Part shown: positions 1 to 64,000 of the stretch, one piece after another
Position numbering within the stretch: position 1 is the stretch's first letter
How the letters are laid out: each line of letters begins with the position of its first letter
Origin: Patescibacteria group bacterium
GTDB taxonomy: Bacteria; Patescibacteriota; Microgenomatia; UBA12405
NCBI GenBank assembly: GCA_018902845.1
Contig: JAHIPV010000020.1
Coordinates: forward strand, 74,810-138,809
Length of the DNA: 64,000 nt
Direction of reading: 5' to 3'
Notes under the pieces: generated by a model
Databases searched by the model: none
What the model saw: only the letters and a program-made list of their open reading frames with translations
Told to the model about the DNA's origin: nothing
Program-made: the position numbers and the translations under genes

Positions 1-152
1 ACCTCCATCGGTAATTAGAATTTCTATTCTTCCAGAGACTGACTTCGCTGTTGCTTGCTTGGGATAATCTTGAGAATTAATAGATTTTAGGCATTTGTTT
101 AATACTTTGGCTGAGTTGAGAGTTGGAATTACAATTGAAATGGTTGGATAGG
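1..152 (-). CDS. Glycosyltransferase family 2, N-terminal fragment. The gene starts at 152 and continues beyond the window edge.
   Basis: Reverse-complement translation of 152..1 gives MTYPTISIVIPTLNSAKVLNKCLKSINSQDYPKQATAKSVSGRIEILITDGG, a typical GT2 N-terminus. It is too short in-window to appear in the ORF track. Confidence 0.5.
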
Positions 153-761
153 TCATTTTTTAACTTTTATTAGCCAGTAACAGGCGTAATTTTTGAGTAT
201 TTTGGGTACTTTTTTTGAAAAGAGTTTGATTTTTTCAGCATGGAGACCAATGGCAACAGGGATAATTTTGTATTTTTTAAATTTTGATTTGATGAGTATT
301 TTTTTTAAGTCTTGGTAAGTATATTCCCTTTGGTGTTCTTGATATGGGAATTTTTTTTTGCCTGTGAAGAATTCTACAAAAACTCTGATTAATCTTTTTC
401 TGTTTGGTGTAGTTATCAACCCGATGCCGTTTGGTTTTAGAACTCGATAAGTTTCGTTTATGGCATTTAGATCATTTTTTGTGTGTTCCAGGGTGTGACT
501 GCTTATTAGTATTTCGAAGGTATTTGATTTGACATTGTTTAATTTTTGCCAATCCCCTTGTTTATATTTTATATTTTTAAAACTTTTGGGAATTCTTTGC
601 GCATAATATTCAATACCCAAACATTTTTTGCAATGTTTTGCCAGTTGTTTTGTTTTGCTTTTGTTACTGCTACCGATTTCGATTACATTTTTTTTGTTGT
701 TGGCGATTTTTTTGTATTCTTTTAGTAGAAGTATCCAATCGTATGAATTTTTTATTTTCAT
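153..761 (-). CDS. Class I SAM-dependent methyltransferase
   Basis: VIEIGSS glycine-rich SAM-binding motif and typical Methyltransf_11-like layout. It lies adjacent to a radical SAM gene and the GT genes. Confidence 0.55.
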   Translation of the reverse strand: MKIKNSYDWILLLKEYKKIANNKKNVIEIGSSNKSKTKQLAKHCKKCLGIEYYAQRIPKSFKNIKYKQGDWQKLNNVKSNTFEILISSHTLEHTKNDLNAINETYRVLKPNGIGLITTPNRKRLIRVFVEFFTGKKKFPYQEHQREYTYQDLKKILIKSKFKKYKIIPVAIGLHAEKIKLFSKKVPKILKNYACYWLIKVKK

Positions 762-762
762 T

Positions 763-2388
763 TTATTTAAAATCTTTGAGTTTGGAGAGGAATTTTAGGG
801 AGTATTTGGCTAGGTGGGTGAAGTCGTTTAGTGATCTTATGGAGAGGGTTTTTTTTAGTAAGAATTTTGGTGTTAAAACACCTTTGAAAAGAGATTGAAT
901 GAGTTGTATTTGTTTTTGTGATGAAATAGGAGATTTTATAACCGGCTGGCTCATGTCGTATTTGTCCCAATCTAGGGTAAGAAGCTTGTTGGCTTGTTTA
1001 AGCTCTTTAAAGAGTGGGGTGCCAGGATAAGGAATTAATAGAGTGGCTTGGATGGAATCGGCTAATCCGTCCTTGAATAACTGGCGAGCTAAGTTGAGGG
1101 TTTTTTGGGCGTCTGCTTCCGTTTCCCAAGGATAACCAATTATGATGGTAAGGTGATTTTCTATGCCGGCTTTCTTGGCCTTTACAAGAGTTTCTTTGAT
1201 ATCTGATACTTTAATGTTTTTATTGATTTTGTCTAAAGTTTTTTGATTAGCCGATTCAAGTCCGTATAGAATAAATCTGAAACCGGCTTTTTTCATCAGA
1301 TTAAACTCTTTTTGAGATAAAGCCCCCATTCTTAAATTACAGCCTAGTTTAATTTTTTTGTTAAAGCCCTTGTCTATTAGGCCATGGCAAAATTTTTTGA
1401 GCCAATCCCCTGTTGGAATAGTGCCGGAGTCATCAAAGACTTCTTTTATGTTGTAGTTTTCAATTAGATTTTGAATTTCTTTAAGGCTATGTTGAGGTGA
1501 AAAAGTTCGATAGGATTGGTTGGGAAAAAGTGTTGTCCAAGAACAGAAGGTACATTTTCCCCACCAGCAGTCACGGCCTGACATTATGTAGGCGCCGGGA
1601 GTGTATTTGAAGTTTGAATTGTTGTGGGTGTAGAGGTGGTTTTTGGTTAGAGCGCGATCGATGATGGGAAGAATATCTAGATTATGATTTTTTAGAGCGA
1701 ATTTACCGGAATTGAGGATTTTAGTATTGGTTTGTTTTTGGGGGGATCCTTCGACAGGCTCAGGATGACGATGGATAAGATTATGGTTTGATCTGAAATA
1801 AAAGCCCGGTGAGAGTTTGGTTCCTTTGGTCAGATGTTCTACTAAATTTAAGAGCATAAAGTCGTAGTCACCGCCGGTAAGGATGTAATCGACAGGAGAA
1901 TTTTTGAATGATTCAAGGGGTAGTGCGGTGACATGGTCGCCCATTAGGACGATGGTAGGCGTGTGTTGATTCCGATGGGATCTGCCAGAGGTGGACAGGT
2001 TGCCACGTCTGCGGGCGACCGCAAGGGTCGCCCCTACAAAAGAATTTGCAATAACAGTGGGTTTGTTGACAGAAAAAGCCTTTTTTATATCTTTGATTAT
2101 TTTCCAATGGGTTTTGATTACAGGAGTTTTGGTTTCTATGGCGATAAGACCGGGAGAGCGTTTGATTAAACGATTGAGCCATTGTTGGTATGAAAGTTTT
2201 TCTGCAATAGCGTCATCCCAAAAGACTTTATGGCCTTTGGATTTTAAAAGTGTAGCTGTATAAGCTGGAATGACGGGGAAAATAAAGTTTTTTGTGTTGG
2301 TCCATTGAAATTGGCGGTTTTGGGATAAAAAAGCAGTTTGGCTGTTTTTGTGAAGAGGAGGATAAGAGATTGAGACGGAAAAAGACAT
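763..2388 (-). CDS. B12-binding domain radical SAM protein. It carries two in-frame repeat insertions.
   Basis: Radical SAM cysteine cluster CWWGKCTFCSW and an N-terminal B12-binding-like domain. The ORF contains repeat copies at 1741..1774 (HRHPEPVEGS) and 1985..2057 (SFVGATLAVARRRGN). Confidence 0.7.
   Translation of the reverse strand: MSFSVSISYPPLHKNSQTAFLSQNRQFQWTNTKNFIFPVIPAYTATLLKSKGHKVFWDDAIAEKLSYQQWLNRLIKRSPGLIAIETKTPVIKTHWKIIKDIKKAFSVNKPTVIANSFVGATLAVARRRGNLSTSGRSHRNQHTPTIVLMGDHVTALPLESFKNSPVDYILTGGDYDFMLLNLVEHLTKGTKLSPGFYFRSNHNLIHRHPEPVEGSPQKQTNTKILNSGKFALKNHNLDILPIIDRALTKNHLYTHNNSNFKYTPGAYIMSGRDCWWGKCTFCSWTTLFPNQSYRTFSPQHSLKEIQNLIENYNIKEVFDDSGTIPTGDWLKKFCHGLIDKGFNKKIKLGCNLRMGALSQKEFNLMKKAGFRFILYGLESANQKTLDKINKNIKVSDIKETLVKAKKAGIENHLTIIIGYPWETEADAQKTLNLARQLFKDGLADSIQATLLIPYPGTPLFKELKQANKLLTLDWDKYDMSQPVIKSPISSQKQIQLIQSLFKGVLTPKFLLKKTLSIRSLNDFTHLAKYSLKFLSKLKDFK
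1985..2057. repeat. Family-A repeat (GNRA-tetraloop GC hairpin GGGCGACC-GCAA-GGTCGCCC with conserved flanks), intragenic in the radical SAM gene
   Basis: ccagaggtggacaggttgccacgtctgcgggcgaccgcaagggtcgcccctacaaaagaatttgcaataacag. Near-identical copies occur at 47437..47523, 48690..48768, 60124..60198 and 60380..60466. Confidence 0.9.
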
Positions 2389-2406
2389 TGAGGTAGTATA
2401 GCGTGT

Positions 2407-3348
2407 TTAGGTTTGGCGGGGGGTGAAGGAGAGGGTTTTTTTGAGTAGGCCGATGATGAAATATATTCCGTAGTAGATATGAGTTGTGGGAATTGTTATT
2501 GTTCCGAGAATGGAAGCCAGAAGACCGTTTTTTTTGAGGAAACTAAGAAAGGTTAGGAATAATAGTAAGAGATAAGAAATTAGGGGTATCGCGTCAAACG
2601 CGACTGTGGAAAAAGGAAGGGAAAGTAAATAAACCAGAAAAAGACTGGGGAGGAAATAGCCCAGTCGAAGTGATGTTTGGGGAAATTTTTTGGCAAAGAA
2701 ACCGCGGTGGAGGGCGTATCTTTTGATTTGAGCCAGATGAGAATTAAAAATTTCTCGACGATGATGATAAACAACAATATTTGGATGATAGAGAATTTTT
2801 TTATTTAGTTTTTTGGTTAAATTTAGGCACAAAACCGTATCTTCTCCTGGCCAATGGTGGGTATCAAAGCCTTTTACTTTGTTGAAATCAGATTTTTTGA
2901 CTATTAAATTGACGGTTGGATAATCGTCGACGAATCTTTGTTTTTGGATACTGTTTCTATAACGGCCGGCCGCTCCACTGCCAAGCCATGACGACCAGAC
3001 TAATCCTGAAGCAATTTGCTTAATATTGTTATTGGGTGGAGTGAGACAGGGACCGCAAACAGCAGAGAGATTGGTGTTGGTGTTGAAAACCTTTAAAGCA
3101 TTTTTGAGCCAGTTTTTGTCAGGATAAGAATCGTCGTCAAGGAAAGCCAGGTATTTGCCTTTGGCCATTTTGGCTCCTAAATTTCTTTTTTGGGCCGGAT
3201 TGGCAGTCTTAGAAATTTTGTCTGTGATTACCAGAATTTCGAAATTTTTGAAGGTTTGATTTTTGAGATGAGATAAGGTTTGGGTCAGAAATTTATTTTT
3301 TTTGCGGATAGGAATGATGATGGAGAAGGAAAAATTGTGATTTTTCAA
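2407..3348 (-). CDS. Glycosyltransferase family 2 with a C-terminal membrane anchor
   Basis: IIIPIRKKN..LAFLDDDS..YHH GT2 motifs including the DxD-like DDD. There are C-terminal hydrophobic helices. Confidence 0.75.
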   Translation of the reverse strand: MKNHNFSFSIIIPIRKKNKFLTQTLSHLKNQTFKNFEILVITDKISKTANPAQKRNLGAKMAKGKYLAFLDDDSYPDKNWLKNALKVFNTNTNLSAVCGPCLTPPNNNIKQIASGLVWSSWLGSGAAGRYRNSIQKQRFVDDYPTVNLIVKKSDFNKVKGFDTHHWPGEDTVLCLNLTKKLNKKILYHPNIVVYHHRREIFNSHLAQIKRYALHRGFFAKKFPQTSLRLGYFLPSLFLVYLLSLPFSTVAFDAIPLISYLLLLFLTFLSFLKKNGLLASILGTITIPTTHIYYGIYFIIGLLKKTLSFTPRQT

Positions 3349-3444
3349 ATTTTTAATTTCTAATTTTTAATTTCTAAATTAATTTTGCCATCACGAGTCC
3401 TTCGGTGGCACTCAGGACAAGCTTCGCGTGGCAATGACAGATAA

Positions 3445-4245
3445 TTATTGTCCGGTGTTGATGCGGAGTTGGAGATCGGGGTTGAATTTCCATTTTCTCT
3501 TGTTGGAATCGTTATAGTATCTAAGAATACGCAAACGATAAAAAATTGCCAAAGTGTCGATAAATGTTTTGTAAATTGTTTTTAGCATTGAATTATGCAG
3601 ATGTAAATTATCAAAATCATAATTTAGTTTGATTGGTGCTTCATATATACGTTTAAAACCTAAATGTTTTGAAACGGCTAAAATTTCGAGATCAAAGGCG
3701 AAGCTTTTTACTAAAAGCCTTGGCAAAACTTTTTCCAATACTTTTCTTTTAAAAATTTTTACTCCTGCCTGCGTATCACGGATTTTGAGATTAAAGAGTG
3801 TGCGAGAAATGAGATAAACAAAGAAGCTGATGATTTTTCGATCAATTGGGTAATTAACAAGGGAAGCGGGGTGGCGTTTTGATCCGACTATAATATCGGC
3901 GTCATACCATTCTAAGTGTTCCAGAAGCATAGAAATGCCGTTGGGATCGATTTCCATGCCTGCATCTATGAAGGCGATGTAATCCCCTTTTGTTTTTGTC
4001 ATACCAAAACGAATAGCGTGGCCTTTGCCGTGATTGTGTTTGTAAGTGTAAATTTTTAGATTTTTGCGTTTAATTTGTTGGCAGATTTTGTATGAGTTAT
4101 CTTCGTTTTTGCCGTCCACTATGGCAATGATTTCGTATGGATAACGAATTTTTTGTAAAGTATTGTCAATGTTTAAAATATCTTTTTTGATGGTTTTTTC
4201 TTGCTTGTAGATAGGGATGATGATTGAGAGGAAATGGGTATTCAT
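3445..4245 (-). CDS. Glycosyltransferase family 2
   Basis: LSIIIPIYKQEKTI..IAIVDGKNEDNS..DADI GT2 signature. The start is placed at the internal Met (ATG 4243..4245). The upstream 22 codons of the tracked ORF are the repeat element 4266..4324. Confidence 0.7.
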   Translation of the reverse strand: MNTHFLSIIIPIYKQEKTIKKDILNIDNTLQKIRYPYEIIAIVDGKNEDNSYKICQQIKRKNLKIYTYKHNHGKGHAIRFGMTKTKGDYIAFIDAGMEIDPNGISMLLEHLEWYDADIIVGSKRHPASLVNYPIDRKIISFFVYLISRTLFNLKIRDTQAGVKIFKRKVLEKVLPRLLVKSFAFDLEILAVSKHLGFKRIYEAPIKLNYDFDNLHLHNSMLKTIYKTFIDTLAIFYRLRILRYYNDSNKRKWKFNPDLQLRINTGQ

Positions 4246-4258
4246 TTTATGTTTTATT

Positions 4259-5404
4259 TCATTTAATCGGGCGACCGCAAGGGTCGCCCTTACGAATGTA
4301 TTTCGTGGCAATTGCGGGGTGACAGAGTCGGTAAACGGCCAGAGTTTGGAGAGCGGTCAGTTTCCATGAAAAAGCCCTGGCTCTTTTTTGTCCCAGTTTG
4401 GAAAATTTTTGTCTTAATTTTGGACTGGTCATGAGTTTTTTTAGGGCCTTTTTAATACTTTTAAGGGATTTTGGATTAAAAAATACTCCGTTATAGTCCA
4501 TAATTTCGGCCAAACTGCTTTGAAGACTATAACAAACCGGGCAACCCGATTGCATAGCCTCTAAGGGGGTAAGACCGAAGCCTTCGGCAAAAGATGGTTG
4601 GCAATAAAAAGTAGCCAGATTGTAGATTTTGGCAAGATCCGGATCAGGAACGAAGCCGGTAAGTGTTAAAAGCGGGTGGTGTGTTTTTTGGAGCCAGAGG
4701 AGATCTTGGTTCCAGGGATGATTAATTACGTTTTTGCGAGTAGCGGCAGAACCAACTATAACAAGTGGGTATTTTAAGGATAAACAGGCCCTAACAAGAT
4801 TGGGAATGTTTTTGTTCCAATTGATATCGCCAACATAAAGAACAAATTTTTTTGGCAGTTTGTATTTTTTCCTAATTTTTTCTAATTCTTTTGTGTTTTT
4901 GATTGATTTAAAAATTGGATCGGCTCCGAGATAAATAGGATAGATTTGGTCGGTTGGATATTTAGTGATTTTGTGTATTGCGTATTTTGAGAAGTGTGAA
5001 TCTGTGATAATATAATCGACTTTTTTTAGACGATTTTTTTGGATTAGCCAACGGACATTACCTTTTATGCCGACTGGATAGTGTTTTTTAAATTGGCGAG
5101 GGATAAGATCGTGGACTGTGACTATGGTAGGAACGGTTTTTTGAGGTAGGGTTAGTTGAAAAGGATCGAAATAAGGATAATGCAATAAATCAAAAGTTCC
5201 AATTTTTAATTTTTCCCCCTTCGGGTGACTTCGCTTCGCTTCGCAATTTTTAATTAGTTTTAAAGACCAGGATTTATATTCGGGGTTGGTTTTTAGTTCT
5301 CTTTGGAGATATTTGACTAGATTTTTGGTATAAAAACCAACTCCTCTTTTGGAATTGGCATTTTTTGTGGGAGAGATATCAATAGCGATTTTAAATTTTT
5401 TCAT
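4259..5404 (-). CDS. Glycosyltransferase family 4 (GT1-fold, RfaG-like)
   Basis: C-terminal EGFGLTPLEAMQSGCPV motif of GT4. The start is placed at MKKFKIAIDISP (ATG 5402..5404), overlapping the upstream stop. The last ~8 codons and the stop are supplied by the GC-hairpin repeat at 4266..4324. Confidence 0.75.
   Translation of the reverse strand: MKKFKIAIDISPTKNANSKRGVGFYTKNLVKYLQRELKTNPEYKSWSLKLIKNCEAKRSHPKGEKLKIGTFDLLHYPYFDPFQLTLPQKTVPTIVTVHDLIPRQFKKHYPVGIKGNVRWLIQKNRLKKVDYIITDSHFSKYAIHKITKYPTDQIYPIYLGADPIFKSIKNTKELEKIRKKYKLPKKFVLYVGDINWNKNIPNLVRACLSLKYPLVIVGSAATRKNVINHPWNQDLLWLQKTHHPLLTLTGFVPDPDLAKIYNLATFYCQPSFAEGFGLTPLEAMQSGCPVCYSLQSSLAEIMDYNGVFFNPKSLKSIKKALKKLMTSPKLRQKFSKLGQKRARAFSWKLTALQTLAVYRLCHPAIATKYIRKGDPCGRPIK
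4266..4324. repeat. Family-A repeat copy spanning the GT4 3' end and the GT2 5' region
   Basis: Hairpin core 4269..4289 with a ...cgtggcaattgcggggtgacag tail. Confidence 0.85.
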
Positions 5405-6213
5405 TAATTCCAGTCGGTTTTTAGATTTATAGATCGTTTGGTTTTTTTTAGTTCCCAGAATTTGATAAAAGCGATGGGGAAACGAAGAGAAGAAAAATAA
5501 CAAAAAATAAAACCGGGAAATCCATCTACAAAGCCTTTGTGTCTAAAGTAGGTTAATAAAAACCAATGAATTGGTTTGACAAGAAAATAATTTAAAATAC
5601 TTAGAAAATTAATTTTGAAATCTTGATCAATTAATTCTTGGGCTATTAGGGTGGTGTAGCGATTGTTGCGTTCTATATAGCGTGAAAATGAATAATCGGC
5701 GTAGTGAAGAAGATCGTTTTTTAGACTGCTGATTTTTCCATTTATTTCTACTTGTTCGTGAACCGATTTGCACGGTAGCCAACCTTTATTATTTTTAAAA
5801 AATCTGATAACCGGATCCGGATATTGTCCGCCTTTTTGCAAAAATTCACCTAAAAAATAATTTTTCCTTTTTATCCAAAAACCGTTATAGGGAACTTTGT
5901 TTATTGGTCTTTTTAAAATATATTGAATTTCTTTTTTTAGTCTTGGAGTGACTCTTTCGTCTGCATCTAATTGAAGAATCCAACCACCGTTGCATTTGTC
6001 TATGGCTTTTTGTTTATTAATATGAAAAATGGCTTTATTGGCGGTTTTGATTATCTTAACCTTTTTGTAGTTTTTGGCAATCTGGCGAGTTTTGTCAGTA
6101 GAGTTTCCGTCAACTAAAATTATTTCGTTGACCCATTTTAGACAATCAAGGAAGTCTTTTATGTTGTGTTCTTCGTTGTAGGTGGCAACGGCGACTGAGA
6201 TAGTATGTTTCAT
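5404..6213 (-). CDS. Glycosyltransferase family 2 (paralog of 22223..23029)
   Basis: VAVATYNEE..ILVDGNSTDKT..LQLDADE GT2 motifs. The C-terminal region is shared with the 22223..23029 protein. Confidence 0.75.
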   Translation of the reverse strand: MKHTISVAVATYNEEHNIKDFLDCLKWVNEIILVDGNSTDKTRQIAKNYKKVKIIKTANKAIFHINKQKAIDKCNGGWILQLDADERVTPRLKKEIQYILKRPINKVPYNGFWIKRKNYFLGEFLQKGGQYPDPVIRFFKNNKGWLPCKSVHEQVEINGKISSLKNDLLHYADYSFSRYIERNNRYTTLIAQELIDQDFKINFLSILNYFLVKPIHWFLLTYFRHKGFVDGFPGFIFCYFSSLRFPIAFIKFWELKKTKRSINLKTDWN

Positions 6214-6288
6214 ATTTAAATTAAATTTAAATTAAATTCTAAATCCTAATATTTTTGTTTTGGATTTTTGATTTAGTATTTAGGATTT

Positions 6289-8085
6289 TCATTGTTTAGT
6301 ATATATTTTAAACGCTGGGAGGTCGTTTGTGAAATTGATGATATCAACCGGCTGAATTGGAACAGTTTCGTTTGAGGCTACTATAAGTGAATTTGAAGGA
6401 ATATTATCCCAATTAATTTTTTCAAAATGAATATTATCTATTTGTTTTACTGTAGAAAAACCAAATTTATCCGGAGGTGTTAATTTGATTTGGTTATGAA
6501 GGGCAGGTGGTGGATATTTTGAATAAAAAAGATACAGGATGTAAGGTTGATCGTATTTATCGGTTATATAGATGTTGCTAAAATTATTTTTTTGAGACTC
6601 TATATAAGGAATTAGCCGATCAAAACCTTGATTCCATGCAAAGGGATAGCGTTTGGGGGAGTGAATGTGATAAGAGCTAAGGTAGTAGGCTATCGAGTAG
6701 GAGTAAAAAATAACAAGAAAGAAGAGTATGGAGGGTTGTTTGTGAGTAAGACTTAAGAAAGATTGAATACCAAAAGCGGTGAGGATAGTGAGGGGGATGA
6801 CCATGGGAAGAGCGCGGAGAGCGGATGGGGCCTGGAAAGTGAGGGATGAAGCTATGGGTGAGAGAAAAAGCCAGAGAAAAATAAACTTATAATTTGTTTG
6901 AGTGGTTATGAGATCCCTCGACTTCGCTCGGGATGACAATAACTTCGCTCGGGATGACAATAACTTCGCTCGGGATGACAATAACTTCGCTCGGGATGAC
7001 AGCATAACTACAATGCCTAGAATTAAAAATGGGAGTTCTATTAAATGGAATTGACCTATTTCTGGGCTTTTGGAACGTGGGACCTCGTCTCCATTGATAA
7101 AAAGAAAGTTTAAATCAAAGTGGGAAAAGTATTTTTCGGCCCATGAAATTGCGTAAAGAACTCGGGCATTATGTGTGATTCTGTTAATCAGTGTTGTTTT
7201 TTGACTTTGGTTAAAGTGGTGATTTAATAATTCATTGGAACGCCACAGTGGACCTTGATCGGCTGTTATACCAACTCCGGAAAAACGAGTTGTACCGCCA
7301 TTCTTGAAGAAGGAAAAAACAACTGGCAGAGTGATAAGGATGCCAAAAAATAAAGAAAGGATAAATTTTTTATGAGATCCTTCGGCAAGCTCAGGATGAC
7401 GTAGTATTTTATTTCGATTAATAAAAAATAAAGATAAAGCAAGTAAGGGGGCGAAAATGCGGGCAGAGTGATAGGTGTATAAAGAAAGAGAAAGGAAAAG
7501 AGCGAAGAGATAAAGATTGTGTTTTCCCCCTGCGGGTGACTGCGCTGATGCTTGTTTTGTGTTAGTGTTTTTGTAGAAATAATAAGTGCCGATAATAATA
7601 AACGAGAGGGCGGTACAGGATTCCCAGGCACCGCGGGAAAAGTGGATGTGCCAGGGGTTAATAGAAAGCAAGAAAGCAGAAAGTAGAGAAAGTGTTAAAT
7701 TGTTTGTAATAAGAAGAACAAGTTTGTAAAGAAAATAAATTGAAAGAATTGAAAGAATTAGGTTAGGGAGGCGAACAGCAAGAGGAGTAAGGCCAAGGAT
7801 TTTGATAAAAGGAAGAGTAAGGTAAAAATATCCTCCGGGTTTGAAGTCACTAAATGATTTAAAATGAATGGGCCAAGGGATACTGTGTTCGTCTTTTCCG
7901 GTTTGGAGTAAAGAGTAAGCATTGTAGCCGATAGCGGCTTCGTCTGGATTGAGAGAAGGAAGATTGGAGATATTGTAGAAACGGAGAAGAATTGCAAGGA
8001 TGAGAATATATACGATAGGATTCTTCGCTACGCTCAGAATGACGACTGTTGGTTTGGTTTTGTTTGATTGATGATTGTTTGTCAT
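6289..8085 (-). CDS. GT39/ArnT-like GT-C membrane glycosyltransferase, a protein O-mannosyltransferase-like paralog
   Basis: N-terminal NPDEAAIGYNAYSLLQTGKDEH..KPGGYFY..LAVRLPNLILS (DE motif, loop 1 of GT39/GT83) with many TM helices. It contains in-frame repeats: 6908..7004 (SSRAKLL x4), 7374..7401 (RHPELAEGS) and 7525..7557 (QSPAGG). Confidence 0.7.
   Translation of the reverse strand: MTNNHQSNKTKPTVVILSVAKNPIVYILILAILLRFYNISNLPSLNPDEAAIGYNAYSLLQTGKDEHSIPWPIHFKSFSDFKPGGYFYLTLPFIKILGLTPLAVRLPNLILSILSIYFLYKLVLLITNNLTLSLLSAFLLSINPWHIHFSRGAWESCTALSFIIIGTYYFYKNTNTKQASAQSPAGGKHNLYLFALFLSLSLYTYHSARIFAPLLALSLFFINRNKILRHPELAEGSHKKFILSLFFGILITLPVVFSFFKNGGTTRFSGVGITADQGPLWRSNELLNHHFNQSQKTTLINRITHNARVLYAISWAEKYFSHFDLNFLFINGDEVPRSKSPEIGQFHLIELPFLILGIVVMLSSRAKLLSSRAKLLSSRAKLLSSRAKSRDLITTQTNYKFIFLWLFLSPIASSLTFQAPSALRALPMVIPLTILTAFGIQSFLSLTHKQPSILFFLVIFYSYSIAYYLSSYHIHSPKRYPFAWNQGFDRLIPYIESQKNNFSNIYITDKYDQPYILYLFYSKYPPPALHNQIKLTPPDKFGFSTVKQIDNIHFEKINWDNIPSNSLIVASNETVPIQPVDIINFTNDLPAFKIYTKQ
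6908..7004. repeat. Family-B repeat with its 21-bp terminal unit tandemly amplified ~3.8x, in-frame in the GT39 gene
   Basis: gagatccctcg + (acttcgctcgggatgacaata) x3 + a partial unit. Translated on the minus strand as SSRAKLL x4. Confidence 0.9.
7525..7557. repeat. Family-C repeat CCCCCTGCGGGTGACTGCG, in-frame in the GT39 gene (QSPAGG)
   Basis: Other copies at 9234..9267, 9379..9410, 9962..9990, 14315..14345, 35410..35450 and 44616..44648. Variants with a ..GACTTCGCTTCGC tail occur at 5214..5247 and 20934..20964. Confidence 0.85.
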
Positions 8086-8104
8086 TTTGTTTATATTGAT
8101 TTAA

Positions 8105-9913
8105 TTATTTTGGGAGGTTATGAGATCCCTCCACTTCGGTCGGGATGACAGAAGTTTGGTAGGCATAGAAGGTGGAAATATTATTAATTGGAGATAATTG
8201 TATTAATTTAGAAAAATCAGTTGATTTATCTATACCAAGGCGAATTATTTCTTGGTGTGAATAAATTACCAAAGTATTTTGTTGGCTTTTGATGAATTGG
8301 AAATCTGGTGCATGAAAGATAATGTTGTCGAGTTTTTCAATTTTACCTGTATCCCCTACTTGGTTTTTTGTCAAAAATGCTTGTTGTTGATATTTAAGAG
8401 GTGGATATTTTGAATAAAAAAGATAGTAGATGTATGGTTGGTTGTAGAAATCGGTAAAATATATATTGTCATATTTATTTTGATTTTTGATTAAATATTG
8501 AATTGATTCTTCGTAGCCGTATAAAAAGTCTTGAGGTGATTTTTTGGTCATATGGTTTAGGTATAGATCTGAATAGTAAAAAAAAGAGAAAAAATAGACA
8601 GTAATGAGCAAAAAGTAAAAAGTAAAGAAAATTGATTTATGACCGTGCCTACCGGCAGGCAGGTTTATGAAATATGATTTATGAATAAAACTTAAAAAAG
8701 AATTGAGGCCAAGAGAAATAAAGAAAACTATGGGGATGGAGAGGGACATGGTGCGGGTGGCTTGGATGGAATCACGGGTAAGAGAAGCGGGAATGGGGGC
8801 GATGAGAAGCCAGAATAGGAAGAAGATGGAAAGCGTTGAAAACGAAAGTGAATGAAAAATTCCAATGAGAAGAAAAATTATACTGGGGTAAAGAATAACA
8901 CCGATATAAGGAGCTGAGTGGCGGGGATTTTGCCAATCGCCTTGGAAAATAAGAAATTTAGGCGAAAAGTGATTAAAATAGCGGTTTAAAAAATTTCGTA
9001 GAAAAAAGATTGGTTGATTGTAAAAAATTTGATAGTCCAGTTTATTGCCTTCGGAGATAATTGTTTCAGTTTCTTGTTGGCTTCTGGGATAAGAAAAAAG
9101 ACTTAAGACTTTTAGACGATTAGTGTCAGATGAAAATAAGAGGCCATAAATAATGGGAAGGGAAAGAAGAAAGAGAGGAAGAATGAAGTGTTTTAAAAAT
9201 TTATTTTTGTTTTTTTGTATTTTCCCCCTGCGGGTGACTGCGTTGACATTTGTTTTTAAATTAATTGAAAACAAAATAAATATCAAAAACAGACTGATCA
9301 TTTTGGCTGACTGATAGGTGTATAGAGAAAGTGAAAAGGCAAGAGACGAGAGTAAAAAATAATTGTTTTTTTTAATGTTCCCCCTGCGGGTGACTGCGTT
9401 TTCGCTTGTGATGGCTTTGAAAAAAAAATAGGAAGCCAGAATTAATTGGAATGTAAGAATATTGGTTTCCCAGGCTCCCCTACTGTAGTGAATGTTGTAT
9501 GGATTGAAGGCTAATATCAGAGCTGATATTAGAGCTAAGTTGCGTGTTTTCTTGTTTTTGGGATTAATTTGGGTGATGAGCAAATACAAAAACAAAGGTG
9601 TTAATGAGCCTAAAATAATTGATGGCAGACGGACTGAAAGCGGATTAAGGCCGAATATGGCCACAAATGGAACAGTAAGATAGATATAAAAACCTGGTTT
9701 GTAGTCTCCAAAAGATTTAAAAATTAATGGCAAGAATTCACCATATTCGTCTTTGCCGGTTTTGAGAATTGAATAAGCGTTATAGCCGATAGCAGTTTCG
9801 TCCCAAAGTAAGGGTGGATACGAATTTGTTTTGTAAATTCTTATAAAAAAAGCTGTGAGGGTGATTAAAAGAAGGATTATTTTGGTTTTTTTATTCATAG
9901 GCAATGATTTCAA
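8105..9913 (-). CDS. GT39/ArnT-like GT-C membrane glycosyltransferase paralog
   Basis: WDETAIGYNAYSILKTGKDEYGEFLPLIFKSFGDYKPGFY..SVRLPSIILG. Two copies of the CCCCCTGCGGGTGACTGCG repeat are read as NAVTRRG (9234..9267, 9379..9410). The C-terminus EVEGSH comes from the repeat at 8117..8150. Confidence 0.7.
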   Translation of the reverse strand: MKSLPMNKKTKIILLLITLTAFFIRIYKTNSYPPLLWDETAIGYNAYSILKTGKDEYGEFLPLIFKSFGDYKPGFYIYLTVPFVAIFGLNPLSVRLPSIILGSLTPLFLYLLITQINPKNKKTRNLALISALILAFNPYNIHYSRGAWETNILTFQLILASYFFFKAITSENAVTRRGNIKKNNYFLLSSLAFSLSLYTYQSAKMISLFLIFILFSINLKTNVNAVTRRGKIQKNKNKFLKHFILPLFLLSLPIIYGLLFSSDTNRLKVLSLFSYPRSQQETETIISEGNKLDYQIFYNQPIFFLRNFLNRYFNHFSPKFLIFQGDWQNPRHSAPYIGVILYPSIIFLLIGIFHSLSFSTLSIFFLFWLLIAPIPASLTRDSIQATRTMSLSIPIVFFISLGLNSFLSFIHKSYFINLPAGRHGHKSIFFTFYFLLITVYFFSFFYYSDLYLNHMTKKSPQDFLYGYEESIQYLIKNQNKYDNIYFTDFYNQPYIYYLFYSKYPPLKYQQQAFLTKNQVGDTGKIEKLDNIIFHAPDFQFIKSQQNTLVIYSHQEIIRLGIDKSTDFSKLIQLSPINNISTFYAYQTSVIPTEVEGSHNLPK

Positions 9914-11549
9914 AAGCCGGGGTGTTGTCTAAAAAATTAATTGTTTTTAACAGTTTAGCGTCCCCCTGCGGGTGATTGGCATTTGTTTGTGGATAGTTGT
10001 TAGGAGAAGTAATGAGGAGAGTGGATGTACGAGAGGATCCTTCGACAAGCTCAGGATGACGAGGAACGATTTCCCAGTCATTTATAAATTTAAATTTATC
10101 AAAGGCATCGACCCAGTACCAATTAGCGTGATAATCCCAAACTTTATTGGGATCAGATTGATAAGTCTCTGGATCCCATGGCCAATAAAAGAGAACGAAT
10201 TCATGTGCTTCGCCGTATTTTTTGGTAAAGTAGATTTGATCATATTCTGAATAGTTTTCTTTTATAAAATCAATGGCTTGTTTATAACCATATTGCCATG
10301 ATTGTGAATATTTTTGGGGATAAAAATTAATATATTTGTTCCAATAAGAAAAGAATTGTAGAAATAGACCAAGAGAAATGATTGGCAAAAGTTTTGGCAT
10401 AAATTCAAGTCCCAGCGCAATCAAGATGTATGGAATTGGAAGTATACTAACAGCGCGGATAATGGGAAAATCCCCTGACGTAAGGGCCGAAGGGAGGAGT
10501 CCTATGATAAACCAAAGAAGAATTAGTTTTTTATTGTTTGGTGAAAGTTTGTTAAGCGATAAAATGCCAATATAAAAGAAAGGTAAACAAATCGAATAAA
10601 GAATGCCTGTGTTGGGAATATTAAACTGATAATTACCCGTTCCTTTGAAAAAGAGTAAATACGGATTAAGAAAGTTTATGTAGTTTGTAATAAATTTGGG
10701 AATAAAGTAAGTAAGCTTGTTGTGAACAAGACGGGCGAAAAAGGGCGATAGGGTGGATTGGCCTCTTTGGTGGTTAATAATATTAATGGCATCTTGATTG
10801 AGAATAAAAGTCCAACGAGAACGGGCTTGAGAATCTGGAAGACTTAAATTAATTAGCTGGGGTATGGTAAAGATTAGAAAAATGGCCATAGAGATTAAAA
10901 CTGTGTTTTTGTGTTTTTTGAATAGTGCTGAAGTTTGTTTTTTATAGATAAAAAGAATTATTGGTACAAGCAAAGGGATAACTATGCGGGTGTTGTGATA
11001 GGCGTATTGAGATAAAGCTAAAAAAACAGAAGAATAGATGAGGAGTGTTTTTTTTTGTTGTTTTAGGGTGTAAAGCAACAAGGTGATGCCACCGATAAGA
11101 AAAAAGGAAGAAATAGTGGATTGAAAAACAGCCCTGGAAGGGAATAAGCTCCAGGGGGAAACGGCACTAAGTAGTGTGACAAAAAGAGCCAATTTTTCTT
11201 TTTTTAAAATAAGCTTGGCAAGAAAATAGGTTGGAATTAAAGTAAGGGCGCCAAGCAGAGCTGATGGCAGACGAGAAGTGAATGCGTTTATTCCGAAGTA
11301 TTTAACCAAAGGAAGTGTTAGATACATGTTTAAAGTAGTGGGGAAATCGCCATAGGCGCGAAAGTTAAAAATTGGCCAAGAGACTCCCCACTGATCTTTG
11401 CCTGTTTTAGCGAGACTGTAGGCGTTATAGGTATGGCTAATTTCGTCCCAATTTAAGGAGGGAGGGAATTGATCAAGTTTGTATAGTCGAAGAAAAAGAG
11501 AAAAGATAAAAATAATTATGAATAAAATTTGGTGAGTTTTAATTTTCAT
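9891..11549 (-). CDS. GT39/ArnT-like GT-C membrane glycosyltransferase paralog
   Basis: NWDEISHTYNAYSLAKTGKDQWG..AFTSRLPSALLG. The C-terminus carries repeat-derived PRHPELVEGS (10034..10061) plus 9962..9990. The 3' end overlaps the start of the 8105..9913 gene. Confidence 0.7.
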   Translation of the reverse strand: MKIKTHQILFIIIFIFSLFLRLYKLDQFPPSLNWDEISHTYNAYSLAKTGKDQWGVSWPIFNFRAYGDFPTTLNMYLTLPLVKYFGINAFTSRLPSALLGALTLIPTYFLAKLILKKEKLALFVTLLSAVSPWSLFPSRAVFQSTISSFFLIGGITLLLYTLKQQKKTLLIYSSVFLALSQYAYHNTRIVIPLLVPIILFIYKKQTSALFKKHKNTVLISMAIFLIFTIPQLINLSLPDSQARSRWTFILNQDAINIINHQRGQSTLSPFFARLVHNKLTYFIPKFITNYINFLNPYLLFFKGTGNYQFNIPNTGILYSICLPFFYIGILSLNKLSPNNKKLILLWFIIGLLPSALTSGDFPIIRAVSILPIPYILIALGLEFMPKLLPIISLGLFLQFFSYWNKYINFYPQKYSQSWQYGYKQAIDFIKENYSEYDQIYFTKKYGEAHEFVLFYWPWDPETYQSDPNKVWDYHANWYWVDAFDKFKFINDWEIVPRHPELVEGSSRTSTLLITSPNNYPQTNANHPQGDAKLLKTINFLDNTPAFEIIAYE

Positions 11550-13225
11550 CGATTAGTAAGGAGATCCTTCGTCCGACTAATCGGGTTCAGGATGACGAGT
11601 AAGGTTAACAAAGTGATGATACTAATAGTATTGGCCACGGTTCTTATTGGTGTATTTTTTAGTTTAAGAGTTAGAGTATGGTCGCCTTTTGGTAGTTTGA
11701 GTTGGATAAGGCCAAGGTCCGGCGTGATTGTGATTGGCAGTTTTTGGTTATTTTGGTTATAGATTTGCCAATTGGGAAAATAAACCATAGGAAAAGTAAT
11801 GGTGGCAAATTCTGAATCGACTGTAATGGAAATATCGGCCCTGTTGCTGGTTTTATTAAATGAATTTAAGGTAATTTTGTCTAGCGAAAATGGTTTTGGG
11901 GGAGCAAATTCCGGTGGAAATTGATTGCCAGAATTAGGCCAATAATCTTTTAGTCCGGCACCGCTTTGGCGAATTATTTCTTGTTTGTTTAATTTATCTT
12001 TATCAGTTAAGTTTGAATACCAGATATCTTCTTTGAAATATTTTATGTTAAGAATTATGGTGGCGGTGCTTATTAATATAAGCCATAATTGTCTTTGGTT
12101 TTTTGGAATTAGGCTAATTAATGATGCTGAGATAAAAGATAGAGAAAAAATTGCTATACCCAAAAAGCGCCAAGGAAATTGAAAGTATGCCATAAAAGGA
12201 AAAAGTTTCCATATAAAAATGGAACGTGGATGGGTTAAAAAAAGCGAGATTAAAGACAAAAGAGCGAAAAAAATAAGAATTGGAATATTTTTTATTGGTT
12301 TTTTATTTGTTTTAAGTAAAAATAAGATAAAGCAAATTAGTGGAACTAGCCAATGTATGTATCCAATCTGAAAAGACATATCGTCAATTGGCCCCCAAAG
12401 GGAAGCGCCAAAACCCCAGTCATGGCTAAAAAATAATTGTTTTAGAGTTGTAAAATGGGCTTCGTAATTAAAATATCCCTGTGTCATGGTTTGAATGGTT
12501 ACTAGTTTTTTTTCCAAAAGTGCCGGGATGATAAAAAACGAAGATAGGCCTAAACTTAGGAAAATAGGAAGAAAAAGTTTGAATCGAATTTGTTTTTGGT
12601 AAAAAAAGATATATAAAATGAGGATGGGGATGGTGACTAGTGATATTAGATTGTGGCAAAGGAATAGAGATGATAAAAGTATTGTTGATACAAGCAAGTT
12701 TTTTTTAGAGGATTTTTGGAGATATTTAGTGATTGACCAAAAAACGAAAGGTAGCAGTGAGAGAGCAAAAAATTCTGCCAATGCTCCCCTGACATATCCA
12801 TCAACGGCCCTATATGGGGCAAAAAGATAGAGAATGGTGGAGAGAAGAGCACCTTTTTGACCCCAAAAGAGTTTAGAAAAAAGAAAAATGCCGATGCCGG
12901 CTGACAAGTGGCCCAGTACAAAAGTAAGTTTGATGCTATTTATCAGGCTAAGGCCAAAAAGATGAAAAGTTTCGGCGATGATGTAGACAAAGGGTGGATA
13001 AAAATTGAAGAGTGGGTAACCGTATCCAAATCCCCCGTTGGATATAAAACGGCAAGGGATTTGCAGGTCTTTGATACATTGATCAAACTGTTGAAGACGA
13101 AATATGTGAACATCGTCTTGCATGGAGAAATATCCGGATCGAAAAAGTCGGAAACAGGTGAGAAAAGATATGGTTAATATGAAGATATATGGCAATAAAA
13201 ATTTCTTTTTAAAAAAGCATTTCAC
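11546..13225 (-). CDS. Polytopic GT-C-like membrane protein, PTPS-related/DUF-type (paralog of 28994..30892)
   Basis: Conserved block MQDDVHIFRLQQFDQCIKDLQIPCRF..GYGYPLFNFYPP shared with the 28994..30892 protein. The C-terminal 15 aa are encoded by the repeat at 11561..11597. Confidence 0.55.
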   Translation of the reverse strand: MKCFFKKKFLLPYIFILTISFLTCFRLFRSGYFSMQDDVHIFRLQQFDQCIKDLQIPCRFISNGGFGYGYPLFNFYPPFVYIIAETFHLFGLSLINSIKLTFVLGHLSAGIGIFLFSKLFWGQKGALLSTILYLFAPYRAVDGYVRGALAEFFALSLLPFVFWSITKYLQKSSKKNLLVSTILLSSLFLCHNLISLVTIPILILYIFFYQKQIRFKLFLPIFLSLGLSSFFIIPALLEKKLVTIQTMTQGYFNYEAHFTTLKQLFFSHDWGFGASLWGPIDDMSFQIGYIHWLVPLICFILFLLKTNKKPIKNIPILIFFALLSLISLFLTHPRSIFIWKLFPFMAYFQFPWRFLGIAIFSLSFISASLISLIPKNQRQLWLILISTATIILNIKYFKEDIWYSNLTDKDKLNKQEIIRQSGAGLKDYWPNSGNQFPPEFAPPKPFSLDKITLNSFNKTSNRADISITVDSEFATITFPMVYFPNWQIYNQNNQKLPITITPDLGLIQLKLPKGDHTLTLKLKNTPIRTVANTISIITLLTLLVILNPISRTKDLLTNR

Positions 13226-13247
13226 AGGTTAATTATATATGTTTGGA

Positions 13248-14954
13248 TTAGTCGTTGGCTATCGAAGTTTTGTAGATATAGATGGCTGGGGTTTGGGAGG
13301 TGGCGTAGGGATAGTAGATGATTTTGTCTATTTTGGTTGAGACAGGGAATTCTTCCGGTTTGCCGATTAAAATTGTGTCTGGTTCTAAACTATCGGCGGC
13401 AAAAGTTAATTCTCTAAATATAAAATTATCCAGTTTGTATTCACCAAGCTGATCCAAGAAAGATAATCCCTTTTCGTCATATTTAAGCCAATTTATTGAT
13501 TCTTGCTGAGTTAGTTTTGGTGCAATTTTCATAAAAAAAGAAGCATAGGCTTGTGGTTCTGAGAGTTTGCGGGAGTAAATTATCTGAGAAGGTTTTTCTT
13601 TTTGAACGTATTTTATGGCTTCTTTATGACCATAAAGCATGCCGTGGGCTAGAATTTGATTGCCACGATAAAAATAAGTGCTAAGAAAATCTAGATTATA
13701 GAAAATAAATATTGATGCCAAGAGAATTAAAGTAGCTTTTTTGATTTGTCTTTGAGAGATTTTTTGGTAAAAAAGATAAAGACCGGTGACAGAAAAAATT
13801 TGAATAAATGGAATCATGATTGAAGCCCGGTTTCCAAACATTTGGCCCTTAGCTAGAGTGGCGGGAATTGGAGTTAAAAGGATTAGGGGGAGTAAAAAAA
13901 GTAGTTGGGAGTGATAGATATTGTGCTTTTTTGAAAAAATAGAAGTTAGTGAAACGAGAAGTCCTAAAAACAAAAGTGGATTAAGGACTCCAAAACTTGG
14001 AATCATGCCGTAGTCGGTTTCTGAGGCCCCGTTTGTAAGTAAAAACTGGGGAGAGAAATAAGAAAAATAGTTTTGGAAAAATATTTTTGTTGTGTAGATA
14101 AACTTGTTGTTAAAAATTCTGCTAATTTGAGTTGGCAGGCCATTTTGAATAGTTTGAAATTGTTGGTCGGAAACAGATTGCCACTTGTCGGTAGGGTTAA
14201 ATATGACAATATCCGAAGTTCTGGTGGAGTTGGAATTAAAAAAGTTGATAGTAAGAAATAAGAAAATGACAGAATAGAAAACTAAATATGGTTTGAGGTT
14301 TGAGAATATTTCTCCCCCTTCGGGTGACTGCGCCGTTGCTTGCCTTTTTTTGTAAACGGAGATTAATATAATAACCAGAGGGACAAGGGCTTTGGTGGAA
14401 TGGTAAGAGAAAGAAGCAAGAATTAAAAGAATGGCTGAAATGATTAAATTTTTACAAGATTTTGTTGAATTGGTAGAGCGCAGAAAAAAGAAAAGGCCAA
14501 GAGAAACAAAAAATACGTGAAGATTGGCTTCAAGAGCCAACCGAGACATTGGCAGGTGCCATGGTGAAAGACTTAAAAAAAGGGCAGAAAGAAGTGGAAT
14601 GGCGATTGTTCGTTTAAAGAGTTGTTTGGTAAAAAGAAAAACAGCAATAATTGAGAGAGATGAAAATAGGGCATTAGGAAAACGGGCGGCAAAAGGTGTT
14701 AGGCCGAATAATTTTATTGATGGAATCATTAGATAAGTTTGTAGGGGCGGTTTAAAGTCACCAAAGGAACGTAAAGATAATGGCCAGGGAATTCCCCACT
14801 CGTCTTTGCCGGTGTTTAAAAGCGAATAAGCAGTATAGGCTTGAGCTAATTCATCGGGACTGTAGGAACTTGGTAGAGATTCAAGTTTGTAGAATCTAAG
14901 AAAAGTACCCAAAATAAATATTAAAAATAAAATGATGTATGATTTGCGATTCAT
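13248..14954 (-). CDS. GT39/ArnT-like GT-C membrane glycosyltransferase paralog
   Basis: SPDELAQAYTAYSLLNTGKDEWGIPWPLSLRSFGDFKPP..AARFPNALFS. There is an in-frame QSPEGG repeat at 14315..14345. Confidence 0.7.
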   Translation of the reverse strand: MNRKSYIILFLIFILGTFLRFYKLESLPSSYSPDELAQAYTAYSLLNTGKDEWGIPWPLSLRSFGDFKPPLQTYLMIPSIKLFGLTPFAARFPNALFSSLSIIAVFLFTKQLFKRTIAIPLLSALFLSLSPWHLPMSRLALEANLHVFFVSLGLFFFLRSTNSTKSCKNLIISAILLILASFSYHSTKALVPLVIILISVYKKRQATAQSPEGGEIFSNLKPYLVFYSVIFLFLTINFFNSNSTRTSDIVIFNPTDKWQSVSDQQFQTIQNGLPTQISRIFNNKFIYTTKIFFQNYFSYFSPQFLLTNGASETDYGMIPSFGVLNPLLFLGLLVSLTSIFSKKHNIYHSQLLFLLPLILLTPIPATLAKGQMFGNRASIMIPFIQIFSVTGLYLFYQKISQRQIKKATLILLASIFIFYNLDFLSTYFYRGNQILAHGMLYGHKEAIKYVQKEKPSQIIYSRKLSEPQAYASFFMKIAPKLTQQESINWLKYDEKGLSFLDQLGEYKLDNFIFRELTFAADSLEPDTILIGKPEEFPVSTKIDKIIYYPYATSQTPAIYIYKTSIAND

Positions 14955-15040
14955 GATCGATAAATTCTAAATTCTAATATCTAAATTCTAAATAAATTCA
15001 AAATTCAAATGTTCAAAATTTAAAACTAATTAAAATAAAT

Positions 15041-16792
15041 TTATAATTTTTGGATTATTTGGGCGAAGATTAAATTGTTTGGTAAATAAACTGTATCGAT
15101 TGTTTTAAAACCATCTGGTGGGTTTTTGCTTAGATCCCAGTCTCCAGGAATATCCAGAAGCTGGAAAAGAACAAAAGTATCTGAGCTTTGGGCTATTTTA
15201 GCAATTTTATCTATAGTTGATGTGGCGTTCCAGTTTGTGACGAAAAAGATTTGGTCGTTTAATTTGAAGCCGGATAAATCTTGGTAAAAATTATCAACAG
15301 TTTTGTCAGTAAAATTTGATTGATGGAGTGATTGTGGCGGATATTTGCTATAAAAAAGATAATGAATTAAAGAGGTATAGTTGCTGTTGCTGATAAAAAG
15401 ACGGTTGGTGTTTGATGGTATGGATTGCATAAGTTGTTGATAGCCATATTGCCATGATTGAAAAGAATCTTTGGGATAGCGAACAAAATAATTGCGATAA
15501 TAAAAAATCATATTGATTGATAACGATGTGATTATAAGTATGGTAATAATTTTTGATTTGTTGGTGATGGCAAGAAAGCCTTTGGAGACAAAATAGATTA
15601 GTGGTGGCAGTATCAAGAAAAGTCGAGTGGCTTGAGTACCGCCGTCTATGGTAAGACTGGTGGGTATAGGAGCTATTAGTAGCCAAAAAAACATAAGTTG
15701 ATTAGCTTTGCCGTTTTTTTTGTTTTTATTAATGGAAAAAAATCCAAACAGTAGGAGTGGTAAAAAGGTGATTGGCAGAAGACCAAAATCTGATGGACTG
15801 TGGCGAGGGTTAGGATCGCCGGAACGAAAAAGAAAATTGAAAGAAAGACTTGATAAATAATTATTGGTAAAAATATTTAGTGTTTTTGTCAGTTTGTTAT
15901 AAAAAATTCTTTCTGTTTCAGAATCAGTAGCAGAAAAGCCCGTTCTTTTTGTAATTATTTCTTCTGTTATTTTTGGGTTATTAAAGATACCAATGAGTTT
16001 GAAACGATTGGCGGCTGAACCGGAAAGAATGTTTTTGGCAAGAGGAAATAAAAGGAATAGGGCCAAAAAAGCTGGTGCTTGTTTTTTAGTTGCTTGTTTT
16101 TTGATTTCTTTAAAATTTGTGAGAATGAGAAATATAACAAGAAGTGGTGTGAAAATATTGGCGGTGTTATAAGTGTAAAAAGATAGTGAAAAAATAAAAA
16201 TGGAGAGATAAAGGTAGGGGGAAAATGATTGGTTTTTTTTGAGGGATTTGTAAAAATAATAAGTGCCGGAGAGGATGAGAGTGAGGAGAAGAGAAACTTC
16301 AAAGGCGGTGCGACTGTAGTGGAAGTGCCAGTTTGATAGGCCTAGGAATACAGAAGAAAGAAGAGCCAGATTAGAGTTTTTGGTTTGGATTTTGACTAAT
16401 TTATATAAATAAACAATGGCTAGAATGGCGAAAACAACCGAAGGTAAACGAACAGCAATTGGATTAAGCCCAAAGAGTAATACAAATGGAATGGTGGTGT
16501 ACATGAGTAAAGGAGCTCGAGATTCGGCCAAAGAGTCTATATAAAAAGGTAATAAATTTCCTTTGTAGTCTTTGGCGGTTTTTAAAAGAGAATAGGCATG
16601 ATATCCAACGTCGGCTTCGTCGCCAAAAAGTGGGAGAATGTCTAGTTTGTAAAGTCTTAAAAAGATAGATATAAAAAAAATGGTAATGAGAAAAAATTTT
16701 ATGAAGATGTTGAATAGGTTTCTGGGGGATCCTTCGTCCGATGAATCGGACTCAGGATGACGAATAGGAAAAAATTTTATTTTTTGTGACAT
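15041..16792 (-). CDS. GT39/ArnT-like GT-C membrane glycosyltransferase paralog
   Basis: GDEADVGYHAYSLLKTAKDYKGNLLPFYIDSLAESRAPLLMY..AVRLPSVVFA. The start is chosen at the internal Met (MSQKIKF..) because the upstream part overlaps the GT2 gene. The N-terminal RHPESDSSDEGS comes from the repeat at 16725..16762. Confidence 0.65.
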   Translation of the reverse strand: MSQKIKFFPIRHPESDSSDEGSPRNLFNIFIKFFLITIFFISIFLRLYKLDILPLFGDEADVGYHAYSLLKTAKDYKGNLLPFYIDSLAESRAPLLMYTTIPFVLLFGLNPIAVRLPSVVFAILAIVYLYKLVKIQTKNSNLALLSSVFLGLSNWHFHYSRTAFEVSLLLTLILSGTYYFYKSLKKNQSFSPYLYLSIFIFSLSFYTYNTANIFTPLLVIFLILTNFKEIKKQATKKQAPAFLALFLLFPLAKNILSGSAANRFKLIGIFNNPKITEEIITKRTGFSATDSETERIFYNKLTKTLNIFTNNYLSSLSFNFLFRSGDPNPRHSPSDFGLLPITFLPLLLFGFFSINKNKKNGKANQLMFFWLLIAPIPTSLTIDGGTQATRLFLILPPLIYFVSKGFLAITNKSKIITILIITSLSINMIFYYRNYFVRYPKDSFQSWQYGYQQLMQSIPSNTNRLFISNSNYTSLIHYLFYSKYPPQSLHQSNFTDKTVDNFYQDLSGFKLNDQIFFVTNWNATSTIDKIAKIAQSSDTFVLFQLLDIPGDWDLSKNPPDGFKTIDTVYLPNNLIFAQIIQKL

Positions 16793-17670
16793 TTTGAAGA
16801 TAACCAGATAATAAGTGTTAACAGATAATGCTTCAAAAGACCGTGGTAAATTTTTGAGCTGGGAATAAGTCGTCGCCATTGATTTTCGGAATTGCTTAAA
16901 CTTTTTCCACTAAGGCCGTGGTAGTGAATAACTTTGCATTGTGGATAACAATAAACTTGCTTGACTGATTTGTGTATCCGGCGACAAAGGTCGAGATCTT
17001 CAAAATACATAAAATATTTTTCATTCCATTTGCCGAGTTGATCAAAGAGTTTTTTTGATATAAGAAAAGCACCGCCAGAAATGGCGTAAACAGAGGAAGG
17101 GGTTGTATCCTTGGGTATATTTTTAGTAAAGGCATATTTTTGCCCAAGCCAAAATTCTTTAAATGCGTTTAAAATAGATTGTTTTGGAAAAACAGAGGCT
17201 TGTGGGGTTTTGTTTGGATTTAAAAATTGGGGGCCAATAGCCCCAACTTTGGGACTTTTTTGAAGAAATTGAAGCATATTGACAATAGAACTATCAACTA
17301 ATTTCATGTCTGAGTTAAGAAAAAGTAAATAGTCGCCTTTGGCTTTTTTAGAGGCTATATTGTTTCCTTTGGCAAAACCGAAATTCGAAGAATTTTGAAT
17401 TAATTGGATTTTTACGTCATTCTGAGGCGAAGCCGAAGAATCTCGTTGTTGTTTTTGCCGATTCCGAGGGGATCCTTCTCCCCCTTGCGGGTGATCAGGA
17501 TGACGATGTATAAGGGTTTTTTTGATTTGATTAACAGAATTGTCTGTGGAGGCGTTGTCGGCAACGATGATTTCGTGTTTAATGTCTTTGATATATTTAA
17601 AAATTGATTTAATGCAGTTTATAGTGGCTTTGGGTGTGTTCCAGTTGAGAATGATGATGCTAAGGTCCAT
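16777..17670 (-). CDS. Glycosyltransferase family 2 with an in-frame ~90-nt repeat insertion
   Basis: IIILNWNTPKAT..IVADNASTDNS..LFLNSDM GT2 motifs. The insert at 17415..17505 encodes HRHPDHPQGGEGSPRNRQKQQRDSSASPQND. Confidence 0.75.
   Translation of the reverse strand: MDLSIIILNWNTPKATINCIKSIFKYIKDIKHEIIVADNASTDNSVNQIKKTLIHRHPDHPQGGEGSPRNRQKQQRDSSASPQNDVKIQLIQNSSNFGFAKGNNIASKKAKGDYLLFLNSDMKLVDSSIVNMLQFLQKSPKVGAIGPQFLNPNKTPQASVFPKQSILNAFKEFWLGQKYAFTKNIPKDTTPSSVYAISGGAFLISKKLFDQLGKWNEKYFMYFEDLDLCRRIHKSVKQVYCYPQCKVIHYHGLSGKSLSNSENQWRRLIPSSKIYHGLLKHYLLTLIIWLSSKCHKK
17415..17505. repeat. Long family-B variant (CGTCATTCTGAGG..GAAGAATC + GGGGATCCTTC..CAGGATGACG) in-frame in a GT2 gene
   Basis: cgtcattctgaggcgaagccgaagaatctcgttgttgtttttgccgattccgaggggatccttctcccccttgcgggtgatcaggatgacg. 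Near-identical copies occur at 24335..24450 and 63373..63452. Confidence 0.9.
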
Positions 17671-17696
17671 TGATTCGATTATAGCTTTTTTGTTTA

Positions 17697-20048
17697 TTAA
17701 TGACTATGGTTGGCGAGATTATTTGTTTTTGGAGTAGTTTTTTTTGATAGTAATATAAAAACTGATACAAGCATGATTGTTAATCCAATAATAAAAGCTT
17801 TGGGGAAATAATAAAATTTAATTGTGTGGGTGCCGGGTGGAACTAGAACTGCTCTAAAAGCGTGATTGGCTTGGTAGATTTGAGCGGACTGTTGGTCTAT
17901 TTTGGCTTTCCATTCCGGATAATAAGCATCAGAAAGAAGAAGAATCTGGGGGCAATTATTTTCTGTTTTTAGTTCTATGCTGTTTTCTTTGTCTGAGATG
18001 AATAAGATATTTGATATGTCAGGTTGGCAGTTTTTGATGTTTTCCAGTTTACTATTATCAGGCGCATTTTTTGAATAAAAAGCAACTAGATTTTTGTCGA
18101 ATTGGTTTGTTAAGATTTTTGCCATTTCGTTTTTTGAATTAACGACAATCGGGTTGTTGGTAAAACGGGCCCGAGATAGACTACTTTTGTTTTCGATTAT
18201 TTCTACTTTTTTTTCTGTAAAAACAGTGTCGAAGTCGGAGTGATTTTTTTCTTCTACATCGAAGAAATAATCTTTGTTGTGAAAAAGATATTTGACAGAC
18301 AAGGAATTAAAGAGAGAAGAGTTAATATTGGTGACTTTGCGGGCCCTAGAAGCGGAGTGGGGAAATTTTAGTTCTTGAGTTAACAAAAGATATTCATAGT
18401 TTAATAGTGGTACGGTGGCATCATAGCCGTCTGGAGATTTTAGTCCATATGGCATCCACATGTTTTCCGGAATAGTGCTTAGGGTTGCGATTCTGTCGTT
18501 GTTGACATTTTTTTGGACAAATTCTATTGATGGAGTAGTTGGAAACAAATATTTTGCTGGTGTGAAAGGTAGATATTTCCAGCCTAAATAAAAAAGTTCT
18601 GCGGTTGAAATAATTATGGTGATAGCCAGTAAAAAAGATTTGATGCCTTTATTTTTAAAAAAGTTTATCAGTAAAATAGAAAAAATAATTGGCAGACTAA
18701 AGAGGAGGCCATAAAGAGTATTTTTGAAGGCAACAGTAGAAAGTAATAAATTTGGTTTGAATTTTGAAAGTGACAATAAAAGTATTTGCCAGAAGAATAT
18801 GAGAAAAACAGGAATGATAATGTTGAGAAATTTGTTGGTAAACAGATTTTCTAGCAAATAAGCACCCAAAACAGAAAAGGCCAGATTGCTGATTACAAAG
18901 ATTCTAGTTGAGATTCCGTTTTTAGAAAAAATCAAGCCTAAGTGGTTTTTTAGAAAAATTGAGATTGGATTTGAAGTAGCCAGTAAAAAGGCGATGGGAA
19001 TGGAAAATAGGAAAAGTTTTGTAAGTTTGGATTTTTTGGGATCCTTCGGCAAGCTCAGGATGAGGCTGAAAAAAGCAAAGATGGCAAAAATTCCGGGATA
19101 AAAGGCATTGTTGTCGTAAAAACCTTTAGCTTGGTAATCATTGGTGGCTGGATTGCCCCAAAAATTTGGAGATATAGCCGTAAATAGATTTTCTGTGGGC
19201 AAGAAACCGCTGTTGGATGACTGGGCCGTGTTGTCAATTGAATGGATTGAACGAGAAATTAATTGTAAGCCGGGAATGAGTAATGGAGCGGCAAGAGCTA
19301 GTCCTAAGATGATATAGATGAAAAAATTTAATATTTTTTTGTGGTTTTTGTTTGAATGAAGGATTAAGAAATAAAATGTAATTAAAATTAACGAATAAAT
19401 GGAATATTGGGGGTAACCGCCATAAATTTGAAGAGCGATTAATATTGACATTAAAGGAAATTTCTTTTTTTCTATGGCAGTTAACATTAGCGGGAGAAAT
19501 GAAGCAACATAGGCATGGATTCCATATTCCAACCAGGTAATATTAAAAAGAGAGAAAGTGAAAATGATAGCACCCATAAGGGCGCTGGGGTTTTTGAATT
19601 TGATTGTTTTTAGGTAGATAAAAGCAGAGACAAGAGCAAAAAGTAACTGCAAATAAATCATTAATCCCCAAGCGGTAGTTGTCTTTATAGGTAAAAAAAA
19701 TGGAAGATTAGTAAAGTTGATAAGAGAATTTTGAAAATTAGCAAAAAGAGGCATACCCAAAAAATAGTACGGATTCCAAAAAGGAAAAACCTTTGATTTA
19801 ATTGCGTTTATAGCTGTTGTTCTCCATTGGTAGATTATAGAAACAATGTCTGACATTAACGGGTTTTTGATTGCAACACCGACGGCATTGCCCCATTTTG
19901 AGTTGAGCCAAGGATAGTACATGCCAACGGTAATATCGGCAGGAATTGGAATGAGTTTATATAAGAAAAATTTGTGAAAGAAAATAAAACTGAGAAGTAT
20001 GAGAAATATCGGTGGCCAAAAGTTGAAAGATTGTTTTTTAAATTTCAT
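17697..20048 (-). CDS. YfhO-like large polytopic membrane protein, a putative GT-C glycosyltransferase
   Basis: 783 aa with more than 12 TM helices. The N-terminal PADITVGMYYPW..FPFWNPYYFLGMP block resembles the YfhO family. The repeat at 19038..19064 is read as ILSLPKDP. Confidence 0.5.
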   Translation of the reverse strand: MKFKKQSFNFWPPIFLILLSFIFFHKFFLYKLIPIPADITVGMYYPWLNSKWGNAVGVAIKNPLMSDIVSIIYQWRTTAINAIKSKVFPFWNPYYFLGMPLFANFQNSLINFTNLPFFLPIKTTTAWGLMIYLQLLFALVSAFIYLKTIKFKNPSALMGAIIFTFSLFNITWLEYGIHAYVASFLPLMLTAIEKKKFPLMSILIALQIYGGYPQYSIYSLILITFYFLILHSNKNHKKILNFFIYIILGLALAAPLLIPGLQLISRSIHSIDNTAQSSNSGFLPTENLFTAISPNFWGNPATNDYQAKGFYDNNAFYPGIFAIFAFFSLILSLPKDPKKSKLTKLFLFSIPIAFLLATSNPISIFLKNHLGLIFSKNGISTRIFVISNLAFSVLGAYLLENLFTNKFLNIIIPVFLIFFWQILLLSLSKFKPNLLLSTVAFKNTLYGLLFSLPIIFSILLINFFKNKGIKSFLLAITIIISTAELFYLGWKYLPFTPAKYLFPTTPSIEFVQKNVNNDRIATLSTIPENMWMPYGLKSPDGYDATVPLLNYEYLLLTQELKFPHSASRARKVTNINSSLFNSLSVKYLFHNKDYFFDVEEKNHSDFDTVFTEKKVEIIENKSSLSRARFTNNPIVVNSKNEMAKILTNQFDKNLVAFYSKNAPDNSKLENIKNCQPDISNILFISDKENSIELKTENNCPQILLLSDAYYPEWKAKIDQQSAQIYQANHAFRAVLVPPGTHTIKFYYFPKAFIIGLTIMLVSVFILLSKKTTPKTNNLANHSH

Positions 20049-20965
20049 TCTTTAAACTTGTTAAAGATTTGTTTGTCTGTTAGTTTAGGAAAGACGATAG
20101 GGGGAAGGTGATTTTTAATTTGTCTTTTGGCAGCACGAATGATTTTTATATAATTGGGGCCAAAAGGAACTCTTAATGCGATGGCAATTTTGTTTGATGT
20201 TAAAAGTTTTGGATCTGTAATGTTTCTTAAGACAGTTAGCAATCGATTTCTTTCTTTAACATAAATCAAGAAGCGTTTGGGTAATTTTGACATAGTGCTT
20301 TGGTGTTTGTGATAGATTTTTGATTTTGGTTCCCAAATTAGCGTGTAACCTGATTTCCAGGCTCTATAACCTAAATCTAAATCCTCTGAGTAGCAGGGGT
20401 GATAAATATTATCAAAACCTCTTAACTTGGTAAAAATTGACTTTCTGATTATAGAGCCGCCTCCGGAAAGCCAGGCCGTAATGTGGGCTTTTGAGATTTT
20501 TTTTCCCGGTTCGTATTGCAAATAACCTTCCTTCCAAAAAATTCTGGCCCAATTTTCATTGCCTATTTCAGCAAATCCAACTCCAAAAAGTTTTGGATTT
20601 TTGAAATGGTGGAGTGAGTTTTTAATGTAATTTTTGGTAGGAGTGATGTCGTTGTTTAATAAAACCACTAATTCGCCTTTGCATTTACCGACGGCCATAT
20701 TTGAGTTAATAACGAATCCTTGGTTCTTTTTTTGGGTTAATAGTTTTATTTGTGGATGTTTTTTTTGCAGTTTTTTTAAAAAAATGTGGCTTTTGTCGGT
20801 TGATGCGTCGTCGGCGATAATAATTTCGGAGACTTGGGGACTATATTTGATTACTTTGGGAAGATTTTTTTTTAGGAGTTTTAGTCCGTTGAAGTTAGTT
20901 ACAATGAGGGAGATGGAAAAATTATGATTTTTTCCCCCTGCGGGTGACTTCGCTTTGCTTCGCAT
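20045..20965 (-). CDS. Glycosyltransferase family 2
   Basis: FSISLIVTNFNG..IIADDASTDKS..LLNNDI GT2 motifs. The N-terminal MRSKAKSPAGGK is derived from the repeat at 20934..20964. Confidence 0.75.
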   Translation of the reverse strand: MRSKAKSPAGGKNHNFSISLIVTNFNGLKLLKKNLPKVIKYSPQVSEIIIADDASTDKSHIFLKKLQKKHPQIKLLTQKKNQGFVINSNMAVGKCKGELVVLLNNDITPTKNYIKNSLHHFKNPKLFGVGFAEIGNENWARIFWKEGYLQYEPGKKISKAHITAWLSGGGSIIRKSIFTKLRGFDNIYHPCYSEDLDLGYRAWKSGYTLIWEPKSKIYHKHQSTMSKLPKRFLIYVKERNRLLTVLRNITDPKLLTSNKIAIALRVPFGPNYIKIIRAAKRQIKNHLPPIVFPKLTDKQIFNKFKE

Positions 20966-20968
20966 TTT

Positions 20969-22147
20969 TTAATTTATTATTTCTAATAATTTTTTTTCAA
21001 AGTTTTGTTTGGAAAATTTAGCGGAATCTTGTTGTGTTTGAACGGATAATTGTTCCATTAATTGCGGAGAACCGATAAGAAGTTGGGTTTTGGAAACCAA
21101 TTCGTCTATATCGCTCCAAAGGAAACCGTTTTTTCTTTCATTGATTATTTCTGGTAAACCACCCTTTTTTACCACAATTGGAATTGTTCCGGAAGCCATG
21201 GCTTCGACTACGGCCATACCAAAATGTTCGGTATTTTGGGGATTAATATTTTCGTCTACTCCAAAGCCTGCCGCATGCCAATAAATTTTGCTTTGGGAAT
21301 AAATTTTTTTGAGGGTGTCAAAATTTGGACCGATTAAAAATTCAATGGGAAAATTTTTGGCTTCATATTTTAAGTGTTTTAGGTAATTATTAAGCTCAGG
21401 TTTTTTTATAGAACCGCCGACCAAAATTAATTTCCAGTCTTTGTTGTTTTGATTTTGACTAAGTTTTTTGAAGGCTTTGATAAGAATATCCTGCCTTTTT
21501 TTGTTTAATATATTGTCAAATCTGCCAACCGATAAAATAATGTTTTCTTTTTTACCGGAGGCTGAAAATTTATCTGTATCTATGGGGGGGTATAACAGAG
21601 AGGATTTGTGGTGAAAGGTTTTTTTGAATTGATCTTGAGTGAAGATAGAATTGCAAATAATGTTTTTGTTTAAAAACAGTTTAAGTTTGTTGGCTATTTT
21701 GGTTTGAAAACTGAATTTGTTGGTAAAAGGAACTTGGCAGTGAAGAATGTTTTTTTTGGCAAAAAGAATTGGAATACTGCCATCGCTTAGATAGAAAAAA
21801 AGATTGTAATTGCGAGTAATCTTAAGCTTGTTTAGTAGATGTTTAACTTTTCCTAAGTTTGTACGTGTTTCTTTTTGTGTACTATTGATTTTTTTTAGTT
21901 GGCTGTGATCTTGGATTAAATCGATGTTTTGTTGGGGTTGACTAAAAATGTCGGGAACCAGATTGAGGTTTTCTAAATTTAGGGCAAATCTATCTTGGGC
22001 CTTGTCAATTAAATCTTTGTCTTTGGACCAAAATATATCAACTTGATAATTATGTTTTAAGAGAATTTCGGCGATAGTGAGCATGTAGCGCTCCCCTCCG
22101 CCGAGAGTGTCTAAGTAAGGATCGTATATGCCGACTTTTAATGGCAT
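20969..22147 (-). CDS. Glycosyltransferase family 4 (GT1-fold)
   Basis: C-terminal NTEHFGMAVVEAMASGTIPIV GT4 EX7E-type motif. Directly upstream lie a 4 x 8-bp tandem repeat and a TTAAGTATATATG box. Confidence 0.75.
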   Translation of the reverse strand: MPLKVGIYDPYLDTLGGGERYMLTIAEILLKHNYQVDIFWSKDKDLIDKAQDRFALNLENLNLVPDIFSQPQQNIDLIQDHSQLKKINSTQKETRTNLGKVKHLLNKLKITRNYNLFFYLSDGSIPILFAKKNILHCQVPFTNKFSFQTKIANKLKLFLNKNIICNSIFTQDQFKKTFHHKSSLLYPPIDTDKFSASGKKENIILSVGRFDNILNKKRQDILIKAFKKLSQNQNNKDWKLILVGGSIKKPELNNYLKHLKYEAKNFPIEFLIGPNFDTLKKIYSQSKIYWHAAGFGVDENINPQNTEHFGMAVVEAMASGTIPIVVKKGGLPEIINERKNGFLWSDIDELVSKTQLLIGSPQLMEQLSVQTQQDSAKFSKQNFEKKLLEIIN

Positions 22148-22164
22148 GAGTTAAGTATATATGC

Positions 22165-22196
22165 TGGATGACTGGATGACTAGATAACTGGATAAC
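22165..22196. promoter_or_regulatory. Tandem repeat, 4 x 8 bp of the same octamer family, upstream of the GT4 ATG
   Basis: ggatgact ggatgact agataact ggataact, preceded by gagttaagtatatatgct, which is nearly identical to the ftsX box. Confidence 0.6.
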
Positions 22197-22222
22197 TCGA
22201 AAGAAAGATAAAAATTAGGTAT

Positions 22223-23029
22223 TTATTTTATTTTTTGTTGGAGTTCGTAGAGGCGGGCGTAGATGATAAAAGTATTGAAAGTTTCAAAAATTACTGATAT
22301 CCAGCCAACTGTGCCGTCTTTCCACGCTTGTTGTTTGATTAAGCGAGTGTAGAAAGTAGTAAGCATCATACGGAAAAAACGCCACCAGACAACGGGAGGG
22401 TGGTTGGTTTTGTACAGAGCTTTGGCTTCCAATTCTGTCCATGTTATTGTTTTTTCTAACATTGAACTAAGATCAGAATGAGTGAAGTGGAGCAGGTCTG
22501 ATTTTAGATGGCCGATTTGACCTTTTATGATTGGCTCTTCGTGAACAGTTCCCTGCCATTTTTTTAATTTATCTTTTTTGAATAGTCTTTTGACATAATC
22601 GGGATAGGATCCGCCGTGTTTAACTCTTTTGCCTAAATAATGATTGGCTCTGGGAATGGCGTAGTAGTTGTGCGAGGCACGCCTCGCCCTTACACTTATC
22701 GTTTTTTGAATTTCTCTCTTTAACTGGGGCGTAACTTGTTCGTCTGTATCTATGTAAAGTATCCAGTCATTGGTGGTTAATTTTAGTCCCATGTTTCGCC
22801 ATTTGGCGTAGTGCTTGCCGTATTGATCGGTAGTAGTAATTGTTTTGGCTTGAGGAACAAGTTTTTGGGCAATTTTTTTGGAATTATCTGTAGAATTGGC
22901 AAAAACAATTATTATTTCGTTGGCCCATTTAATAGATTTGATGCAGTCCCCTATTGTGTTTTCAAAATTGCCACAGATGATGATGGTGGTTAGCGCGTTG
23001 TTGTGCTGGTTTTTTGTTTGTTTTGTCAT
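22223..23029 (-). CDS. Glycosyltransferase family 2
   Basis: LTTIIICGNFENTI..YIDTDEQ motifs; paralog of 5404..6213. The start codon is embedded in the 'tgtcat' terminus of the composite leader element 23024..23175. Confidence 0.7.
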   Translation of the reverse strand: MTKQTKNQHNNALTTIIICGNFENTIGDCIKSIKWANEIIIVFANSTDNSKKIAQKLVPQAKTITTTDQYGKHYAKWRNMGLKLTTNDWILYIDTDEQVTPQLKREIQKTISVRARRASHNYYAIPRANHYLGKRVKHGGSYPDYVKRLFKKDKLKKWQGTVHEEPIIKGQIGHLKSDLLHFTHSDLSSMLEKTITWTELEAKALYKTNHPPVVWWRFFRMMLTTFYTRLIKQQAWKDGTVGWISVIFETFNTFIIYARLYELQQKIK

Positions 23030-23175
23030 TTCGACTCCTTCGGCTGTACTCAGGATAAACTCCGTGGAGAAATCCCTGCCTGCCGGCAGGCAGGTCTGAA
23101 TTTATTTCAGAAATCCGCCTTTAGCGGATATCTCAGACAAGCTGAGAGATCCCTCGACTGCGCTCGGGATGACAA
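23024..23175. repeat. Composite ~150-nt 5' leader element abutting the start codon of GT2 22223..23029
   Basis: tgtcatttcgac...ggagaaatc...tgaatttatttcagaaatccgcctttagcggatatctcagacaagctgagagatccctcgactgcgctcgggatgacaa. Confidence 0.85.
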
Positions 23176-23182
23176 CTACTTT

Positions 23183-23458
23183 TTAATTACAAAGATCTTT
23201 GAACTTTGGATTTAATTTTTTAATTAAACTAATTTTTTTGTTTCTGTTCCAGTTTTTAATTTGTTTTTCTCTTGCTATTGCTTCATTAATGTTGTTGTAT
23301 TCTTCAATATAAATTGGTTTATTTATATTATATTTGGCAGTAAAGCTATTATGTTTTTTGAGTTTGTGTTCGAAATATCTTTTTTCTAGGTTGTTGGTAA
23401 CACCAGTATACAGAGTACCTGAATTATTGGTAAGAATGTATAAAAAATATGATTTCAC
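23183..23458 (-). CDS. Stand-alone GIY-YIG nuclease-domain protein (UPF0213/YhbQ-like)
   Basis: YFLYILTNNSGTLYTGVTNNLEKRYFEHK matches the GIY-YIG core. At 91 aa it is flanked on both sides by repeat elements. Confidence 0.65.
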   Translation of the reverse strand: MKSYFLYILTNNSGTLYTGVTNNLEKRYFEHKLKKHNSFTAKYNINKPIYIEEYNNINEAIAREKQIKNWNRNKKISLIKKLNPKFKDLCN

Positions 23459-23585
23459 TGATTAATTATACCCGTAAAGCTTATTTGGATGGTTATGAGA
23501 TCCCTCGGCTACGCTCGGGATGACAAAAGAGCTACGCTTCCTTCAAAGATGGACACATTGTAATTCGCAATGACAGGAGGTGGGA

Positions 23586-24626
23586 TTATTTCCAGCGGCC
23601 TTTGTTAAAGCGCTGAAGATAAAAGTCGATGATACCGCGTTTTTCCCAAGAATATTTGGAACTAAATAATTTTTCTACTGATTGGCGAATAATGGCCAGT
23701 TTGACTCGAAATGAAGCATGGCGCATGGCAAAAAGAAGTCGGTTTCTGGAGATAAAATAGTGATGCAAGTTTCCGCCCGTACCCGATGATTGAGCGTTTA
23801 AATGCCAAATTTTTGAATCAGGAATATAAGCAAGTTTATATCCTGCCTTTTTGGCCTTTTGGCAAAAGTCAATATCTTCCAGATACATGAAATATTTTTT
23901 ATCAAACAAGCCAATTTCTTTGAATAATTTTGATTTGACAAGCATACAACATCCGGAAATAAAGTCTATTTTAGTAGTGAATTTATTGAATTGACCTTTG
24001 TCAATTTGATCGACTCCAATGTTTGAGCCCAAGATATTGTCCCAATCCATGTAACCGCCGGCAGACCAGATGATATTACCCAGCTCATTTTTTTTGTATC
24101 TATTTTTGTGAAATTCGTAACCTTTGGCAAAATAGATTTTGGGTCCCAATATAGCCAGTTTGGGATTTTTTTGGGCGGATTTTAATAAAATTTGAAGAAA
24201 ATCAGGATCAACCAAAACGTCATTGTTGATTACTAGAATATAGTCAAAGTTTTCTTTTAAGGCTTGTTTGATGCCAAAATTGTTGCCGTTGGCATAACCC
24301 AAGTTTGAAGAGGTTTGGAGAATTTGGATTTTTACGTCATTCTGAGGCGAAGCCGAAGAATCCCGTTGTTGTTTTTGCCGATTTCGAGGGGATCCTTCTT
24401 CGCCGGTCGGCGAATCAGGATGACGGTGGGAAGGATCAGGATGGCGGTGTGTGAATTTATTAAATAATTCGATTGAATTATCGGTGGAGGCGTTGTCAAC
24501 CAAAAAGATTTTGTAGTTAAAAGAAGTATGCTTAATTTTAAGAAGAGATTTAATAGTTTGGATGGTGAGCGCGGGCTGATTCCAGTTAAGAACGATGATG
24601 GCAATTTTAGTTTTATTTTTTGTCAT
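23586..24626 (-). CDS. Glycosyltransferase family 2 with an in-frame repeat insertion
   Basis: IAIIVLNWNQPALT..LVDNASTDNS..VINNDV motifs. The start ATG at 24624..24626 is the terminus of the composite leader element. The insert at 24335..24450 encodes HRHPDPSHRHPDSPTGEEGSPRNRQKQQRDSSASPQND. Confidence 0.75.
   Translation of the reverse strand: MTKNKTKIAIIVLNWNQPALTIQTIKSLLKIKHTSFNYKIFLVDNASTDNSIELFNKFTHRHPDPSHRHPDSPTGEEGSPRNRQKQQRDSSASPQNDVKIQILQTSSNLGYANGNNFGIKQALKENFDYILVINNDVLVDPDFLQILLKSAQKNPKLAILGPKIYFAKGYEFHKNRYKKNELGNIIWSAGGYMDWDNILGSNIGVDQIDKGQFNKFTTKIDFISGCCMLVKSKLFKEIGLFDKKYFMYLEDIDFCQKAKKAGYKLAYIPDSKIWHLNAQSSGTGGNLHHYFISRNRLLFAMRHASFRVKLAIIRQSVEKLFSSKYSWEKRGIIDFYLQRFNKGRWK
24335..24450. 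repeat. Long family-B variant in-frame in a GT2 gene (paralog of the 17415..17505 insert)
   Basis: The same ~60-nt 5' half as 17415..17505, followed by ggggatccttcttcgccggtcggcgaatcaggatgacggtgggaaggatcaggatggcg. Confidence 0.9.
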
Positions 24627-24728
24627 TTCGACCAAAGTGGAGAAATCTCTGAATTTATTTCAGAAATCCGCTTTTGGCGGATATCTCAGACAAGCCGAGA
24701 GATCCCTCGACTTCGCTCGGGATGACAA
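24621..24728. repeat. Composite ~108-nt 5' leader element; its 'tgtcat' terminus supplies the GT2 start codon
   Basis: tgtcatttcgaccaaagtggagaaatctctgaatttatttcagaaatccgcttttggcggatatctcagacaagccgagagatccctcgacttcgctcgggatgacaa. Confidence 0.9.
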
Positions 24729-24730
24729 GC

Positions 24731-25663
24731 TCAAAAGTTTTTGGTTAGGCGGTTTAGTAAATGGCGAAATTTAATAAAGACTGATTTAAATATATTACCG
24801 GCTTTTTCATCAGCAAAATATTTAGCAAACCAATGACTATATTCATAGGTGGCCTGCTGACTGGCGGAAACAAATGATTCTTTGGGTAGATTTTTTTCTT
24901 TAAAGCCCCTTTTTTCCCAAATTCTTATATAAATAAGACATTCAGAAAAAGCTTGAAGTAGGGCAAAAACAAGTCCGTGAATACCGTCTTTGTATCCCTG
25001 AGAGGCAAAAAAACGGCTGTTGAATTCTTGGGTAGGTTTTAGAATAAAATCGGAAAGTTTAAGTTTGTGTTGTTTAGAAATTAATTCTTCCGCTTGTACT
25101 TTTGTATAACGAAGCATGCGGTTAAGATAACTGGTTATAGTGGGATAGTTGTTGTGTCTAATGGCTAGTTTTTCTGTGTCTAGTATCGTGATTCCATTGC
25201 CTTTTGTTTCAGGTTGACTGTGTATTTCTTTGTTCCATTTGACAGCGCCTTTTTTGAAAAAGCGAATTAAGTAGTCAGGCCATGAACCTGAGTGGCGCAT
25301 CCATTTATTAAAAACTATATTTTTTCTCGGGATTCTGACAAAATCGACATCGGTGCGGTTGGTAATTTTTTGAAGTTCTCTTTTGAGAGTTTTGGTAATA
25401 TATTCGTCGGGATCAAGTAATAGTATCCATTTTCCTTTTGCTTTTGATAGAGCAAAATTTCTGGCCGGTTCAACACATTTCATATAACGATGTTGAAAAA
25501 CTTTGGCGTTGTGACTTTTGGCAATTTCGACAGAATTGTCGTTAGAGTGCATATCTATAAGAATGATTTCATCGGCAAAATTTTTGACAGATTTGAGACA
25601 TTTAGAAAGATACTTGGCATCGTTGTATGTATTGATGATTACTGATATTAAAGGTTTGGGCAT
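24731..25663 (-). CDS. Glycosyltransferase family 2
   Basis: ISVIINTYNDAKYL..ILIDMHSNDNS..LLLDPDE motifs. Confidence 0.75.
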   Translation of the reverse strand: MPKPLISVIINTYNDAKYLSKCLKSVKNFADEIILIDMHSNDNSVEIAKSHNAKVFQHRYMKCVEPARNFALSKAKGKWILLLDPDEYITKTLKRELQKITNRTDVDFVRIPRKNIVFNKWMRHSGSWPDYLIRFFKKGAVKWNKEIHSQPETKGNGITILDTEKLAIRHNNYPTITSYLNRMLRYTKVQAEELISKQHKLKLSDFILKPTQEFNSRFFASQGYKDGIHGLVFALLQAFSECLIYIRIWEKRGFKEKNLPKESFVSASQQATYEYSHWFAKYFADEKAGNIFKSVFIKFRHLLNRLTKNF

Positions 25664-25769
25664 ATGAATTAATTTTTTCCGCCAAAGGCGGACTAAAGAA
25701 TTTTAAATTTCTAATTTTTAATGAGAGTGGAAGGATTAAGGATTTTTAAACAAGAGTTCTTTAATTTTA

Positions 25770-27428
25770 TCATTTTTGAATTTGGTAAATACGAATGCCG
25801 TCGGAATCGTATATTTTTTCAATTTCTAAGTTTTTTGGTTTGTGGGGAAGGTTTTGGTTTTTTGTCAAATATATATAGTCAATGTTGTTATTAAGCAAAA
25901 AGCCCTTTGATTCAAAAATATTACTGAATTTGTTTGAGAAAAAATTATCCGAATCCTGTCGTCTTTGTTTCCAATCGTAGCCCGAAATACTTAAATTCAT
26001 TTCATCTGAGAGAAAAGTTTGTTTACCAGTAAAGGCTGGTACATAGGCAGTTGTTTCGTAAAGGTAGAGAGGAATGGGGGTTTGTAAATTACTTTTTTTG
26101 AATTTGTCGTAAGGGTAAGTCAAAACTGCATTTCCCGGTTGCTTTTTTAGAAAATTTAGGGCTTCTAACTCTGTTGTTGGTAGAGAGGCAGGGGCCGGAT
26201 TGCCCAAATAGCTTTTGTAATTTGGCAGATTGGCTATGAAGCTGGTAACAAAAATAGCAAATATAATAAATTTGTTAAAGCGCTTCTTTTTGATATTAGA
26301 AAGTGTAATAGCCAAGAGAATATTGGCAAAAAAGAGTGAATAATAAAGAAATTGGATTGTATTCCAGGCTGTCCCTTTTTGAATAAAAAAAATGGGGATA
26401 ATAAGAGAAAATAGAATTGTAAATAGGATGGATTTTGTAAAAATATTTTTTAGGTATAGTTTTGTTTTAAACAAAAATAAAGTTCTGTAGCCAAAATTGC
26501 CAAGAATAAAAATTACTAAACTGACTAATTCGATAGTTATTAAGCGGGGACCAACTTTGTCTGAAGCCAATAACGAGTATCTCATATTAGCTATTTTGGG
26601 AAGATAAAAACGATCGGCTGATTCAATCATTGAGTGAATAAACCAAAATGGCTTGAAGATAAATAAACCGGTTGAGTTTTTGTTATAAATCAAAAATAAA
26701 AGAATGGATAGAATGAAAGAAATTGTAAATATTTTGATGTAACTGGTTTGTTTTTTTAATAGTTTAAGAAAAGAAAATATAAAGAAAAATGCAAAAAATA
26801 CTACTCCCCCGTAGGATTTGGTGATAGGGATAAAAGGAGAAAGAAAAATTAAAAGAAATGGTTTTTTTTTAAGGATTATTAAGCAGATTAGAATTAGAAG
26901 TAGAGAAAAAATAAAAGGTGGATTAAGTTGATTTGAAAAAGATTGCATGGCCCAAAATAAAGATTCACCGCCCAGATTTTTGTTTTTTATCAGAGTGACG
27001 ACCCAGCCAAAAGAAGTAGCGAAAGTGTTGAGTAGCACCAAATAAATCCCGCCGGAGAATTTTTTTGTCAATAATTTACCGAGTTTAAAGCTTAAAAGTA
27101 GAAATATAACAGAGCTAAGAATTGGAAATAGCTGAAAAAGCCAAATAGATGGATTTATAAAAGTTATTTTTGAAAGTGTGGCGATGAAAATGTCGTAAAA
27201 AGGATGATAGTTTTCTAGATATTGGCCGGAAATAGTTGGATGAGGAATTTTGAAAGGGTTTTTGATTTGATTGATGAGAGCAAGATGCCAGATGGCGTCG
27301 TGGCCATTTGGTCCCCAAAATCCAATGCCGTAATCATATTTCAACCCACTACGAATCATGGGTAGAGACTGAAAAAAAGTGCAAATTAGAATAGTGAATA
27401 CTAGTAAGATTTTTTGTCCTTTTGACAT
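25770..27428 (-). CDS. Polytopic membrane protein of unknown function; a polymerase/ligase or GT-C-like role is suspected only from its context
   Basis: 552 aa with more than 12 predicted TM helices. It has an N-terminal GFWGPNGHDAIWHLAL motif, lies inside the glycosylation island, and overlaps the flippase start by 1 nt. Confidence 0.35.
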   Translation of the reverse strand: MSKGQKILLVFTILICTFFQSLPMIRSGLKYDYGIGFWGPNGHDAIWHLALINQIKNPFKIPHPTISGQYLENYHPFYDIFIATLSKITFINPSIWLFQLFPILSSVIFLLLSFKLGKLLTKKFSGGIYLVLLNTFATSFGWVVTLIKNKNLGGESLFWAMQSFSNQLNPPFIFSLLLILICLIILKKKPFLLIFLSPFIPITKSYGGVVFFAFFFIFSFLKLLKKQTSYIKIFTISFILSILLFLIYNKNSTGLFIFKPFWFIHSMIESADRFYLPKIANMRYSLLASDKVGPRLITIELVSLVIFILGNFGYRTLFLFKTKLYLKNIFTKSILFTILFSLIIPIFFIQKGTAWNTIQFLYYSLFFANILLAITLSNIKKKRFNKFIIFAIFVTSFIANLPNYKSYLGNPAPASLPTTELEALNFLKKQPGNAVLTYPYDKFKKSNLQTPIPLYLYETTAYVPAFTGKQTFLSDEMNLSISGYDWKQRRQDSDNFFSNKFSNIFESKGFLLNNNIDYIYLTKNQNLPHKPKNLEIEKIYDSDGIRIYQIQK

Positions 27429-28879
27429 TAGTTAGTTTTTTTGATTGATTTTAGTTGATGGAAGAACCAGAGAAGTTGTTGTTTGGAAAAAATTAAGTGA
27501 TAGCCAACGTAGATTAAAGTACCGATAAGGATTTTTGAAATTAATTGTGAAAAGTGAGAGATAGGTAGCTGTGAAATAAGAAGTAGAGCAGAAAGCATAA
27601 TTAAGGAAGCCAGTAAAGGATGGAGAATAGCCGTAAATATATTGGCGGAAAAATGCTTTTTGATTAAATGCCAAACATAAAAAGAACTTAAGTTTACTAT
27701 TATAGAAGCCAACAAAGTTCCATATAAGCCAAATTTTAAACTTAAAATAGGATAAAAGATCCAGGTTAAAACTGTCCACATGATCATTAGTCTGGTGGTA
27801 ACTGTTATCTTGCCAACGGCATTAAAAGCATTGGTAAGAGGGGTGGTAATAGCGGCAATGGCGAAGTTAAAACAAAAAACATAAAGTGGAACAAGAGCCG
27901 GAAGCCATTTGGTGTATTTTGGAACTATAAACATAATGTTTTTTGCTATCAGGGCGGTACCGACTAACATGGGAAAAGCAACCAGAGCAATAAAGTATGT
28001 GCTTTTTTGTAATATTTTTTTTAGACTTTCTTTGTCTTTTTGTAGCCTAGAAAAGGCAGGAAAACTGATTCTGGTAACAGCATCCATAATCGAAAGAGAT
28101 ACTCTTGGGGCTTTTTGGCCCCAAGTGAGAAAGGCAAAATTATTGCGACCGATAATTCCGGCAACCAGTAGATTTGAAAGTCTGTCCTTGGCAACGGCAA
28201 TAAGAGAGTTTATTTGATATGGAATGCCGAACTTAAAGAGTTTTTTGGCCGATTCCCAGTTAAACGAAATACCAATGGGCCAAGGAGAAATTTTGTAAAT
28301 TAAGATTAAACCTACGATGCTTTTGGCAAATATGGCGTAAGCATAAGAGTAAGCGCCAAATCCCATAGAGGCCAAAAGAACGGCTAAAAAGTAAAAAAAT
28401 ATGTTTTCGACAATATCAACAGAAGAAATTTTTTTGAACTCCAGTTTTCTTTCCAAAAGAACCGAAGGAATAGTTTTTAAGGAGGCGGTAAAAAATGAAA
28501 AAACCAATGAGATTAATATCCATGTTTCCTTTGGGCCGTAATTTCTGGCTATTTTAATTTTGGGATAAGTTAAGGCTACGAGAAGAATGGAAAGAATGAC
28601 GAGTAATTGCTGAGTGGTAAATGCGGTTTGTAGTTGTTTTTTGGTGACTTCTTTTTTTTGCTGGATCAAAGCAGAGACAAAACCAAGATCGGAGAAATAG
28701 CCTAAAATAGCAACTGTTTCGGCGACTATACCAAAAAGGCCAACATCGGCAGTGCCCAAAAGGATGGTGAGAATAAAAAAGCCAATAGAGGAAATGGCTT
28801 GAATACTAAAATTTCGAGCGGAAAGAAATATTACGCTTTTGATTGATTTTTGTTTTATTTGTTGTAAGTCAGTGGACAT
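27428..28879 (-). CDS. Wzx-like oligosaccharide flippase (MOP superfamily polysaccharide biosynthesis protein)
   Basis: 483 aa with ~12-14 TM helices and a typical N-terminal Wzx/PST-family architecture. Confidence 0.6.
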   Translation of the reverse strand: MSTDLQQIKQKSIKSVIFLSARNFSIQAISSIGFFILTILLGTADVGLFGIVAETVAILGYFSDLGFVSALIQQKKEVTKKQLQTAFTTQQLLVILSILLVALTYPKIKIARNYGPKETWILISLVFSFFTASLKTIPSVLLERKLEFKKISSVDIVENIFFYFLAVLLASMGFGAYSYAYAIFAKSIVGLILIYKISPWPIGISFNWESAKKLFKFGIPYQINSLIAVAKDRLSNLLVAGIIGRNNFAFLTWGQKAPRVSLSIMDAVTRISFPAFSRLQKDKESLKKILQKSTYFIALVAFPMLVGTALIAKNIMFIVPKYTKWLPALVPLYVFCFNFAIAAITTPLTNAFNAVGKITVTTRLMIMWTVLTWIFYPILSLKFGLYGTLLASIIVNLSSFYVWHLIKKHFSANIFTAILHPLLASLIMLSALLLISQLPISHFSQLISKILIGTLIYVGYHLIFSKQQLLWFFHQLKSIKKTN

Positions 28880-28945
28880 GTAAATTAATTTTTAATTTTT
28901 AAATTTCTAATTTTTAGTATCTAAATTCTAAACAATGTTTAAATT

Positions 28946-29067
28946 CGTCATTCTGAATGAAATGAAGAATCCCGAGGGGATCCTTCGCTACGCTCAGGAT
29001 GACGGTGTTTTGACCGACGGGATTGCCACGCTTCGCTTCCTCCAGAGGCGGACACGGCGCAATGACA
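28946..29067. repeat. Composite family-B repeat encoding the C-terminus of the PTPS-related protein
   Basis: cgtcattctgaatgaaatgaagaatcccgaggggatccttcgctacgctcaggatgacgg ... gggattgccacgcttcgcttcctccagaggcggacacggcgcaatgacaag. Confidence 0.85.
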
Positions 29068-30892
29068 AGATTAATAATAAGGTCCAAGAGATGAGAGAAA
29101 TTGTGTTTGAAATAGTTCTTATGGGAGTGTTTTTGAGTTTGATATAAATTTGATATTGGCCAGGGTCTAGTTTTAAAACCATTCGGCCCAATTCCGGTTC
29201 AATCTCGATTGGAATTTCTGAATCGTAATTATAGGCTTTAAAATTAGGGAAATACATTTGGGCTAAGGTAATGGTTGTTTTTTCTTTTAAATCAGCATTA
29301 AAAAATAGCCAATCGGTTCCTTTTTTTTGACCATAAATAGTACCCGTTGCTTCTGGAGTAATTTGGTCTATGATAAATTTGGCTTGAGATTTAGCGGCTG
29401 TGCCGGCAGTATTGGGAAGATAGTCGTAAATACCTGAGGTCATTTGATTTTGCCAGGCTAAGCCTGAAAATTTTTGGTCATCTGTTAATGGGCCTGATTT
29501 GATAGGGTGAAAATATTTTAAGTTAAAAAATAAAAGCAAGGGTATGATTATTGTTGTTACTATGATGAGGGGATCCTTCGGCAAGCTCAGGATGACAGTG
29601 GGAAGATTTGGGGAGGTGCGACGAGAGTTTAAAATAATATTGGAATGTTTTGAAATGGTTTTAAGGGAAGTTTTGGAAAGATTGAATGGTTGAAAGATAT
29701 GGCTTAGTATTTTAAAGGCAAATCCGGTGGAAATAGAGAAGAAAAAAACAGATAGATTTAGAAAGCGCCAGGGAAATTGGATTTTTTGAATTGGTGAAAA
29801 AATTTTCCATATAAAAACCGATCTTTCGTGAGTCATAAAGGCGGTAAAAAGGGCTAAAATGAAAAAGAAGAGAAAGAAAGCAAAGAGATTTTTGAGGGAT
29901 TTAAGCTTAGTTCTGATTTTAGACGAAAAGGCTATGACGGAAACAACCAAAACAATAGTTGGTAATATCCAGTGAAGATAACCTATCATAAACGACATTT
30001 GGTCTTCCTGACCCCAAACTGAAGGGCCGTCTCCCCAAAAATTGCTGATAAAAAGCTGTTTTAGGCTGGTGAAATGAACTATGTAGTTGTAATAGCCCTT
30101 AAACATTGAATCAATTTGAACCAATTTGGTTTCAAAGAGAACTGGTAAAGTATAAAAGGCAGCCAATCCTAAGCTCAACAAACCTGAACAGAATAATTTA
30201 AAGATGGTTGTTTTTTGCTTGAAGATATTTTTTAGGTTTTTGTGTTTTTGGAATAAACATAAAATGACCCAGAATATGGTAAGGGGGGCGAAAACTAAAA
30301 GCATTGGGTTGTGGGACAGCATGAGTCCAAGAATACTAAGGCTGAGTAAAAGAGTGTATTTTGCTGACGCTTGTTTTTTGGCGTCTATTAGTTTTTTTGA
30401 GGTATAAAAAATAGCAGGAAAGAAAGTGTAGGCCCAAGCTTCGTTCATGGCACCACGAACATAAATGTTTAAAGCGTGGTAAGGAGCGTAAGTATAAAAA
30501 AGAGACGAGACTAAACCGGCAACATTACCAAATAGGTAAGAGCTTAGAAGAAAGGCAAAAAAAGCAGATAACAAAAAGTGAAAAACAGCCGTAAGTTTAA
30601 CTGACCACATAAAAGAAATTCCCAGACTTCTAAAAATTTGGCCGACTATATAAGGAAGAGGTGGGTAAAAATTAAAAAGTGGATAGCCATAGGCGTAACC
30701 TAAATCCGGTGACCAGCGACAAGGGATTTGACCGTCTTTGATACATTTTTCCATTTCTAGCTGGCGAACCATTTGCATGTCGTCGTGCATGTTGTAGTAG
30801 CCGGGTTTTAGAAGGGCGAAGACGGAAGGTAGTGTAAGAATTAAAAGTAAGGTAAGAAAAAATGACTTTTTGTTGAGCAGTTTTTGAATCAC
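28994..30892 (-). CDS. Polytopic GT-C-like membrane protein, PTPS-related/DUF-type (paralog of 11546..13225)
   Basis: MHDDMQMVRQLEMEKCIKDGQIPCRW..GYAYGYPLFNFYPP block. The C-terminal 20 aa and the stop come from the composite repeat 28946..29067. The internal repeat 29569..29597 encodes ILSLPKDP. Confidence 0.55.
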   Translation of the reverse strand: MIQKLLNKKSFFLTLLLILTLPSVFALLKPGYYNMHDDMQMVRQLEMEKCIKDGQIPCRWSPDLGYAYGYPLFNFYPPLPYIVGQIFRSLGISFMWSVKLTAVFHFLLSAFFAFLLSSYLFGNVAGLVSSLFYTYAPYHALNIYVRGAMNEAWAYTFFPAIFYTSKKLIDAKKQASAKYTLLLSLSILGLMLSHNPMLLVFAPLTIFWVILCLFQKHKNLKNIFKQKTTIFKLFCSGLLSLGLAAFYTLPVLFETKLVQIDSMFKGYYNYIVHFTSLKQLFISNFWGDGPSVWGQEDQMSFMIGYLHWILPTIVLVVSVIAFSSKIRTKLKSLKNLFAFFLFFFILALFTAFMTHERSVFIWKIFSPIQKIQFPWRFLNLSVFFFSISTGFAFKILSHIFQPFNLSKTSLKTISKHSNIILNSRRTSPNLPTVILSLPKDPLIIVTTIIIPLLLFFNLKYFHPIKSGPLTDDQKFSGLAWQNQMTSGIYDYLPNTAGTAAKSQAKFIIDQITPEATGTIYGQKKGTDWLFFNADLKEKTTITLAQMYFPNFKAYNYDSEIPIEIEPELGRMVLKLDPGQYQIYIKLKNTPIRTISNTISLISWTLLLILSLRRVRLWRKRSVAIPSVKTPSS

Positions 30893-30922
30893 AAGGTTAA
30901 TTTTACTATATCTTAAGTTTAT

Positions 30923-32164
30923 TTAAATTCGTTTTAGTTTGTGAAGCAGATAATCATCTGTTAGTTGGGTGGAAGAAACAATTTCAAATGGTTGCATACT
31001 TTTTACTTCCCATACTGTTTCGGTTTGTGGCGGACGGTTTTTTGAGGCTATTAAAAACAGTATTTTCGATTTAGGATAATCTTCTATTGCCATTGGTGGG
31101 CATTTTTTTGTGGTTAGCAAGTATCTAAGATCGTAGGAGATGGTGTTACCCGTTATGGTTGATGCAACATTGTAATCGAGCGGACAGTCATCTTTTAGTA
31201 TTTCTGAAACTACTTTTTGCTGAATTAGATATGTCCAATCTTTGGGATGACCTTGTGGAGTTTGTGTTTTGTTTTTTATGAGAAATAACAAATTAAATAA
31301 AAGAGGGATTAAAATTAATAAATTTAATAATATTTTTTTGGAATAAAATTTATTTAAAAATAGGGAATAAAAATATAGGAAAGGAATTAGGAAGGGGAAA
31401 ATAAAATAATAAATAGAGATATCTGAACCTTTGTTTGATTGATTAAAAACAAAGAAAATTGTTTTTAGGTTATAAAAGGAATTGCGAAATTCAAAAACCC
31501 AAAAAGGAAGATTTCCAAGTAAAAAGGAAATAAATATGATTAATAAATGTTTTATTTTAAGAATATTGTTTTTATGTAAAATTATTATTAACGGAATTGA
31601 CCAAAGTAAAACACTGTAATGAAAACTAAATGCTATTCCAAAAATTGTTCCTATTAAAAAAAGATAGATAAGTTTTTTGCTTTTTAAGTATTTATCAAAA
31701 AAAATAAGTTCTAAGATTGCAAGTGGTATCAGAAAGTGTGGGTTCCAAAAAAAACGACTATGAGTGATCAGATAACTAGAAGTAGATAAATATAAAAAGA
31801 CAGAAATTGAAATAACAGTATTGGTTTTATTTTTTAAAAAGATGGCAAAAAGAATATAAAAAGAAAGTTCTATAATAATCAGCAATACTAGAATGGTAAC
31901 CGGATTCCAGTTTGAAATTATTCCTAATGTTGCAAGTATATAATAGTAATTTGGTCCGATAAAAAATCCTCTACCATCAAAGGTTTTTGAGCTTACCATA
32001 GGGCCGATTAATCTTGGTTTTTTGTTTTTTACCATGTTGTAAGTTTCTAAAAGGTGAAGTCCTTGATCCAAATGGAATGTCATTTTTTGTGGAAGTTTAT
32101 ATAAACGCAGGCTTAGATAAAGAATGCTTACCAGAAAAATGCTGATTAAAAAAGACTTTTTCAT
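30923..32164 (-). CDS. Polytopic membrane protein, GT-C-like (distant paralog of 34839..36362)
   Basis: It shares FIGP..YYY..FNPV..L block architecture with the 34839..36362 protein and has multiple TM helices. Confidence 0.4.
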   Translation of the reverse strand: MKKSFLISIFLVSILYLSLRLYKLPQKMTFHLDQGLHLLETYNMVKNKKPRLIGPMVSSKTFDGRGFFIGPNYYYILATLGIISNWNPVTILVLLIIIELSFYILFAIFLKNKTNTVISISVFLYLSTSSYLITHSRFFWNPHFLIPLAILELIFFDKYLKSKKLIYLFLIGTIFGIAFSFHYSVLLWSIPLIIILHKNNILKIKHLLIIFISFLLGNLPFWVFEFRNSFYNLKTIFFVFNQSNKGSDISIYYFIFPFLIPFLYFYSLFLNKFYSKKILLNLLILIPLLFNLLFLIKNKTQTPQGHPKDWTYLIQQKVVSEILKDDCPLDYNVASTITGNTISYDLRYLLTTKKCPPMAIEDYPKSKILFLIASKNRPPQTETVWEVKSMQPFEIVSSTQLTDDYLLHKLKRI

Positions 32165-32174
32165 TGTAGATTGA

Positions 32175-33905
32175 TTATATTTTTATAAGCAATAATGTGT
32201 CGGAGGCGGGTTTGGGGTGTTGTTGGACAATTTTTAGTTTTTCAAATTCTGTGGAAGGCAGTTTTAGGCGGGATTGGTTGATTAATAAATAGACTTCGTC
32301 GCCGTAATTTTTGGCATCTATTAATTTTTTAGGAATTTCGATTATGTTTATACCGATACCAAAAACGGTTAGCTGAGGAGTTTGGTCAGTATATATTTGT
32401 AAACCGTCTGGAAGAGTGCCAAAGTAGCCTTCGGTGCCAACTATGACATTGGTTTGGACAGCTCTTTGCTTAAGATAATCGGCTGATTGTTTAATTCCCC
32501 AACCTGAGGTCCAGTCTTGAATATAGCCGGTTTCAGTAGACGGAAGGTTTAAGTTAAAGGGTTGATAAGAAAATTGGTAGAGTCTGTAGAAGTTGGGAAG
32601 AAAAATTAAAAGTAAAATAATGTATATCCAACGGGATTGCCACGCTTCGCTCGCAATGACAGGTTTTTTCCTGAGAGATTTTTTTCCCGATTGATTGGGT
32701 TTAGGGTGACAAAGAAAGGGAGTAATCAAAAGACTGATTATGATAATTAATGGGGGAAGGGTGTAGAGAATGTAACGGGTGGTAAAAACTTTTGTAAAAA
32801 TAGCGTTGGCCAGAAGTGGAAGTATCCACCAAAAAGTGACAAGCAATAAGGTTGTTTTATTTTTTTTCTTGAGAGTAAGGATAAAACTAATTATTGTAAA
32901 AAGTAAAACCGGAAGAGAGATGAAATATTTATAGATAGTCCAAATGTCTAAAACGTGTGGCTTTAGAGGATCGAGGGGATGGTTTAATATTTCTTTTAGT
33001 CCCCAGATATAGTCTTTGTTGCGAATGGCGATCATATGAAATTGGGGGCCAAGACGGAGGAGATTGTAGATGCAGAAAGCAATTGCAAGAGTAATGAGGT
33101 TTAGGGTTAGGAGTTTAAAAACATCGGATTTATTCTTTTTGGGATCCTTCGACCCTTCGACTATGCTCAGGGCAAGCTCGCTCAGGATGACGGGTGTAGA
33201 CGCGGTAAAGATGGATAGGACAATAAAGAAAATGGCGGGAGATTTGGTTAGCCAGGCGGCGCCTAGGATAGCTCCTAATACTAATGAAAGATCAAGGCGA
33301 AGGAATAAAGATTGAAGTAGTGAAAGGTAAAGAGCCCAGGCGCCAAACATGGTTAATAGGGTGTCTGGAAGCGCCAAGCGGTCAAAGAAGAAGGAAAAAG
33401 GTAGAAAGACGTAGATTAAGGATGACAGGAGGCCGGAGTTAAAGTTAGTAGAAATGGTGTGGAGGATAAAAATCAAGGGGTTTTGATTCCAACGGGATCC
33501 TTCGACCCTTCGACTATGCTCAGGGCAAGCTCGCTCAGGATGACGTTGTGGAAGCTTGGAAGAAAGGAGACAAGTGGTGAGGAATATGGCAACCATAGTG
33601 CCAAGGCCAGCAAGAACTGAGAGAAGACGGCCGGCAAAAAGCGGATCTGAAAAAAAGGAAAGAATAGGTGTTGTCAGCCACATAAAAAGAGGTTGTTTGC
33701 CATCAGTAAGTGGTATAAAACGTAACGTTTCTACATTTTTTATAATTTGGGACCAGCGAATGTAAATAGCTTCGTCGGCAAAAACTGGGATGGAGGTTAG
33801 GTTTTGAAGGCGGGTTAGAAAGTATGTAGCAATTAACAAAATACTGATAATGATTTGTTTGTGGATTTTTTTCATAAAAAAAATTATTGTGCTATTGTCT
33901 CGCAT
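32175..33905 (-). CDS. ArnT/GT83-GT39-like GT-C membrane glycosyltransferase with three in-frame repeat insertions
   Basis: N-terminal VFADEAIYIRWSQII..DGKQPLFMWL motif. The inserts are at 32629..32663 (VIASEAWQSRW), 33141..33192 (VILSELALSIVEGSKDP) and 33489..33545 (RHPERACPEHSRRVEGS). Confidence 0.6.
   Translation of the reverse strand: MRDNSTIIFFMKKIHKQIIISILLIATYFLTRLQNLTSIPVFADEAIYIRWSQIIKNVETLRFIPLTDGKQPLFMWLTTPILSFFSDPLFAGRLLSVLAGLGTMVAIFLTTCLLSSKLPQRHPERACPEHSRRVEGSRWNQNPLIFILHTISTNFNSGLLSSLIYVFLPFSFFFDRLALPDTLLTMFGAWALYLSLLQSLFLRLDLSLVLGAILGAAWLTKSPAIFFIVLSIFTASTPVILSELALSIVEGSKDPKKNKSDVFKLLTLNLITLAIAFCIYNLLRLGPQFHMIAIRNKDYIWGLKEILNHPLDPLKPHVLDIWTIYKYFISLPVLLFTIISFILTLKKKNKTTLLLVTFWWILPLLANAIFTKVFTTRYILYTLPPLIIIISLLITPFLCHPKPNQSGKKSLRKKPVIASEAWQSRWIYIILLLIFLPNFYRLYQFSYQPFNLNLPSTETGYIQDWTSGWGIKQSADYLKQRAVQTNVIVGTEGYFGTLPDGLQIYTDQTPQLTVFGIGINIIEIPKKLIDAKNYGDEVYLLINQSRLKLPSTEFEKLKIVQQHPKPASDTLLLIKI
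33141..33192. repeat. Family-B repeat with an internal duplication, in-frame in the GT-C gene (a second copy is at 33489..33545)
   Basis: gggatccttcgacccttcgactatgctcagggcaagctcgctcaggatgacg. Confidence 0.9.
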
Positions 33906-33963
33906 TGGCGAGACACCTCACATTCGTGAGAGATTCCTCCGCTTCGGTCGGAATGACAAATTG

Positions 33964-34725
33964 TTAATTATATTTGCCTTTGAGATTGTTAACTAAGACA
34001 TTTAGGATTTCTTTGGCCATTTGGATTGATTCTTTCTTGAATCTTTCCAGATTATCCCCTTTTGTGGTACTGGTATCTTCGTTTACCCAAACAACTGGTA
34101 CTTCTTTGATTTTATATCCTTGTTTTTGCAGCATAAAGAGCAATTCAACATCGTAAGCAGAAACAGTCCAGCCTTTTTTATTTCTTTTTTGAGTAAAAAA
34201 AGATAATTTTGGGAAGATTTTTTTTACTACATCAGTTTTAAAAGCTTTAAAGCCACACTGAGTATCGCGAATTTTTGGGAGAAGAAAAAGACGGCGACTT
34301 GAAAGAAATACCAAGGTCATTAGCTTTCTTATTGCACTAAAGCTTTTTCTGGTTGTACCACGGGAACCGATGACTACGTCGAAGCCATTGTTAAAGTGTG
34401 GTAGAAGTTTTGAAAGCTGTGATATGGGCGTAGATTGATCCATATCGGTAAATAGAACCAAGGGATATCGGGCTTTTTTGAGCCCTACCAAAACAGCCGA
34501 TGGTTTGCCACCATGAGAAAGATTTATTATTTTAAAGTTTTTATGTTTTGCGACAAATTGTTTAATTATTTTTAGACTGTTATCTGTTGAGGCGTCATTG
34601 GCTATAATTACCTCCCATTTATATGTTTGTTTGGAAAGATAAGTATAAACTTCGTTTAGCACTCCCCTATTAAGATTTGATTCTTCGTTGTAGCAAGGAA
34701 TTATGATAGAAATTTTCAATTTCAT
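33964..34725 (-). CDS. GT2 polyprenol-phosphate glycosyltransferase (DPM1/ArnC-like)
   Basis: ISIIIPCYNEESNL..VIIANDASTDNS..FTDMDQS with a DXD motif. At 253 aa it is soluble and partners with the GT-C transferases. Confidence 0.7.
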   Translation of the reverse strand: MKLKISIIIPCYNEESNLNRGVLNEVYTYLSKQTYKWEVIIANDASTDNSLKIIKQFVAKHKNFKIINLSHGGKPSAVLVGLKKARYPLVLFTDMDQSTPISQLSKLLPHFNNGFDVVIGSRGTTRKSFSAIRKLMTLVFLSSRRLFLLPKIRDTQCGFKAFKTDVVKKIFPKLSFFTQKRNKKGWTVSAYDVELLFMLQKQGYKIKEVPVVWVNEDTSTTKGDNLERFKKESIQMAKEILNVLVNNLKGKYN

Positions 34726-34838
34726 ATTAATTAATTCTGGTTTTTATGGGATTCTTCGTCCGATCAATCGGACTCAGAATGACGGGTATTGGCTTAAAGA
34801 TGATGTTTCTTTGATTATTTTAACAATAATTTTGTTTT

Positions 34839-36362
34839 TTAATCTTTCTCACTTGGAGTCATAAGGAAAATTTTTATGTTGTTGACTTCCCATTGTTGGC
34901 GGATTTTGGCAGGGCCAAAGGCAGCAATATCCCAAAGTGGATCCCCTTCCGGGGTGCATTCCTGTTGCCAGGGTTCACAAATAACAAAAAGCTGATCAGT
35001 TTTTTTGTCTGCCAAAAGGTATAAGGGTAACTTTTTGAGATTAGCAATGTATCTGTATGGTGGATCGTAATTTTGTTTGGCTAACAAGGCTAGATTAAAT
35101 TCGTTTTGATTTGATTCTTGGGCGATTAGGTCGACTATTTTTTTGGTAGTTTGCAGTTGTTTGTTGGCGGAAAAGCGAAAAGGATTTTCCAAAATAGAAA
35201 GAGTGGCAATGATGGCCAAAAGTAATATGGCCAATAGTTTTATATAAAATTTTTGCTGGAAAAGAAAAGAAATGAAATTAGCCGTAAGCAAACAAACGAT
35301 GGGGAATAAAAAAGCAAAATAGTGATCGTAAATGTGCTGTTTATAAAGACCAAGACCCAAAATGCCTATTATTAGCCAAATATATAATAAGGTGAGAAAA
35401 GGTGCTTGTCCCCCTGCGGGTGACTGCGCTGACGCTTGTTTTCTTGTTTTTAAAAAAGAAAAGAGAAAACCAAAAAAAAGCAGGGTGGAAATTAGGCTTC
35501 CCCATATTTCGTTTTTGCCGGCAATGAGCCTGGTAATAATTTGTCTAAATAATGGCCAAATTTGAGGAATAGCCTTGTAGACTTTTAGGTTAACTGTGGT
35601 TTGCCTGATGGTGAAAAACTTTATGATAGAGTTGATGTTTTGGCCATTGTGTTTTATGTCAAAAAGAATTTGTGGCAAGAGAGAAAGAAAAAAGAGAAGA
35701 AGGGCATAAAGAGAATATTTGATGAATTGCTTATTAATTCCAACGGGATCCTTCGACTGGCTCAGGATGACGGAGTAATAGAAAAAATAGATGGCAAAAA
35801 CGGGCAGGAGTAAGAGGGCTAGGTAGTGAGAGTTTAGGCAAAAAATGAATGAAATGGATGAAAGAATTAAAAATTTATATTTTTTTTGAATAAAAACTTG
35901 ATAGATAGACCATATAAAAAGAAGTGAGAAAAAAGGCATGATATTTGGATTCCAGGAAAAACTACTGTATTTTATTATTACCGGTGAAATTGAATACAAG
36001 AAAGAGGCAATTAGGGCAGTGGGGTGGTTTAAATATTTTTTGGCCAACAGATAAATCAAAAAGGTTGTAGCTACTGAAAATAATGCCACCATGATGGCCG
36101 GTCCTACTGGATTGAAATTACTGAAAAGCAAAAATGGTGCCATTAAGTAGTAATAAAGAGGACCAAGATACATATTGCCAATTGAAGTTTGAGGGCCTAT
36201 GAACATTAGATCTCTTTCTTTTAAGAATTTAGCTACTAATACTACATCACGGCCTTGATCGCCCAAGAATTCCATGTAATCAGAAATTTTAAACAGACGA
36301 AGAAAAGCAGAGAGAAGAAGAATGAAAATAATAAATTTATTTTTTTTTAGTATTTTTTTCAT
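34839..36362 (-). CDS. Polytopic GT-C-like membrane protein
   Basis: Multi-TM protein with MEFLGDQGRDV..FIGPQTSIGNMYLGPLYYYLMAP. In-frame repeats at 35410..35450 (QSPAGG) and 35740..35773 (VILSQSKDP). Confidence 0.5.
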   Translation of the reverse strand: MKKILKKNKFIIFILLLSAFLRLFKISDYMEFLGDQGRDVVLVAKFLKERDLMFIGPQTSIGNMYLGPLYYYLMAPFLLFSNFNPVGPAIMVALFSVATTFLIYLLAKKYLNHPTALIASFLYSISPVIIKYSSFSWNPNIMPFFSLLFIWSIYQVFIQKKYKFLILSSISFIFCLNSHYLALLLLPVFAIYFFYYSVILSQSKDPVGINKQFIKYSLYALLLFFLSLLPQILFDIKHNGQNINSIIKFFTIRQTTVNLKVYKAIPQIWPLFRQIITRLIAGKNEIWGSLISTLLFFGFLFSFLKTRKQASAQSPAGGQAPFLTLLYIWLIIGILGLGLYKQHIYDHYFAFLFPIVCLLTANFISFLFQQKFYIKLLAILLLAIIATLSILENPFRFSANKQLQTTKKIVDLIAQESNQNEFNLALLAKQNYDPPYRYIANLKKLPLYLLADKKTDQLFVICEPWQQECTPEGDPLWDIAAFGPAKIRQQWEVNNIKIFLMTPSEKD

Positions 36363-36371
36363 GCTGACACG

Positions 36372-37097
36372 TTAGTGAAGGGCTTTCCAGAGGTTAATAG
36401 AGTCTATGGCGGCCTTTTTCATAACTTTGAAATCAGATCCACTTGATGAACCGTGTAAGCGAGGATAATGACCAATCGGGACTTGGGCCCATTTGAATCC
36501 AAGTTTTTTGATTTTGATTAATAGTTCGGTGCTGGTGATGGCGCTGTCAGTTTTTAGTTTGCCAACCTGGTCAATAACCTTTTTGTTAAAAAGTTTGAAG
36601 GCACAGTCAACATCTTTGACTCCATAGAAACCGAACCAGATAAAGTTCCATATTTTGAGCAAATTGGCGATAAGAATTCGAGTGTAAGAATCTCTTCTTT
36701 TGGCGCGATAACCCAAAATAACCTGGTAATTAGTTTCTTTTTGTTTTTTGATTAATTTTTTGATATCAGAAAAATCAAATTGGCCGTCTGAGTCGGTAAA
36801 AGTAATCCAGTCGTACTTTGAATTATAGAGGCCTGCTTTAAAAGCGCCTCCGTAGCCTTTGTTTTTGAGGTGATTGATGATTTTTAGTTTATTTCCGTGT
36901 TTTTTGGCGAGGATTTTGGCTTTTTCTAGTGTTTTGTCAGTGGAGCCATCGTTGACTAAAACGATTTGCCATTTTGGAGTTATTTTGTTTAAAACCAAAA
37001 CAGCCTTGTTAACAGTATTTTCGATGTTTTTTTCTTCGTTATGGCAGGGAAAAAAGACAGAAAGTTCAGGAATGATGTATTTAGCTTTGACTGACAT
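36372..37097 (-). CDS. GT2 polyprenol-phosphate glycosyltransferase (DPM1/ArnC-like)
   Basis: LSVFFPCHNEEKNI..IVLVNDGSTDKT..FTDSDGQ motifs. Confidence 0.7.
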   Translation of the reverse strand: MSVKAKYIIPELSVFFPCHNEEKNIENTVNKAVLVLNKITPKWQIVLVNDGSTDKTLEKAKILAKKHGNKLKIINHLKNKGYGGAFKAGLYNSKYDWITFTDSDGQFDFSDIKKLIKKQKETNYQVILGYRAKRRDSYTRILIANLLKIWNFIWFGFYGVKDVDCAFKLFNKKVIDQVGKLKTDSAITSTELLIKIKKLGFKWAQVPIGHYPRLHGSSSGSDFKVMKKAAIDSINLWKALH

Positions 37098-37120
37098 TAG
37101 ATAAGTATAAGATATAAAAT

Positions 37121-37150
37121 TACGAATTACGAATTAAGAATTACGAATTG
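37121..37150. promoter_or_regulatory. Tandem heptamer, 4 x ACGAATT, upstream of the GT2 (36372..37097) ATG
   Basis: aaattacgaattacgaattaagaattacgaattgag, preceded by a tagataagtata box next to the ATG. Confidence 0.45.
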
Positions 37151-37193
37151 AGGGCGTCATTCTGAGTGGAAGCGAAGAATCCCAAAGAGGTGT

Positions 37194-38492
37194 TTACTGC
37201 ATGTGGAGGTATAGAGTCATTTTGCCGTCGGGATGAAAAAGTTTGACGTGGTTGCCTAAACTGCTTGACGGGTTTCTAAAAAAGTAGGCAACACCTTCGT
37301 TAATAGCCAAAATCGTTCTGTTTGATGAAACAAGGTCAATACCGTGGTGGAATTTGTCACTGTAGAGATAAGCATACTTAGTGACTCCCCTGCCTTGAGT
37401 TATTTCGAAAGGATTATTTAAAGGCCAACCATATTGATTAATATATTCCTGCGCGTCTATGTCATTAAAATAACTCCAAACAGAAAGATTTTCTTCTTTA
37501 AGTTGATAAAGACCAAAGTGTAAGTGTGTACCACAATCAGGGCACGTGGGGGATGGTGGTGGAAGAGAAAATCCGGTATTGCCCATTATTCCCAAAGGTT
37601 CACCTTTGCTAACTTGTCTTTTTCCAACAAATTTAGCTTTTAAAAGAGCGCTTAGTTCTTGTTCTGCCTCTGATTTTAGTTTTTGGTAGGTTTTTTCGTC
37701 GTTTTTGGTAATAGCCAAAAGATTGTCTTTGGCTGCTTTTTGTCCAATCAATTCCTTTTTTTGTCTGTCCAGGGTTTCTTGAAGGTTGGCCAGTTCTTCT
37801 TGTTTTTGTTCTTTTTTTTGTTTTTGAATATCATAGTTAGTCCTGACTGTTTCCAGGTTAAGCATGGTTTGCTGGTTGGCTTTTTGAAGAACCTGAATAT
37901 ATTTATATTGTTCAAAGAAGTGGTTAAAGCTTTTGGAGGAAAAAATACTAATGGATGGAATTTTTTTACTTATTTTGTAATTTTCATTGACTTGGCTCAA
38001 AAATAAACTTGATAGCTTGTTTAGATCAACATCAAGTTTATTAATTTCTTGTGTCAATTCGATAATTTCTTTTTTGAGAATTTCTATAGATTGTTCTATT
38101 TGAGAAATTTTTAGAGAAGTCAGCTGAACCTGGGAATTAAGATAGTTGATTTGGTTAGAAAGAGTGTCTTTTTCTTTGGAAAGTTGAATTAGTTTTTCTG
38201 TATATTGGTCTATTTTGTTTTGAATGTCGCCAGGAGTGTTTTGAGCTTGAATGGAAAAAGAAAAAAAGAAAAAGAAAATGAGAGATAAAAATAAAAAAAA
38301 AGCTTTTTTAAAGTTCCGACGGGATTGCCACGTCGTCACGTAATAAATTAAGAAATTTAAACGTGATTTCCTCGCAATGACAGGTGTATCATACTTGCGG
38401 GCGACCGCAAGGGTCGCCCCTACAAAAAACTGGCGCAATGACTGGATGTGATGCTTGATACTGGTGATTATTTTATTCACCCGTTTTATCAT
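37194..38492 (-). CDS. Coiled-coil M23 (LytM-domain) metalloendopeptidase, likely the FtsEX-coupled cell-separation hydrolase
   Basis: C-terminal M23 motifs HLHFGLYQ and HHGIDL after a long coiled coil. It overlaps ftsX by 4 nt (operon ftsE-ftsX-M23). The N-terminal ~55 aa are encoded by repeat modules (38316..38442). Confidence 0.7.
   Translation of the reverse strand: MIKRVNKIITSIKHHIQSLRQFFVGATLAVARKYDTPVIARKSRLNFLIYYVTTWQSRRNFKKAFFLFLSLIFFFFFSFSIQAQNTPGDIQNKIDQYTEKLIQLSKEKDTLSNQINYLNSQVQLTSLKISQIEQSIEILKKEIIELTQEINKLDVDLNKLSSLFLSQVNENYKISKKIPSISIFSSKSFNHFFEQYKYIQVLQKANQQTMLNLETVRTNYDIQKQKKEQKQEELANLQETLDRQKKELIGQKAAKDNLLAITKNDEKTYQKLKSEAEQELSALLKAKFVGKRQVSKGEPLGIMGNTGFSLPPPSPTCPDCGTHLHFGLYQLKEENLSVWSYFNDIDAQEYINQYGWPLNNPFEITQGRGVTKYAYLYSDKFHHGIDLVSSNRTILAINEGVAYFFRNPSSSLGNHVKLFHPDGKMTLYLHMQ
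38316..38442. repeat. Composite repeat (GGGATTGCCACG..GCAATGACAGG module plus the family-A hairpin) inside the N-terminal coding region of the M23 gene
   Basis: ccgacgggattgccacgtcgtcacg ... cctcgcaatgacagg ... gcgggcgaccgcaagggtcgcccctacaaaaaactggcgcaatgac. Confidence 0.85.
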
Positions 38493-39358
38493 TTAATATA
38501 TCTTCTAACTCCTACAAGACTGGCAAGATAAGAAATGGTTACTCCGGCTAAATTGGCAATGCCTAGGATTTTTAGATAATAATTTAAATCAAACCGGATA
38601 AAGGTAACGGGTTTAAAAAAGTTGTTAATATCGTTAGCAAAATGATAGGCCAATAAAGAGGCGATAAGCCAGCCGATAAAAGATCCAAGGATGCCATAAA
38701 TTATCCCTTCAAGAAGGAAAGCTTTTTTGGTATAAAACCTGGAGGCTCCCAAAAGGCGACTGATTTTAATTTCGTCTTTTCTGTTGGTAATTTTCATGCC
38801 TATAATGACAGAAATTACGAAAAAGGCCAAGGTTGCCAAAACGGAAACGAGAATAATTCCAAAACGGCGAATATTGTTAGTCCAGGTTATCAAAGATTGA
38901 ACAACATCTTGTTGATAGATTATTTCATCGACTATGTCTTTTTTTTGGCTGAAATTTTGAGCAATTTGTGAAAGAATATTTGGATTTAAAGCTGAAATTT
39001 CAAAAGATGCCGGTAAAATACTGGCAGTAACCATTTCAGTTAGCATTTGGTTATCCTTGTTTTGTTCTTTGTAGATTTCCAAGGCTTTTTCTTTTGAAAT
39101 AAACCTGATTTCTTTTAGATCTGGATAGCTACTGATTTCTTTTTGAATTGATTCAACGGTGTCTTTATCAAGTCCGTCTTTTAGGAAGATAGTGATTTCT
39201 GGTTTTGATTCAAAAAATTTTAGAGTAGAAGACAATCCGGAGCTAATGATATAGAAAGCGGAAAAGACAAAAAAACTGAAGGCTAAAGTGCTTATGGCAG
39301 CTAAGCTTTGAAACGGAGATCTTCTGATGTGGTGCCAGGTGGTTTTAGAGGTGGACAT
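38489..39358 (-). CDS. ftsX: Cell division permease-like protein FtsX
   Basis: 289 aa with an N-terminal TM, a periplasmic domain and C-terminal 3-TM FtsX architecture; downstream of ftsE. Confidence 0.7.
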   Translation of the reverse strand: MSTSKTTWHHIRRSPFQSLAAISTLAFSFFVFSAFYIISSGLSSTLKFFESKPEITIFLKDGLDKDTVESIQKEISSYPDLKEIRFISKEKALEIYKEQNKDNQMLTEMVTASILPASFEISALNPNILSQIAQNFSQKKDIVDEIIYQQDVVQSLITWTNNIRRFGIILVSVLATLAFFVISVIIGMKITNRKDEIKISRLLGASRFYTKKAFLLEGIIYGILGSFIGWLIASLLAYHFANDINNFFKPVTFIRFDLNYYLKILGIANLAGVTISYLASLVGVRRYIK

Positions 39359-39376
39359 GATTTAAGTATATATGTT

Positions 39377-39424
39377 GGATGACTAGATGACTAGATGACT
39401 GGATGACTGGATGACTGGATGACT
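39377..39424. promoter_or_regulatory. Variable-number tandem repeat, 6 x 8 bp ([A/G]GATGACT), in the ftsE-ftsX intergenic region 19 nt upstream of the ftsX ATG
   Basis: ggatgact agatgact agatgact ggatgact ggatgact ggatgact, preceded by the conserved box gatttaagtatatatgtt. Confidence 0.6.
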
Positions 39425-39432
39425 GGAAAAAA

Positions 39433-40107
39433 TTATTTGGTTGTTTTGGCGGTGTCTTTGACTATTGCTCCGTTTTTTATGCTAATGGTTCGAGTATTTA
39501 ATGATTCTATAAGATCAAGGTCGTGTGTTGCTAAAATGATGGTAGTACCGGTTGATTTGTTGATTTCTTTAAGAAGTTTTATTAATTTCCAAGAATTATC
39601 TATATCTAAATTGCCGGTCGGTTCATCGGCCAAAATTACTTCTGGTTCTATGGCTAATGCTCGTGCCAGAGCAGTTCTTTGCAATTCCCCGCCGGATAAC
39701 TGTGATGGAAACAGAAACCTTCGAGTAGAAAGATCAACTTGTTCTATGACTTGATCAATTCTGGTTTGAATTCGATTTTTGGGATACGAAACTATATCAA
39801 GAGCTAAGGCAATATTTTCTTCTATGCTTTTGTCGGGAATGAGCTGATAATCTTGAAAAATCACTCCGATTTTTCTTCTGGTTTGATCGATTGCTTTTTT
39901 GTTATTTCCCCAAATAGTTCCATTTATAAGAATTTGCCCGTAACTTGGTTTTATTTGTCCTAGGATTAATTTTAATATGGTTGATTTACCGGCCCCGCTT
40001 GGCCCAATTAAAAGAAGAAACTCTCCGTCATTAATTGAGAAATTTGTTTTTTTTAGTGCTGAAACGATACCGTAATTTTTGGAAACTTTTTTAAATTTTA
40101 TTTTCAT
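39433..40107 (-). CDS. ftsE: Cell division ABC ATPase FtsE
   Basis: Walker A GPSGAGKST, ABC signature LSGGELQR, Walker B ILADEPTGNLD; 224 aa. Confidence 0.8.
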   Translation of the reverse strand: MKIKFKKVSKNYGIVSALKKTNFSINDGEFLLLIGPSGAGKSTILKLILGQIKPSYGQILINGTIWGNNKKAIDQTRRKIGVIFQDYQLIPDKSIEENIALALDIVSYPKNRIQTRIDQVIEQVDLSTRRFLFPSQLSGGELQRTALARALAIEPEVILADEPTGNLDIDNSWKLIKLLKEINKSTGTTIILATHDLDLIESLNTRTISIKNGAIVKDTAKTTK

Positions 40108-40202
40108 TCTTGGTAAAAGCTGGTAAATATTTCCATGTAAATTATTATTTTTTTTATTTTGTGGTTATGAGATCCCTCGACTTCGCTCGGGATGACAGAG
40201 GG

Positions 40203-40703
40203 TTACTCTAGCACTTTAACACTGCCTACATCCAAAAGCCAAGAGGTTTTATCGGAGGCATTGGTTTCACCTTTTATTTCTACTTTACGTCCAATAAAAA
40301 GATCCAAATCCAGAACTGATGAGGTTAAAGATGCCCTTTGAGATTCACCCCCTTCTCTTTCCAGAATGTGGGTCCCAACACCATTAATACTTCCTTCTAT
40401 TAGAGTTCCGGTAGCTGAATCTTTAAAAGATTTTTCGGCCTCTCCATAGACGATACCAGTTTTGATGTCTTCGGTTTTTTCGATATTTTTGGCAGAAACT
40501 AATTCTTCTGTTTTTTGAGATTCCGATGCTGTTTTGTTACTGGGAAAAAAACGAGACAACCAAAAACCTACAAAAATAGCTGAAAAAATTACTAAAATTG
40601 CCGAAACTGGAAATTTTCTTTTTGTCTGTTTTGCTTCATTGTTAAATATTTCTGTACTGTCTGGTGCAATTTCTTTTGAATCTAAAAGGCTTGGTATTTG
40701 CAT
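40203..40703 (-). CDS. Hypothetical membrane-anchored protein
   Basis: N-terminal TM helix (VSAILVIFSAIFVGFWL) followed by a soluble domain. No recognisable motif. Confidence 0.3.
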   Translation of the reverse strand: MQIPSLLDSKEIAPDSTEIFNNEAKQTKRKFPVSAILVIFSAIFVGFWLSRFFPSNKTASESQKTEELVSAKNIEKTEDIKTGIVYGEAEKSFKDSATGTLIEGSINGVGTHILEREGGESQRASLTSSVLDLDLFIGRKVEIKGETNASDKTSWLLDVGSVKVLE

Positions 40704-40787
40704 AAATTACAAAAAATTAATAAAAGGTTATAAAAGTATAGCATTGTTTGGCAACTGTTGAGTAATGGTTTTTGTCATTTAATAATC

Positions 40788-41822
40788 TCATTTTATAGAT
40801 TGAGAAATGAAATTTTGCAGATTAGTTATATTGTCAAAACTAGGAAGAAATACCCAGGCTTTGTTTGTGAAATAATCGGGATGATATATAACCCCAGATT
40901 CATCAAACTTATCAAGACCGATGGGAATTTGGTGTTTTTTTAGATCAAGTTTAAATATACCTTTTTTTAGATTAAAAAGAATACTTAATAAAAATTCATC
41001 TGTTATGTTGCTATCGGTTTGACTTTTCCAAAAATTATAAAGCTTGGAAATATTATCCGGTTTAAAAATGAAGTTATTATCTTTTATTTTTGTAAACAAA
41101 GCTTCTATCAAAAGCTGTTGCCGTTGAGATCGGCCTATGTCGGTACCGCCGTTAGTGGCTGTATCGGCATTTTTACGAGATTTGACAAAAGGAGTGATGT
41201 TGTTTTCGTCGAGTTTATTCCATCCTTGATCGAAATTTATTGTCATGTAGGGTTTAGGGCATTTTTGAGGGTCTTTGATATAACAAGGGTCTGGGTATTG
41301 ATCATCCGTAAAAGCATTTTCTAAATAAACGTTGATTGGACCAACAAGTGCAGGTATTTGTGTGAAGCTGTCGGTTTTTATAATCAAAATTCCATCTATC
41401 TTTTGTCCGGTTAGATTACTGAATTTTTTTTGGATAGAAGAAAGGTAATCTTTTTCTGTTTCTTTTGCCTGTGGGTATATGGCGTTTATTTTGGACATTG
41501 ACTCTTGAGTCCATAAATCTCTTGGCAGAGAGATTAGGTGGATTTGTTGGTTGCTTAGGTTTAAAGAAAGAAACAGAATTGTATCGGTAACTGAGGTTTT
41601 TTCCAGCCAATCATCTCTCTTGTCAAGACCGAGCAGAAGAAAGTTTAAACTTGCGGGTAAATTTTGTGATTGCTGGTATGAAGATTTTAGTTTTGTAATC
41701 AGTTTCCGGGGTTGATGGTTTATGGAATAAGAAAAATTGACAAAAAAACGGGTTAAAAAAATAAAAAATAAAGATAAAAACAGAAAAGAAGATGTGAGTA
41801 GTATGGTAATTATTTTTTTCAT
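40788..41822 (-). CDS. LytR-CpsA-Psr (LCP) family cell-wall glycopolymer transferase
   Basis: [41 protein letters not shown] core motif with an N-terminal TM. Confidence 0.7.
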
Positions 41823-42892
41823 AATTTTAATTCTGCCTCTACAAATGCATCTAAATCACCATCCAAAACGGCTGTGGTATTGGATGTTTCATGTTTGGTT
41901 CTTAGGTCTTTTACCATTTTATATGGATGTAAGATATAGGATCTAATTTGATGACCCCAACTGGCCATTATGTTTTTACCTTTAACTTGTTTTTTTTCGG
42001 CTTCCCTTCTTTCTTCTTCTATGGCCCAGACCTTTGAAGTTAACATTTCCATGGCTAGTTCTCTGTTTTGTTGTTGAGAGCGCTGGCTTTGTGATGAAAC
42101 CGTTACGCCGGTAGGTTTATGAGTAAGCCTGACAGCGGTAGAAACTTTGTTGACATTTTGCCCCCCACTACCGCCTGATCTGAAAGCAGAGAATTCGATA
42201 TCTTCATCCTTTACGGGTGGTATGTCTTGCCGGTTAAAAAGTGGGTTAATCTCTACTTTGGCAAAAGAGGTTTGGCGAAGATTGTCAGCGTTAAATGGTG
42301 ATAATCTGACCAAGCGATGAACGCCAGCTTCGCGACGTAATAAACCATAAGCAAAGTTAGCTGATATTTTAAACGTAACTGATTTTATGCCGGCTTCTTC
42401 TCCAGTGATTATGTCAACGAGTTGATATTTCCATTTTTTCTTTTCAAAGAATCTTTGATACATTCTTTGGAGTATTGAGGCCCAATCCATAGCTTCTGTA
42501 CCTCCCTGACCGGCGTGGATGGAAAAAATGGCCTGGTTGGCGTCGTATTTTCCGGATAAATAGGTTTTTAATTCCAAAGCTTTGATTTGTTTTTCTAACT
42601 CAAGCAAATTTTTGTTGTAGTTATTTTTTAGCTCTTCGTCAGTTTCTTGAGAAAGTAGCTTTGAAATTCCTTGGAGAGTTGGAATGTTTGTTTCAATTTC
42701 GTCGATTTGGTTAACTGTTTCTTCTAACAGGGAAATTTGTTTCATTACTGATTGAGCGCTGGTTGAATCATCCCAAAATGAGTTTTGAAGGGATTGTTTT
42801 TTGAGAGTTTCTAGGGTTTTTTGTTTGTTATCGTAATCTAGTTTGTTTTTTAGATCTTGAATGTTTTTTGTTATTGTTTGTAGTTGGGTCAT
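41819..42892 (-). CDS. prfB: Peptide chain release factor 2, encoded without the programmed frameshift
   Basis: GGQ motif ([12 protein letters not shown]) and the RF2-specific SPF motif (RLSPFN). It is a continuous ORF from M1. Confidence 0.85.
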
Positions 42893-42900
42893 AAGTGTGT

Positions 42901-43008
42901 TGTCATTTCGACTGAAATGGAGAAATCTCTGAATTTATTTCAGAAATCCGCCTTTGGCGGATATCTCAGACAAGCTGAGAGATCCCTCGACTTCGCTCGG
43001 GATGACAG
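42901..43008. repeat. Composite ~108-nt 5' leader element immediately upstream of prfB
   Basis: 96% identical to 24621..24728. It contains the CCGCCTTTGGCGG and TCTGAA-ataaa-TTCAGA hairpins. Confidence 0.9.
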
Positions 43009-43013
43009 GTTGG

Positions 43014-43442
43014 TTAATTAGTGTTATTTTTATCATTTTCTAAGTTTTTTGTAATATCTTGATAAATGTTGTCTATGATTGACTTCTTGAGACTGTTTAT
43101 TTGTTTTTGCGGAAAATTTGGAATTTCTTTTTTTATTGTATCAAAAAAAGTGTAAATATTTTTGACTATCTTTGTATCAGTGACACCGAGTATTTTTTCT
43201 TTGGTAGGGTTTGGAAGTTTTTCAAAGTTATCGGATAAAAAAGTGGCAAGATTATTGTTGTTTGGTTGGCTTTCTTCTTTTGAAACAGTTGGATCTGTAA
43301 AATTTTTTTTTGGAGTTTTGTTAATTAAGGAAATTACCCCGAAAATTATGAACAAAAAAAGAGTAATTCTGATGATGTGCTGAAGACTCAATCTGAACGG
43401 TTCTTTTGTTTTTTTGATTCTCTTTTTTTTACGCTTGGCCAC
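43014..43442 (-). CDS. Hypothetical protein with a basic N-terminus and a TM anchor
   Basis: MAKRKKKRIKK followed by a TM helix; no motif. Confidence 0.3.
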   Translation of the reverse strand: MAKRKKKRIKKTKEPFRLSLQHIIRITLFLFIIFGVISLINKTPKKNFTDPTVSKEESQPNNNNLATFLSDNFEKLPNPTKEKILGVTDTKIVKNIYTFFDTIKKEIPNFPQKQINSLKKSIIDNIYQDITKNLENDKNNTN

Positions 43443-43466
43443 AAACTATTTTAGCACTGAGAAGTT

Positions 43467-43694
43467 TTATTTTTTGATAAGTTTTAAAAAGTCTTCAACT
43501 GATATTTCAATTTGTTTTAGAATTGCTCTTAAGGTACCAGTTCTGACAGGACGATTGTGAACAGGGATAACCGTTCTTCGACCATCGTGATGTTTAAAAA
43601 CCACATGACTACCTTTACCTTGACGGGAAATAAAATTGAGTTTAATAAGTACTTTTTCAATTTTTCTTGGTTTTATCTGGGGCAATTTAGTCAT
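43467..43694 (-). CDS. hicA: HicA-family mRNA interferase toxin
   Basis: 75 aa with QGKGSHVVFKHHDGRRTVIPVH (HicA GSH..H motif). Confidence 0.65.
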   Translation of the reverse strand: MTKLPQIKPRKIEKVLIKLNFISRQGKGSHVVFKHHDGRRTVIPVHNRPVRTGTLRAILKQIEISVEDFLKLIKK

Positions 43695-43701
43695 TTAAGC
43701 T

Positions 43702-43974
43702 TCAAGCAAACTGAAAAGGGAAAGGAGTACTGATTTGGGTGGTGGTAATAATATCTTGTTCGGGTTTATCAAGAGGAACAGGTTGATTATCTTCAACAAG
43801 ACTATCTATATAAAGCTGGATAGCATTTTTAACATTAGTTAAAGCCTTTTCAATAGTGTCACCATCATCAGCGACACCCAGTGTAGGACACAAGGCAGTA
43901 TAGCCTGGCTTGTTGGTTCCTGTTTGTGTGTCCGGGCTGATAATGATCCGATAGTTTAGAATTTGAGTTTGCAT
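43702..43974 (-). CDS. hicB: HicB-like antitoxin (UPF0150 RNase H-fold domain only)
   Basis: YRIIISPDTQTGTNKPGYTALCPTLGVADDGDTIEKALTNVKNAIQLYIDSL matches the HicB N-domain pattern. It is immediately upstream of hicA. Confidence 0.55.
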   Translation of the reverse strand: MQTQILNYRIIISPDTQTGTNKPGYTALCPTLGVADDGDTIEKALTNVKNAIQLYIDSLVEDNQPVPLDKPEQDIITTTQISTPFPFQFA

Positions 43975-44007
43975 ATACTATAGTTTAGCAAATCAGGTAA
44001 AAATAAG

Positions 44008-44655
44008 CTATTTCGTTTGGGTGGTGATTTCGAGAATTAGATCGTCTTGTTGAATTTGATCAAGAATTTCGAGGCCGGAGACAACTTCACCAAAATTGAC
44101 ATAATCATTGGTTAAATGCCGGCAACCTTCCGTTTTAAAACAAATGAAAAACTGAGAATCGTTGCTATATTCTTTTGTGTCGGCGGTTCTGGCAAGACCT
44201 AGACTACCACGAACAAAAGGAAGATTGTTTAACTCTGATTTTTGCTTACCGCCACCGGTACCAGTTCCCAATGGGTCTCCGCCTTGGGCCATGAAACCAT
44301 CTATAACACGGTGAAATTTAAGATTGTCGTAAAAGCCTGAATTAACTTTTTCTAAGAAATTTTTGACTGTATTGGGGCATTTATCAGCGTAAAGTTTTAT
44401 AATTATTTGACCGTTTTTGGTTTTTAGTCCGATTATTGGGTTTTGATCATTTGGCATATTTGGTTGGGTTTGATTATTAACTGTTGATTGGCTTGAATCA
44501 GGAAGTGAGGAAGGCCGATCTGTCTCTTCTGGGATTTCTGCTTTTTTGGGCAAAAGAGTGCAGGCGGAGAGGAAAAATAGAGAGGCTAAAAATGGAAGAA
44601 TTAAAATCGCTTTTCCCCCTTCGGGTGACTGCGCTTTGGCTTGGTTTTGTTTCAT
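44008..44655 (-). CDS. Cyclophilin-type peptidyl-prolyl cis-trans isomerase lipoprotein
   Basis: FHRVIDGFMAQGGDP..GTGTGG cyclophilin core. The N-terminal signal has the lipobox FLSAC. Residues 3-14 (QNQAKAQSPEGGK) come from the repeat at 44616..44648. Confidence 0.8.
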   Translation of the reverse strand: MKQNQAKAQSPEGGKAILILPFLASLFFLSACTLLPKKAEIPEETDRPSSLPDSSQSTVNNQTQPNMPNDQNPIIGLKTKNGQIIIKLYADKCPNTVKNFLEKVNSGFYDNLKFHRVIDGFMAQGGDPLGTGTGGGKQKSELNNLPFVRGSLGLARTADTKEYSNDSQFFICFKTEGCRHLTNDYVNFGEVVSGLEILDQIQQDDLILEITTQTK

Positions 44656-44696
44656 ATGAGGTAGTATAGCAGTTTGATTTAAACTCTGCTTGTTGC

Positions 44697-44740
44697 GGGC
44701 GACCGCAAGGGTCGCCCCTACAAAAATTTTTAGAGTGATG
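44697..44740. repeat. Family-A hairpin repeat, intergenic
   Basis: gggcgaccgcaagggtcgcccctacaaaaattttt. Confidence 0.85.
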
Positions 44741-45521
44741 GGAAAATTATTAGAATTTTTTTGTGACCTAGGTTGATATCTTCTTTTTTGCCTGAAGCTG
44801 GAAAATCGTGGATTGATTCCATTAACAGGGAGTAAGAGTATTTAAAATAAGCGCCGTGGCGAGTGCCAACGTCATGAACAGTAAATTGGGAATTGTTATC
44901 GTCATAGCCCAGAATGACCAGATTGTGATAATAAGGACCACCGTCATTAAAATGTTTGTTTTCTTTAAAAAGGGTTTTACCATTAGCCGGAATTATTATA
45001 GGGATATTTTGGGAAATATAGTTCTTGATTTGGTCGATAGTAGGATTATCAATAATTTCTGTTTGATAGTTCAAATAATTTTTGGCAATTCGGGCCATTT
45101 GCTGTAAATTAACGTCTTTGGTAAAGTCTTGTTGTTTTTCGTAATCAATCATAGATAGGATTGATTGGACTATTTGTTTTTCAGACGGCTTTTGGTTTTT
45201 GTAATAAAAATCAAGGGTTAAAAGAGCGGCTTCTTCACAAGCGTCTTGCCAGGGCTGATCCCAGTTTTTTTGCGGGGCTTGTTCTACAAAGGTAGTTTTA
45301 ATTAGCTTGGATTGGGGAAGAGAAGGCTGAGTAACAGAAGGCGAGACTGGTGTGCCGGTGGTTTGAGGTGTAAAGGATTGGGTTTGGGAGTTTGGAGAGA
45401 TTTGAGTGGGTTTTTGTTTTAGTTTTTTTAAAAAAAGAAAAAAAAGGCCAATAAATTCAAAAGAAAACAAGAATAGCGAGATAAAAAGATATAAGCTTTG
45501 TAATTTGCTTAGTTTTGTCAT
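44730..45521 (-). CDS. Secreted/membrane-anchored C39-like (papain-fold) peptidase domain protein
   Basis: N-terminal TM, a low-complexity S/T/P/Q linker, then WDQPWQDACEEAALLTLDFYY with a C39_2-like Cys. The start ATG at 45519..45521 sits in the composite leader element terminus. Confidence 0.45.
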   Translation of the reverse strand: MTKLSKLQSLYLFISLFLFSFEFIGLFFLFLKKLKQKPTQISPNSQTQSFTPQTTGTPVSPSVTQPSLPQSKLIKTTFVEQAPQKNWDQPWQDACEEAALLTLDFYYKNQKPSEKQIVQSILSMIDYEKQQDFTKDVNLQQMARIAKNYLNYQTEIIDNPTIDQIKNYISQNIPIIIPANGKTLFKENKHFNDGGPYYHNLVILGYDDNNSQFTVHDVGTRHGAYFKYSYSLLMESIHDFPASGKKEDINLGHKKILIIFPSL

Positions 45522-45610
45522 TTCGACCAAAGCGGAGAAATCTCTTGACCACTAGCTTCTAAAAAAGATTGGGAGGTTGGGAGATCCCTCGACTACGCTC
45601 GGGATGACAA
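45516..45610. repeat. Composite 5' leader element variant supplying the start codon of the C39-like gene
   Basis: tgtcatttcgaccaaagcggagaaatctcttgaccac...gggagatccctcgactacgctcgggatgacaa. Confidence 0.85.
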
Positions 45611-45612
45611 AC

Positions 45613-45966
45613 TTAATAATTAAGATTTTTTTGATTAAATTGATCTAGGTCTAAGTCATTTAAGTCGAGTTGCATTTTGGGTTGAGGTATGACTTTTTCC
45701 CAGTTAACCTGACTCATTGTATTTTCCATCCAATTACTAAAAAAATTACCAAGATTCATTTTGGAAAAAATATAAATTGTGGCTGCAAAAATTACAATAC
45801 TGCCAAAAAGTCGTCCCAAGGAAAAGAAAATACCGGCGGTGAAGTTAGCCCAAGCAAATTTGAGTGGATTAGCAGAATAAATCATGAATTTGTTTTTGTT
45901 GCCAAATTCGTCGAGTTTGTTGTTTAGGTTCTTGAGCTGTTGGGTTAACCCCGTTTCTTCTTCCAT
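45613..45966 (-). CDS. Hypothetical small membrane protein
   Basis: 117 aa with a central hydrophobic segment. Confidence 0.3.
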   Translation of the reverse strand: MEEETGLTQQLKNLNNKLDEFGNKNKFMIYSANPLKFAWANFTAGIFFSLGRLFGSIVIFAATIYIFSKMNLGNFFSNWMENTMSQVNWEKVIPQPKMQLDLNDLDLDQFNQKNLNY

Positions 45967-45989
45967 GATGTTTTAAGTATAATCTAAAC

Positions 45990-55230: not shown

Positions 55231-57393
55231 TTATAATCTGATTTGGTCGGCGATGGATTGCATAGATAGAAAACAGACTTCGATGAATTTGTCGATGGGA
55301 ATATTTAGACCATCTTTTTTTTCACACAGCATTACTTCTTCTCTTCTGGTGCCGGCGGCAAAACGTGGTTCCTTTTTGAAGCGTTTAGTAATAGATGAGA
55401 GTTTGACATCAGCTAGTTTTTTGGAAGGATATACGAGAGCTACGGCAACAATTAAACCCGTTAGAGAATCAGCGCAAAGAATGGCCCACTTGGCTTTTGA
55501 GTCGTATTTTATTTTTTCTCTACCATCATGAGCCAGAACTATTTGATGAACAAGGTCAGAAATTTCCAGATTGTGTTTGGCTAAAATTTGTTTGGTATTA
55601 GCCGGGTGTTGGTCTTTTAACTCTCCTGAATAATCAATATCGTGAACCAGTCCGGCCAAAAGCCAATCTTCTTTGCTTGGTTCGTTGTCGTCAATATGAT
55701 TGTTTTCTTTTAGATAGTCGTAAATTCCACCCATACAGGCTTCGAGGGTCAAAGAGTGAAAAAAGATATTTGTTTCCAGTTCGCTTTTTACTGCGTTTAG
55801 GTATTTTTGACGATTGGGATAGTTTTTCTTAGTTGACTTAGTCATAGTAACTTTAGTTTGTGTTTTAGGTTTAGTCGTTCTTGATTTTTTTTTCTGTTTG
55901 ATCTTTGGTTTCATTAGTGGGAAGGCGATAATTTCTCGAATAGATTTGGAATCTGTAAATAGTTTTATTAATCTGTCGATTCCAATGGCGATACCACAAG
56001 TGGGCGGAAAACCCTGTTCAATGGCTTCTAGATAATCATAATCTATTTGGTGTGCTTCTTCGAATCCAGCTTCTTCTCTTTTCTTCTCTTCAATAAATCT
56101 TTTTTTTAAGTCAACTGCATCGGTTAATTCAGAGTAATTGTTTCCTAATTCTGAACCAAAAGCAAACATTTCAAATCTTTGCGTAAATCGAGGATCTTTG
56201 CATTTTTTTGCCAAAGGAGAAATTTCAACGGGGTAATCATAAATTATAATCGGTTGTATTAATTTTTCTTCTACTAATTCTTCAAAGGTAAAATTTATAA
56301 TTTCACCGATAGATGTCATGGCCGAAAGTTCTTTGTGTTTAGTTTCATTTAGTTTTATATTCTGCAATGAATTTCTTGCATCTTTTACTGTTTTCCATGT
56401 TAGGGGATCGATTTTTGTGTATTTTTGTATTGCCTCCACTAATCTCAACTTCTCCCATGGACGTTTAAAACTGAACTTTTTTCCTTGATATTTTAATTCA
56501 GTGGTGCCAAGAACTTTTATGGCGGCATGTTCGATGATTTTTTCAATAAGATCCATACCGTATTTGTAATCTTTAAACGCTATCATTGCCTCAAACATGG
56601 TGAATTCGGGATTATGTTGTTGATCTATGCCTTCATTTCTAAATACTTTTGTAATCTCATAAACTTTTTCAAAACCCCCAACAATAAGTCTTTTTAAATA
56701 CATTTCATCAGAAATTCGTAAATAAAACTGAGAATTTAGAGCGTTATGATGGGTAGTAAAAGGTCTAGCAAAAGCACCTCCATAAATTGGTTGCAAAACT
56801 GGAGTTTCTACCTCAATAAATCCTTTTTTTTCTAAAAAATTTCTGATAGAACTGACAACATTGCTTCTAATTCTTAAGGAATTTCTAACTTTTGAATCAA
56901 GTAAAATATCTAAATATCTTTTTCGAAAACGTTCTTCGGTGTCTTTTAGGCCGTGCCATTTGTCAGGTAAGGGACGAAGTGCTTTTGTCAGAAGTTGAAA
57001 ATCTTTTATATCAATAGTAATTTCTCCAGCCGAAGTTTTGATCACTTTTCCTTCAACACCAATAAAGTCTCCTCTGTCTATTAATTTAAGTATTTTAAAT
57101 TTATCCTTACCTAAGTTTTTTTCCTGAAAAAAAAGTTGGATTTTACCTGTTTCGTCTTGAATATCAGCAAAAAGAATTCGACCATGGCCACGTAAACTCA
57201 TTAATCTGCCGGCGGTTTTGACTTGCTTGTTTAAATTTTGGCAACAGTACGAGACGCTGTGTTTTTTGTCGTAAGAATTAGGGTAAGGATCAATGCCTAG
57301 TTCTTTAAGTTTTTTTATTTTTTCTAAACGGAGGTTACGGATTTGACGCAGTTTTGTCTGGTTCATTATCTTAATTTTACACGATTGAGGCAA
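55231..57393 (-). CDS. lysS: Class II lysyl-tRNA synthetase fused to a C-terminal ~220-aa HD-type domain
   Basis: LysRS motifs (FRNEG, GGAFARPF, GIAIGIDRL, ending FPLMKPK at ~aa 500), then a K-rich linker and a domain with H..HD..H..H..D spacing (FFHSL, LVHDIDY, LVHQIV, LAHDG, CADSL). Confidence 0.8.
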   Translation of the reverse strand: MPQSCKIKIMNQTKLRQIRNLRLEKIKKLKELGIDPYPNSYDKKHSVSYCCQNLNKQVKTAGRLMSLRGHGRILFADIQDETGKIQLFFQEKNLGKDKFKILKLIDRGDFIGVEGKVIKTSAGEITIDIKDFQLLTKALRPLPDKWHGLKDTEERFRKRYLDILLDSKVRNSLRIRSNVVSSIRNFLEKKGFIEVETPVLQPIYGGAFARPFTTHHNALNSQFYLRISDEMYLKRLIVGGFEKVYEITKVFRNEGIDQQHNPEFTMFEAMIAFKDYKYGMDLIEKIIEHAAIKVLGTTELKYQGKKFSFKRPWEKLRLVEAIQKYTKIDPLTWKTVKDARNSLQNIKLNETKHKELSAMTSIGEIINFTFEELVEEKLIQPIIIYDYPVEISPLAKKCKDPRFTQRFEMFAFGSELGNNYSELTDAVDLKKRFIEEKKREEAGFEEAHQIDYDYLEAIEQGFPPTCGIAIGIDRLIKLFTDSKSIREIIAFPLMKPKIKQKKKSRTTKPKTQTKVTMTKSTKKNYPNRQKYLNAVKSELETNIFFHSLTLEACMGGIYDYLKENNHIDDNEPSKEDWLLAGLVHDIDYSGELKDQHPANTKQILAKHNLEISDLVHQIVLAHDGREKIKYDSKAKWAILCADSLTGLIVAVALVYPSKKLADVKLSSITKRFKKEPRFAAGTRREEVMLCEKKDGLNIPIDKFIEVCFLSMQSIADQIRL

Positions 57394-57844
57394 TAGAAAC
57401 GATTTTGTAAGTTAATTTGCCAATTGGAGCTTCAAAGTCTATGCTTTCGTTGACTTTTTTACCTAACAAAGCTTCCCCCAATGGGGATTGATCCGAAATC
57501 ATTTGTCGAGCCGGATCAGCTTCGTATTTGCTGACGATAAAAAATTCTTTTTCGGCTTTGTCCTGCAATTTGATTCTGACTTTGGTACCAATTTCAACTT
57601 GGTTTGTATTAATGTTTCCGCTTATTATTTTGGCGATGGCCAAAACTTCTTCAAGTTTTTCTAGCTTGGAGCTAATTAATGCCAATTCCTCTTTTAACTG
57701 AACAGCCAAACCATCTTCTCCGGACTCATCCGGCTGAGCTACTTCCTCTATTCGAGAAACTAAAAGATCTTTTTTGGATTTTAATTCCTGTAACTCCTGG
57801 CTTAGTTTTTCGAAGCCCTTTTGTGTTAGTAATATTTGGTTCAT
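57377..57844 (-). CDS. greA: Transcription elongation factor GreA
   Basis: N-terminal coiled coil and a C-terminal FKBP-like domain at 155 aa. It overlaps lysS by 17 nt. Confidence 0.8.
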   Translation of the reverse strand: MNQILLTQKGFEKLSQELQELKSKKDLLVSRIEEVAQPDESGEDGLAVQLKEELALISSKLEKLEEVLAIAKIISGNINTNQVEIGTKVRIKLQDKAEKEFFIVSKYEADPARQMISDQSPLGEALLGKKVNESIDFEAPIGKLTYKIVSIASIV

Positions 57845-58029
57845 CTTTATTTAAAAAATTAAAACCTCTCCTTTTTTAAACTTAGACGGTTGTTTTTTTT
57901 GACAACCCTCTTAAGCTTTAATAGAGAGGCGAATAGTGTTGACGCAAAACAAAATCCCAAAATTGGGTGTGTAGAGTTTTTTCTCTTTGTTGTTGCTTTT
58001 TAGCGTCATGGTAGTGATGTTAGAATAGA

Positions 58030-58803
58030 ATGAACATTTTGTCAATGCTTTTTAAATTTAAAATAATGGAAATATTGGAATTTTTTAGAGTTACACCACA
58101 TAAGCGAAAAGTTAAAATCAAGGGGAAATCAGGTGTGATTTTTAGTAACCCATCTGGTGTAAAAAGACATATTTTTTACGTATCAAACTTGTTGTTGGTT
58201 TTTCTGTTGTTTTACGCTTTTTATTTATATGGACCTCTGGTTAGAGTTATTTTTAAATATCATTTCGATAAAACGAACCTGAATTTGCAACCCAAGCCAA
58301 CAGTTAAGCCAATAACAAGTGTAGAGTTGCAACCTACAATCAGAGAGATAAAAAAAATTGAAAGTTTTAAGATAAGAATAGATAAAATTGGAGCCGTGGC
58401 TGATGTAAAGGTTGGTGTTTCCCCTTTTGATGAGAAAAAATTTAAAGAAGTTTTGAGTGAAGGATGGATTGTTCATGCCAAGGGAAGTGCTTTGCCTGGA
58501 AGCGGTAAAGGTAAAATGTCATATATTTTTGCTCATTCTACCGAACTGGGAGCAGGGTCGGTACGAAAAAATTCAACTTTTTATTTGCTTGGTGAAATGG
58601 AAGATGACGATGAGATTATTGTGGATATTGACGGGAAGGAATATGTTTATAGGGTTTATGATAAAAAAGTAGTGGAAGGAGGAGAAACTGAATATCTTAG
58701 TTACAGTGATGCAAGTAGAGATGTTTTGATACTTCAGACCTGCTGGCCGATTGGAACCAATTGGAAGAGACTGCTGGTGTTTGGAGAACTGGTAAATTTT
58801 TAA
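58030..58803 (+). CDS. Sortase-family transpeptidase-like protein
   Basis: N-terminal TM, a conserved His (YIFAHST) and a C-terminal LILQTCWP that matches the sortase TLxTC active-site motif. Confidence 0.45.
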   Translation: MNILSMLFKFKIMEILEFFRVTPHKRKVKIKGKSGVIFSNPSGVKRHIFYVSNLLLVFLLFYAFYLYGPLVRVIFKYHFDKTNLNLQPKPTVKPITSVELQPTIREIKKIESFKIRIDKIGAVADVKVGVSPFDEKKFKEVLSEGWIVHAKGSALPGSGKGKMSYIFAHSTELGAGSVRKNSTFYLLGEMEDDDEIIVDIDGKEYVYRVYDKKVVEGGETEYLSYSDASRDVLILQTCWPIGTNWKRLLVFGELVNF

Positions 58804-58850
58804 TTTCTAATTTTTAATTTTTAAATAAATTCAAAACTTTTTTATTTTAT

Positions 58851-58920
58851 TCGTCATTCTGAGTGTAGCGAAGAATCCCAAGGGGATCCTTCGTCCGACT
58901 GATCGGACTCAGGATGACGG
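58851..58920. repeat. Tandem pair of family-B modules between the sortase-like gene and tyrS
   Basis: tcgtcattctgagtgtagcgaagaatcccaaggggatccttcgtccgactgatcggactcaggatgacgg. Confidence 0.85.
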
Positions 58921-58932
58921 TGTGTGTGCCGT

Positions 58933-58970
58933 TCCCCCTGCGGGCGACCGCAAGGGTCGCCCCTACAATT
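58933..58970. repeat. Hybrid family-C/family-A repeat in the tyrS leader
   Basis: ccccctgcgggcgaccgcaagggtcgcccctacaatt. Confidence 0.85.
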
Positions 58971-58997
58971 GTTTTTCTAATAAGCTATAATCCGGTT

Positions 58998-60131
58998 ATG
59001 ACTGTTGATGAAAGATTGAAATTAATTACCAGAAATTGTCAGGAGGTGTTGGTTGAGAAGGAGTTGAAGGAATTGCTGGGAAATGGGACAGAGTTGAAGC
59101 ACTATATCGGTTTTGAAATTTCGGGAATGGTGCATTTGGGGACTGGGTTGATTTCGATGGGTAAAATTGCTGATTTTGTAAAAGCCGGAGTTAAATGTCA
59201 AATTTTTTTGGCTGATTTTCATTCTTATTTAAATAATAAATTAGGCGGAAATTGGGAAAATATTCGCTGGGCAACAGAAAATTATTTTAAAGAGGGACTG
59301 ATTGCTTCTTTAAAATGTTTTGGGGTTGATGAAAGCCAAATTGAATTTATTACCGGAAAAGAATTGTACACAGATAATATTGTCCACTGGGAAACTTTTA
59401 TGGAAGTGGGTAAGCATGTGACTTTGTCACGAAATTTAAGATCAATTTCGATTATGGGAAAAATGCAGGGCAAGGATGTTGATATGGCCACTCTTTTTTA
59501 TCCCCCGCTTCAGGTAGCTGACATTTTTACTATGGGGGTTAATTTAGCTCATGCCGGAACGGACCAAAGAAAAGCTCATGTGATAGCTCGACAAGTGGCA
59601 AAGAAATTGATAATTAATCCGCTTAAAAATGCCAAAGGTAAAGTAATAGCACCGATTGCTATCCACCAAAATTTGATTGCTGGATTAAGCGGACCGACTA
59701 CAGGCGAGAATAGTGAAGAAAGTTTAAAAATGAGTAAGTCAAAACCAGGTAGTGCTATTTTTGTACACGATACTGCTGATGAAATCAGAGAAAAAGTCAA
59801 AAAAGCTTATGGGCCACCAAAAGAGATTGAGTTTAATCCGTTGATTAATTGGATGGAAAATTTGGTTTTTTGGGGAGAAGGTGAAAGTAAGGACGGACTT
59901 AAGGTGAAAAGGGCTGAAAGATTTGGAGGGGATGTAAGTTATTATAAAATTGCTGATTTGATAGATGATTATAAAAGTGAAAAATTACATCCGATGGATT
60001 TAAAGAGTGCATTAAGCGAGTGGTTGGTTGAAAAACTAGAACCGGCCAGAAAGCATTTTGAAAGTGAAAAGGCTAAAAAAGGGTTGGAAAAGATGAGAAA
60101 GTTGATGCTGTCATCACAAGGAACGAAGTGA
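58998..60131 (+). CDS. tyrS: Tyrosyl-tRNA synthetase, archaeal/eukaryotic type
   Basis: HYIGFEISGMVHLG (HIGH-like), KMSKS, and a C-terminal RAERFGGD..LHPMDLK..LEPARK collinear with the archaeal-type TyrRS. The start is placed at the internal Met because the upstream 28 codons are repeat 58933..58970. Confidence 0.8.
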   Translation: MTVDERLKLITRNCQEVLVEKELKELLGNGTELKHYIGFEISGMVHLGTGLISMGKIADFVKAGVKCQIFLADFHSYLNNKLGGNWENIRWATENYFKEGLIASLKCFGVDESQIEFITGKELYTDNIVHWETFMEVGKHVTLSRNLRSISIMGKMQGKDVDMATLFYPPLQVADIFTMGVNLAHAGTDQRKAHVIARQVAKKLIINPLKNAKGKVIAPIAIHQNLIAGLSGPTTGENSEESLKMSKSKPGSAIFVHDTADEIREKVKKAYGPPKEIEFNPLINWMENLVFWGEGESKDGLKVKRAERFGGDVSYYKIADLIDDYKSEKLHPMDLKSALSEWLVEKLEPARKHFESEKAKKGLEKMRKLMLSSQGTK

Positions 60132-60198
60132 TCTTCCAGAAGCGGACACGTTGTCATGACTGCGGGCGACCGCAAGGGTCGCCCCTACAAAAGAAGCG
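60124..60198. repeat. Family-A repeat between convergent tyrS and uvrC, overlapping both stop codons
   Basis: ttccagaagcggacacgttgtcatgactgcgggcgaccgcaagggtcgcccctacaaaagaagcgac. Confidence 0.9.
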
Positions 60199-61651
60199 AC
60201 ATTAATTCTTTGCGGTATTTATTGGCAAAGCGGTGAGATTCGTCGCGAAGGTGACGGAGAAGATTTAAGGCTTGAGAGTTTTTTGGAAGGTTGATTTGTT
60301 GAAATGAATTTTTTGTTTTTATGACTATAGTTTCGTCGCTTTTGGCAAGGCCGATTAAGACGATGTGGTTTGTTTTTTTCCGACGGAATTTTCCAGAGGC
60401 AGGCAGGTTGCCATGATTGCGGGCGACCGCAAGGGTCGCCCCTACAAAAGAATTTGCAATGACAGAATGGGTGACAGTTACCTGAGGTTTGCCACCGTCG
60501 ACAAGGATGATGTTAGGAAATTGCCATTCGGGGTGGTTTAGACGGCGGGAAACGAGTTGTGAAATCATTAAGGCGTCGTTTTGTTGAAGTCTGTTGTCAT
60601 CCTGAGAAAGCTTGCGACCGAAGGATCCCGTGGGAATTTTTGACTCCAACGGGATTCTTCGTCTCCCTGCGGGTGACTCAGAATGACGGGAGAGAGGTTT
60701 CGGGTGACGATAATGGCGGATTTTGAATTTGCGGTATTGAGACTTGTCTATAAAACCTTCTTGAAAAACAACCATAGAACCGACAAAATATTTGTTTCCT
60801 AAATTAGATATATCATAAGCTTCGATGCGGTTGACTGATTTTAGCTTAGGAAAATAGGGCAAAAGGATTGTTTTGAGTTCGTTTAGAGCCGAATTGGTCT
60901 TGTCACTAGCAAGATTAATGGATTGAAAAAGATTGTTTAAATTTTTCCAGCCATCAGTGATGTATTTTAATGATTCAATCTGATCACGTAAGCTTATGGC
61001 TTTTTCGTAATTTTGGGTTTTGGAGGCTTGGCGCATTTGTGTTTCCAGCGACTTGACTAGATTTTTGATTTGGCCGTTTAGGATTTTTTTGATATACCCA
61101 ATGGTCCTTCTGTATTGTTTGGCATTTGGACTAGGACCAGGGCATAGATTTAGATGGCAGTAAAGACAATTTTTTGGATGAGTCTGGTGATAATCTCTGA
61201 ATGGGAAAATTTTTCTGATTGTTTTTAGCAGAGTGCGGACAGAAGATGAGTTGGGAAAAGGACCATAAAGATGTGAAGTGGTTTTTGTTTTGGTTAATTT
61301 GTTTTTGTGAGTAGCAAAAATTCTGGGAATTAACTCTTTGGTGATAACTATATAAATATAGTTTTTGTCGTCTTTGAGCTGAGAGTTGTATTTGGGTTTG
61401 TGTTTTTTGATTAAGTTGGCTTCAAGAACTAGAGCTTCGATTTCTGAACCAACTGTTTTGTAGCTGATGTTACTGATTTGTGAAATTAATTGGCGGGTTT
61501 TTGGACCCAGAGTATTGTTTTTTTGGAAATATTGGGAAATGCGGTTTTTTAGATTTATGGCCTTGCCAATGTAAATTATTTCTTTTTTTGAATTTTTGAA
61601 AATATAAACGCCGGGAGAGGTGGGAAAAGAGCTTGTGTCTTTTTTGTTCAT
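60185..61651 (-). CDS. uvrC: Excinuclease ABC subunit C (no HhH domain), with two in-frame repeat insertions
   Basis: N-terminal GIY-YIG (GVYIFKNSKKEIIYIGKAINLKNR..YF), a UVR domain and an EndoV-like domain. Inserts at 60380..60466 (SFVGATLAVARNHGN) and 60595..60690. The stop is provided by repeat 60124..60198. Confidence 0.8.
   Translation of the reverse strand: MNKKDTSSFPTSPGVYIFKNSKKEIIYIGKAINLKNRISQYFQKNNTLGPKTRQLISQISNISYKTVGSEIEALVLEANLIKKHKPKYNSQLKDDKNYIYIVITKELIPRIFATHKNKLTKTKTTSHLYGPFPNSSSVRTLLKTIRKIFPFRDYHQTHPKNCLYCHLNLCPGPSPNAKQYRRTIGYIKKILNGQIKNLVKSLETQMRQASKTQNYEKAISLRDQIESLKYITDGWKNLNNLFQSINLASDKTNSALNELKTILLPYFPKLKSVNRIEAYDISNLGNKYFVGSMVVFQEGFIDKSQYRKFKIRHYRHPKPLSRHSESPAGRRRIPLESKIPTGSFGRKLSQDDNRLQQNDALMISQLVSRRLNHPEWQFPNIILVDGGKPQVTVTHSVIANSFVGATLAVARNHGNLPASGKFRRKKTNHIVLIGLAKSDETIVIKTKNSFQQINLPKNSQALNLLRHLRDESHRFANKYRKELMSLLL
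60380..60466. repeat. Family-A repeat inside the uvrC coding sequence
   Basis: ccgacggaattttccagaggcaggcaggttgccatgattgcgggcgaccgcaagggtcgcccctacaaaagaatttgcaatgacag. Confidence 0.9.
60595..60690. repeat. Two family-B modules in opposite orientations inside the uvrC coding sequence
   Basis: tgtcatcctgagaaagcttgcgaccgaaggatccc ... ccaacgggattcttcgtctccctgcgggtgactcagaatgacggg. Confidence 0.85.
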
Positions 61652-61839
61652 TTCTTAATTGTGAGTTTTTTAGCGGTTGGACTGACAATAAAACCAAAAC
61701 TAAGATTTCCTTTTACAAATTCTCTTAAAAATACACGAGTTAGTTCTTGTAAAGAAGAAAAACCCATATTTAGGGCTATTTTGGTTACATTATCTTTTAA
61801 AGTTTTATTGATTGGAACTTGAAGTACTGTATTATTCAT
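61648..61839 (-). CDS. DinJ/RelB-like antitoxin-fold small DNA-binding protein
   Basis: 63 aa with NVTKIALNMGFSSLQELTRVFLREFV, resembling the ribbon-helix-helix of DinJ/RelB. It overlaps the uvrC start by 4 nt and has no cognate toxin in-window. Confidence 0.35.
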   Translation of the reverse strand: MNNTVLQVPINKTLKDNVTKIALNMGFSSLQELTRVFLREFVKGNLSFGFIVSPTAKKLTIKK

Positions 61840-61923
61840 ATATTACGATTATATTATGTTTATAATACTTGTCAAGAATTGAGTTTTTTGTGCTAGAATA
61901 AAAATGTTGAATAAAGTTATTTT

Positions 61924-62358
61924 TTGAAAAATATTAAAAATATGCCAAAAGTAGAAAATCATGTTAATAGACTTACGGCGGACATGAGAGGGAATGATTG
62001 GAAGGTAGAGGATGGTCAAGAGTCTAGGTTAAGGGATAGATTTGGTGAAGAAATGAAAACATTTATGCCTTGGCTAGATTCATCTTTGTTTGGTCCTTGG
62101 ACAGATCCGCAAACTATCTGTACCAGACACACAAACAGAAGGAAAAGGGCACAGTTGAGAGAAATGAATGAGAAAAGATGGACAAGAGAGATAATTATTA
62201 GTGATGATGCTGTAGATGATTTCGTTGTTGCTTTTGATATTATGGCTCCAGACGAAGGGAAAAGGATTTTTGGATATGTAGACAGAGAAGGTAACTTTAT
62301 TGCACAATTTGGAAAAGGTGGTGCGTTTTGTATGGTTACTATGCAAAAATCAAACTAA
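61924..62358 (+). CDS. Hypothetical protein
   Basis: 144-aa ORF on the rare plus strand, locally GC-richer than its surroundings. An extended -10 (TGcTAGAAT) lies ~40 nt upstream. Confidence 0.35.
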   Translation: MKNIKNMPKVENHVNRLTADMRGNDWKVEDGQESRLRDRFGEEMKTFMPWLDSSLFGPWTDPQTICTRHTNRRKRAQLREMNEKRWTREIIISDDAVDDFVVAFDIMAPDEGKRIFGYVDREGNFIAQFGKGGAFCMVTMQKSN

Positions 62359-64000
62359 TTAAGTTTTTGTTTGAGATAGTGTGTGGTGTGGGAAGATTTG
62401 GATTTTAGGATATCTTGAAGCGTGCCTTGGGTAACTATTTGGCCTCCTTTGTTTCCTCCTTCCGGCCCCAAATCAATTATCCAATCCGCATTTTTTATTA
62501 TTTCCTGATTGTGTTCAATAATGACAACACTATTGCCTTTGTCTGCTAAACGTCGCAAAACCTTTATTAATTTTTCAATATCATAAAAATGGAGACCGGT
62601 GGTGGGCTCGTCAAAAATGTAAAGGGTGTGAATGTTTTTTACTTTTACCAATTCTCGACTGATTTTTAACCTTTGTGACTCCCCTCCCGAAAGAGTATTG
62701 GAAGCTTGACCCAGTTCCAGGTAACCCAAGCCCACTTCTTGAAGCGTGTTTAAGCTTTTTTTTATTCTGGGAACATTTTCGAAAAAAACTTCTGCCTCAT
62801 CTATGGTGAGTTCTAAAACTTGGGCAATATTTTTGCCTTTGTATTCTACTTCCAGAGTTTCTTCTTTAAAACGGGTGCCGTGACATTCGTCACAAGTGAC
62901 ATAAACATCGGGTAAAAATTGCATTTCTATTTTTATTTGGCCTTGACCCCGACAAGCTTGACAACGGCCACCTTTGACATTAAATGAAAAATGACCGGCT
63001 TGGTAGCCTCTGATTTGAGATTCAACAGTTCTGGAAAAAATTGCTCTTATTTCGTCAAAAATTTTTGTATATGTAGCCGGGTTGCTACGAGGAGTACGAC
63101 CAATTGGTGATTGGTCAACCAGCAAAATATCACCGATGTTTTCAATTCCTTTGATTTCTTTGTAATCACCGACTACGCCTCGATAAGCTGGATTGAAATG
63201 CTTGCGAATGGCACCATAAAGAGTGTCGTGGACTAAAGTTGATTTACCGGATCCGGAAACACCGGTGACACAAACAAGTTTGTTTAGGGGTAAGTTTAGG
63301 GTGATGTTTTTTAGATTCCATTGAGTGCAGTTGGTGATGGTAAGAAGGGCTGTGTCATCGCGGGATGAAATTCCGTCATTCTGAGGTGAAGCCGAAGAAT
63401 CTCGTTGTTGGTTCTGATAACTATGGGATCCTTCGCCGTGCTCAGGATGACGGTGGAGAAGCTTAGGGTTACGGCGGGAAGATAAATATTCTCCGGTTAG
63501 GGAGTTGGAATTCTTTTTGATTTGAGCTAAAGTACCTTGGGCTATTACTTGACCGCCATCTTTACCGGCAAGAGGGCCAAAATCAACAATGTAATCGGCT
63601 GATTTTATGACTTCTTCGTCATGTTCTACCACTATAACACTGTTACCCAAATCTCTTAGCCTATTTAGAGTTTTTATGAGCCTTTGGTTGTCGCGGGGAT
63701 GAAGACCAATAGTTGGTTCGTCCAGGATATAAAGAACACCGCTAAGACCGGTGCCGATTTGACTGGCAAGTCTGATACGCTGAGACTCGCCACTTGATAA
63801 GGTTCCGGCTTCTCTTTCCAGCGATAAATAATCAAGACCAACGCTTAATAAAAATTCCAGCCTAGTATTAATTTCATTTTTAATGGGGATTAATATCTCC
63901 TTTTCTTGGTTGCTATTTAAACTTTTGTGCAAATCCCCTACCCAATTTAATAATTTACTGATTGATAATTGGCAGAGCTGATAAATGTTTTTTTCATTAA
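62355..64000 (-). CDS. uvrA: Excinuclease ABC subunit A, C-terminal ~two-thirds; the N-terminus is beyond the window. It carries an in-frame repeat insertion.
   Basis: Second ABC module (GVSGSGKSTL, LSGGESQR), a UvrA zinc finger CQACRGQGQ..CDECHGTRF and signature 1 LSGGESQRIRLASQIG. The insert at 63373..63452 encodes HRHPEHGEGSHSYQNQQRDSSASPQND. Confidence 0.85.
   Translation of the reverse strand, partial: NEKNIYQLCQLSISKLLNWVGDLHKSLNSNQEKEILIPIKNEINTRLEFLLSVGLDYLSLEREAGTLSSGESQRIRLASQIGTGLSGVLYILDEPTIGLHPRDNQRLIKTLNRLRDLGNSVIVVEHDEEVIKSADYIVDFGPLAGKDGGQVIAQGTLAQIKKNSNSLTGEYLSSRRNPKLLHRHPEHGEGSHSYQNQQRDSSASPQNDGISSRDDTALLTITNCTQWNLKNITLNLPLNKLVCVTGVSGSGKSTLVHDTLYGAIRKHFNPAYRGVVGDYKEIKGIENIGDILLVDQSPIGRTPRSNPATYTKIFDEIRAIFSRTVESQIRGYQAGHFSFNVKGGRCQACRGQGQIKIEMQFLPDVYVTCDECHGTRFKEETLEVEYKGKNIAQVLELTIDEAEVFFENVPRIKKSLNTLQEVGLGYLELGQASNTLSGGESQRLKISRELVKVKNIHTLYIFDEPTTGLHFYDIEKLIKVLRRLADKGNSVVIIEHNQEIIKNADWIIDLGPEGGNKGGQIVTQGTLQDILKSKSSHTTHYLKQKLN
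63373..63452. repeat. Long family-B variant in-frame in uvrA
   Basis: ccgtcattctgaggtgaagccgaagaatctcgttgttggttctgataactatgggatccttcgccgtgctcaggatgacgg. Confidence 0.9.

Follow-up and report, generated by a model that had tools for sequence, protein, structure and literature searches.

The CGTC-tagged REPs (Di Nocera et al., 2013, BMC Genomics, PMC3733652), among which RPE-4, RPE-6 and dRS3 are counted, carry an unpaired CGTC, TGTC or CCTC tag, a stem of 8-9 bp that begins with A-T and T-A, a loop of 4-5 nt and a short C-rich tail. They also form inverted dimers, and copies occur in frame inside genes, including uvrA, uvrB and uvrC. SsnA (Chenal et al., 2025, Nat Commun, PMC11893778) is a single-domain GIY-YIG nuclease of about 94 amino acids (cd10448), in which Y6, Y17 and E64 were mutated. 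Hairpins of this type are bound by four SsnA homologues in single-stranded form only, the cut falling a few bases upstream, the enzyme of N. meningitidis does not act on RNA or double-stranded DNA, and the gene can be arranged as NTS-ssnA-NTS, a hairpin/ssnA unit whose IS-like look was remarked on by the same authors. Here we compare these systems, together with the GTAG-tagged REPs and the Rickettsia palindromic elements, with the repeats of a Patescibacteria group bacterium (Table 1).

The window, i.e., the whole stretch of 64,000 nucleotides analysed, contains about 54 repeat sites with about 80 modules that together take up about 3.0 kb, or about 4.7% of it. These numbers derive from an automatic census of 62 blocks (3,368 nt; 5.3%), some eight of which were discarded as spurious by eye. 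An earlier note on this DNA had put the repeats at about 5 kb or 8%, which modestly overestimates their share. GC-rich 11-12-mers with at least three copies cover 2.8-2.9% of the window and practically nothing in Markov controls, and a coverage of 8.7% is obtained only if AT-rich low-complexity k-mers are included in the count. The four modules that the earlier note distinguished all exist and lie far above chance (CTCRGGATGACR: 37 matches in the window versus 0.27 expected; CCCCCTGCGGGTGACTGCG: 11 versus 0), and it correctly saw REP/MITE-like hairpin modules that are joined as mosaics and dense for a small genome. The repeats are also polymorphic among close relatives, as at UvrC site 2, where an 84%-identical relative carries another module. 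The fusion of modules C and A that it placed near 58933..58970 is real (58933-58966). It missed or misread the partner gene, the known families, the loop of module A and the intragenic share.

The repeats are not an artefact: repeat-bearing sequence is 100% identical in four independent assemblies of the Patescibacteria MAG (shared over 3.8-13.8 kb). Nor are they confined to the window, a case that the earlier note had allowed for, since the 12 kb of flanks hold five further CGTC hairpins and one further module A, so that the census extends over about 76 kb of one contig; a contig of the 84%-identical relative has three CGTC hairpins as well. The repeats represent no novel type of element. What had been taken for an unexplained population can be placed with the REP superfamilies that carry GTAG or CGTC tags (PMC3733652) and with the Ssn-related motifs (SRMs; PMC11893778).

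Table 1. Repeat sites and the SsnA-like gene in the window; triplets such as CCT denote hairpin types.
Position	Strand	Feature	Location or role	Remarks
1742..1773	-	Solo CGTC hairpin (CCT)	Radical SAM gene	Read as RHPEPVEGSP
1970..2057	-	Module A long form (GTAG hairpin in TGC-type frame + module E)	Intragenic, radical SAM gene	Family D4
3385..3440	-	Degenerate TGC-type hairpin	Intergenic	
4268..4296	-	GTAG-type hairpin, GTAA variant	Encodes GT4 C-terminal tail	
5211..5235	-	Module C (GTCACCCGMAGGGGGA)	Intragenic	
6908..7020	-	CCC hairpin after three exact 21-nt copies of its own 5' half	PMT-like gene, (LSSRAKL)x4	TRF period 21, 3.9 copies, 100% identical
7375..7403	-	Solo CGTC hairpin (CCT)	PMT-like gene	
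7522-7546, 9220-9242, 9378-9398, 9960-9981, 14312-14333, 20930-20954, 35408-35430, 44611-44635	-	Solo module C	All intragenic	
8018..8046	-	Solo CGTC hairpin (TCT)	N-terminal region of PMT-like gene 6289-8085	
8120..8152	-	Solo TGTC hairpin (CCC)	C-terminal region of PMT-like gene 8105-9898	
10035..10063	-	Solo CGTC hairpin (CCT)	Intragenic	
11562..11599	-	CGTC hairpin (CCT) with inner stem	Intragenic	
16725..16764	-	CGTC hairpin (CCT) with inner stem	Near N-terminus of PMT_2 gene 15041-16792	DNA fold -8.5 kcal/mol, z -2.5
17415..17508	-	Composite I (CGTCATYCTGA…TCAGAATGACG), module C in one loop	GT2, read as RHPDHPQGGEGSPRNRQKQQRDSSASPQND	Open in 4/6 frames
19037..19065	-	CCTC-tagged hairpin	YfhO, intragenic	
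23024..23176	-	Composite: CCC-type hairpin, 3-4 small hairpins, inverted TTC-type hairpin	Directly 3' of SsnA-like gene; ATGACA end gives ATG of GT2 gene 22223-23029	Family D6
23183..23458	-	SsnA-like gene, predicted 91-aa single-domain GIY-YIG nuclease		Public gene call with PF01541
23495..23527	-	CGTC/TGTC-tagged hairpin (CCC type)	36 nt upstream of SsnA-like gene	TGTCATCCCGAGCGTAGCCGAGGGATCTC
24335..24429	-	Composite I	Paralogous GT2	Family D14
24621..24729	-	Composite II (TGTCAT…ATGACA inverted ends)	Intergenic; gives ATG of GT2 gene 23586-24626	Family D6
28946..29069	-	Mosaic: TGC-type hairpin with module E in loop, CCT hairpin, inverted TCT hairpin	3' end of gene 28994-30892	TGA of CCT hairpin is the gene stop
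29567..29599	-	TGTC hairpin (CCT)	Intragenic	
32627..32663	-	TGC-type hairpin	Intragenic	
33140..33194	-	Long CCT hairpin	Intragenic	
33488..33547	-	Long CCT hairpin	Second copy in gene with 33140..33194	
33931-33960, 34748-34786, 37155-37184, 40167-40199, 49864-49896	+ (37155-37184)	Solo hairpins	Intergenic	
35739..35775	-	CGTC hairpin (CCT)	PMT_2, intragenic	
38320..38448	-	GTAG hairpin + long TGC-type hairpin (AT-rich loop)	N-terminal part of M23 peptidase gene	Near-identical copy of long hairpin at different locus in relative L088
42901..43009	-	Composite II	Intergenic, upstream of prfB	DNA fold -21.6 kcal/mol, z -4.3
44693..44724	-	Solo GTAG hairpin	Intergenic	
45516..45611	-	Inverted hairpin pair (CCC + TTC)	Intergenic; gives ATG of peptidase C39 gene	
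47433..47555	-	Module A long form	Intergenic	Family D4
48682..48769	-	Module A long form	TAG of GTAG tag is Fic gene stop (gene end 48746)	
52762..52790	-	Solo GTAG hairpin	TAG is stop of gene 52784-53620	
55062..55249	-	Cluster: CTT, TCC and degenerate CCC hairpin with module E	serS/lysS spacer	
58852..58969	-	Mosaic: inverted CGTC pair + module C-like + GTAG hairpin	Intergenic	
60109..60208	-	Module A long form	Between tyrS/trpS and uvrC; TAG is uvrC stop	Adjoining CAC-type hairpin (+) contains stop of + strand synthetase gene
60375..60467	-	TGC-type hairpin with GTAG hairpin in loop	UvrC insert site 2	
60595..60724	-	Composite I	UvrC insert site 1, ~43 codons	pLDDT 32-45
63373..63456	-	Composite I	UvrA, 84 nt = 28 codons	DNA fold z -4.2

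In module B and its relatives, the (C/T)GTC tag is unpaired, and the stem opens with A-T and T-A before a co-varying triplet; next come a tandem G·A/A·G and a distal stem or loop that differs among copies, and the element closes with ATC(C/T)C. The stem has five Watson-Crick pairs, the two G·A/A·G positions and then one or two, or more, further pairs, with loops of 3 to over 40 nt. All catalogued hairpins start with (C/T)GTC-AT and close with AT-C, apart from one CCTC variant at 19037; a GGGATTGCCACG..GCAATGACAG type is found at 29021, 32635, 38320 and 60415. In 40 hairpins that were detected from their flanks only, the triplet and its partner are fully Watson-Crick in 38, against 10 expected with shuffled partners (maximum 21 in 1000), and G·T pairs are absent from it. 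This Watson-Crick-only covariation indicates that the structure is one of DNA rather than RNA. The simple hairpins by themselves are thermodynamically weak (-2.4 kcal/mol, z about 0), and the composites fold stably as DNA.

By its general plan, (C/T)GTCAT-xyz…z'y'x'-ATC, module B fits the superfamily of the CGTC-tagged REPs and Ssn-related motifs, sharing with the former (PMC3733652) the tag, the first stem pairs, the C-rich tail, the inverted dimers and the in-frame copies in uvrA, uvrB and uvrC. The published SRM pattern, HGTCWYN(0-2)YYVSBRHN(0-5)WNVSBRGN(0-2)RNCYNB, matches nothing in the window (0.09 in shuffles) and, of the 80 loci with homologues of the SsnA-like gene, no more than 4; by inspection its head (HGTCWY) and tail (RNCY) fit and its stem does not. 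Membership therefore rests on a generalised hairpin definition together with the common tag and tail. Neither the stem length nor the loop length published for CGTC-tagged REPs holds here: two positions of the stem are non-Watson-Crick, and loop size varies greatly. The density, about 0.8 hairpins per kb in the window, is far higher. What sets these repeats apart from the published descriptions is their occurrence in a further phylum (CPR), the tandem G·A stem variant, the nested loops and the very high intragenic share.

The earlier note stated that no transposase was in view, but a gene of the family associated with module B is present and flanked by it on both sides (hairpins at 23495-23527 and 23145-23176, and an inverted one at 23024-23077), being bracketed by TGTCATCCCGAGCGyAGyCGAGGGATCTC. 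Its predicted product matches the Pfam GIY-YIG domain (E=1.4e-13), has no second domain and keeps all family-invariant residues, including Y7, Y17, R27, H31 and E64; a search of NCBIfam returned no family for it, and homologues with about 60% identity are spread over many phyla. Among 80 loci with homologues, drawn from about 15 phyla, a hairpin lies within 150 nt of the gene in 64 cases and on both sides in 46, most frequently in inverted arrangement (+ upstream and - downstream, 28 loci). Near the gene there are 6.5 hairpins per kb, about 30 times the 0.21 per kb at more than 400 nt, and many of the homologues end in …SLRSE-stop, a read-through into an inverted hairpin. The locus thus resembles the SsnA/NTS system (PMC11893778) in its gene of about 90 codons for a single GIY-YIG domain flanked by oriented hairpins, and in repeats that start with (C/T)GTCAT, end with ATCY and have a high copy number genome-wide. 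It differs in that the NTS stem is continuous (ATTCCCGCG) where ours has five Watson-Crick pairs and the tandem G·A, in loops that host other modules, in the share of intragenic sites (about 57% versus 2% in N. meningitidis), and in its CPR host, a group not mentioned in the main text of PMC11893778.

Module A is a GTAG-tagged REP, a class in which the GTAG tag precedes a palindrome 5-13 bp long; here the tag is followed by a GC-rich stem of 8 bp with a 5-nt loop. The GNRA tetraloop reported previously was a mis-transcription, and the 20-mer given for it, GGGCGACCGCAAGGTCGCCC, has no match in the window as it lacks one G. The core GGGCGACC-GCAAG-GGTCGCCC has ten exact copies, and the 25-mer GTAG-GGGCGACC-CTTGC-GGTCGCCC occurs nine times exactly and once as a GTAA variant at 4269. 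Five copies have a long form with a CCAGAGG..GTTGCCA arm and a CCTACAAAA..GCAATGACAG arm. As reported for other GTAG REPs, the TAG serves as stop codon, here of three genes. In contrast to the GTAG REPs/REPINs, no RAYT is found among the gene calls of the 76 kb of window and flanks, half of its copies sit within loops of CGTC-type hairpins, often of the TGC type, and the exact 25-mer is common to many unrelated metagenome contigs, 80 loci of which have no recurrent neighbouring gene. Module C is a short hairpin that stands alone or nested in loops of CGTC-type hairpins. Among the composites, the intragenic type is open in four of six frames, whereas the intergenic type has stops in five of six.

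The intragenic location of many copies had escaped the earlier note. About 31 of the 54 sites lie in frame inside ORFs, including those for UvrA, UvrC, glycosyltransferases and PMT-like proteins, and none of the annotated ORFs concerned is broken. Excision-repair genes carry in-frame copies in uvrA, uvrC and, outside the window, uvrB (L001 3967-4054), as do about 25 other sites. UvrC orthologues of 412-430 amino acids lack both inserts, and 111 of 119 orthologues have a ground state of five residues at site 1. The codon position of site 2 is taken in the 84%-identical relative by a plain CCT hairpin, and across different Microgenomates the two positions hold CCT, TGC or TGC+GTAG, always in the V-I-x-S frame. 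In the UvrC model the inserts have a pLDDT of 32-45 and the flanking blocks of about 80; UvrA has about 28 extra residues, between aligned blocks, relative to T. maritima UvrA (3pih). Three of the annotated ATG starts come from repeats, as do at least five stop codons, and in a genome that is 94% coding they occupy roughly a third of the short spacer DNA. This recalls the Rickettsia palindromic elements, which likewise lie in frame in housekeeping genes of a reduced genome, add tolerated surface peptides and are polymorphic among relatives; insertion in conserved ORFs and absence from orthologues, by which they are recognised, are observed for UvrC and UvrA. RPE-1 is longer (>100 nt) and is not known to be related in sequence to our repeats. 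Only RPE-4 and RPE-6 are CGTC types (PMC3733652).

Could all modules be REPs or REPINs moved by a RAYT (an IS200/IS605-like Y1 transposase) encoded elsewhere, with the GIY-YIG gene as a bystander? Module A with its defining tag and GC-rich palindrome would suit this, RAYT-REP systems are well documented (PMC3733652), and the visible part of the genome is only about 76 kb. Nevertheless, we consider it improbable: the CGTC/TGTC tag of module B is without known RAYT association (PMC3733652, Table 1), its hairpins cluster beside the GIY-YIG gene across the 80 loci, and the gene calls of window and flanks include no Y1 transposase. Still less credible is an origin as MITEs, which would have arisen by deletion from a conventional DDE insertion sequence and would carry terminal inverted repeats (TIRs) and target-site duplications. 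Composites of 84-150 nt that are polymorphic among relatives and have inverted ends (CGTCATYCTGAG…CTCAGRATGACG and TGTCATYYCGA…TCGAAATGACA) do look like MITEs, but most copies are single hairpins rather than TIR pairs, the units that form the inverted ends are the very hairpins that surround ssnA, no target-site duplications were seen by eye at composite borders, and the window gene calls contain no IS or DDE transposase.

The repeats might instead be conserved for a role in RNA, as terminators, mRNA stabilisers, attenuators or small RNAs. An action in RNA has been proposed for REPs downstream of ORFs (PMC3733652), and such a role would agree with the orientation of nearly all solo copies along the genes and with the stable fold of the composites. 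It is hard to reconcile with the more than half of the sites that lie inside ORFs, a variable triplet free of G·U-type pairs, a T-run that precedes rather than follows the module A hairpin on the transcribed strand, a search of Rfam in which the repeats had no match, and the inactivity of the N. meningitidis SsnA on RNA or dsDNA (PMC11893778), and we think it about as improbable as a RAYT acting from elsewhere. The least probable of all, to the point of being barely credible, is selection of the repeated peptides as a functional linker or motif of glycosylation and repair proteins: RHPE..EGS, VILS..KD, AQSPAGGK and VGATLAVAR indeed recur in several proteins, yet the same DNA modules are also present in spacers that do not code for protein, the frame in which they are read is not fixed (at least two are used, and occasionally the antisense strand), and orthologues function without the inserts, for which disorder is predicted.

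We therefore think it quite likely that a CPR (Microgenomates-like) genome has been colonised by two known palindromic-repeat superfamilies, with a GIY-YIG partner, and that the survivors persist in spacers and permissive loops. By analogy with its homologues, and in line with the Watson-Crick-only covariation of the triplet, the SsnA-like protein would bind only the single-stranded form of the hairpins, cutting a few bases on their upstream side. Such cleavage, once repaired from other copies or resolved by recombination with them, may spread or homogenise the repeats, or they may do so in the manner of an IS. With 94% of the genome coding, the copies that survive would be those in short spacers or in permissive protein loops, where their frame is free of stops. 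Intact reading frames suggest that the intragenic copies are translated as additional disordered peptide loops, and those at gene ends may act as donors of ATG, TGA or TAG codons. That SsnA drives the spread is a conjecture. Going further, a hairpin-ssnA-hairpin unit could be an autonomous mobile element, its GIY-YIG nuclease driving both ssDNA-based spread and concerted replacement of its hairpins, coding loops included; this we regard as unlikely, though less so than the alternatives weighed above. Compatible with it are the different hairpin variants at the same two codon positions of UvrC, which suggest repeated rounds of cleavage and repair from ectopic copies. To our knowledge, no strand-transfer chemistry is known for a GIY-YIG hydrolase. 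If such an autonomous unit exists, it would represent a mode of transposition or homing with a nuclease class outside the known bacterial transposases.

The dense population of short repeats that the earlier note had pointed out in the window is real and was rightly spotted, and all of the modules that it named are present far above chance when motif counts are set against expectation (e.g., 37 matches versus 0.27 expected for CTCRGGATGACR, and 11 versus 0 for CCCCCTGCGGGTGACTGCG). The repeats fall into superfamilies already known, and the window also contains their partner gene. Di Nocera et al. (2013; PMC3733652) recognized two superfamilies of bacterial REPs, tagged GTAG and CGTC; the CGTC tag has the variants TGTC and CCTC, its stems open with A-T pairs, CGTC-1 is the Neisseria dRS3 repeat and RPE-6, and CGTC-4 is RPE-4. 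Module A, the hairpin GGGCGACC-GCAAG-GGTCGCCC with ten exact copies in the window, is a GTAG-tagged REP, and module B, the (C/T)GTC-tagged hairpin, is a CGTC-tagged REP/Ssn-related motif (SRM). The loop of module A, previously read as a GNRA tetraloop, has five bases, and the exact 20-mer quoted for this module has no match in the window because one G had been left out.

An automatic census of the window yielded 62 blocks (3,368 nt, 5.3%), of which we judged approximately eight to be spurious and removed them, leaving ~54 sites that comprise ~80 individual modules and cover ~3.0 kb (~4.7% of the window). GC-rich 11-12-mers with at least three occurrences cover 2.8-2.9% of the window versus almost nothing in controls; k-mer coverage without the GC filter was inflated by AT-rich low complexity, and a first loose hairpin expression, which gave 98 matches in shuffles versus 97 in the window, was tightened by GC content and flanks. 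The population, proposed to be genome-wide, is not limited to the window, as repeats were also found in 12 kb of flanking DNA and in a relative with 84% identity (one contig). Exact protein matches place the window DNA also in the Patescibacteria MAG GCA_018895715.1, on its 129-kb contig JAHIMY010000028.1 (record position = window position + 44,850), and 100% identical DNA is present in another two NCBI MAGs and in an ENA assembly. With four identical assemblies, an assembly artefact as the origin of the repeats is excluded. The repeats appear to fragment metagenome assemblies; contig JAHINI010000113.1 of one MAG stops at window position 60162, beside the GTAG hairpin at 60164-60188.

The window has a G+C content of 35% and, according to public gene calls, a coding share of 94.2%, with ORFs nearly all on the - strand. 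Its first 37 kb hold a glycosylation and envelope cluster (GT2, GT4, PMT-like, Wzx, YfhO) and the remainder housekeeping genes (FtsEX, PrfB, SecA, SerRS, LysRS, GreA, UvrC, UvrA); a HicA/HicB toxin-antitoxin pair is located between a PPIase gene and a hypothetical gene. A tRNA scan of the window found none, and no Rfam family matched it at gathering thresholds. The + strand has a strong excess of G over C, with a GC skew of +0.14 to +0.37 throughout positions 1-64000 that never switches sign, and the - (coding) strand is thus strongly C-rich. A G/C strand disparity of the same kind is known from the Microgenomates order UBA1400 (PMC7143001).

Most modules share the plan (C/T)GTC-AT-xyz...z'y'x'-AT. 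Read 5' to 3' with the - strand as sense, an unpaired (C/T)GTC tag is followed by A-T, T-A and a variable triplet xyz, after which the hairpin types (CCC, CCT, TCT, TGC, TTC, etc.) are named, and then by GAG, a variable middle, CGA, the complement z'y'x', AT and a C-rich tail. When elements were collected by their flanks (GTCAT…GAN and NGA…ATC) alone, with no complementarity demanded, the variable triplet was fully Watson-Crick paired in 38 of the 40 window elements (CCT/AGG 14, CCC/GGG 10, TCT/AGA 8, TTC/GAA 4, TCC/GGA 2), compared to 10 expected and a maximum of 21 over 1000 trials with shuffled partners, and no G·T pairs were found in the triplet among the 40. The hairpin structure is kept by covariation; the changes are compensatory, and the hairpin is of DNA type. 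The middle consists in its simplest form of 3-5 bases, or alternatively of an extra perfect stem (TCCGATnnATCGGA), of module C (TCACCCGCAGGGGGA) or of module E (GTGTCCGCCTCTGGAGGA); in the TGC type it can hold a complete GTAG hairpin of module A. Module C (GTCAC head, stem of 3 bp) also occurs alone in nine places, each inside a gene and in sense orientation. Two types of composite, each made of two inverted hairpins, occur (see table). Type I is stop-free in four of six frames and type II has stops in five of six. In DNA folding the simple hairpins are energetically weak alone (z ~0); the composites, at z -4.2 and -4.3, fold with clear stability. A reading of CUGAG…CGAAG as a hammerhead or kink-turn was rejected because of an ill-fitting core and because the evidence favours DNA.

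The window holds several other repeats. The GC-rich palindrome CCTGCCTGCCGGCAGGCAGG, found in an intergenic composite and as a degenerate copy inside a PMT-like ORF, also occupies hairpin loops beside ssnA homologues of other phyla (two loci). Tandem 8-nt repeats, (TGGATGAC)n or GTCATCCA on the - strand, lie directly upstream of the ftsX, GT4 and DHH gene starts, adjoining a common CATGAGTTAAGTATATATG motif, and look like hairpin heads repeated in series or like repeats of promoter regions, and AT-rich periodic repeats (AATTTCTAATTTTTAA, TAAATTC units) in spacers may be promoter or terminator regions.

Features of the window and their positions
Feature	Window position	Remarks
SsnA-like gene	23183-23458 (-)	91 aa
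Repeat-borne ATG	23024-23029	gene 22223-23029
Repeat-borne ATG	24621-24626	gene 23586-24626
Repeat-borne ATG	45516-45521	gene 44730-45521
25-mer GTAGGGGCGACCCTTGCGGTCGCCC	2013, 38399, 44697, 47476, 48725, 52763, 58942, 60164, 60421	module A
Composite type I		CGTCATYCTGA…TCAGAATGACG; 84-95 nt; within genes
Composite type II		TGTCATCCCGAG…TCGAAATGACA; 110-150 nt, three small hairpins inside; between genes only
UvrC insert, site 1	60595-60724	~43 codons
UvrC insert, site 2	60375-60467	~28 codons
uvrB inverted CGTC hairpin pair	about 67598-67685	outside window
21-nt tandem copies	6921-7001	four copies
CCTGCCTGCCGGCAGGCAGG palindrome	23078-23100	intergenic composite
CCTGCCTGCCGGCAGGCAGG, degenerate copy	8650-8672	PMT-like ORF
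8-nt tandem repeats	39376-39427, 22164-22181, 48616-48672	
AT-rich periodic repeats	3343-3377, 14961-14993, 28887-28931, 58795-58824	spacers
HicA/HicB pair	43467-43974	

The partner gene is an ORF for which public gene calls give GIY-YIG as the sole domain; an NCBIfam search with this nuclease returned no family. It is an SsnA-like gene. SsnA, described by Chenal et al. (2025; PMC11893778), has 94 aa and GIY-YIG as its single domain; it binds its NTS (CGTCATTCCCGCGMAVGCGGGAATCYRG, the oriented form of dRS3) only as ssDNA and cuts just upstream; four homologues showed ssDNA-specific binding and cleavage, SRMs flank ssnA homologues in many phyla, and the NTS-ssnA-NTS layout has been likened to an IS (PMC11893778). 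CPR bacteria are absent from the main text of that study (PMC11893778). In the window TGTCATCCCGAGCGyAGyCGAGGGATCTC lies on both sides of the gene, and the composite downstream terminates in an inverted hairpin. Homologues with ~60% identity occur in Nitrospirae, Chloroflexi, Bacteroidetes, Cyanobacteria, Acidobacteria, Saccharibacteria and others, mostly on very short contigs (<3 kb), and many of their C-termini (…SLRSE*) are read-through into an inverted GTCATTCCGAGCGAAGCGAGGAATC hairpin. The hairpin is associated with the gene: among the 80 loci examined of at least 590 matches in species-representative genomes, a GTCAT-xyz…z'y'x'-AT hairpin lies within 150 nt in 64 and on both sides in 46, most commonly in + upstream/- downstream arrangement (28 loci), at 6.5 per kb near the gene versus 0.21 per kb more than 400 nt away. 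Triplet covariation recurs at these loci (135 of 150 versus 40 expected). The published SRM search sequence has no match in the window and its pattern recognizes only 4 of the 80 loci (5%), compared to 80% for our generalized hairpin definition; it demands a continuous GC-rich stem, whereas the subclass described here has five pairs and then tandem G·A. The loops are also far more variable than published descriptions, with other modules nested inside. For module A no recurrently adjoining gene was found among 80 metagenome loci: its exact 25-mer occurs in at least 120 metagenome stretches, and the 80 contigs carrying it range from 34 to 70% G+C, mostly with a single copy and unrelated flanks.

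Approximately 31 of the ~54 sites are wholly intragenic, 8-9 lie across a gene end and 14 are intergenic (annotated genes). The intragenic share (~57%) and the density (~0.8 hairpins per kb) are far above reported values; in N. meningitidis only 2% of NTS are intragenic (PMC11893778). Per base, repeats make up about one third of the 3.7 kb of spacer versus ~2.5% of coding DNA, and selection therefore still purges most genic copies. No ORF in the window is interrupted by a repeat, and the types within genes are stop-free only. REPs have been reported intragenically in frame, strikingly often in uvrA, uvrB, uvrC, polA and recBCD (PMC3733652), and here too excision-repair genes carry in-frame copies. 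UvrC has two inserts, missing from 412-430-aa orthologues, and its predicted sequence across an insert junction contains …FKIRHYRHPKPLSR…. Site 1 has a 5-residue ground state in 111 of 119 homologues and CGTC-type peptides (e.g., VIARSEATKQS) in at least six of the eight occupied ones, and site 2 has VILS…KDL or VIASEAKQS in at least ten homologues. When the DNA is aligned with that of the 84%-identical relative, the ~90-nt TGC plus GTAG composite of the window is matched in the relative by a simple CCT hairpin of 25 nt at precisely the same place, and the spacer downstream of uvrC also differs in repeat content. The polymorphism between close relatives that the earlier note had led one to look for is thus observed, the UvrC inserts varying in presence and type at identical codon positions. 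In the AlphaFold model of UvrC (mean pLDDT 65.5, which is modest) both inserts score 32-45 and neighbouring blocks ~80, as would be expected of disordered surface loops. The 84-nt composite in uvrA coincides with a stretch of ~28 residues that T. maritima UvrA (3pih) does not have and, since uvrB contains an in-frame inverted hairpin pair, all three excinuclease genes are decorated.

One module can be read in two frames (RHPE…EGS or VILS…KD) and non-coding copies exist too; the repeated unit is therefore DNA and not peptide. Translational bypass or splicing of the inserts was rejected, as every frame is kept open. Solo copies are strongly biased to the sense strand (~22 sense and 4 antisense in genes, by hand count). 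Stop-codon content as the cause is ruled out because either orientation has two of three frames open; the bias could reflect ssDNA exposure in replication or transcription, which are inseparable in the window because nearly all genes lie on one strand. The annotated ATG of three MTK… genes lies in the ATGACA end of inverted CGTC-type hairpins, so that either start codons are contributed by the repeats or gene callers run these genes too far into them. At least five stop codons come from repeats: that of gene 28994-30892 is a TGA within CATCCTGAG, and those of the Fic, DUF4349 and UvrC genes are the TAG of the GTAG tag, from whose ends TAG stops often derive (PMC3733652). A PMT-like glycosyltransferase gene repeats the 5' half of a CCC-type hairpin four times, as 21-nt units with 100% identity that encode (LSSRAKL)x4 in frame, which looks like recent slippage at a repeat.

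We infer that the nuclease of the window would act on the window hairpins, that the repeats may spread or become homogenized when nicked ssDNA is repaired from ectopic copies, or in an IS-like process, and that genic copies are probably translated. What is new is the host phylum, a stem variant missed by the published pattern, and how extreme the in-frame insertion into coding sequence is. The SsnA/hairpin-repeat system and the GTAG/CGTC REP superfamilies now reach the Candidate Phyla Radiation, and the published SRM pattern overlooks a large, phylum-spanning subclass with a tandem G·A stem. The colonization of coding sequence is extreme, with over half of the sites within genes; in practical terms, gene-start and gene-end calls are shifted by repeats, and spurious repeat-derived peptide stretches enter protein families.

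Follow-up and report, generated by a model that had tools for sequence, protein, structure and literature searches.

The tiny metagenome-assembled genome of a candidate-phylum bacterium (Patescibacteria, Shapirobacteria lineage) contains a cluster of glycan-building genes, at least 47 kb long, that encodes 12 predicted membrane glycosyltransferases. We read it as a conserved cell-envelope glycan biosynthesis locus which, judging from sequences, modelled folds and analogy, probably carries out lipid-carrier-dependent glycosylation of a wall glycopolymer, the putative acceptor, at the outer face of the membrane. Its conservation across relatives suggests that the product is most likely a core envelope sugar polymer rather than the output of a variable protein-glycosylation toolkit. 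The window is the whole 64-kb stretch analysed, and genes are named by their start coordinate in it (e.g. 6289 for 6289..8085).

All genes of the locus described below are on the minus strand, as is every ORF between 153 and 40107. An earlier note had the locus span 1-37100, but position 1 is the edge of the window and not the end of the locus, which runs at least 10 kb further left when contig JAHIMY010000028.1 is read on. There, past the methyltransferase gene, come a GT2 gene (354 aa), a GT4 gene (384 aa), three B12-binding radical SAM genes, two methyltransferase genes and a GT4 gene; only the first ~52 codons of that GT2 gene (1..156) fall in the window. GC content is even along the locus, and neither a tRNA nor an integrase was found at it. 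The locus is chromosomal, and neither a mobile nor a hypervariable island.

The count of twelve GT-C proteins given in the note holds by Pfam, paralogy, hhalign and AF2/Foldseek. The HMM check it had proposed, run with Pfam, returned PMT, PMT_2, PTPS_related and YfhO, not transporter families. PMT/PMT_2 gathering scores were exceeded by 6289 (6289..8085; PMT 27.2 bits) and 8105 (8105..9898), both of the PMT/PMT_2-like subfamily, by 13248 (13248..14954; PMT_2 38.3 bits) and 15041 (15041..16792; 46.5 bits), of the PMT_2-like subfamily, and by 34839 (34839..36362; PMT_2 38.9 bits). PTPS_related matched 11546 (11546..13225; 37.5 bits, cut-off 26.4) and YfhO matched the 783-aa protein 17697 (17697..20048; 60.6 bits, cut-off 28.5). 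Matches were below threshold for 9891 (9891..11549; PMT_2 and PMT), 30923 (30923..32164, 413 aa; PMT_2 16.6 bits) and the distant PMT_2-like 32175 (32175..33905; 25.4 bits, cut-off 26.1), and there was no Pfam match for 25770 (25770..27428) or 28994 (28994..30892). These five doubtful proteins were rescued: 28994 is a paralogue of 11546 (37% identity over 594 aa, E 2.6e-107), 30923 of 34839 (blastp E 3e-14), and 9891, along its full length, of 8105 and 6289 (E 2.6e-45 against 8105); 32175 aligned to the family profile across the D-E loop (hhalign probability 86%), and 25770 has a GT-C fold by AF2 and Foldseek. Likewise, 34839 matched the five-paralogue profile at 97.8% in hhalign. AF2 models of GT-C proteins, 8105 and 25770 among those modelled, had pLDDT values of 84 and 89 (the latter for 25770). 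The number twelve is thus correct, and by sequence and modelled fold these proteins are GT-C glycosyltransferases, not transporters, falling into at least five sequence families. The tandem array at 6289..16792, described as five GT-C genes with overlapping stop and start codons, actually contains six, which overlap at two of the five junctions (11546/11549 and 9891/9898) and elsewhere leave gaps of 19-86 nt.

Seven ArnT/PMT-like proteins had been credited with a D-E motif. The motif quoted, which 6289 carries, is indeed present, but in five proteins only, and D48, E49, Y54, A56, Y57, S58, T62, K64 and D65 (6289 numbering) are invariant across these five paralogues. At the motif site 32175 has FADEA, while 34839 and 30923 show a D-Q variant; 11546 has D-D after TM1. 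The acidic loop after TM1 is predicted to lie outside the membrane because the N-terminus is Lys-rich. Peculiar to the five-paralogue subfamily is an alpha/beta domain at the C-terminus in which the motif YLFYSKYPP is conserved.

Eleven GT2 genes had been announced, of which ten are complete and the eleventh is the one cut by the window edge. Seven match Pfam Glycos_transf_2: 2407 (2407..3348, 313 aa, with a C-terminal hydrophobic segment at 229-278 by hydropathy), 5404 (5404..6213, 269 aa, E 5e-19), 16777 (16777..17670, 297 aa, E 7.9e-18), 20045 (20045..20965, 306 aa, E 1.4e-21), 22223 (22223..23029, 268 aa, E 1.4e-14), 23586 (23586..24626, 346 aa, E 7e-19, with in-frame repeat insertions) and 24731 (24731..25663, 310 aa, E 5.5e-24, with one hydrophobic segment by hydropathy). 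A further GT2 gene in the gap 23029-23586 was rejected; the gap holds a 91-aa GIY-YIG ORF (23183..23458; PF01541 on the called gene), an interloper and not a glycosylation gene, flanked by repeats at 23067-23174 and 23468-23526. Where two DPM1/ArnC-like GT2 genes had been proposed we find three that are ArnC/GtrB/DPMS-like: 3445 (3445..4245, 266 aa), 33964 (33964..34725, 253 aa) and 36372 (36372..37097, 241 aa), the first gene of the locus. The best solved relatives are DPMS 5mlz (E 3.9e-13), then GtrB 5eke and ArnC for 3445; DPMS 5mlz (E 1.3e-13), GtrB and ArnC for 33964; and ArnC 9bhc (E 1.5e-12), GtrB and DPMS for 36372. All three score far under every NCBIfam cut-off, including the PgfS, PpgS and ArnC matches of 3445, and hydropathy revealed no GtrB/ArnC-type membrane anchor in any of them (3445 has no TM helix). 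Two directly adjoin GT-C genes, 33964 beside 32175 and 36372 beside 34839, and with candidate polyprenyl-phosphate-sugar synthases so placed the lipid-carrier-dependent mechanism suggested earlier, acting outside the cytoplasm, is a natural inference. The two GT4 genes (Pfam Glycos_transf_1), 4259 (4259..5404, 381 aa, E 3e-24) and 20969 (20969..22147, 392 aa, E 2.6e-26), and the Wzx-type (MOP/PST) lipid-linked sugar flippase 27428 (27428..28879; Polysacc_synt_3 E 1.2e-45) were correctly recognised. So was the pairing of a radical SAM gene, 763 (763..2388, 541 aa; Radical_SAM E 3.6e-16), with a class I SAM methyltransferase gene, 153 (153..761, 202 aa; Methyltransf_11 E 1.7e-12), but Pfam detected no B12-binding domain; the best NCBIfam matches of 763 are the B12-type families HpnJ, BchE and HpnR, all under cut-off. 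No GT-C, YfhO, GT2 or radical SAM protein examined attains an NCBIfam cut-off.

The same gene order recurs in ~80 species-level genomes, so the arrangement is not due to chance. The chain 8105-6289-5404-4259-3445-2407-763, in which 763 ends the conserved core module, is intact in 43 of the 80 species loci; those where it is not are mostly short or end near the match. Identity is mostly ~50-67% between one-to-one orthologues and 25-37% between paralogues. For individual genes, identities are 47-67% for 763, which keeps its position, mostly 53-70% for 2407 (one at 37%), mostly 60-70% for 3445 (30-53% in the most distant loci), 34-63% for 4259 (mostly 45-63%) and 41-64% for 5404 (mostly 54-64%). 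The right half of the locus is syntenic in all four relatives examined. The core orthologous groups include 8105, 6289 (71 loci) and 9891 (69 loci), and three GT-Cs, four cytoplasmic glycosyltransferases and the radical SAM enzyme form a core that is near-universal in the Shapirobacteria/Microgenomates lineage. Further GT-Cs are accessory and vary between species: 13248 and 15041 are each found in 22 of 80 loci, relatives have at least four additional GT-C orthologous groups absent from this locus, and two alternative upstream architectures exist. The pattern agrees with an old, invariant assembly line whose GT-Cs fall into core and accessory sets, rather than with a combinatorial system.

FtsEX and M23 peptidase genes adjoin the locus, a sortase gene lies at 58030, and a LytR-CpsA-Psr (LCP) gene (40788..41822, minus strand; LytR_cpsA_psr E 5e-19), a candidate partner outside the span first described, lies 3.7 kb away. 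At 44730 lies the gene of a C39-like protein that is anchored in the membrane and has an S/T/P-rich linker. Genes for an initiating phosphoglycosyltransferase, for a Wzy polymerase, for a GtrA flippase and for nucleotide sugars are all missing from the 64-kb window. In monoderms, sugars are added to lipoteichoic acids, wall teichoic acids and wall polysaccharides by PMT_2/YfhO-type GT-Cs that work with a GT-A enzyme making C55-P-sugars and with either a GtrA or a Wzx flippase (PMC8035078). Every step of the mechanism below is inferred from similarity of sequence and fold. In the cytoplasm, GT2 and GT4 enzymes would make a lipid-linked saccharide, while the soluble 3445, 33964 and 36372 would place single sugars on polyprenyl phosphate. 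The Wzx-type flippase would carry lipid-linked sugars to the membrane's outer face, where each of the twelve GT-Cs would add one defined sugar or linkage, much as in mycobacterial arabinogalactan/LAM assembly and in Gram-positive multi-component transmembrane glycosylation systems. Sugars may be modified by the radical SAM and methyltransferase pairs, and the product, probably a wall-linked glycopolymer, would be attached by the nearby LCP enzyme, the candidate ligase to peptidoglycan.

Several observations weigh against this wall-polymer model: GT-C folds also perform protein glycosylation, and PMT, STT3, PglB and DPY19 match the models equally well; an S/T/P-rich secreted protein is encoded nearby; the synthase-like GT2 enzymes are anchorless; and initiating and polymerase genes are absent from the window. 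The PMT-like GT-Cs could instead use polyprenyl-phosphate donors to glycosylate Ser/Thr residues of secreted proteins such as S-layer proteins and pilins, a possible but less likely role. Four proteins exceed the PF02366 (PMT) cut-off, the best NCBIfam names for a GT2 and the YfhO protein are PgfS and PgfM2, of the Streptococcus mutans adhesin glycosylation system, and the C39-like protein would offer an acceptor. However, the PMT scores are marginal (19-50 bits), the PMT C-terminal model had no match in the Pfam scan, the profile search retrieved no solved PMT, and ArnT, STT3, AglB and ALG12 are equally close in fold; the scores against PgfS and PgfM2 fall short of the cut-offs by a factor of 10-50. 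The conservation of each of twelve different GT-Cs suggests an elaborate, invariant glycan rather than single sugars on Ser/Thr. With characterised monoderm PMT_2/YfhO enzymes acting on teichoic acids and wall polysaccharides (PMC8035078) and the LCP gene so close, the protein acceptors suggested earlier are unsupported. A rearranged version of the pathway, which we consider unlikely, would have Wzx flip a finished lipid-diphosphate-linked oligosaccharide and 25770 act as the oligosaccharyltransferase, ligase or polymerase replacing Wzy, WaaL or PglB, the other GT-Cs only decorating. Protein 25770 has neither Pfam nor NCBIfam match (nor has any of 35 members of its family a meaningful Pfam match; the family counts 1329 cluster representatives), and its AF2 model (pLDDT 89, pTM 0.90) retrieved only GT-C proteins as top Foldseek matches: DPY19, STT3, PglB, AglB and AftA. 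In five of five genomes its gene comes straight after that of Wzx, and the two reading frames overlap; one family member (P0276) is fused to a Wzx domain, and the window lacks a Wzy-type gene. Yet its fold matches reach TM-scores of only ~0.5 and include the single-sugar transferases AftA and ALG12, neither 25770 itself nor the conserved residues of its family show an STT3-type WWDYG motif, and no initiating phosphoglycosyltransferase is present in the window. The adjacency is equally compatible with a supply of polyprenyl-phosphate monosaccharides by Wzx, the role proposed for GacK (PMC8035078).

A fast-evolving system born of recent paralogue expansion, for the combinatorial or phage-evasion role that the note had raised, is decidedly improbable. 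Patchy accessory GT-Cs, the two upstream architectures and a tandem repeat whose length varies between strains would suit it, and the accessory complement, varying between species, may allow surface diversification over long time scales. But paralogues are only 25-37% identical and core orthologues are one-to-one and in fixed order across ~80 species, which largely refutes this reading for the core genes. Repeats do occur: 6289 has a tandem repeat (21-nt x4) besides four repeat insertions, 23586 has repeats at 24337-24423, and 32175 contains two copies of a 48-nt repeat (33143 and 33496). The 21-nt repeat differs by one unit between strains, but as a multiple of three it cannot switch 6289 off; apart from this in-frame unit, the DNA under seven accessions (assemblies and read sets) is 100% identical over up to 21.7 kb. 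GC is uniform, and neither invertible nor frame-shifting elements turned up at the locus. A reading of the large membrane proteins as transporters or as other non-glycosyltransferases found nothing in its favour, save that two of twelve lack a Pfam match; it is refuted at the fold level, the Pfam families detected speak against it, and it is extremely improbable.

Returning to the wall-glycopolymer reading, the locus can be set beside known systems. With GT39 protein O-mannosyltransferases (yeast Pmt1/2/4; actinobacterial Pmt with Ppm1) it has in common the GT-C fold, weak matches to PF02366, a DPMS-like GT2 and, within the first extracytoplasmic loop, a D-E motif; unlike them, its proteins match neither the PMT C-terminal four-TM model nor, in sequence, solved PMTs, and the subfamily, with its YLFYSKYPP-bearing alpha/beta domain, is no nearer PMT in fold than STT3, ArnT or ALG12. 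The NCBIfam model of ArnT (GT83, the undecaprenyl-phosphate-L-Ara4N:lipid A transferase working with ArnC) is unmatched and the window has no lipid A pathway gene; sortase and LCP point to a monoderm envelope. The locus resembles the Gram-positive three-component systems (CsbB/GtcA/YfhO, GtlA/GtlB, GacI/GacK/GacL, CsdAB/CD/EF and GtsABC; PMC8035078). The likeness lies in a GT-A/GT2 predicted to make polyprenyl-phosphate sugars, a Wzx-type flippase (as GacK), extracytoplasmic PMT_2/YfhO GT-Cs, GT2 genes beside GT-C genes and a wall-polymer-like context with an LCP gene near. Those systems devote a single GT-C to each decoration, with one to three pairs in a genome, whereas this locus has twelve GT-Cs and three synthase-like GT2s without membrane anchor, no GacJ-like helper or GtrA flippase, and proteins all below NCBIfam cut-offs. 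In mycobacterial and corynebacterial arabinogalactan and LM/LAM synthesis, many GT-Cs (Emb, AftA-D, PimE, Mpt) act in series outside the membrane, with polyprenyl-phosphate donors, on a lipid-linked primer from cytoplasmic GT2/GT4 enzymes, and an LCP enzyme ligates the finished polymer to peptidoglycan. Our locus likewise combines many different GT-Cs, cytoplasmic GT2/GT4 enzymes and an LCP gene, and the fold matches of its GT-Cs include AftA, AftB, AftD, EmbA and PimE, although without a sequence-level relationship; whereas the mycobacterial genes are dispersed, here they form one operon-like block with a Wzx-type flippase.

From 153 to 40107 every ORF lies on the minus strand, and neighbouring ORFs either overlap or are separated by short spacers. 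In this block Pfam identified a class I methyltransferase (153-761), a radical SAM enzyme (763-2388), ten complete GT2 glycosyltransferases (genes named by their start: 2407, 3445, 5404, 16777, 20045, 22223, 23586, 24731, 33964 and 36372), two GT4 enzymes (4259 and 20969) and a Wzx-type flippase (27428; Polysacc_synt_3, E 1e-45), all interspersed with twelve large polytopic proteins (6289, 8105, 9891, 11546, 13248, 15041, 17697, 25770, 28994, 30923, 32175 and 34839). The two GT4 genes and the flippase had been read correctly in the earlier note; of its eleven GT2 genes ten are complete, and the eleventh consists of the first ~52 codons only (1-156) because the window cuts the gene. No eleventh GT2 is hidden in the gap 23029-23586, which holds the sole other ORF of the block, a 91-aa GIY-YIG protein (23183-23458). 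This stand-alone ORF in the middle of the glycosyltransferase block has composite repeat modules on both sides (23067-23174 and 23468-23526) and may be a selfish element. Of the 51 genes in the window, 48 are encoded on the minus strand, yet the plus strand shows strongly positive GC skew along its whole length, with values of up to +0.39 in the region of the GT-C genes. The coding strand is accordingly rich in C; this probably reflects membrane-protein composition and could also mean that the genes sit on the apparent lagging strand.

The locus continues beyond the left edge of the window: contig JAHIMY010000028.1 (Patescibacteria MAG GCA_018895715.1), 100% identical to it, goes on with a GT2, a GT4, three B12-binding radical SAM genes, two methyltransferases and another GT4. 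This left extension measures at least 10 kb (locus L009, 11628-21626), hence a locus of at least about 47 kb, with four radical SAM genes so far and three methyltransferase partners. Four radical SAM enzymes in one glycan locus are unusual and suggest C-methylated or otherwise rearranged sugars. As for the proposed pair of a B12-radical SAM enzyme and a methyltransferase inside the window, both genes are there; in 763 Pfam found the radical SAM core and did not detect the B12-binding domain PF02310, which is carried by the three neighbours just outside the window, and the best NCBIfam matches of 763 are B12-type radical SAM families, below cut-off. On the right flank, which is upstream, come an M23 peptidase, FtsX, FtsE and then a LytR-CpsA-Psr (LCP) family gene at 40788, with a sortase at 58030. 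We considered and rejected a horizontally acquired island, given the uniform GC content across the window, the lack of a tRNA or integrase and the synteny across the lineage; neither tRNAs (ARAGORN) nor Rfam families at gathering thresholds were found in the window. A scan of 20000-39500 for promoter and terminator consensus sequences found them no more often than in shuffles and therefore did not define operon boundaries.

All twelve large proteins show many hydrophobic segments, and seven of them pass a Pfam gathering score: 6289, 8105, 13248, 15041 and 34839 for PMT and/or PMT_2, 11546 for PTPS_related, and 17697 for YfhO (PF09586, 60.6 bits versus a cut-off of 28.5; the NCBIfam PgfM2 equivalog reaches only 28 bits versus 1500). 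The HMM searches proposed in the earlier note thus matched the PMT, PMT_2, PTPS_related and YfhO families. Of the other five, three have paralogues among these seven: 9891 is paralogous over its full length to 8105 and 6289, 28994 shares 37% identity with 11546 across 594 residues, and 30923 hits 34839 at E 3e-14. The protein 32175 aligns to the family profile with an hhalign probability of 86% spanning TM1, the D-E loop and TM2-4 (34839 does so with 97.8%), and 25770 matches by fold. Pfam, paralogy, hhalign and this fold match therefore confirm the count of twelve GT-C proteins. They are polytopic, their fold matches solved GT-C enzymes, and in nearly all of them the loop following TM1 bears an acidic motif. 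This is D48-E49, without exception, in the five paralogues 6289, 8105, 9891, 13248 and 15041 and across 30 orthologues; the other loops read FADEA (32175), GDQGRD (34839), LDQG (30923), QDD/HDD (11546 and 28994) and an invariant H43-D44 (25770), with a single Asp, recognised by eye only, in the YfhO protein 17697. These acidic residues would be catalytic. The D-E motif once attributed to seven proteins is common to five, and the tandem array 6289..16792, described as five GT-C genes with overlapping stop and start codons, contains six, overlapping at only two of five junctions. Apart from several such counting errors, the earlier observation was essentially right.

The twelve GT-Cs belong to at least five sequence-distinct families, as hhalign of the PMT_2-like profile found no sequence link to PTPS_related (30%), the 25770 family (13%) or YfhO (about 1%). 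The genes were already auto-annotated as carrier-dependent glycosyltransferases, and NCBIfam returned no family above threshold for any GT-C or GT2. A PDB sequence search with the five-paralogue profile gave noise only, making a fold comparison necessary instead.

A more specific assignment to GT39 is not supported. PF02366 (cut-off 22.7 bits) scores 49.7 in 8105, 27.2 in 6289, 26.3 in 13248, 24.3 in 15041 and 19.4 in 9891, and does not match the other seven GT-Cs; for most, PMT_2 scores are similar or higher. None of the twelve has a Pfam match at E <= 0.01 to the C-terminal four-TM PMT module (PMT_4TMC, accompanied by MIR domains in eukaryotes), and they resemble solved PMTs no more closely than they do other GT-C families. 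This corrects a tempting over-reading: protein O-mannosylation does not follow from a PMT/PMT_2 match. These GT-Cs may still glycosylate proteins: GT-C enzymes acting on proteins are equally good fold matches, and the membrane-anchored, C39-like protein at 44730 (44730-45530, Peptidase_C39_2, with an N-terminal anchor) has an S/T/P/Q-rich linker (SPNSQTQSFTPQTTGTPVSPSVTQPSLPQS); no other flanking gene scanned (37194-63932) has an obvious linker of the O-glycosylation type. Yet where bacterial relatives in these Pfam families have been characterised, they act on polymers of the wall, and nothing in the data favours a protein over a glycopolymer acceptor; the protein-glycosylation reading of the earlier note is not supported.

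A different possibility is an en-bloc pathway, in which 25770 would have an oligosaccharyltransferase or polymerase-like role. This protein has no Pfam or NCBIfam match, nor is there a meaningful Pfam match in 35 members of its family; with it the locus adds a GT-C family missed by current domain libraries. Its AlphaFold2 model (pLDDT 89, pTM 0.90) matches DPY19, STT3, PglB, AglB, AftA and ALG12, while transporters reach TM-scores of only near 0.1, and an exhaustive profile search recovered 1329 cluster representatives (E <= 1e-30 for 608). Many homologues (among P0241-P0388) are 860-1160 aa long and bear an N-terminal secreted, signal-anchored domain of ~450 aa, which has no more than a weak match to DUF3863/3lm3. 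The 25770 gene directly follows Wzx, with overlapping frames, in the window and in four relatives, and the family representative P0276 (1639 aa) carries an N-terminal Wzx domain 42% identical to 27428; adjacency in these five genomes and the one fusion protein suggest that 25770 is functionally coupled with the flippase. As to the remaining parts of a Wzx/Wzy pathway, the window holds the flippase and an LCP ligase candidate; no Wzy-type polymerase gene and no initiating phosphoglycosyltransferase (Bac_transf, MraY/WecA-type) were detected within the 64 kb, and nucleotide-sugar genes are absent from the window.

Scanning one genome per species, we obtained 80 loci with an 8105 orthologue. Their titles are nearly all Shapirobacteria, Woesebacteria, Microgenomates or Patescibacteria, some evidently wrong, and orthologues are named Candidatus Shapirobacteria or Woesebacteria. 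Among public MAG records with this Shapirobacteria-type locus, many bear the title 'uncultured Gammaproteobacteria bacterium', one is called 'Candidatus Methanoperedens sp.' and two are called 'Candidatus Parcubacteria' (oddly titled loci include L011, L013, L014, L022-L025 and L056), probably as placeholder or mis-binned labels. Of the 80 loci, 43 have the whole core chain 8105-6289-5404-4259-3445-2407-763, and most of the remainder are short loci or stop near the match. Orthologues are mostly 50-67% identical to the window proteins, compared with 25-37% for paralogues within the window. Single-linkage clustering at 42% identity places 8105 in 76 loci, 6289 in 71 and 9891 in 69, with 13248 and 15041 in 22 each, and yields at least four further GT-C orthologous groups without a member in the window. 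Upstream of the core two architectures are common, 15041-13248-9891 or a 15041-like gene plus 11546 and 9891; the window has features of each, together with YfhO. Synteny also extends to the right half in the four relatives examined, all of which have the order GT2, GT-C, GT2, GT-C, GT-C, PTPS-like GT-C, Wzx, 25770, then four or five GT2 with one GT4 between them. Across seven assembly or read-set accessions, copies of the stretch match exactly for up to 21.7 kb, the one exception being a 21-nt repeat unit; indels were rejected as the source of protein-length differences between copies, which are start-codon calls on identical DNA apart from that unit. The locus encodes an ancient and fixed pathway whose core is conserved and whose accessory set varies between species; it is neither a recent expansion nor a device for population-level variation. 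The combinatorial, phage-evasion reading is not supported, given this fixed core, the one-to-one orthologues and the near-identical copies.

Three families of short GC-rich hairpin repeats populate the window: GATCCYTCG...CTCRGGATGA (34 copies), GGGCGACCGCAAGGGTCGCCC (10) and CCCCCTKCGGGTGAC (11). Of the 55 copies, 37 fall within ORFs without closing the reading frame, and nearly all point the same way relative to the gene (examples at 7376-7399, 9224-9238, 9380-9394, 10036-10059, 19040-19063, 29572-29595, 33143-33190, 33496-33543, 35747-35770, 60421-60441 and 63427-63450). Five segments of 8105 are missing from at least 80% of 30 orthologues, and four of these bear the repeat peptide signature; the repeat copy was located in DNA for two, at aa 169 and 221, and two insertions coincide with low-confidence (low-pLDDT) loops of the model. 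Depending on the gene, the same element is translated in one or the other of two frames (AVTRRG versus AQSPAGG). Repeats also occur in housekeeping genes (UvrC, an ABC ATPase and a tRNA synthetase), so their insertion in genes is a genome-wide trait. They are reminiscent of Rickettsia palindromic elements, and we found no description of such elements in the literature on Patescibacteria. Within 6289 (6289-8085), the 21-nt unit ACTTCGCTCGGGATGACAATA, derived from repeat family A, is repeated four times in frame at 6921-7001 (LSSRAKL x4); GCA_022013015.1 has one unit fewer, the sole difference in 13.5 kb.

Repeats also lie between genes. Tandem arrays of four to five copies of the 8-nt sequence AGTCATCY (as read on the coding strand) lie at 22145-22200, 39356-39419 and 48596-48659, immediately upstream of the start codons of the GT4 20969, FtsX (38489) and DHH (47585); a TATATAC-like box follows ~10 nt before the ATG, and array and box may form a shared regulatory or promoter module. 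Spacers directly 3' of stop codons (23030-23185, 24627-24735, 42893-43015, 54892-55232 and others) share a hairpin series, TGTCATCCCGAGCGAAGTCGAGGGATCTC, then CCGC-loop-GCGG, then TCTGAAATAAATTCAGA. These modules are REP/BIME-like and match no Rfam family.

The composition of the cell envelope is central to the episymbiotic way of life of CPR bacteria, and next to nothing is known of it. With a genome of about 1 Mb, typical for the group, the locus would take up roughly 4-5% of it, and its conservation in about 80 species-level genomes marks it out as a main determinant of the surface. Our search of the literature on GT-Cs, mannosyltransferases and envelopes of CPR, Patescibacteria, Microgenomates and Shapirobacteria found no such locus; a Saccharibacteria paper merely lists mannosyltransferase annotations. 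What stands out is the GT-C density, the conservation in a reduced genome and the unrecognised GT-C family. The three conserved GT-Cs, four cytoplasmic glycosyltransferases, sugar-carrier synthase and radical SAM enzyme form a concrete gene set for heterologous reconstitution.

The lipid-carrier side of the earlier note is supported together with its glycosyltransferase reading, with three DPM1/ArnC-like GT2 enzymes in place of two. These are 3445, 33964 and 36372, mutual paralogues without a TM helix, whose best solved relatives are ArnC, GtrB (sll0501) and archaeal DPMS (E 1e-12 to 1e-13); their best NCBIfam names (PgfS, ArnC, PpgS and dolichyl-phosphate hexose transferase) all score far below cut-off. 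GT-Cs adjoin putative GT-A partners in the pairs 36372/34839 and 33964/32175, and 3445 shares a conserved block with 9891, 8105 and 6289. A dedicated flippase is present in the Wzx-type 27428; no GtrA-type protein was found in the window. The three synthase-like GT2 enzymes and this flippase are circumstantial evidence that the GT-Cs may use polyprenyl-(di)phosphate-linked sugar donors.

From the logic of Gram-positive multi-component systems and a mycobacterial analogy we therefore propose a six-step sequence. Fold, gene content and conservation are here tool results; donors, acceptor, step order and wall attachment are what we infer from them. Cytoplasmic GT2 and GT4 enzymes would build a lipid-linked primer, 3445, 33964 and 36372 would make polyprenyl-phosphate monosaccharides, and Wzx would flip the lipid-linked sugars. 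Each GT-C would then add one defined residue outside the membrane, the radical SAM and methyltransferase pairs would modify sugars, and the LCP enzyme would anchor the product to peptidoglycan. The fullest version, rather unlikely, is that the locus (at least 47 kb) encodes a mycobacterium-like GT-C assembly line on the membrane's outer face, polymerising a previously undescribed, probably C- or O-methylated heteropolysaccharide as a principal envelope layer of Shapirobacteria/Microgenomates, and that the 25770 family, coupled to and sometimes fused with Wzx, is the polymerase or ligase replacing Wzy/WaaL-type enzymes.

In the multi-component systems of Gram-positive bacteria a GT-A makes the C55-P-sugar, a GtrA- or Wzx-type flippase (GacK in Streptococcus pyogenes) moves the sugar across the membrane, and a PMT_2 or YfhO-type GT-C then transfers it to LTA, WTA or wall polysaccharide (PMC8035078). 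This multi-component transmembrane glycosylation is the closest described logic for the locus. Mycobacterial-type GT-Cs (AftA, AftB, AftD, EmbA and PimE) are among the fold matches of its GT-Cs, and in scale the nearest analogy for twelve GT-Cs is the assembly of mycobacterial arabinogalactan and LAM.

Follow-up and report, generated by a model that had tools for sequence, protein, structure and literature searches.

How the same short nucleotide repeats come to lie both between genes and inside the intact genes of conserved enzymes is the question raised by this locus. The window, meaning the whole 64-kb stretch of DNA that was analysed, belongs to a groundwater member of the Patescibacteria, a relative of Candidatus Shapirobacteria from the Candidate Phyla Radiation (CPR), with an AT-rich genome of the ~1-Mb class. 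An earlier note on this DNA had likened the repeats to Rickettsia palindromic elements (RPEs). We consider it probable that they are tagged-REP-like elements which spread as DNA, and that the copies found in genes are those that happened to be in-frame, free of stop codons, and sited in loops.

Three classes of module were recognised in the 64-kb window, namely ~37 CGTC/TGTC-tagged hairpin units, 10 GTAG-tagged hairpins, and 12 small CCCCCTGCGGGTGA (P) modules. The tagged units have the form (C/T)GTC-AT-xyz ... z'y'x'-AT-C. Among 37 units, 20 carry the CGTC and 17 the TGTC tag, and in all 37 the tag is followed by AT and an uninterrupted 5-bp stem, which encloses an interior of 11–20 nt that sometimes contains another hairpin. 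The stems occur in six complementary (compensatory) variants, and a fully complementary partner triplet was found for 37 of 43 right arms, which had been anchored regardless of pairing. A loose hairpin pattern matched the window 49 times, against 10.9 times in shuffled sequences, which places the repeats above chance. The sequence 3′ of the stem reads C-C/T-C-N (CCCC, CCCG, CCCA, CTCT and others), and is thus C-rich without a CCA consensus. Energetically, a lone tagged unit folds weakly (z = -0.46).

The GTAG-tagged hairpin is a 25-mer (GGGCGACCGCAAGGGTCGCCCCTAC) with nine exact matches in the window and one further copy with a single mismatch. Its layout is GTAG-GGGCGACC-CTTGC-GGTCGCCC in nine copies, with GTAAG in the remaining one. 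The GTAG tetranucleotide sits at the base of a GC-rich imperfect palindrome, the arrangement that characterises REP/REPIN sequences, and the resulting 8-bp GC-rich stem is also present in the predicted fold of the composite element. Scans of the window against Rfam (gathering thresholds) and for tRNAs returned no matches.

Tagged units occur singly or as inverted heterodimers of ~85–107 nt. Nine strict inverted pairs account for 18 of the 37 units, all of them heterodimers (TCT with CCT, or TTC with CCC), and in a tenth pair (55063-55186) the partner is degenerate. The tags of inverted pairs point outward without exception. Modules also nest, so that a GTAG hairpin or a P module can be found within the loop of a tagged unit. 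One such arrangement, the “C-long” composite (family D4, five copies), has a GTAG hairpin nested in an outer unit, GTCATTGC...GCAA[C/T]. Doublets fold far better than shuffled sequences, and both they and the 107-nt composites (family D5) have ends resembling terminal inverted repeats (TIRs) and fold as long hairpins. No target-site duplication or flanking direct repeat was visible around the repeats in the window. The 107-nt composites are:

24620..24729, intergenic composite (D5), three small hairpins enclosed by two tagged units that form terminal inverted repeats, z = -4.69
23067-23175, 42900-43008 and 55080-55187, further copies of the composite (D5)

Orientation is strongly strand-biased. 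All 10 GTAG hairpins lie on the plus strand and none is paired as a doublet, while all 12 P modules and nearly all single units likewise share one orientation. The modules would most likely have spread as DNA through a strand-specific process that depends on single-stranded hairpins, comparable to that of REP/REPIN sequences.

Maximal ORFs contain 36 of the 59 modules (~60%). Of these, ~9 lie near an end of the ORF, within its initial ~35 or final ~15 codons, where they may precede or follow the real coding sequence. A further 16 modules lie between genes, and seven extend across the end of an ORF. Roughly one in three of the window's ORFs (~15 of 47) has an internal copy. For the GTAG hairpins, four or five of the ten are in maximal ORFs (a radical-SAM gene, UvrC, the N-terminal region of an M23 peptidase, a GT1/GT2 overlap, and the tyrS leader), three overlap stop codons, and two are intergenic. 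All host ORFs remain open across their repeats, as had been claimed before, and we saw no frame disruption. The earlier note attributed this to selection for frame-preserving insertions. The preservation of frame is borne out but the wording is not: ORFs make up 91% of the window and module density is ~6-fold higher outside them, which is better described by a survivorship filter. Within coding sequence, a copy would survive only if its length is a multiple of three bases, it brings no stop codon, and it falls in a loop or interdomain linker. Avoiding stop codons would be easy, because the elements are GC-rich and four to five of their six frames are open.

The gene that opens the window carries two such elements:

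763..2388, minus strand, host gene for a B12-binding-type radical-SAM (rSAM) protein, an intact ORF of 541 aa
1741..1774 (core 1745-1769), minus strand, single CGTC-tagged unit CGTCATCCTGAGCCTGTCGAAGGATCC, read as RHPEPVEGS at aa 207-215
~1960..2064, minus strand, C-long composite with a GTAG hairpin at 2013-2037, read as KPTVIANSFVGATLAVARRRGNLSTSGRSHRNQHT (FVGATLAVAR..., aa 109-143)

Orthologues of this protein are typically 485-521 aa long. The RHPEPVEGS insert is missing in most Shapirobacteria/Microgenomates orthologues and the composite insert in most orthologues, and seven proteins (P0003, P0004, P0018, P0024, P0031, P0042, and P0080) have different repeat-like peptides in the RHPEPVEGS loop. 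In the AlphaFold model, aa 203-220 and aa 109-140 have pLDDT values below 50. The host gene is under strong purifying selection, with a dN/dS of 0.083 at a dS of 0.18 in comparison with a close relative, L001 (proteins 91% identical). At the composite site L001 has a different element, a 95-nt doublet. The two alternatives differ by 12 nt, and the reading frame is therefore kept. The same comparison reveals that the gene is visibly mosaic.

Nucleotide excision repair genes at the other end of the window are also occupied:

60185..61651, minus strand, uvrC host gene, 488 aa, with an identical protein (P0121) in NCBI
60593..60690, minus strand, inverted doublet in the RNase H-like domain of UvrC, RHSESPAGRRRI...GSFGRKLSQDD, ~aa 320-353
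60378..60468, minus strand, C-long composite in UvrC, SVIANSFVGATLAVARNHGNLPASG, ~aa 396-425
60121..60208, C-long element between the convergent tyrS and uvrC genes
62355..64000, minus strand, uvrA host gene running off the window, C-terminal 547 aa of a full gene of 919 aa
63372..63455, minus strand, inverted doublet in the UvrA linker that connects the nucleotide-binding domains, VILSTAKDP...EILRLHLRMT

The repeats that had been reported in rSAM, UvrC, and UvrA were all located, those in UvrC at 60596-60687 and 60378-60465 and that in UvrA at 63375-63451. Both UvrC inserts are missing in most relatives, and UvrC proteins of this lineage normally have 412-416 aa without an HhH domain. A truncation of UvrC by REP insertion, which would account for the missing HhH domain, was considered and rejected, as the whole lineage has proteins of ~413 aa. 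Long hairpins are predicted for the doublets of both UvrC (z = -3.67) and UvrA (z = -4.18). The C-long element at 60121..60208 replaces the final codons of uvrC, and its GTAG provides the uvrC TAG stop codon (60185-60187). UvrA matches PDB 6n9l with E = 1.6e-203, and query aa 177-217 are left unaligned against chain residues 300-312 of a PDB homologue. UvrB of the same genome, encoded just beyond the window, also has a repeat insert.

The extra segments in rSAM, UvrC, UvrA, and UvrB comprise 9-48 residues between conserved blocks. They are additions relative to most orthologues (rSAM, UvrC) and to the solved structures (UvrA, UvrC, UvrB), in agreement with the earlier proposal. Distant orthologues do not share the peptides at these sites; where a site is occupied, it holds a different repeat-derived peptide. 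Placement at surface loops likewise agrees with the data. The inserts fall between the aligned blocks of PDB homologues, and in the rSAM and UvrC models they are coil of low confidence (pLDDT < 50, also for UvrC aa 316-355 and 404-426), flanked by confident secondary structure. It is hardly credible, then, that these are low-complexity linkers of ancestral or convergent origin, or that their hosts are pseudogenes or assembly artefacts. Loop length does vary among orthologues, but nothing else favours this reading, and the same nucleotide sequences are found in intergenic regions and in unrelated genes. The ORFs are intact, purifying selection on rSAM is strong, and the window sequence is identical across four independent assemblies.

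A metagenome scan for relatives of UvrC returned one close relative, L125. Its UvrC doublet is identical to that of the window at 94 of 95 nt (98.9%), against ~88% for the remainder of uvrC. The doublet is therefore more conserved than its host gene, a poor fit to purely neutral passenger DNA. Selection might accordingly act on the nucleic acid itself and keep the intragenic copies as hairpins of DNA or RNA, which could bind proteins, regulate translation or the stability of the mRNA, or serve as recombination sites. The compensatory stems, the folding of doublets beyond shuffled sequences, and the strand-specific orientation are consistent with this explanation. So is the finding that REPs recur in the uvr genes of different phyla (PMC3733652), which in this genome holds for uvrA, uvrB, and uvrC. 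It would also be compatible with an insertional origin. We nevertheless regard it as rather unlikely, as the UvrC doublet is a single comparison (n = 1), most orthologues lack the elements, and the elements are found in many unrelated genes. Gene conversion from other copies, or recombination between lineages, would produce the same pattern, and the rSAM gene is visibly mosaic. Less probable again is the stronger proposal that CGTC/TGTC repeats, far from being passengers in decay, are actively maintained, by homogenisation or nucleic-acid selection, even in essential genes, with uvrA, uvrB, and uvrC all among them, and that this requires a mobilising or structure-specific nuclease. If this improbable proposal were true, candidates for the missing CGTC-REP enzyme could be narrowed down to a few in so minimal a genome, and the intragenic hairpins would have a function.

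The presence of different elements at identical sites can be read in two ways. Resident copies may have been replaced in place, by conversion or nesting, or the sites may be hot spots of repeated insertion. At the UvrC composite site, the L125 gene is occupied by one 25-nt GTCATCCTGAGCGTAGCGAAGGATC unit with the same start position, such that the elements of L125 and the window both open with GTCAT at the same host position and differ internally. The two different ~100-nt elements at the rSAM composite site, in genes whose proteins are so similar, and the evident nesting of modules in each other also point to replacement. Distant orthologues, however, have unrelated repeat peptides or none, which several independent insertions into permissive loops would explain equally well, and no conversion tracts were demonstrated. 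Replacement in place is thus a serious possibility, to which we give somewhat less than even weight.

Further copies are found mainly in glycosyltransferase genes (GT2 and GT-C):

16777..17670, minus strand, GT2 gene with an inverted doublet and nested CCCCTTGCGGGTGA module at 17413..17507, aa 56-85
23586..24635, minus strand, paralogous GT2 gene with an inverted doublet at 24333..24428, aa 71-100
6289..8085, minus strand, GT-C/PMT gene with a TGTC unit and three extra tandem copies of a 21-nt arm at 6907..7002 (D11)
7376-7400, 7526-7539 and 8019-8043, minus strand, more modules in the same GT-C gene, RHPELAEGS, SPAGG, and VILSVAKNP (N-terminal), respectively
9224..10060, minus strand, modules in the GT-C genes 8105..9913 (VTRRG twice) and 9891..11549 (NHPQGD, RHPELVEGS)
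29572..29596, minus strand, single unit in a 632-aa ORF (28994..30892), VILSLPKDP
32635..32660, minus strand, TGTC unit with an ATTGC/GCAAT stem in the GT-C gene 32175..33905, VIASEAWQS
35410..35771, minus strand, two modules in the GT-C gene 34839..36362, SPAGG and VILSQSKDP
38319..38448, minus strand, GTAG hairpin and unit fragments in the N-terminal region of an FtsEX-linked M23 peptidase ORF, FFVGATLAVARKYDTPVIARKS, translated or not depending on the true start codon
58851..58968, cluster of a doublet, a P module, and a GTAG hairpin upstream of tyrS

The Pfam GT2 domain of 16777..17670 is split into two stretches. The tandem arms at 6907..7002 are read as (SSRAKLL)x3-SSRAKSRDL. Copies in GT-C and GT2 genes are present as the earlier note described, but not all represent independent events, since families D13 and D18 occur in paralogues (the 24333..24428 region belongs to D13 and is 82% identical to 17341-17508), and some copies were probably inherited through gene duplication. 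The copies in the tyrS leader do lie within a maximal ORF, as had been noted, but upstream of the annotated start of the 377-aa gene and not inside it. ORFs 3445..4311 and 4259..5503 were considered as one gene split by a repeat, which was rejected, as they proved to be two separate genes, for a GT2 and a GT1 protein.

One element can be read in several frames (RHPE..EGS, VILS..KDP, SSRAK..), and what is repeated is therefore DNA rather than a peptide. The claim that the P-module family appears in two frames within one protein did not hold up. ORF 8105..9913 is the only protein with two free-standing CCCCCTGCGGGTGA modules, and both are in the same frame; the SPAGG and HPQGG frames are found in other proteins. 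Predicted insert and junction peptides include IHRHPEPVEGSPQK, SFVGATLAVAR, NLIHRHPEPVEGSPQK, ANSFVGATLAVAR, and HSESPAGR. The surviving copies would be translated as the 9-48 extra residues, and the peptides may be functionally neutral. Alternatively, the inserts could be cut out at the RNA level, or the ribosome could skip them, for which the GC-rich byp elements of Magnusiomyces mitochondria and T4 gene 60 provide a comparison. The structured, GC-rich nature of the elements in an AT-rich genome fits such a scenario, yet every intragenic copy is in-frame and stop-free, the length difference between alternative elements at a site is divisible by three, and none of the units with CCT/TCT stems lies in the frame that would read TGA. 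Such constraints would be needless if the inserts were skipped, and we consider this scenario very improbable.

The enzyme behind a REP-like spread is, in our account, a putative one. No RAYT/IS200-like or other transposase was detected in the window or in the 7.6 kb beyond it, and no Y1 transposase domain in the window ORFs scanned. The identical GTAG 25-mer spans many phyla, and in 118 loci from other genomes it had neither a recurrent neighbour gene, such as a transposase, nor a homologue of the small GIY-YIG protein encoded in the window. This stand-alone GIY-YIG protein of 91 aa (23183..23458) is bracketed by two tagged units in the window; it is a candidate mobiliser by virtue of this single, otherwise unsupported co-location. 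Inverted doublets of the identical 25-mer occur in other genomes, for example at L005, L016, L017, L042, and L047, and both many phyla and viral contigs have elements of the same classes. A HMMER search with a 35-aa element peptide against 1.84 billion representative proteins returned one irrelevant repetitive protein, the query being short and clustering at 50% identity hiding inserts, and joining two element peptides into one query for a word-indexed protein search yielded no match. The window is 100% identical to the Patescibacteria MAG GCA_018895715.1. Contigs with an identical UvrC displayed no filled-versus-empty polymorphism, all being 100% identical to the window; as near-identical contigs all have the same copies, there is no direct sign of recent mobility.

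These results have practical consequences. The inserts affect protein lengths, Pfam calls (through split domains), and alignments in CPR bacteria, and metagenomic proteins that contain such peptides as VGATLAVAR, RHPExxEGS, or VILSxxKDP owe them to repeats. Repeats can also supply stop codons and C-termini. With its small genome and copies that are apparently turning over, this system may suit the search for the mobiliser of CGTC REPs, left open by the 2013 survey discussed below, and may help to test why repair genes are often targeted. The literature searched yielded no relevant report, either of CPR-specific cases or of these repeat sequences.

Several known systems can be compared with the repeats described here. 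Bacterial MITEs that make in-frame fusions, such as Coxiella QMITE, ERIC, and those of Anabaena, are likewise short and non-autonomous, with TIRs and long hairpins, and are occasionally found in ORFs (PMC10969869; PMC5896051). The window elements, by contrast, have no visible target-site duplication and no known parent IS. Their GC-richness within an AT-rich genome is also opposite to the usual description of MITEs. Fungal mitochondrial GC clusters and double-hairpin elements are GC-rich hairpins that invade AT-rich genomes, sometimes in-frame, and some are bypassed in translation. They are organellar, however, and unrelated in sequence to the elements described here.

RPE-1 is a palindromic element found in-frame in many unrelated conserved genes, at sites compatible with the protein fold (Ogata et al., 2000, Science 290:347; PMC10969869). 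It resembles the window elements in its in-frame presence in many genes and in having both intergenic and intragenic copies. It differs in its size of ~100–150 bp and in its peptide, conserved in one frame, whereas the window has 25–35-nt units (doublets 85–107 nt) read in two to three frames; the host lineages are also unrelated.

GTAG REPs and REPINs, which RAYT tyrosine transposases mobilise and which typically flank a RAYT gene (Nunvar 2010, PMC2817692; Bertels and Rainey 2011, PMC3116915), share with the window hairpins the GTAG head, an 8-bp GC-rich hairpin, and a high copy number, as well as a terminal TAG that serves as the stop codon of a neighbouring gene and some intragenic copies (PMC3733652). 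REPIN/RAYT systems are expected to be extragenic and to form inverted doublets, whereas the window copies are often in ORFs and none is paired. Classical GTAG REPs are also usually specific to a species or genus, in contrast to the 25-mer shared between phyla.

The closest counterpart is provided by the GTAG- and CGTC-tagged REP superfamilies as defined by Di Nocera, De Gregorio and Rocco (2013, BMC Genomics 14:522; PMC3733652). The CGTC superfamily includes Neisseria dRS3 as well as Rickettsia RPE-4 and RPE-6, and the earlier analogy with Rickettsia holds to this extent, by way of that classification rather than through comparison with an RPE consensus. CGTC REPs have a stem of 8-9 bp, a loop of 4-5 nt, a 3′ tail with the consensus CCA, and the tag variants TGTC and CCTC, and are without a known associated transposase (PMC3733652). 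They share with the window units an unpaired terminal CGTC/TGTC, a stem that starts with A-T and then T-A, inverted dimers that are often heterodimers, and in-frame intragenic copies in uvr genes. The window units also have a C-rich tail, but not the CCA consensus. The window units differ in their 5-bp stem and 11–20-nt interior, in their very high density, and in their host phylum (CPR/Patescibacteria), which lay outside the 2013 survey. Tagged REPs lying in-frame within genes, with uvrA, uvrB, and further genes of DNA repair as prominent hosts, and GTAG REPs that supply TAG stop codons had already been described there (PMC3733652). The window repeats therefore extend a known phenomenon, in a class that includes some Rickettsia RPEs, to a new phylum within the CPR and to a high density. 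What goes beyond that description is the presence of different elements at identical sites, a doublet more conserved than its host gene, and a strongly strand-specific orientation.

The earlier note had located nucleotide repeats between genes and inside long open reading frames (ORFs), and these were confirmed as genuine where it had placed them. Three recurrent module types were found in the window. The H unit (n = 37) reads, from its tagged end, (C/T)GTC-AT-xyz-interior-z'y'x'-AT-C, with a CGTC tag in 20 copies and a TGTC tag in 17, and its stem triplets form six complementary pairs (CCT/AGG, TCT/AGA, CCC/GGG, TCC/GGA, TTC/GAA and TGC/GCA). The GTAG-headed hairpin, GTAG-GGGCGACC-CTTGC-GGTCGCCC, occurs ten times, nine copies being identical over 25 nt, and the small (P) module, CCCCCTGCGGGTGA, twelve times. 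With anchoring that was blind to pairing, 37 of 43 right arms held the full complementary partner triplet, so the variation in H stems is compensatory and not due to chance. A loose H pattern matched 49 times, against 10.9 in shuffles.

The modules also combine. Nine strict inverted H pairs were found; a tenth, at 55063-55186, has a degenerate partner. Every pair is a heterodimer with its tags facing outward. H units form the terminal inverted repeats of a 107-nt intergenic composite (four copies), while in the C-long composite (88-107 nt, five copies) the GTAG hairpin is nested in the interior of a GTCATTGC...GCAA[C/T] unit. Folded as single-stranded DNA, doublets and composites perform much better than shuffles (z = -3.3 to -4.7), which does not hold for a lone H unit (z = -0.46). 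One DNA-strand orientation is common to 10/10 GTAG hairpins, 12/12 P modules and nearly all single H units. The same H element is read variously as RHPE..EGS, VILS..KDP or SSRAK.., and the GTAG hairpin as VGATLAVAR, RKGDPCGRP or RATARVAPT; with several reading frames for one element, it is the DNA that repeats and not the peptide. Four or five of the six frames are open because the elements are GC-rich. The third sense frame of units with CCT/TCT stems would read TGA, and no such unit occurs in that frame.

The window has a G+C content of about 35%. Its sequence matches contig JAHIMY010000028.1 (NCBI assembly GCA_018895715.1, "Patescibacteria group bacterium") at 100% identity, as it does three further assemblies. 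Judged by its proteins, the closest named relatives are Candidatus Shapirobacteria / Microgenomates. Its genes comprise a large glycosylation cluster and housekeeping genes, given here with the sites of an AT-rich motif, AATTTTTAATTTCTAATTTTTAAT (families D15 and D20), which recurs at gene boundaries and may be promoter or terminator context:

Glycosylation cluster: GT2, GT1/GT4, about nine GT-C/PMT-like membrane proteins, a flippase, a methyltransferase and a radical-SAM protein
Housekeeping genes: FtsEX-M23, RF, SecA, SerRS, LysRS, GreA, TyrRS, UvrC and UvrA
AT-rich motif sites: 3347-3384, 14961-14998, 20964-20987, 25699-25722, 28894-28931 and 58794-58831

The G/C disparity between the DNA strands is very strong, with a GC skew of about +0.3 on the plus strand for the window as a whole. 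Per-gene values from 18 genes gave third-codon-position skews on the coding strand of -0.4 to -0.6 for minus-strand genes and +0.4 to +0.6 for plus-strand genes; since the sign flips with gene strand, the skew tracks the DNA strand, whichever way a gene runs. The C-rich minus strand nonetheless carries 43 of the 47 long ORFs. A similar whole-chromosome strand disparity has been described in the Microgenomates order UBA1400 (Kadnikov et al., 2020; PMC7143001). Tandem arrays of 8 nt (family D9; coding-strand AGTCATCC / AGTTATCY, 4-7 copies) at 22145-22200, 39356-39427 and 48596-48660 sit upstream of three minus-strand genes, about 20 nt from their start codons: GT1 (20969..22147), ftsX and a DHH phosphoesterase. 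After each array comes the common leader CATATATACTTAA(A/C)TCATG, and array and leader together may be a promoter or operator motif. A HicA toxin/HicB-like antitoxin pair (43467..43974, minus strand) adjoins a 142-aa ORF rich in lysine, in a stretch free of long ORFs.

A census of 59 module copies placed 36 inside maximal ORFs, 7 across ORF ends and 16 in intergenic sequence; as ORFs make up 91% of the window, element density is about six times higher outside them. About nine of the 36 intra-ORF copies fall within ~35 codons of the ORF start or ~15 of its end and may be non-coding; one case is the tyrS cluster, upstream of the annotated 377-aa gene. Clearly internal copies number about 25, in about 15 of the 47 ORFs. 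In three cases (UvrC, Fic and DUF4349) a GTAG hairpin provides the TAG stop of the gene beside it. The M23 peptidase gene (37194..38492, minus strand), downstream of ftsE-ftsX, terminates directly past a YLHMQ motif, and its Pfam match runs from position 1 to 53 of the 96-position profile, leaving the domain without its second half. That half is where the catalytic HxH motif is located. A tagged unit (37156-37181) lies less than 15 nt past the stop of this gene, which may encode a truncated, non-catalytic EnvC-like activator or may have been shortened by the repeat.

Comparison with orthologues and structures indicates that the intragenic copies are additions rather than ancestral sequence. 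Of 20 orthologues of the radical-SAM (rSAM) gene (763..2388, minus strand) that align over their full length, only the closest, P0001 (protein 91% identical), has a counterpart to the segment KPTVIANSFVGATLAVARRRGNLSTSGRSHRNQHT: a different element in that slot, an H doublet read as VIPSEAEES...RSLHFGRDD. In many orthologues nothing occupies the RHPEPVEGS loop; in others it is filled with different repeat-like peptides (ILPSSREKAPSL, TSLRGVRHGGRRGN, CHPELVSGSQR and SLRGAKRRGNL). UvrC (60185..61651, minus strand) has 488 aa, compared with 412-416 aa in most of the lineage, and alignment with the Thermotoga maritima endonuclease domain leaves gaps of about 40 and 25 residues that match both repeats. 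Both insert sites are vacant in most UvrC orthologues, and a few hold other repeat-like peptides (VIARSEATKQSR, VIANLSVSKVKQSR and VIASLSMSKAQQS). The rival explanation, that such segments are ancestral or an artefact, is very unlikely: the peptides at occupied sites differ, and most orthologues have none. Throughout the lineage UvrC lacks the C-terminal (HhH)2 domain, and only GIY-YIG, UVR and RNase H-like domains were detected.

UvrA residues 177-217 lie opposite residues 300-312 of PDB 6n9l, an insert of about 28 residues within the linker that joins both nucleotide-binding domains; its position is that of the doublet 63372-63455. The UvrB gene of the same genome, about 3 kb past the window end (L121, 2722-4863), has an insert of about 48 residues at an interdomain junction (aa 406-456 against residues 405-407 of PDB 9gy7_E). 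This is an H doublet, 86% identical to that of the GT2 gene 16777..17670, so that UvrA, UvrB and UvrC all carry repeats. In both GT2 paralogues a doublet cuts the Pfam domain in two.

In AlphaFold models built from orthologue alignments of rSAM and UvrC, pLDDT is <50 at rSAM residues 109-140 and 203-220 and at UvrC residues 316-355 and 404-426, and in every case these stretches are coil between confidently predicted secondary-structure elements. The models support a predicted placement of the inserts in permissive loops or linkers. The host ORFs are open in all cases, and an identical 488-aa UvrC is annotated at NCBI. Compared with the gene in L001, a locus of a close relative, rSAM has a dS of 0.18 and a dN/dS of 0.083 (swapped site left out), and the RHPEPVEGS insert is common to both; rSAM has therefore been under purifying selection ever since that insertion. 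The host genes thus look functional at the sequence level. Bypass or excision of the inserts would be a very unlikely alternative to their translation, set against these open frames. The absence of the inserts from most orthologues and structures, together with the open host ORFs, supports the earlier proposal of frame-preserving insertions resembling Rickettsia palindromic elements (RPEs).

Different elements occupy the same sites in relatives. The slot at rSAM site 1 is filled by a 107-nt C-long in the window and by a 95-nt H doublet in L001; the 12-nt difference leaves the reading frame intact. UvrC site 2 holds a C-long in the window and, at the same host position in L125, the locus of a UvrC relative (protein 84% identical), a single 25-nt unit starting with GTCAT. 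Such site reuse may point to a hot spot or, on a rival explanation, to replacement in place through conversion or nesting. The UvrC doublet is identical to that of L125 at 94/95 nt, compared with ~88% for the remainder of the gene (P ~7e-5, our binomial estimate from this single window-L125 comparison). This conservation argues for nucleic-acid constraint, homogenisation or recent exchange over free drift, and may be read in favour of a less likely rival explanation, a functional intragenic nucleic-acid element, which is to be set beside the sites vacant in most orthologues. The rSAM gene also shows mosaic divergence from L001 (29-1651), with substitutions concentrated in the 5' third; its 3' two-thirds and the neighbouring methyltransferase gene are near-identical to L001 (dS 0.009; rSAM overall 0.18), which suggests recombination between related populations.

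As the best-supported account we propose that non-autonomous hairpin repeats would spread as DNA, that gene-breaking insertions would be purged, and that stop-free insertions of 3n bases in loops or linkers would persist and be translated; mobility, translation and neutrality of the inserts are what we infer. Single-strand transposition mediated by RAYT, a tyrosine transposase tied to GTAG-tagged hairpin repeats (REPs), is the known analogue for the GTAG class. No transposase was seen in the window or the 7.6 kb beyond it, nor one recurring beside the GTAG hairpin in 118 foreign loci, and no target-site duplication is visible at the elements. A stand-alone 91-aa GIY-YIG nuclease ORF (23183..23458, minus strand; PF01541, E = 1.4e-13) lies within a 550-nt intergenic island, flanked by two TGTC-tagged units in like orientation (23148-23173 and 23499-23524) and adjoining a 107-nt composite. 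Its product could be a homing-type or structure-specific nuclease tied to the repeats, or its position a coincidence; no homologue was found in the 118 foreign loci carrying the GTAG 25-mer. Site reuse, conservation and orientation go further than a mere likeness to RPEs, and some features here merit follow-up.

In its exact form, the 25-mer of the GTAG hairpin (GGGCGACCGCAAGGGTCGCCCCTAC) is present in at least 118 genome stretches with unrelated flanks, from at least seven phyla (phyla/classes: Chloroflexota, Clostridia, Bacteroidota, Gammaproteobacteria, Actinomycetes, Planctomycetota and Acidobacteriota). There it often forms inverted doublets, beside sister variants of GTAGGGGC-stem form, and the same loci hold 15 H units, against 0 in the shuffle. 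The 25-mer also occurs in 23 IMG/VR contigs, including a 43.6-kb viral contig with five copies in a single orientation, and H-pattern units, CGTCATCCTGAG...GAAGGATCC, in seven IMG/VR viral contigs. Literature searches found no report of such repeats in the CPR. The phenomenon is already known, and what is new here is the phylum and the unusually high density.

REPs have been split into GTAG- and CGTC-tagged superfamilies (Di Nocera et al., 2013; PMC3733652). Copies within genes, frequently uvr genes, are on record, and GTAG REPs provide TAG stops; in the CGTC class the tag is frequently TGTC, stems begin with AT, dimers predominate, no transposase has been found, and families have been equated with Neisseria dRS3 and Rickettsia RPE-4 and RPE-6 (Di Nocera et al., 2013). 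The H units resemble CGTC-tagged REPs in tag, AT-stem, dimers and intragenic location, but have a 5-bp stem and a long interior that accepts nested hairpins, whereas the published stem is 8-9 bp with a 4-5-nt loop. By these sequence features we file them as a putative divergent family of the CGTC-tagged kind, outside the four published families.

Follow-up and report, generated by a model that had tools for sequence, protein, structure and literature searches.

In-frame CGTC-tagged REP dimers in glycosyltransferase and uvrA genes of a Patescibacteria genome

Two glycosyltransferase genes and the uvrA gene of a Patescibacteria genome carry closely similar palindromic inserts within their reading frames. 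I propose, with a probability of about 0.8, that these inserts are CGTC-REP dimers which have spread through intergenic and coding DNA, have been kept in frames that tolerate them, and are younger than the duplication of the two glycosyltransferase (GT2) genes. The inserts belong to the CGTC-tagged REP superfamily, which includes RPE-4 and RPE-6, and are a known kind of element, not a new kind. All positions refer to the window, that is, the whole 64-kb stretch of DNA that was analysed.

Three related inserts in unrelated genes

It was found that the 28-mer CGTCATTCTGAGGCGAAGCCGAAGAATC is present in the 64-kb window at 17415 and 24335 with no mismatch and at 63374 with one mismatch, while no further match at up to three mismatches exists elsewhere in the window and none is expected by chance (100 shuffles). 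Thus, the near-identical insert that a first-pass annotation had reported in GT2-A, GT2-B and uvrA is real. The GT2-B copy, given as 24335-24450, is a dimer at 24335-24425 followed by a partial duplication, and the uvrA copy lies at 63374-63452. The true element length is 91 nt in GT2-A, 91 nt in GT2-B and 79 nt in uvrA, and all three inserts lie in frame in minus-strand ORFs. The host genes and the inserts are as follows.

16777-17670, minus strand: GT2-A glycosyltransferase gene, 297 aa (Pfam), host of the first copy
17415-17505, no strand: REP dimer in GT2-A (ATTCT-type unit, spacer, ATCCT-type unit)
17415-17444, plus strand: left unit of the GT2-A dimer, ATTCT type
17445-17468: spacer of the GT2-A dimer
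17469-17505, minus strand: right unit of the GT2-A dimer, ATCCT type, loop with the nested hairpin CCCCCTTGCGGGTG
23586-24626, minus strand: glycosyltransferase gene GT2-B (Pfam), start codon ATG at 24626, 346 aa, host of the second copy
24335-24425, no strand: REP dimer in GT2-B, units and spacer as in GT2-A, 74/77 nt identical
24426-24456, no strand: partial 21-nt tandem duplication of the end of the GT2-B dimer
62355-64000, minus strand: uvrA, C-terminal 547 codons, gene extending past the window end (Pfam), host of the third copy
63352-63372, plus strand: TGTCATCGCGGGATGA..., the remnant end left from an older TGTC-type unit, adjoining the uvrA dimer
63374-63452: REP dimer in the uvrA linker, units at 63374-63403 (plus) and 63425-63452 (minus)

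The nested hairpin of the GT2-B dimer is TCGCCGGTCGGCGA, unlike the CCCCCTTGCGGGTG of GT2-A. The predicted peptide of the GT2-A insert is RHPDHPQGGEGSPRNRQKQQRDSSASPQND, and the partial duplication in GT2-B gives a second HRHPD peptide (HRHPDPS/HRHPDSP). It had been stated that all three inserts encode the same peptide. This was wrong: the predicted peptide SPRNRQKQQRDSSASPQND occurs in the GT2-A and GT2-B copies only, the uvrA insert is predicted to read GSHSYQNQQRDSSASPQND, and only QQRDSSASPQND is common to all three. Four of the six reading frames are open in both 91-nt GT2 copies, and the frame used by all three copies is the most hydrophilic one (RHP[DE]...EGS...QQRDSSASPQND). A further example of a predicted insert-encoded peptide is RHPDHPQGGEGSPR.

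Could the inserts be assembly or binning artefacts? The sequence comes from a MAG, and misassembly classically happens at repeats, but the chance of this is negligible. Nine contigs of NCBI, ENA and JGI assemblies that are independent of one another, including GCA_018895715.1 (JAHIMY010000028.1), encode the identical GT2-A protein (source samples include JGI 3300014656 and SRR27458547/8), every reading frame is preserved, and CGTCATTCTGAGGCGAAGCCGAAGAATC also exists in cultured isolates such as Edaphobacter modestus DSM 18101.

Tolerance of the host proteins

In the GT2 proteins, the insert lies between the VDNASTDNS motif/helix at residues 45-54 and the strand at residues 88-92, flanked by the DNASTDNS motif on one side and by NxG(F/Y) on the other, and it splits the Pfam PF00535 match at about profile position 50. 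The first-pass annotation had put both GT2 inserts at the same relative position after the DxD region; they do share the same loop, but this loop is upstream of the DxD-type motif (NSD/NND). In an AlphaFold model of GT2-A built with 41 sequences (mean pLDDT 89.5, pTM 0.86), the insert residues 55-87 are predicted to form a low-confidence coil between the helix 45-54 and the strand 88-92. As for UvrA, the parts of the fragment that align with solved structures are residues 3-177 and 217-544, leaving the stretch 178-216 without a match in any solved UvrA. Since this stretch contains the 26-residue insert (183-208), the insert sits in a linker. Relatives among the matches listed have a short hypervariable linker at this position, and the UvrA relationship places the organism near Candidatus Shapirobacteria. 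According to the model and the structural alignments, the inserts occupy tolerant loops or linkers of the host proteins.

An intein or a self-splicing intron can be dismissed. Such elements have at least 130 aa or 200 nt, compared with 79-91 nt for the inserts; there are no intein blocks and no Rfam match, and in-frame read-through is predicted.

Anatomy of the hairpin units

The inserts (79-91 nt) are imperfect palindromes, each with a variable centre, the outer arms being CGTCATTCTGAG/CTCAGGATGACG and the inner arms GAAGAATC/GGATCCTTC. The outer arms are 12-nt terminal inverted repeats with one G·T pair, and the predicted fold gives z values from -1.9 to -5.1 against shuffled sequences. A unit consists, in order, of the tag CGTC, the stem AT(T/C)CT-GA-G(G/C), a GAA-type loop, (G/C)C-GA-AG(A/G)AT and the tail CYC. 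The stem starts with AT and has nine positions with tandem G·A pairs, columns 5-13 pairing with columns 17-25. The loop is GAA or CGAAG in the basic unit, while about one third of the units, among them the right-hand ones of both GT2 copies, have a loop expanded to 12-25 nt by nested hairpins. The 3-nt tail reads CCC, CTC or CTT, compared with the published consensus CCA.

The hairpin was evaluated with a set of 28-nt units (92 distinct ones) that came from the window as well as other genomes and were collected without demanding complementarity at the variable positions; the tandem G·A/A·G positions (10-11/19-20) were left out of pair scoring. It was revealed that 96.3% of the stem cells are paired, with 79 double-change cells compared with 15.9 in shuffles, that controls with a slid register pair at 51% at most, and that five of the seven scored stem pairs covary. 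Since the pairing and the double changes are far above those of the shuffled and slid controls, the hairpin is the conserved feature. The tag columns 2-4 (GTC) are invariant in the 92 units, and all 41 units of the window begin with CGTC or TGTC, although the detector required GTCAT and so determined the tag in part. An ATTCT unit is joined to an ATCCT unit in each of the dimers at 17415, 24335, 28946, 58852, 60595 and 63374, a pairing that recurs across phyla. No Rfam match was found in the whole window at the gathering threshold, and only a chance-level match was found at E ≤ 1 in 22950-24800.

It might be argued that the peptide is a selected functional module, such as a linker or an interaction motif, that several proteins have recruited, and that no selfish DNA is involved. 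The use of the same hydrophilic frame in all three copies, despite the openness of four of the six frames, speaks for this. Nevertheless, such a module is very improbable. The DNA units are equally common between genes, other hosts use another frame (VILS..KDP), the conservation lies in the hairpin pairs rather than in the residues, and the peptide is predicted to be disordered. The 33-aa insert peptide gave 0 matches in 1.84 billion representative proteins, although a short low-complexity query makes this result uninformative.

Age and origin of the three copies

Inside the insert, GT2-A and GT2-B are identical at 80/90 nt (89%) and 27/30 aa (90%), or at 74/77 nt (96%) when the swapped nested hairpin is left out. 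Outside the insert, the identity falls to 379/726 nt (52%) and 90/242 aa (37%). In Shapirobacteria and relatives, GT2-A and GT2-B are each matched by a separate set of orthologues (47-57% identity). This insert is missing from about 120 orthologues of the one and from about 120 of the other. As for UvrA, 118 of the 120 matches listed are without the insert; it is present in the remaining two (P0001, P0002), both of which are 100% identical to the query. Because of the 89% identity inside as against 52% outside, together with the insert-free orthologues, the inserts are younger than the GT2 duplication. The comparison of divergence inside and outside the insert, which had been suggested as a check, thus gives a clear answer, and the idea of a mobile or recombining module, as opposed to a relic of the duplication, is borne out. 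The other option that had been left standing was an insert older than the duplication and inherited by both genes. Both paralogues do have it in the same loop and frame and with the same right-hand junction. However, an old insert would by now be as diverged as the flanking sequence, whereas the proteins are 90% identical inside and 37% outside, and the separate sets of orthologues lack it. Inheritance from before the duplication is therefore extremely improbable. Judged from these alignments, the three copies are one young subfamily gained after the GT2 duplication.

How did the two GT2 genes come to share the site? The first-pass annotation offered a target preference, which is not required: an identical 12-nt flank, GTAAAAATCCAA (coding for VKIQ), follows the element in both GT2-A and GT2-B, and this fits short-tract conversion. 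One GT2 gene may have been hit, and the other may have received the insert by short-tract ectopic conversion from its paralogue 6.9 kb away, in which case the shared position is no sign of a target preference. I regard this as a serious possibility, somewhat short of even odds. The 12 nt of GTAAAAATCCAA are identical, while the next 18 nt match at only 11/18 and the sister orthologues differ at the flank; the spacer and units agree at the 74/77 nt given above; and a conserved stretch coding for DNASTDNS about 40 nt upstream offers homology. On the other hand, the left flank has no shared tract, the nested hairpin of the right unit is wholly different between the copies, and a DNA identity of about 52% between the paralogues is low for homologous recombination. 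Moreover, VK(I/L) is common in orthologues, so the flank identity may partly reflect protein constraint. Since the flank GTAAAAATCCAA is in both GT2 genes and missing in the sister orthologues, copying between the paralogues is as likely as two independent insertions. The GT2 pair probably arose via such copying or via overwriting of older REPs in those loops.

Inspection for target-site duplications, another check that had been suggested, found none in the flanks of the three focal copies, where the sites of the nearest relatives are occupied or altered. These nearest relatives are 69-89% identical in protein. No transposition intermediate or clean empty site of the focal copies was found in the relatives compared.

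Load in the window and beyond

The first-pass annotation named three copies, which is far too few, and did not identify them as CGTC-tagged REP dimers. A detector combining the tag, the AT-stem and GA gave 42 raw detections, or 41 non-redundant units of the same superfamily, in the 64-kb window, compared with 0.6 expected in shuffled sequence. Of these, 21 are inside ORFs, in 13 genes and always in stop-free frames. The 13 genes encode a radical-SAM protein, six PMT/PMT_2 proteins, an unannotated protein of 632 aa (ORF 28994-30892, without a Pfam match), a PTPS-related membrane protein, GT2-A, GT2-B, UvrC and UvrA. Since ORFs make up 93% of the window, the units are depleted in coding sequence, yet they are very frequent there. 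Single intragenic units are in sense orientation without exception; they read as RHPE..EGS nine times, as VILS..KDP seven times (mostly in membrane proteins) and as SSRAK once. In uvrC, a whole dimer is in frame.

60595-60688, no strand: CGTC/TGTC dimer in frame in uvrC (RHSESPAGRRRIPLESKIPTGSFGRKLSQDD)

The window also has a separate GTAG REP family of the classical kind, GTAGGGGCGACCCTTGCGGTCGCCCG, with ten exact copies of a 26-mer core and one 96% copy. No RAYT (Y1_Tnp) was found among the window ORFs scanned, and a Pfam scan of 33 window proteins gave no transposase domain. REPs cluster in the window and nest within one another.

Outside the window, exact copies of CGTCATTCTGAGGCGAAGCCGAAGAATC exist at more than 118 loci spread over many phyla, the hosts being Patescibacteria, Cyanobacteriota, isolates of Acidobacteriota, Planctomycetota, Omnitrophota, Bacillota, Rickettsiales and others. 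Its usual partner across the phyla is a GAGATCCTTCG...GCTCAGGATGAC unit. The viral contigs searched with exact CGTCATTCTGAGGCGAAGCCGAAGAATC gave one match only, which is no evidence for phage carriage between hosts.

Turnover against a sister genome

A syntenic sister genome (GCA_018818375.1, loci L004-L008) with 80-87% DNA identity was compared with the window. The following segments are not in the sister genome.

16703-16780, minus strand: 78-nt in-frame gain at the 5′ end of a PMT_2 gene
23033-23587, minus strand: 555-nt insertion with, in this order, TGTC units, a GIY-YIG ORF and a TGTC dimer
24620-24727, no strand: 108-nt TGTC dimer from the stop codon of the upstream gene to the start of GT2-B

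The PMT_2 gain, the one clean gain, comprises one CGTC unit (16726-16762) and about 25 nt more. It is bordered by the direct repeats AAAATTTTTTCYYATT; its direct repeats of 16 nt and 7 nt are unusual and match no known transposase. The ATG of GT2-B falls within the end of the upstream dimer, whose terminal ATGACA now provides this start codon. The intergenic gains show about 5 nt of microhomology (GAAAT), and the native sequence at two gain sites (AAATGAC) resembles a unit end.

Four sites are occupied in both genomes by different REP types: the uvrA linker, where the sister genome has a complete but different TGTC dimer, the GT2-B loop, the GT2-A loop (a remnant hairpin) and the intergenic site 20914-20969. 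Since the same sites carry other REP types in the sister genome, the comparison suggests that occupied sites are overwritten, rather than that elements insert de novo.

A GIY-YIG nuclease gene beside the units

The 555-nt insertion includes a small nuclease gene.

23183-23458, minus strand: stand-alone GIY-YIG nuclease ORF, 91 aa, UPF0213 type (PF01541)

The GIY-YIG domain was identified with PF01541 (E = 1.4e-13), and the UPF0213 assignment is by PDB 1zg2 and 1ywl. TGTC units lie at 23497-23525 on one side of the ORF and at 23146-23174 and 23024-23076 on the other, with the tags outward. This only GIY-YIG gene in the window has neighbours of the TGTC/ATCCC subtype and not of the CGTC ATCCT/ATTCT subtype of the focal inserts. 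Y7, Y17, R27, H31, E64 and N83 are invariant in the GIY-YIG alignment; I take them to match the catalytic set of GIY-YIG nucleases (I-TevI).

Is the association with the units general? Bracketing was defined as a sense unit within 120 nt upstream and an inverted unit within 260 nt downstream. All seven GIY-YIG genes, namely the window copy and six in the loci retrieved by CGTCATTCTGAGGCGAAGCCGAAGAATC, are bracketed in this way, compared with 6 of 1132 control ORFs. In addition, 80 metagenome loci were retrieved by GIY-YIG protein alignment alone, independently of REPs. The unit density in these loci is about 4 per kb within 200 nt of the gene, as against 0.1-0.2 per kb beyond 500 nt, where there are about 0-2 units per bin. 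Of the units in the bin from -100 to 0, 35 are sense and 10 antisense; of those in the bin from 0 to +100, 28 are inverted and 9 direct. The median spacing to the gene is 27 nt for the upstream sense unit and 15 nt for the downstream inverted unit. A unit exists within 300 nt of the gene in 40 of the 60 well-flanked loci, and on both sides in 22, while the other 20 have no detectable unit within 300 nt. The stem type of the flanking units covaries from locus to locus, and in several genomes these units are the sole ones in 4-6 kb. In a set of 32 homologues on viral contigs, units were found at the three closest only and at none of the 29 more distant ones. Searches of the accessible literature gave no paper tying GIY-YIG to REPs or MITEs, nor any relevant paper on REP, REPIN or RPE in CPR.

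These arrangements single out the GIY-YIG gene as a candidate source of the enzyme that mobilises CGTC REPs and that has so far been missing. I tentatively propose, at a little under even chances, that CGTC/TGTC REPs are non-autonomous derivatives of an element of about 360-400 bp, in which two inverted tagged hairpins enclose a gene for a UPF0213-type GIY-YIG protein of 90 aa (a "REPtron" in which a GIY-YIG nuclease takes the place of the tyrosine transposase). If true, this element supplies the enzyme missing for the CGTC superfamily, including RPE-4 and RPE-6, and it could account for the same hairpin in many phyla and for the overwriting of occupied sites. The main rival for the nuclease step is that the GIY-YIG gene merely homes into REP dimers. 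The gene would then be a selfish cassette, or REPs would gather around it, and CGTC REPs would owe their movement to a different enzyme (a RAYT or some other transposase) or to nothing more than recombination and replication slippage. This is possible but somewhat doubtful. GIY-YIG enzymes are classically homing endonucleases, REPs cluster and nest in the window, a third of the well-flanked loci (20/60) are without detectable units, and IS elements that target REPs specifically are reported (PMC1525189). Against it stand the tight polar spacing (27 nt upstream, 15 nt downstream), the genomes in which the flanking units are the only ones in 4-6 kb, the covariation of the unit type by locus, and the published searches, which found no transposase beside CGTC REPs (PMC3733652).

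Proposed course of events

The preferred reading of the inserts as CGTC-REP dimers may be put in steps. The element would be a non-autonomous palindrome of two inverted CGTC-tagged hairpin units, one of the ATCCT and one of the ATTCT type, with a short spacer and the tags outward. The family would have spread through intergenic DNA and into the coding sequence of the Patescibacteria genome. To survive inside a gene, a copy would need a net length that keeps the frame, a stop-free frame, and about 30 hydrophilic residues placed in a tolerant loop or linker. The same peptide in unrelated proteins may thus result from a survival filter on frame, stops and tolerant site. As for the copying itself, a nuclease that recognises the tagged hairpin may start it, and templated repair or re-insertion may then follow. 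The best candidate for this nuclease would be the small GIY-YIG enzyme located between such units.

Significance

Palindromic selfish DNA that is predicted to be read as protein is here extended to the Candidate Phyla Radiation. About one quarter of the window genes have predicted REP-derived peptides, including uvrA, uvrC and six glycosyltransferase genes of the PMT family; invasive repeats are tolerable even in extremely reduced genomes. For the annotation of CPR genomes, such peptides inflate the apparent novelty of proteins and split domain matches. A full-text literature search with the terminal 11-mers returned primer noise only. The GIY-YIG association is the more consequential point than the inserts themselves: CGTC REPs were described in 2013 without a dedicated transposase, and the bracketed nuclease makes the question testable.

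Comparison with known systems

The CGTC REPs were defined by Di Nocera, De Gregorio & Rocco (2013, BMC Genomics 14:522; PMC3733652) as having an unpaired CGTC/TGTC (or CCTC) tag, a stem of 8-9 bp starting with A-T and T-A, a loop of 4-5 nt and a 3-nt tail. They form inverted dimers, often heterodimers, and most copies lie downstream of ORFs, while copies inside genes encode 20-30 aa. Repair genes of the uvrA/uvrB/uvrC type are among the hosts, with uvrA in Thioalkalivibrio and O. terrae. No transposase gene is associated with them, and RPE-6 and RPE-4 of R. conorii are equated with CGTC-1 and CGTC-4 (PMC3733652 for all of these points). The present units agree in the tag, the A-T/T-A start of the stem, the inverted heterodimers, the intragenic copies and the uvr genes. 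They differ in that Patescibacteria are outside the five phyla reported and that the units bracket a GIY-YIG gene, which is absent from that account (PMC3733652). The tail here has 3 nt but is CYC instead of CCA, the stem has tandem G·A/A·G, and many loops have nested hairpins. The intragenic load is also very high, with 13 genes in 64 kb.

The Rickettsia palindromic elements (RPE) are reportedly selfish palindromes found in frame in unrelated genes, in work attributed to Ogata et al. (2000, 2002). The likeness lies in in-frame palindromic selfish DNA in unrelated housekeeping genes, at surface or linker sites compatible with folding. Unlike RPE-1, which is about 150 bp and specific to Rickettsia, the elements here are dimers of 60-95 nt or single units of 28-37 nt, and the host is of a free-living or epibiotic CPR lineage. 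These inserts are linked to RPE through the equivalence given in PMC3733652.

In-frame fusions are also known for MITEs (ERIC, BOX and QMITE1 of Coxiella; reviewed in PMC10969869). MITEs are likewise short non-autonomous elements with inverted repeats that can be read within host ORFs. In contrast, the focal inserts lack a target-site duplication, and an IS that shares their terminal repeats and encodes a DDE transposase was not found.

The closest parallel to the proposed mobilisation is the REPIN/RAYT system, in which REP doublets are said to be driven by a RAYT, a proposal ascribed to Bertels & Rainey (2011) and Nunvar et al. (2010). In both systems, two inverted REPs form the mobile unit and fold together as one long hairpin, and a nuclease or transposase gene that is present once, with the same REPs on its flanks, is the proposed driver ("REPtron"). 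They differ in the tag and in the enzyme: REPIN/RAYT has a GTAG tag, which the RAYT cleaves, and an HUH tyrosine transposase of the IS200/IS605 type, whereas the present system has the CGTC/TGTC tag and, as the candidate enzyme, a GIY-YIG protein of 90 aa.

Possible permissive sites in UvrA and GT2-A

It was found that the linker following G(Q/K)YLSGK is hypervariable in the Microgenomates UvrA orthologues (P0004-P0120). In other genomes, this linker carries LPPLSKGGAGG, VETHHEASLPL, or AKQSEFS, which are peptides typical of other repeat families. These sequences suggest that the UvrA linker has long been an insertion hotspot or is a site that tolerates inserts. This applies equally to the loop of the glycosyltransferase GT2-A, where VIARNEETKQS was found in two protein matches (P0182 and P0201).

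Other repeat families and their in-frame reading

The window also contains a second REP family of the classical GTAG-tagged type (GTAGGGGCGACCCTTGCGGTCGCCCG) and a third hairpin family (TCCCCCTGCGGGTGACTGCG...). The 26-mer GTAG core has ten exact copies and one more copy at 96% in the window.

GTAG core, exact copies: 2012-2037, 4268-4293, 38398-38423, 44696-44721, 47475-47500
GTAG core, further exact copies: 48724-48749, 52762-52787, 58941-58966, 60163-60188, 60420-60445
Third hairpin family, first four: 5201-5255, 7512-7566, 9220-9289, 9366-9420
Third hairpin family, other four: 14300-14354, 20920-20974, 35406-35475, 44601-44655

Read along the coding strand, almost all single REP units of the window carry their tag at the 5′ end. 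The GTAG unit is read in frame as VGATLAVAR in a radical-SAM ORF (763-2388) and in uvrC. The third hairpin is read in frame as QASAQSPAGG or NAVTRRG in genes of the PMT glycosyltransferase family. A nested hairpin related to this third family also lies in the loop of the GT2-A REP copy. One PMT gene has a partial TGTC unit end of 21 nt repeated four times in tandem (6921-7001), resulting in four copies of the peptide LSSRAKL. The uvrC gene (60185-61651) has two in-frame REP insertions, the second of which breaks the RNase H domain match into two stretches.

60595-60688: CGTC/TGTC dimer
Near 60413-60468: GTAG-type unit

Upstream repeats and gene orientation

Tandem 8-nt repeats (TGGATGAC/TAGATAAC) lie directly upstream of three minus-strand gene starts (22145-22200, 39356-39419, and 48596-48659). 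At all three sites they are followed by a conserved ...TATATAC TTAA(C/A)TCATG, possibly forming a shared promoter or 5′ leader. Nearly all genes of the window are on the minus strand; nonetheless, the plus-strand GC skew is strongly positive throughout (0.17-0.35).

Differences from the sister genome

At locus L005 of the syntenic sister genome, a minus-strand gene of 114 aa (3901-4245) lies between two glycosyltransferase genes; at that place the window has only 56 nt (22160-22215). The following block of the window has no counterpart in the sister genome.

23033-23587: block with TGTC REP units on both sides of the gene
23183-23458, minus strand: stand-alone GIY-YIG gene, UPF0213-type, 91 aa

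This REP-bracketed GIY-YIG architecture recurs in different phyla, and most of the 80 metagenome loci show it too.

Direct repeats of unusual length, one of 16 nt (AAAATTTTTTCYYATT) and another of 7 nt (CCTATTC), border the sole clean REP gain (window 16690-16810 versus sister locus L007 4822-4900). They are not the footprint expected of a standard transposase.
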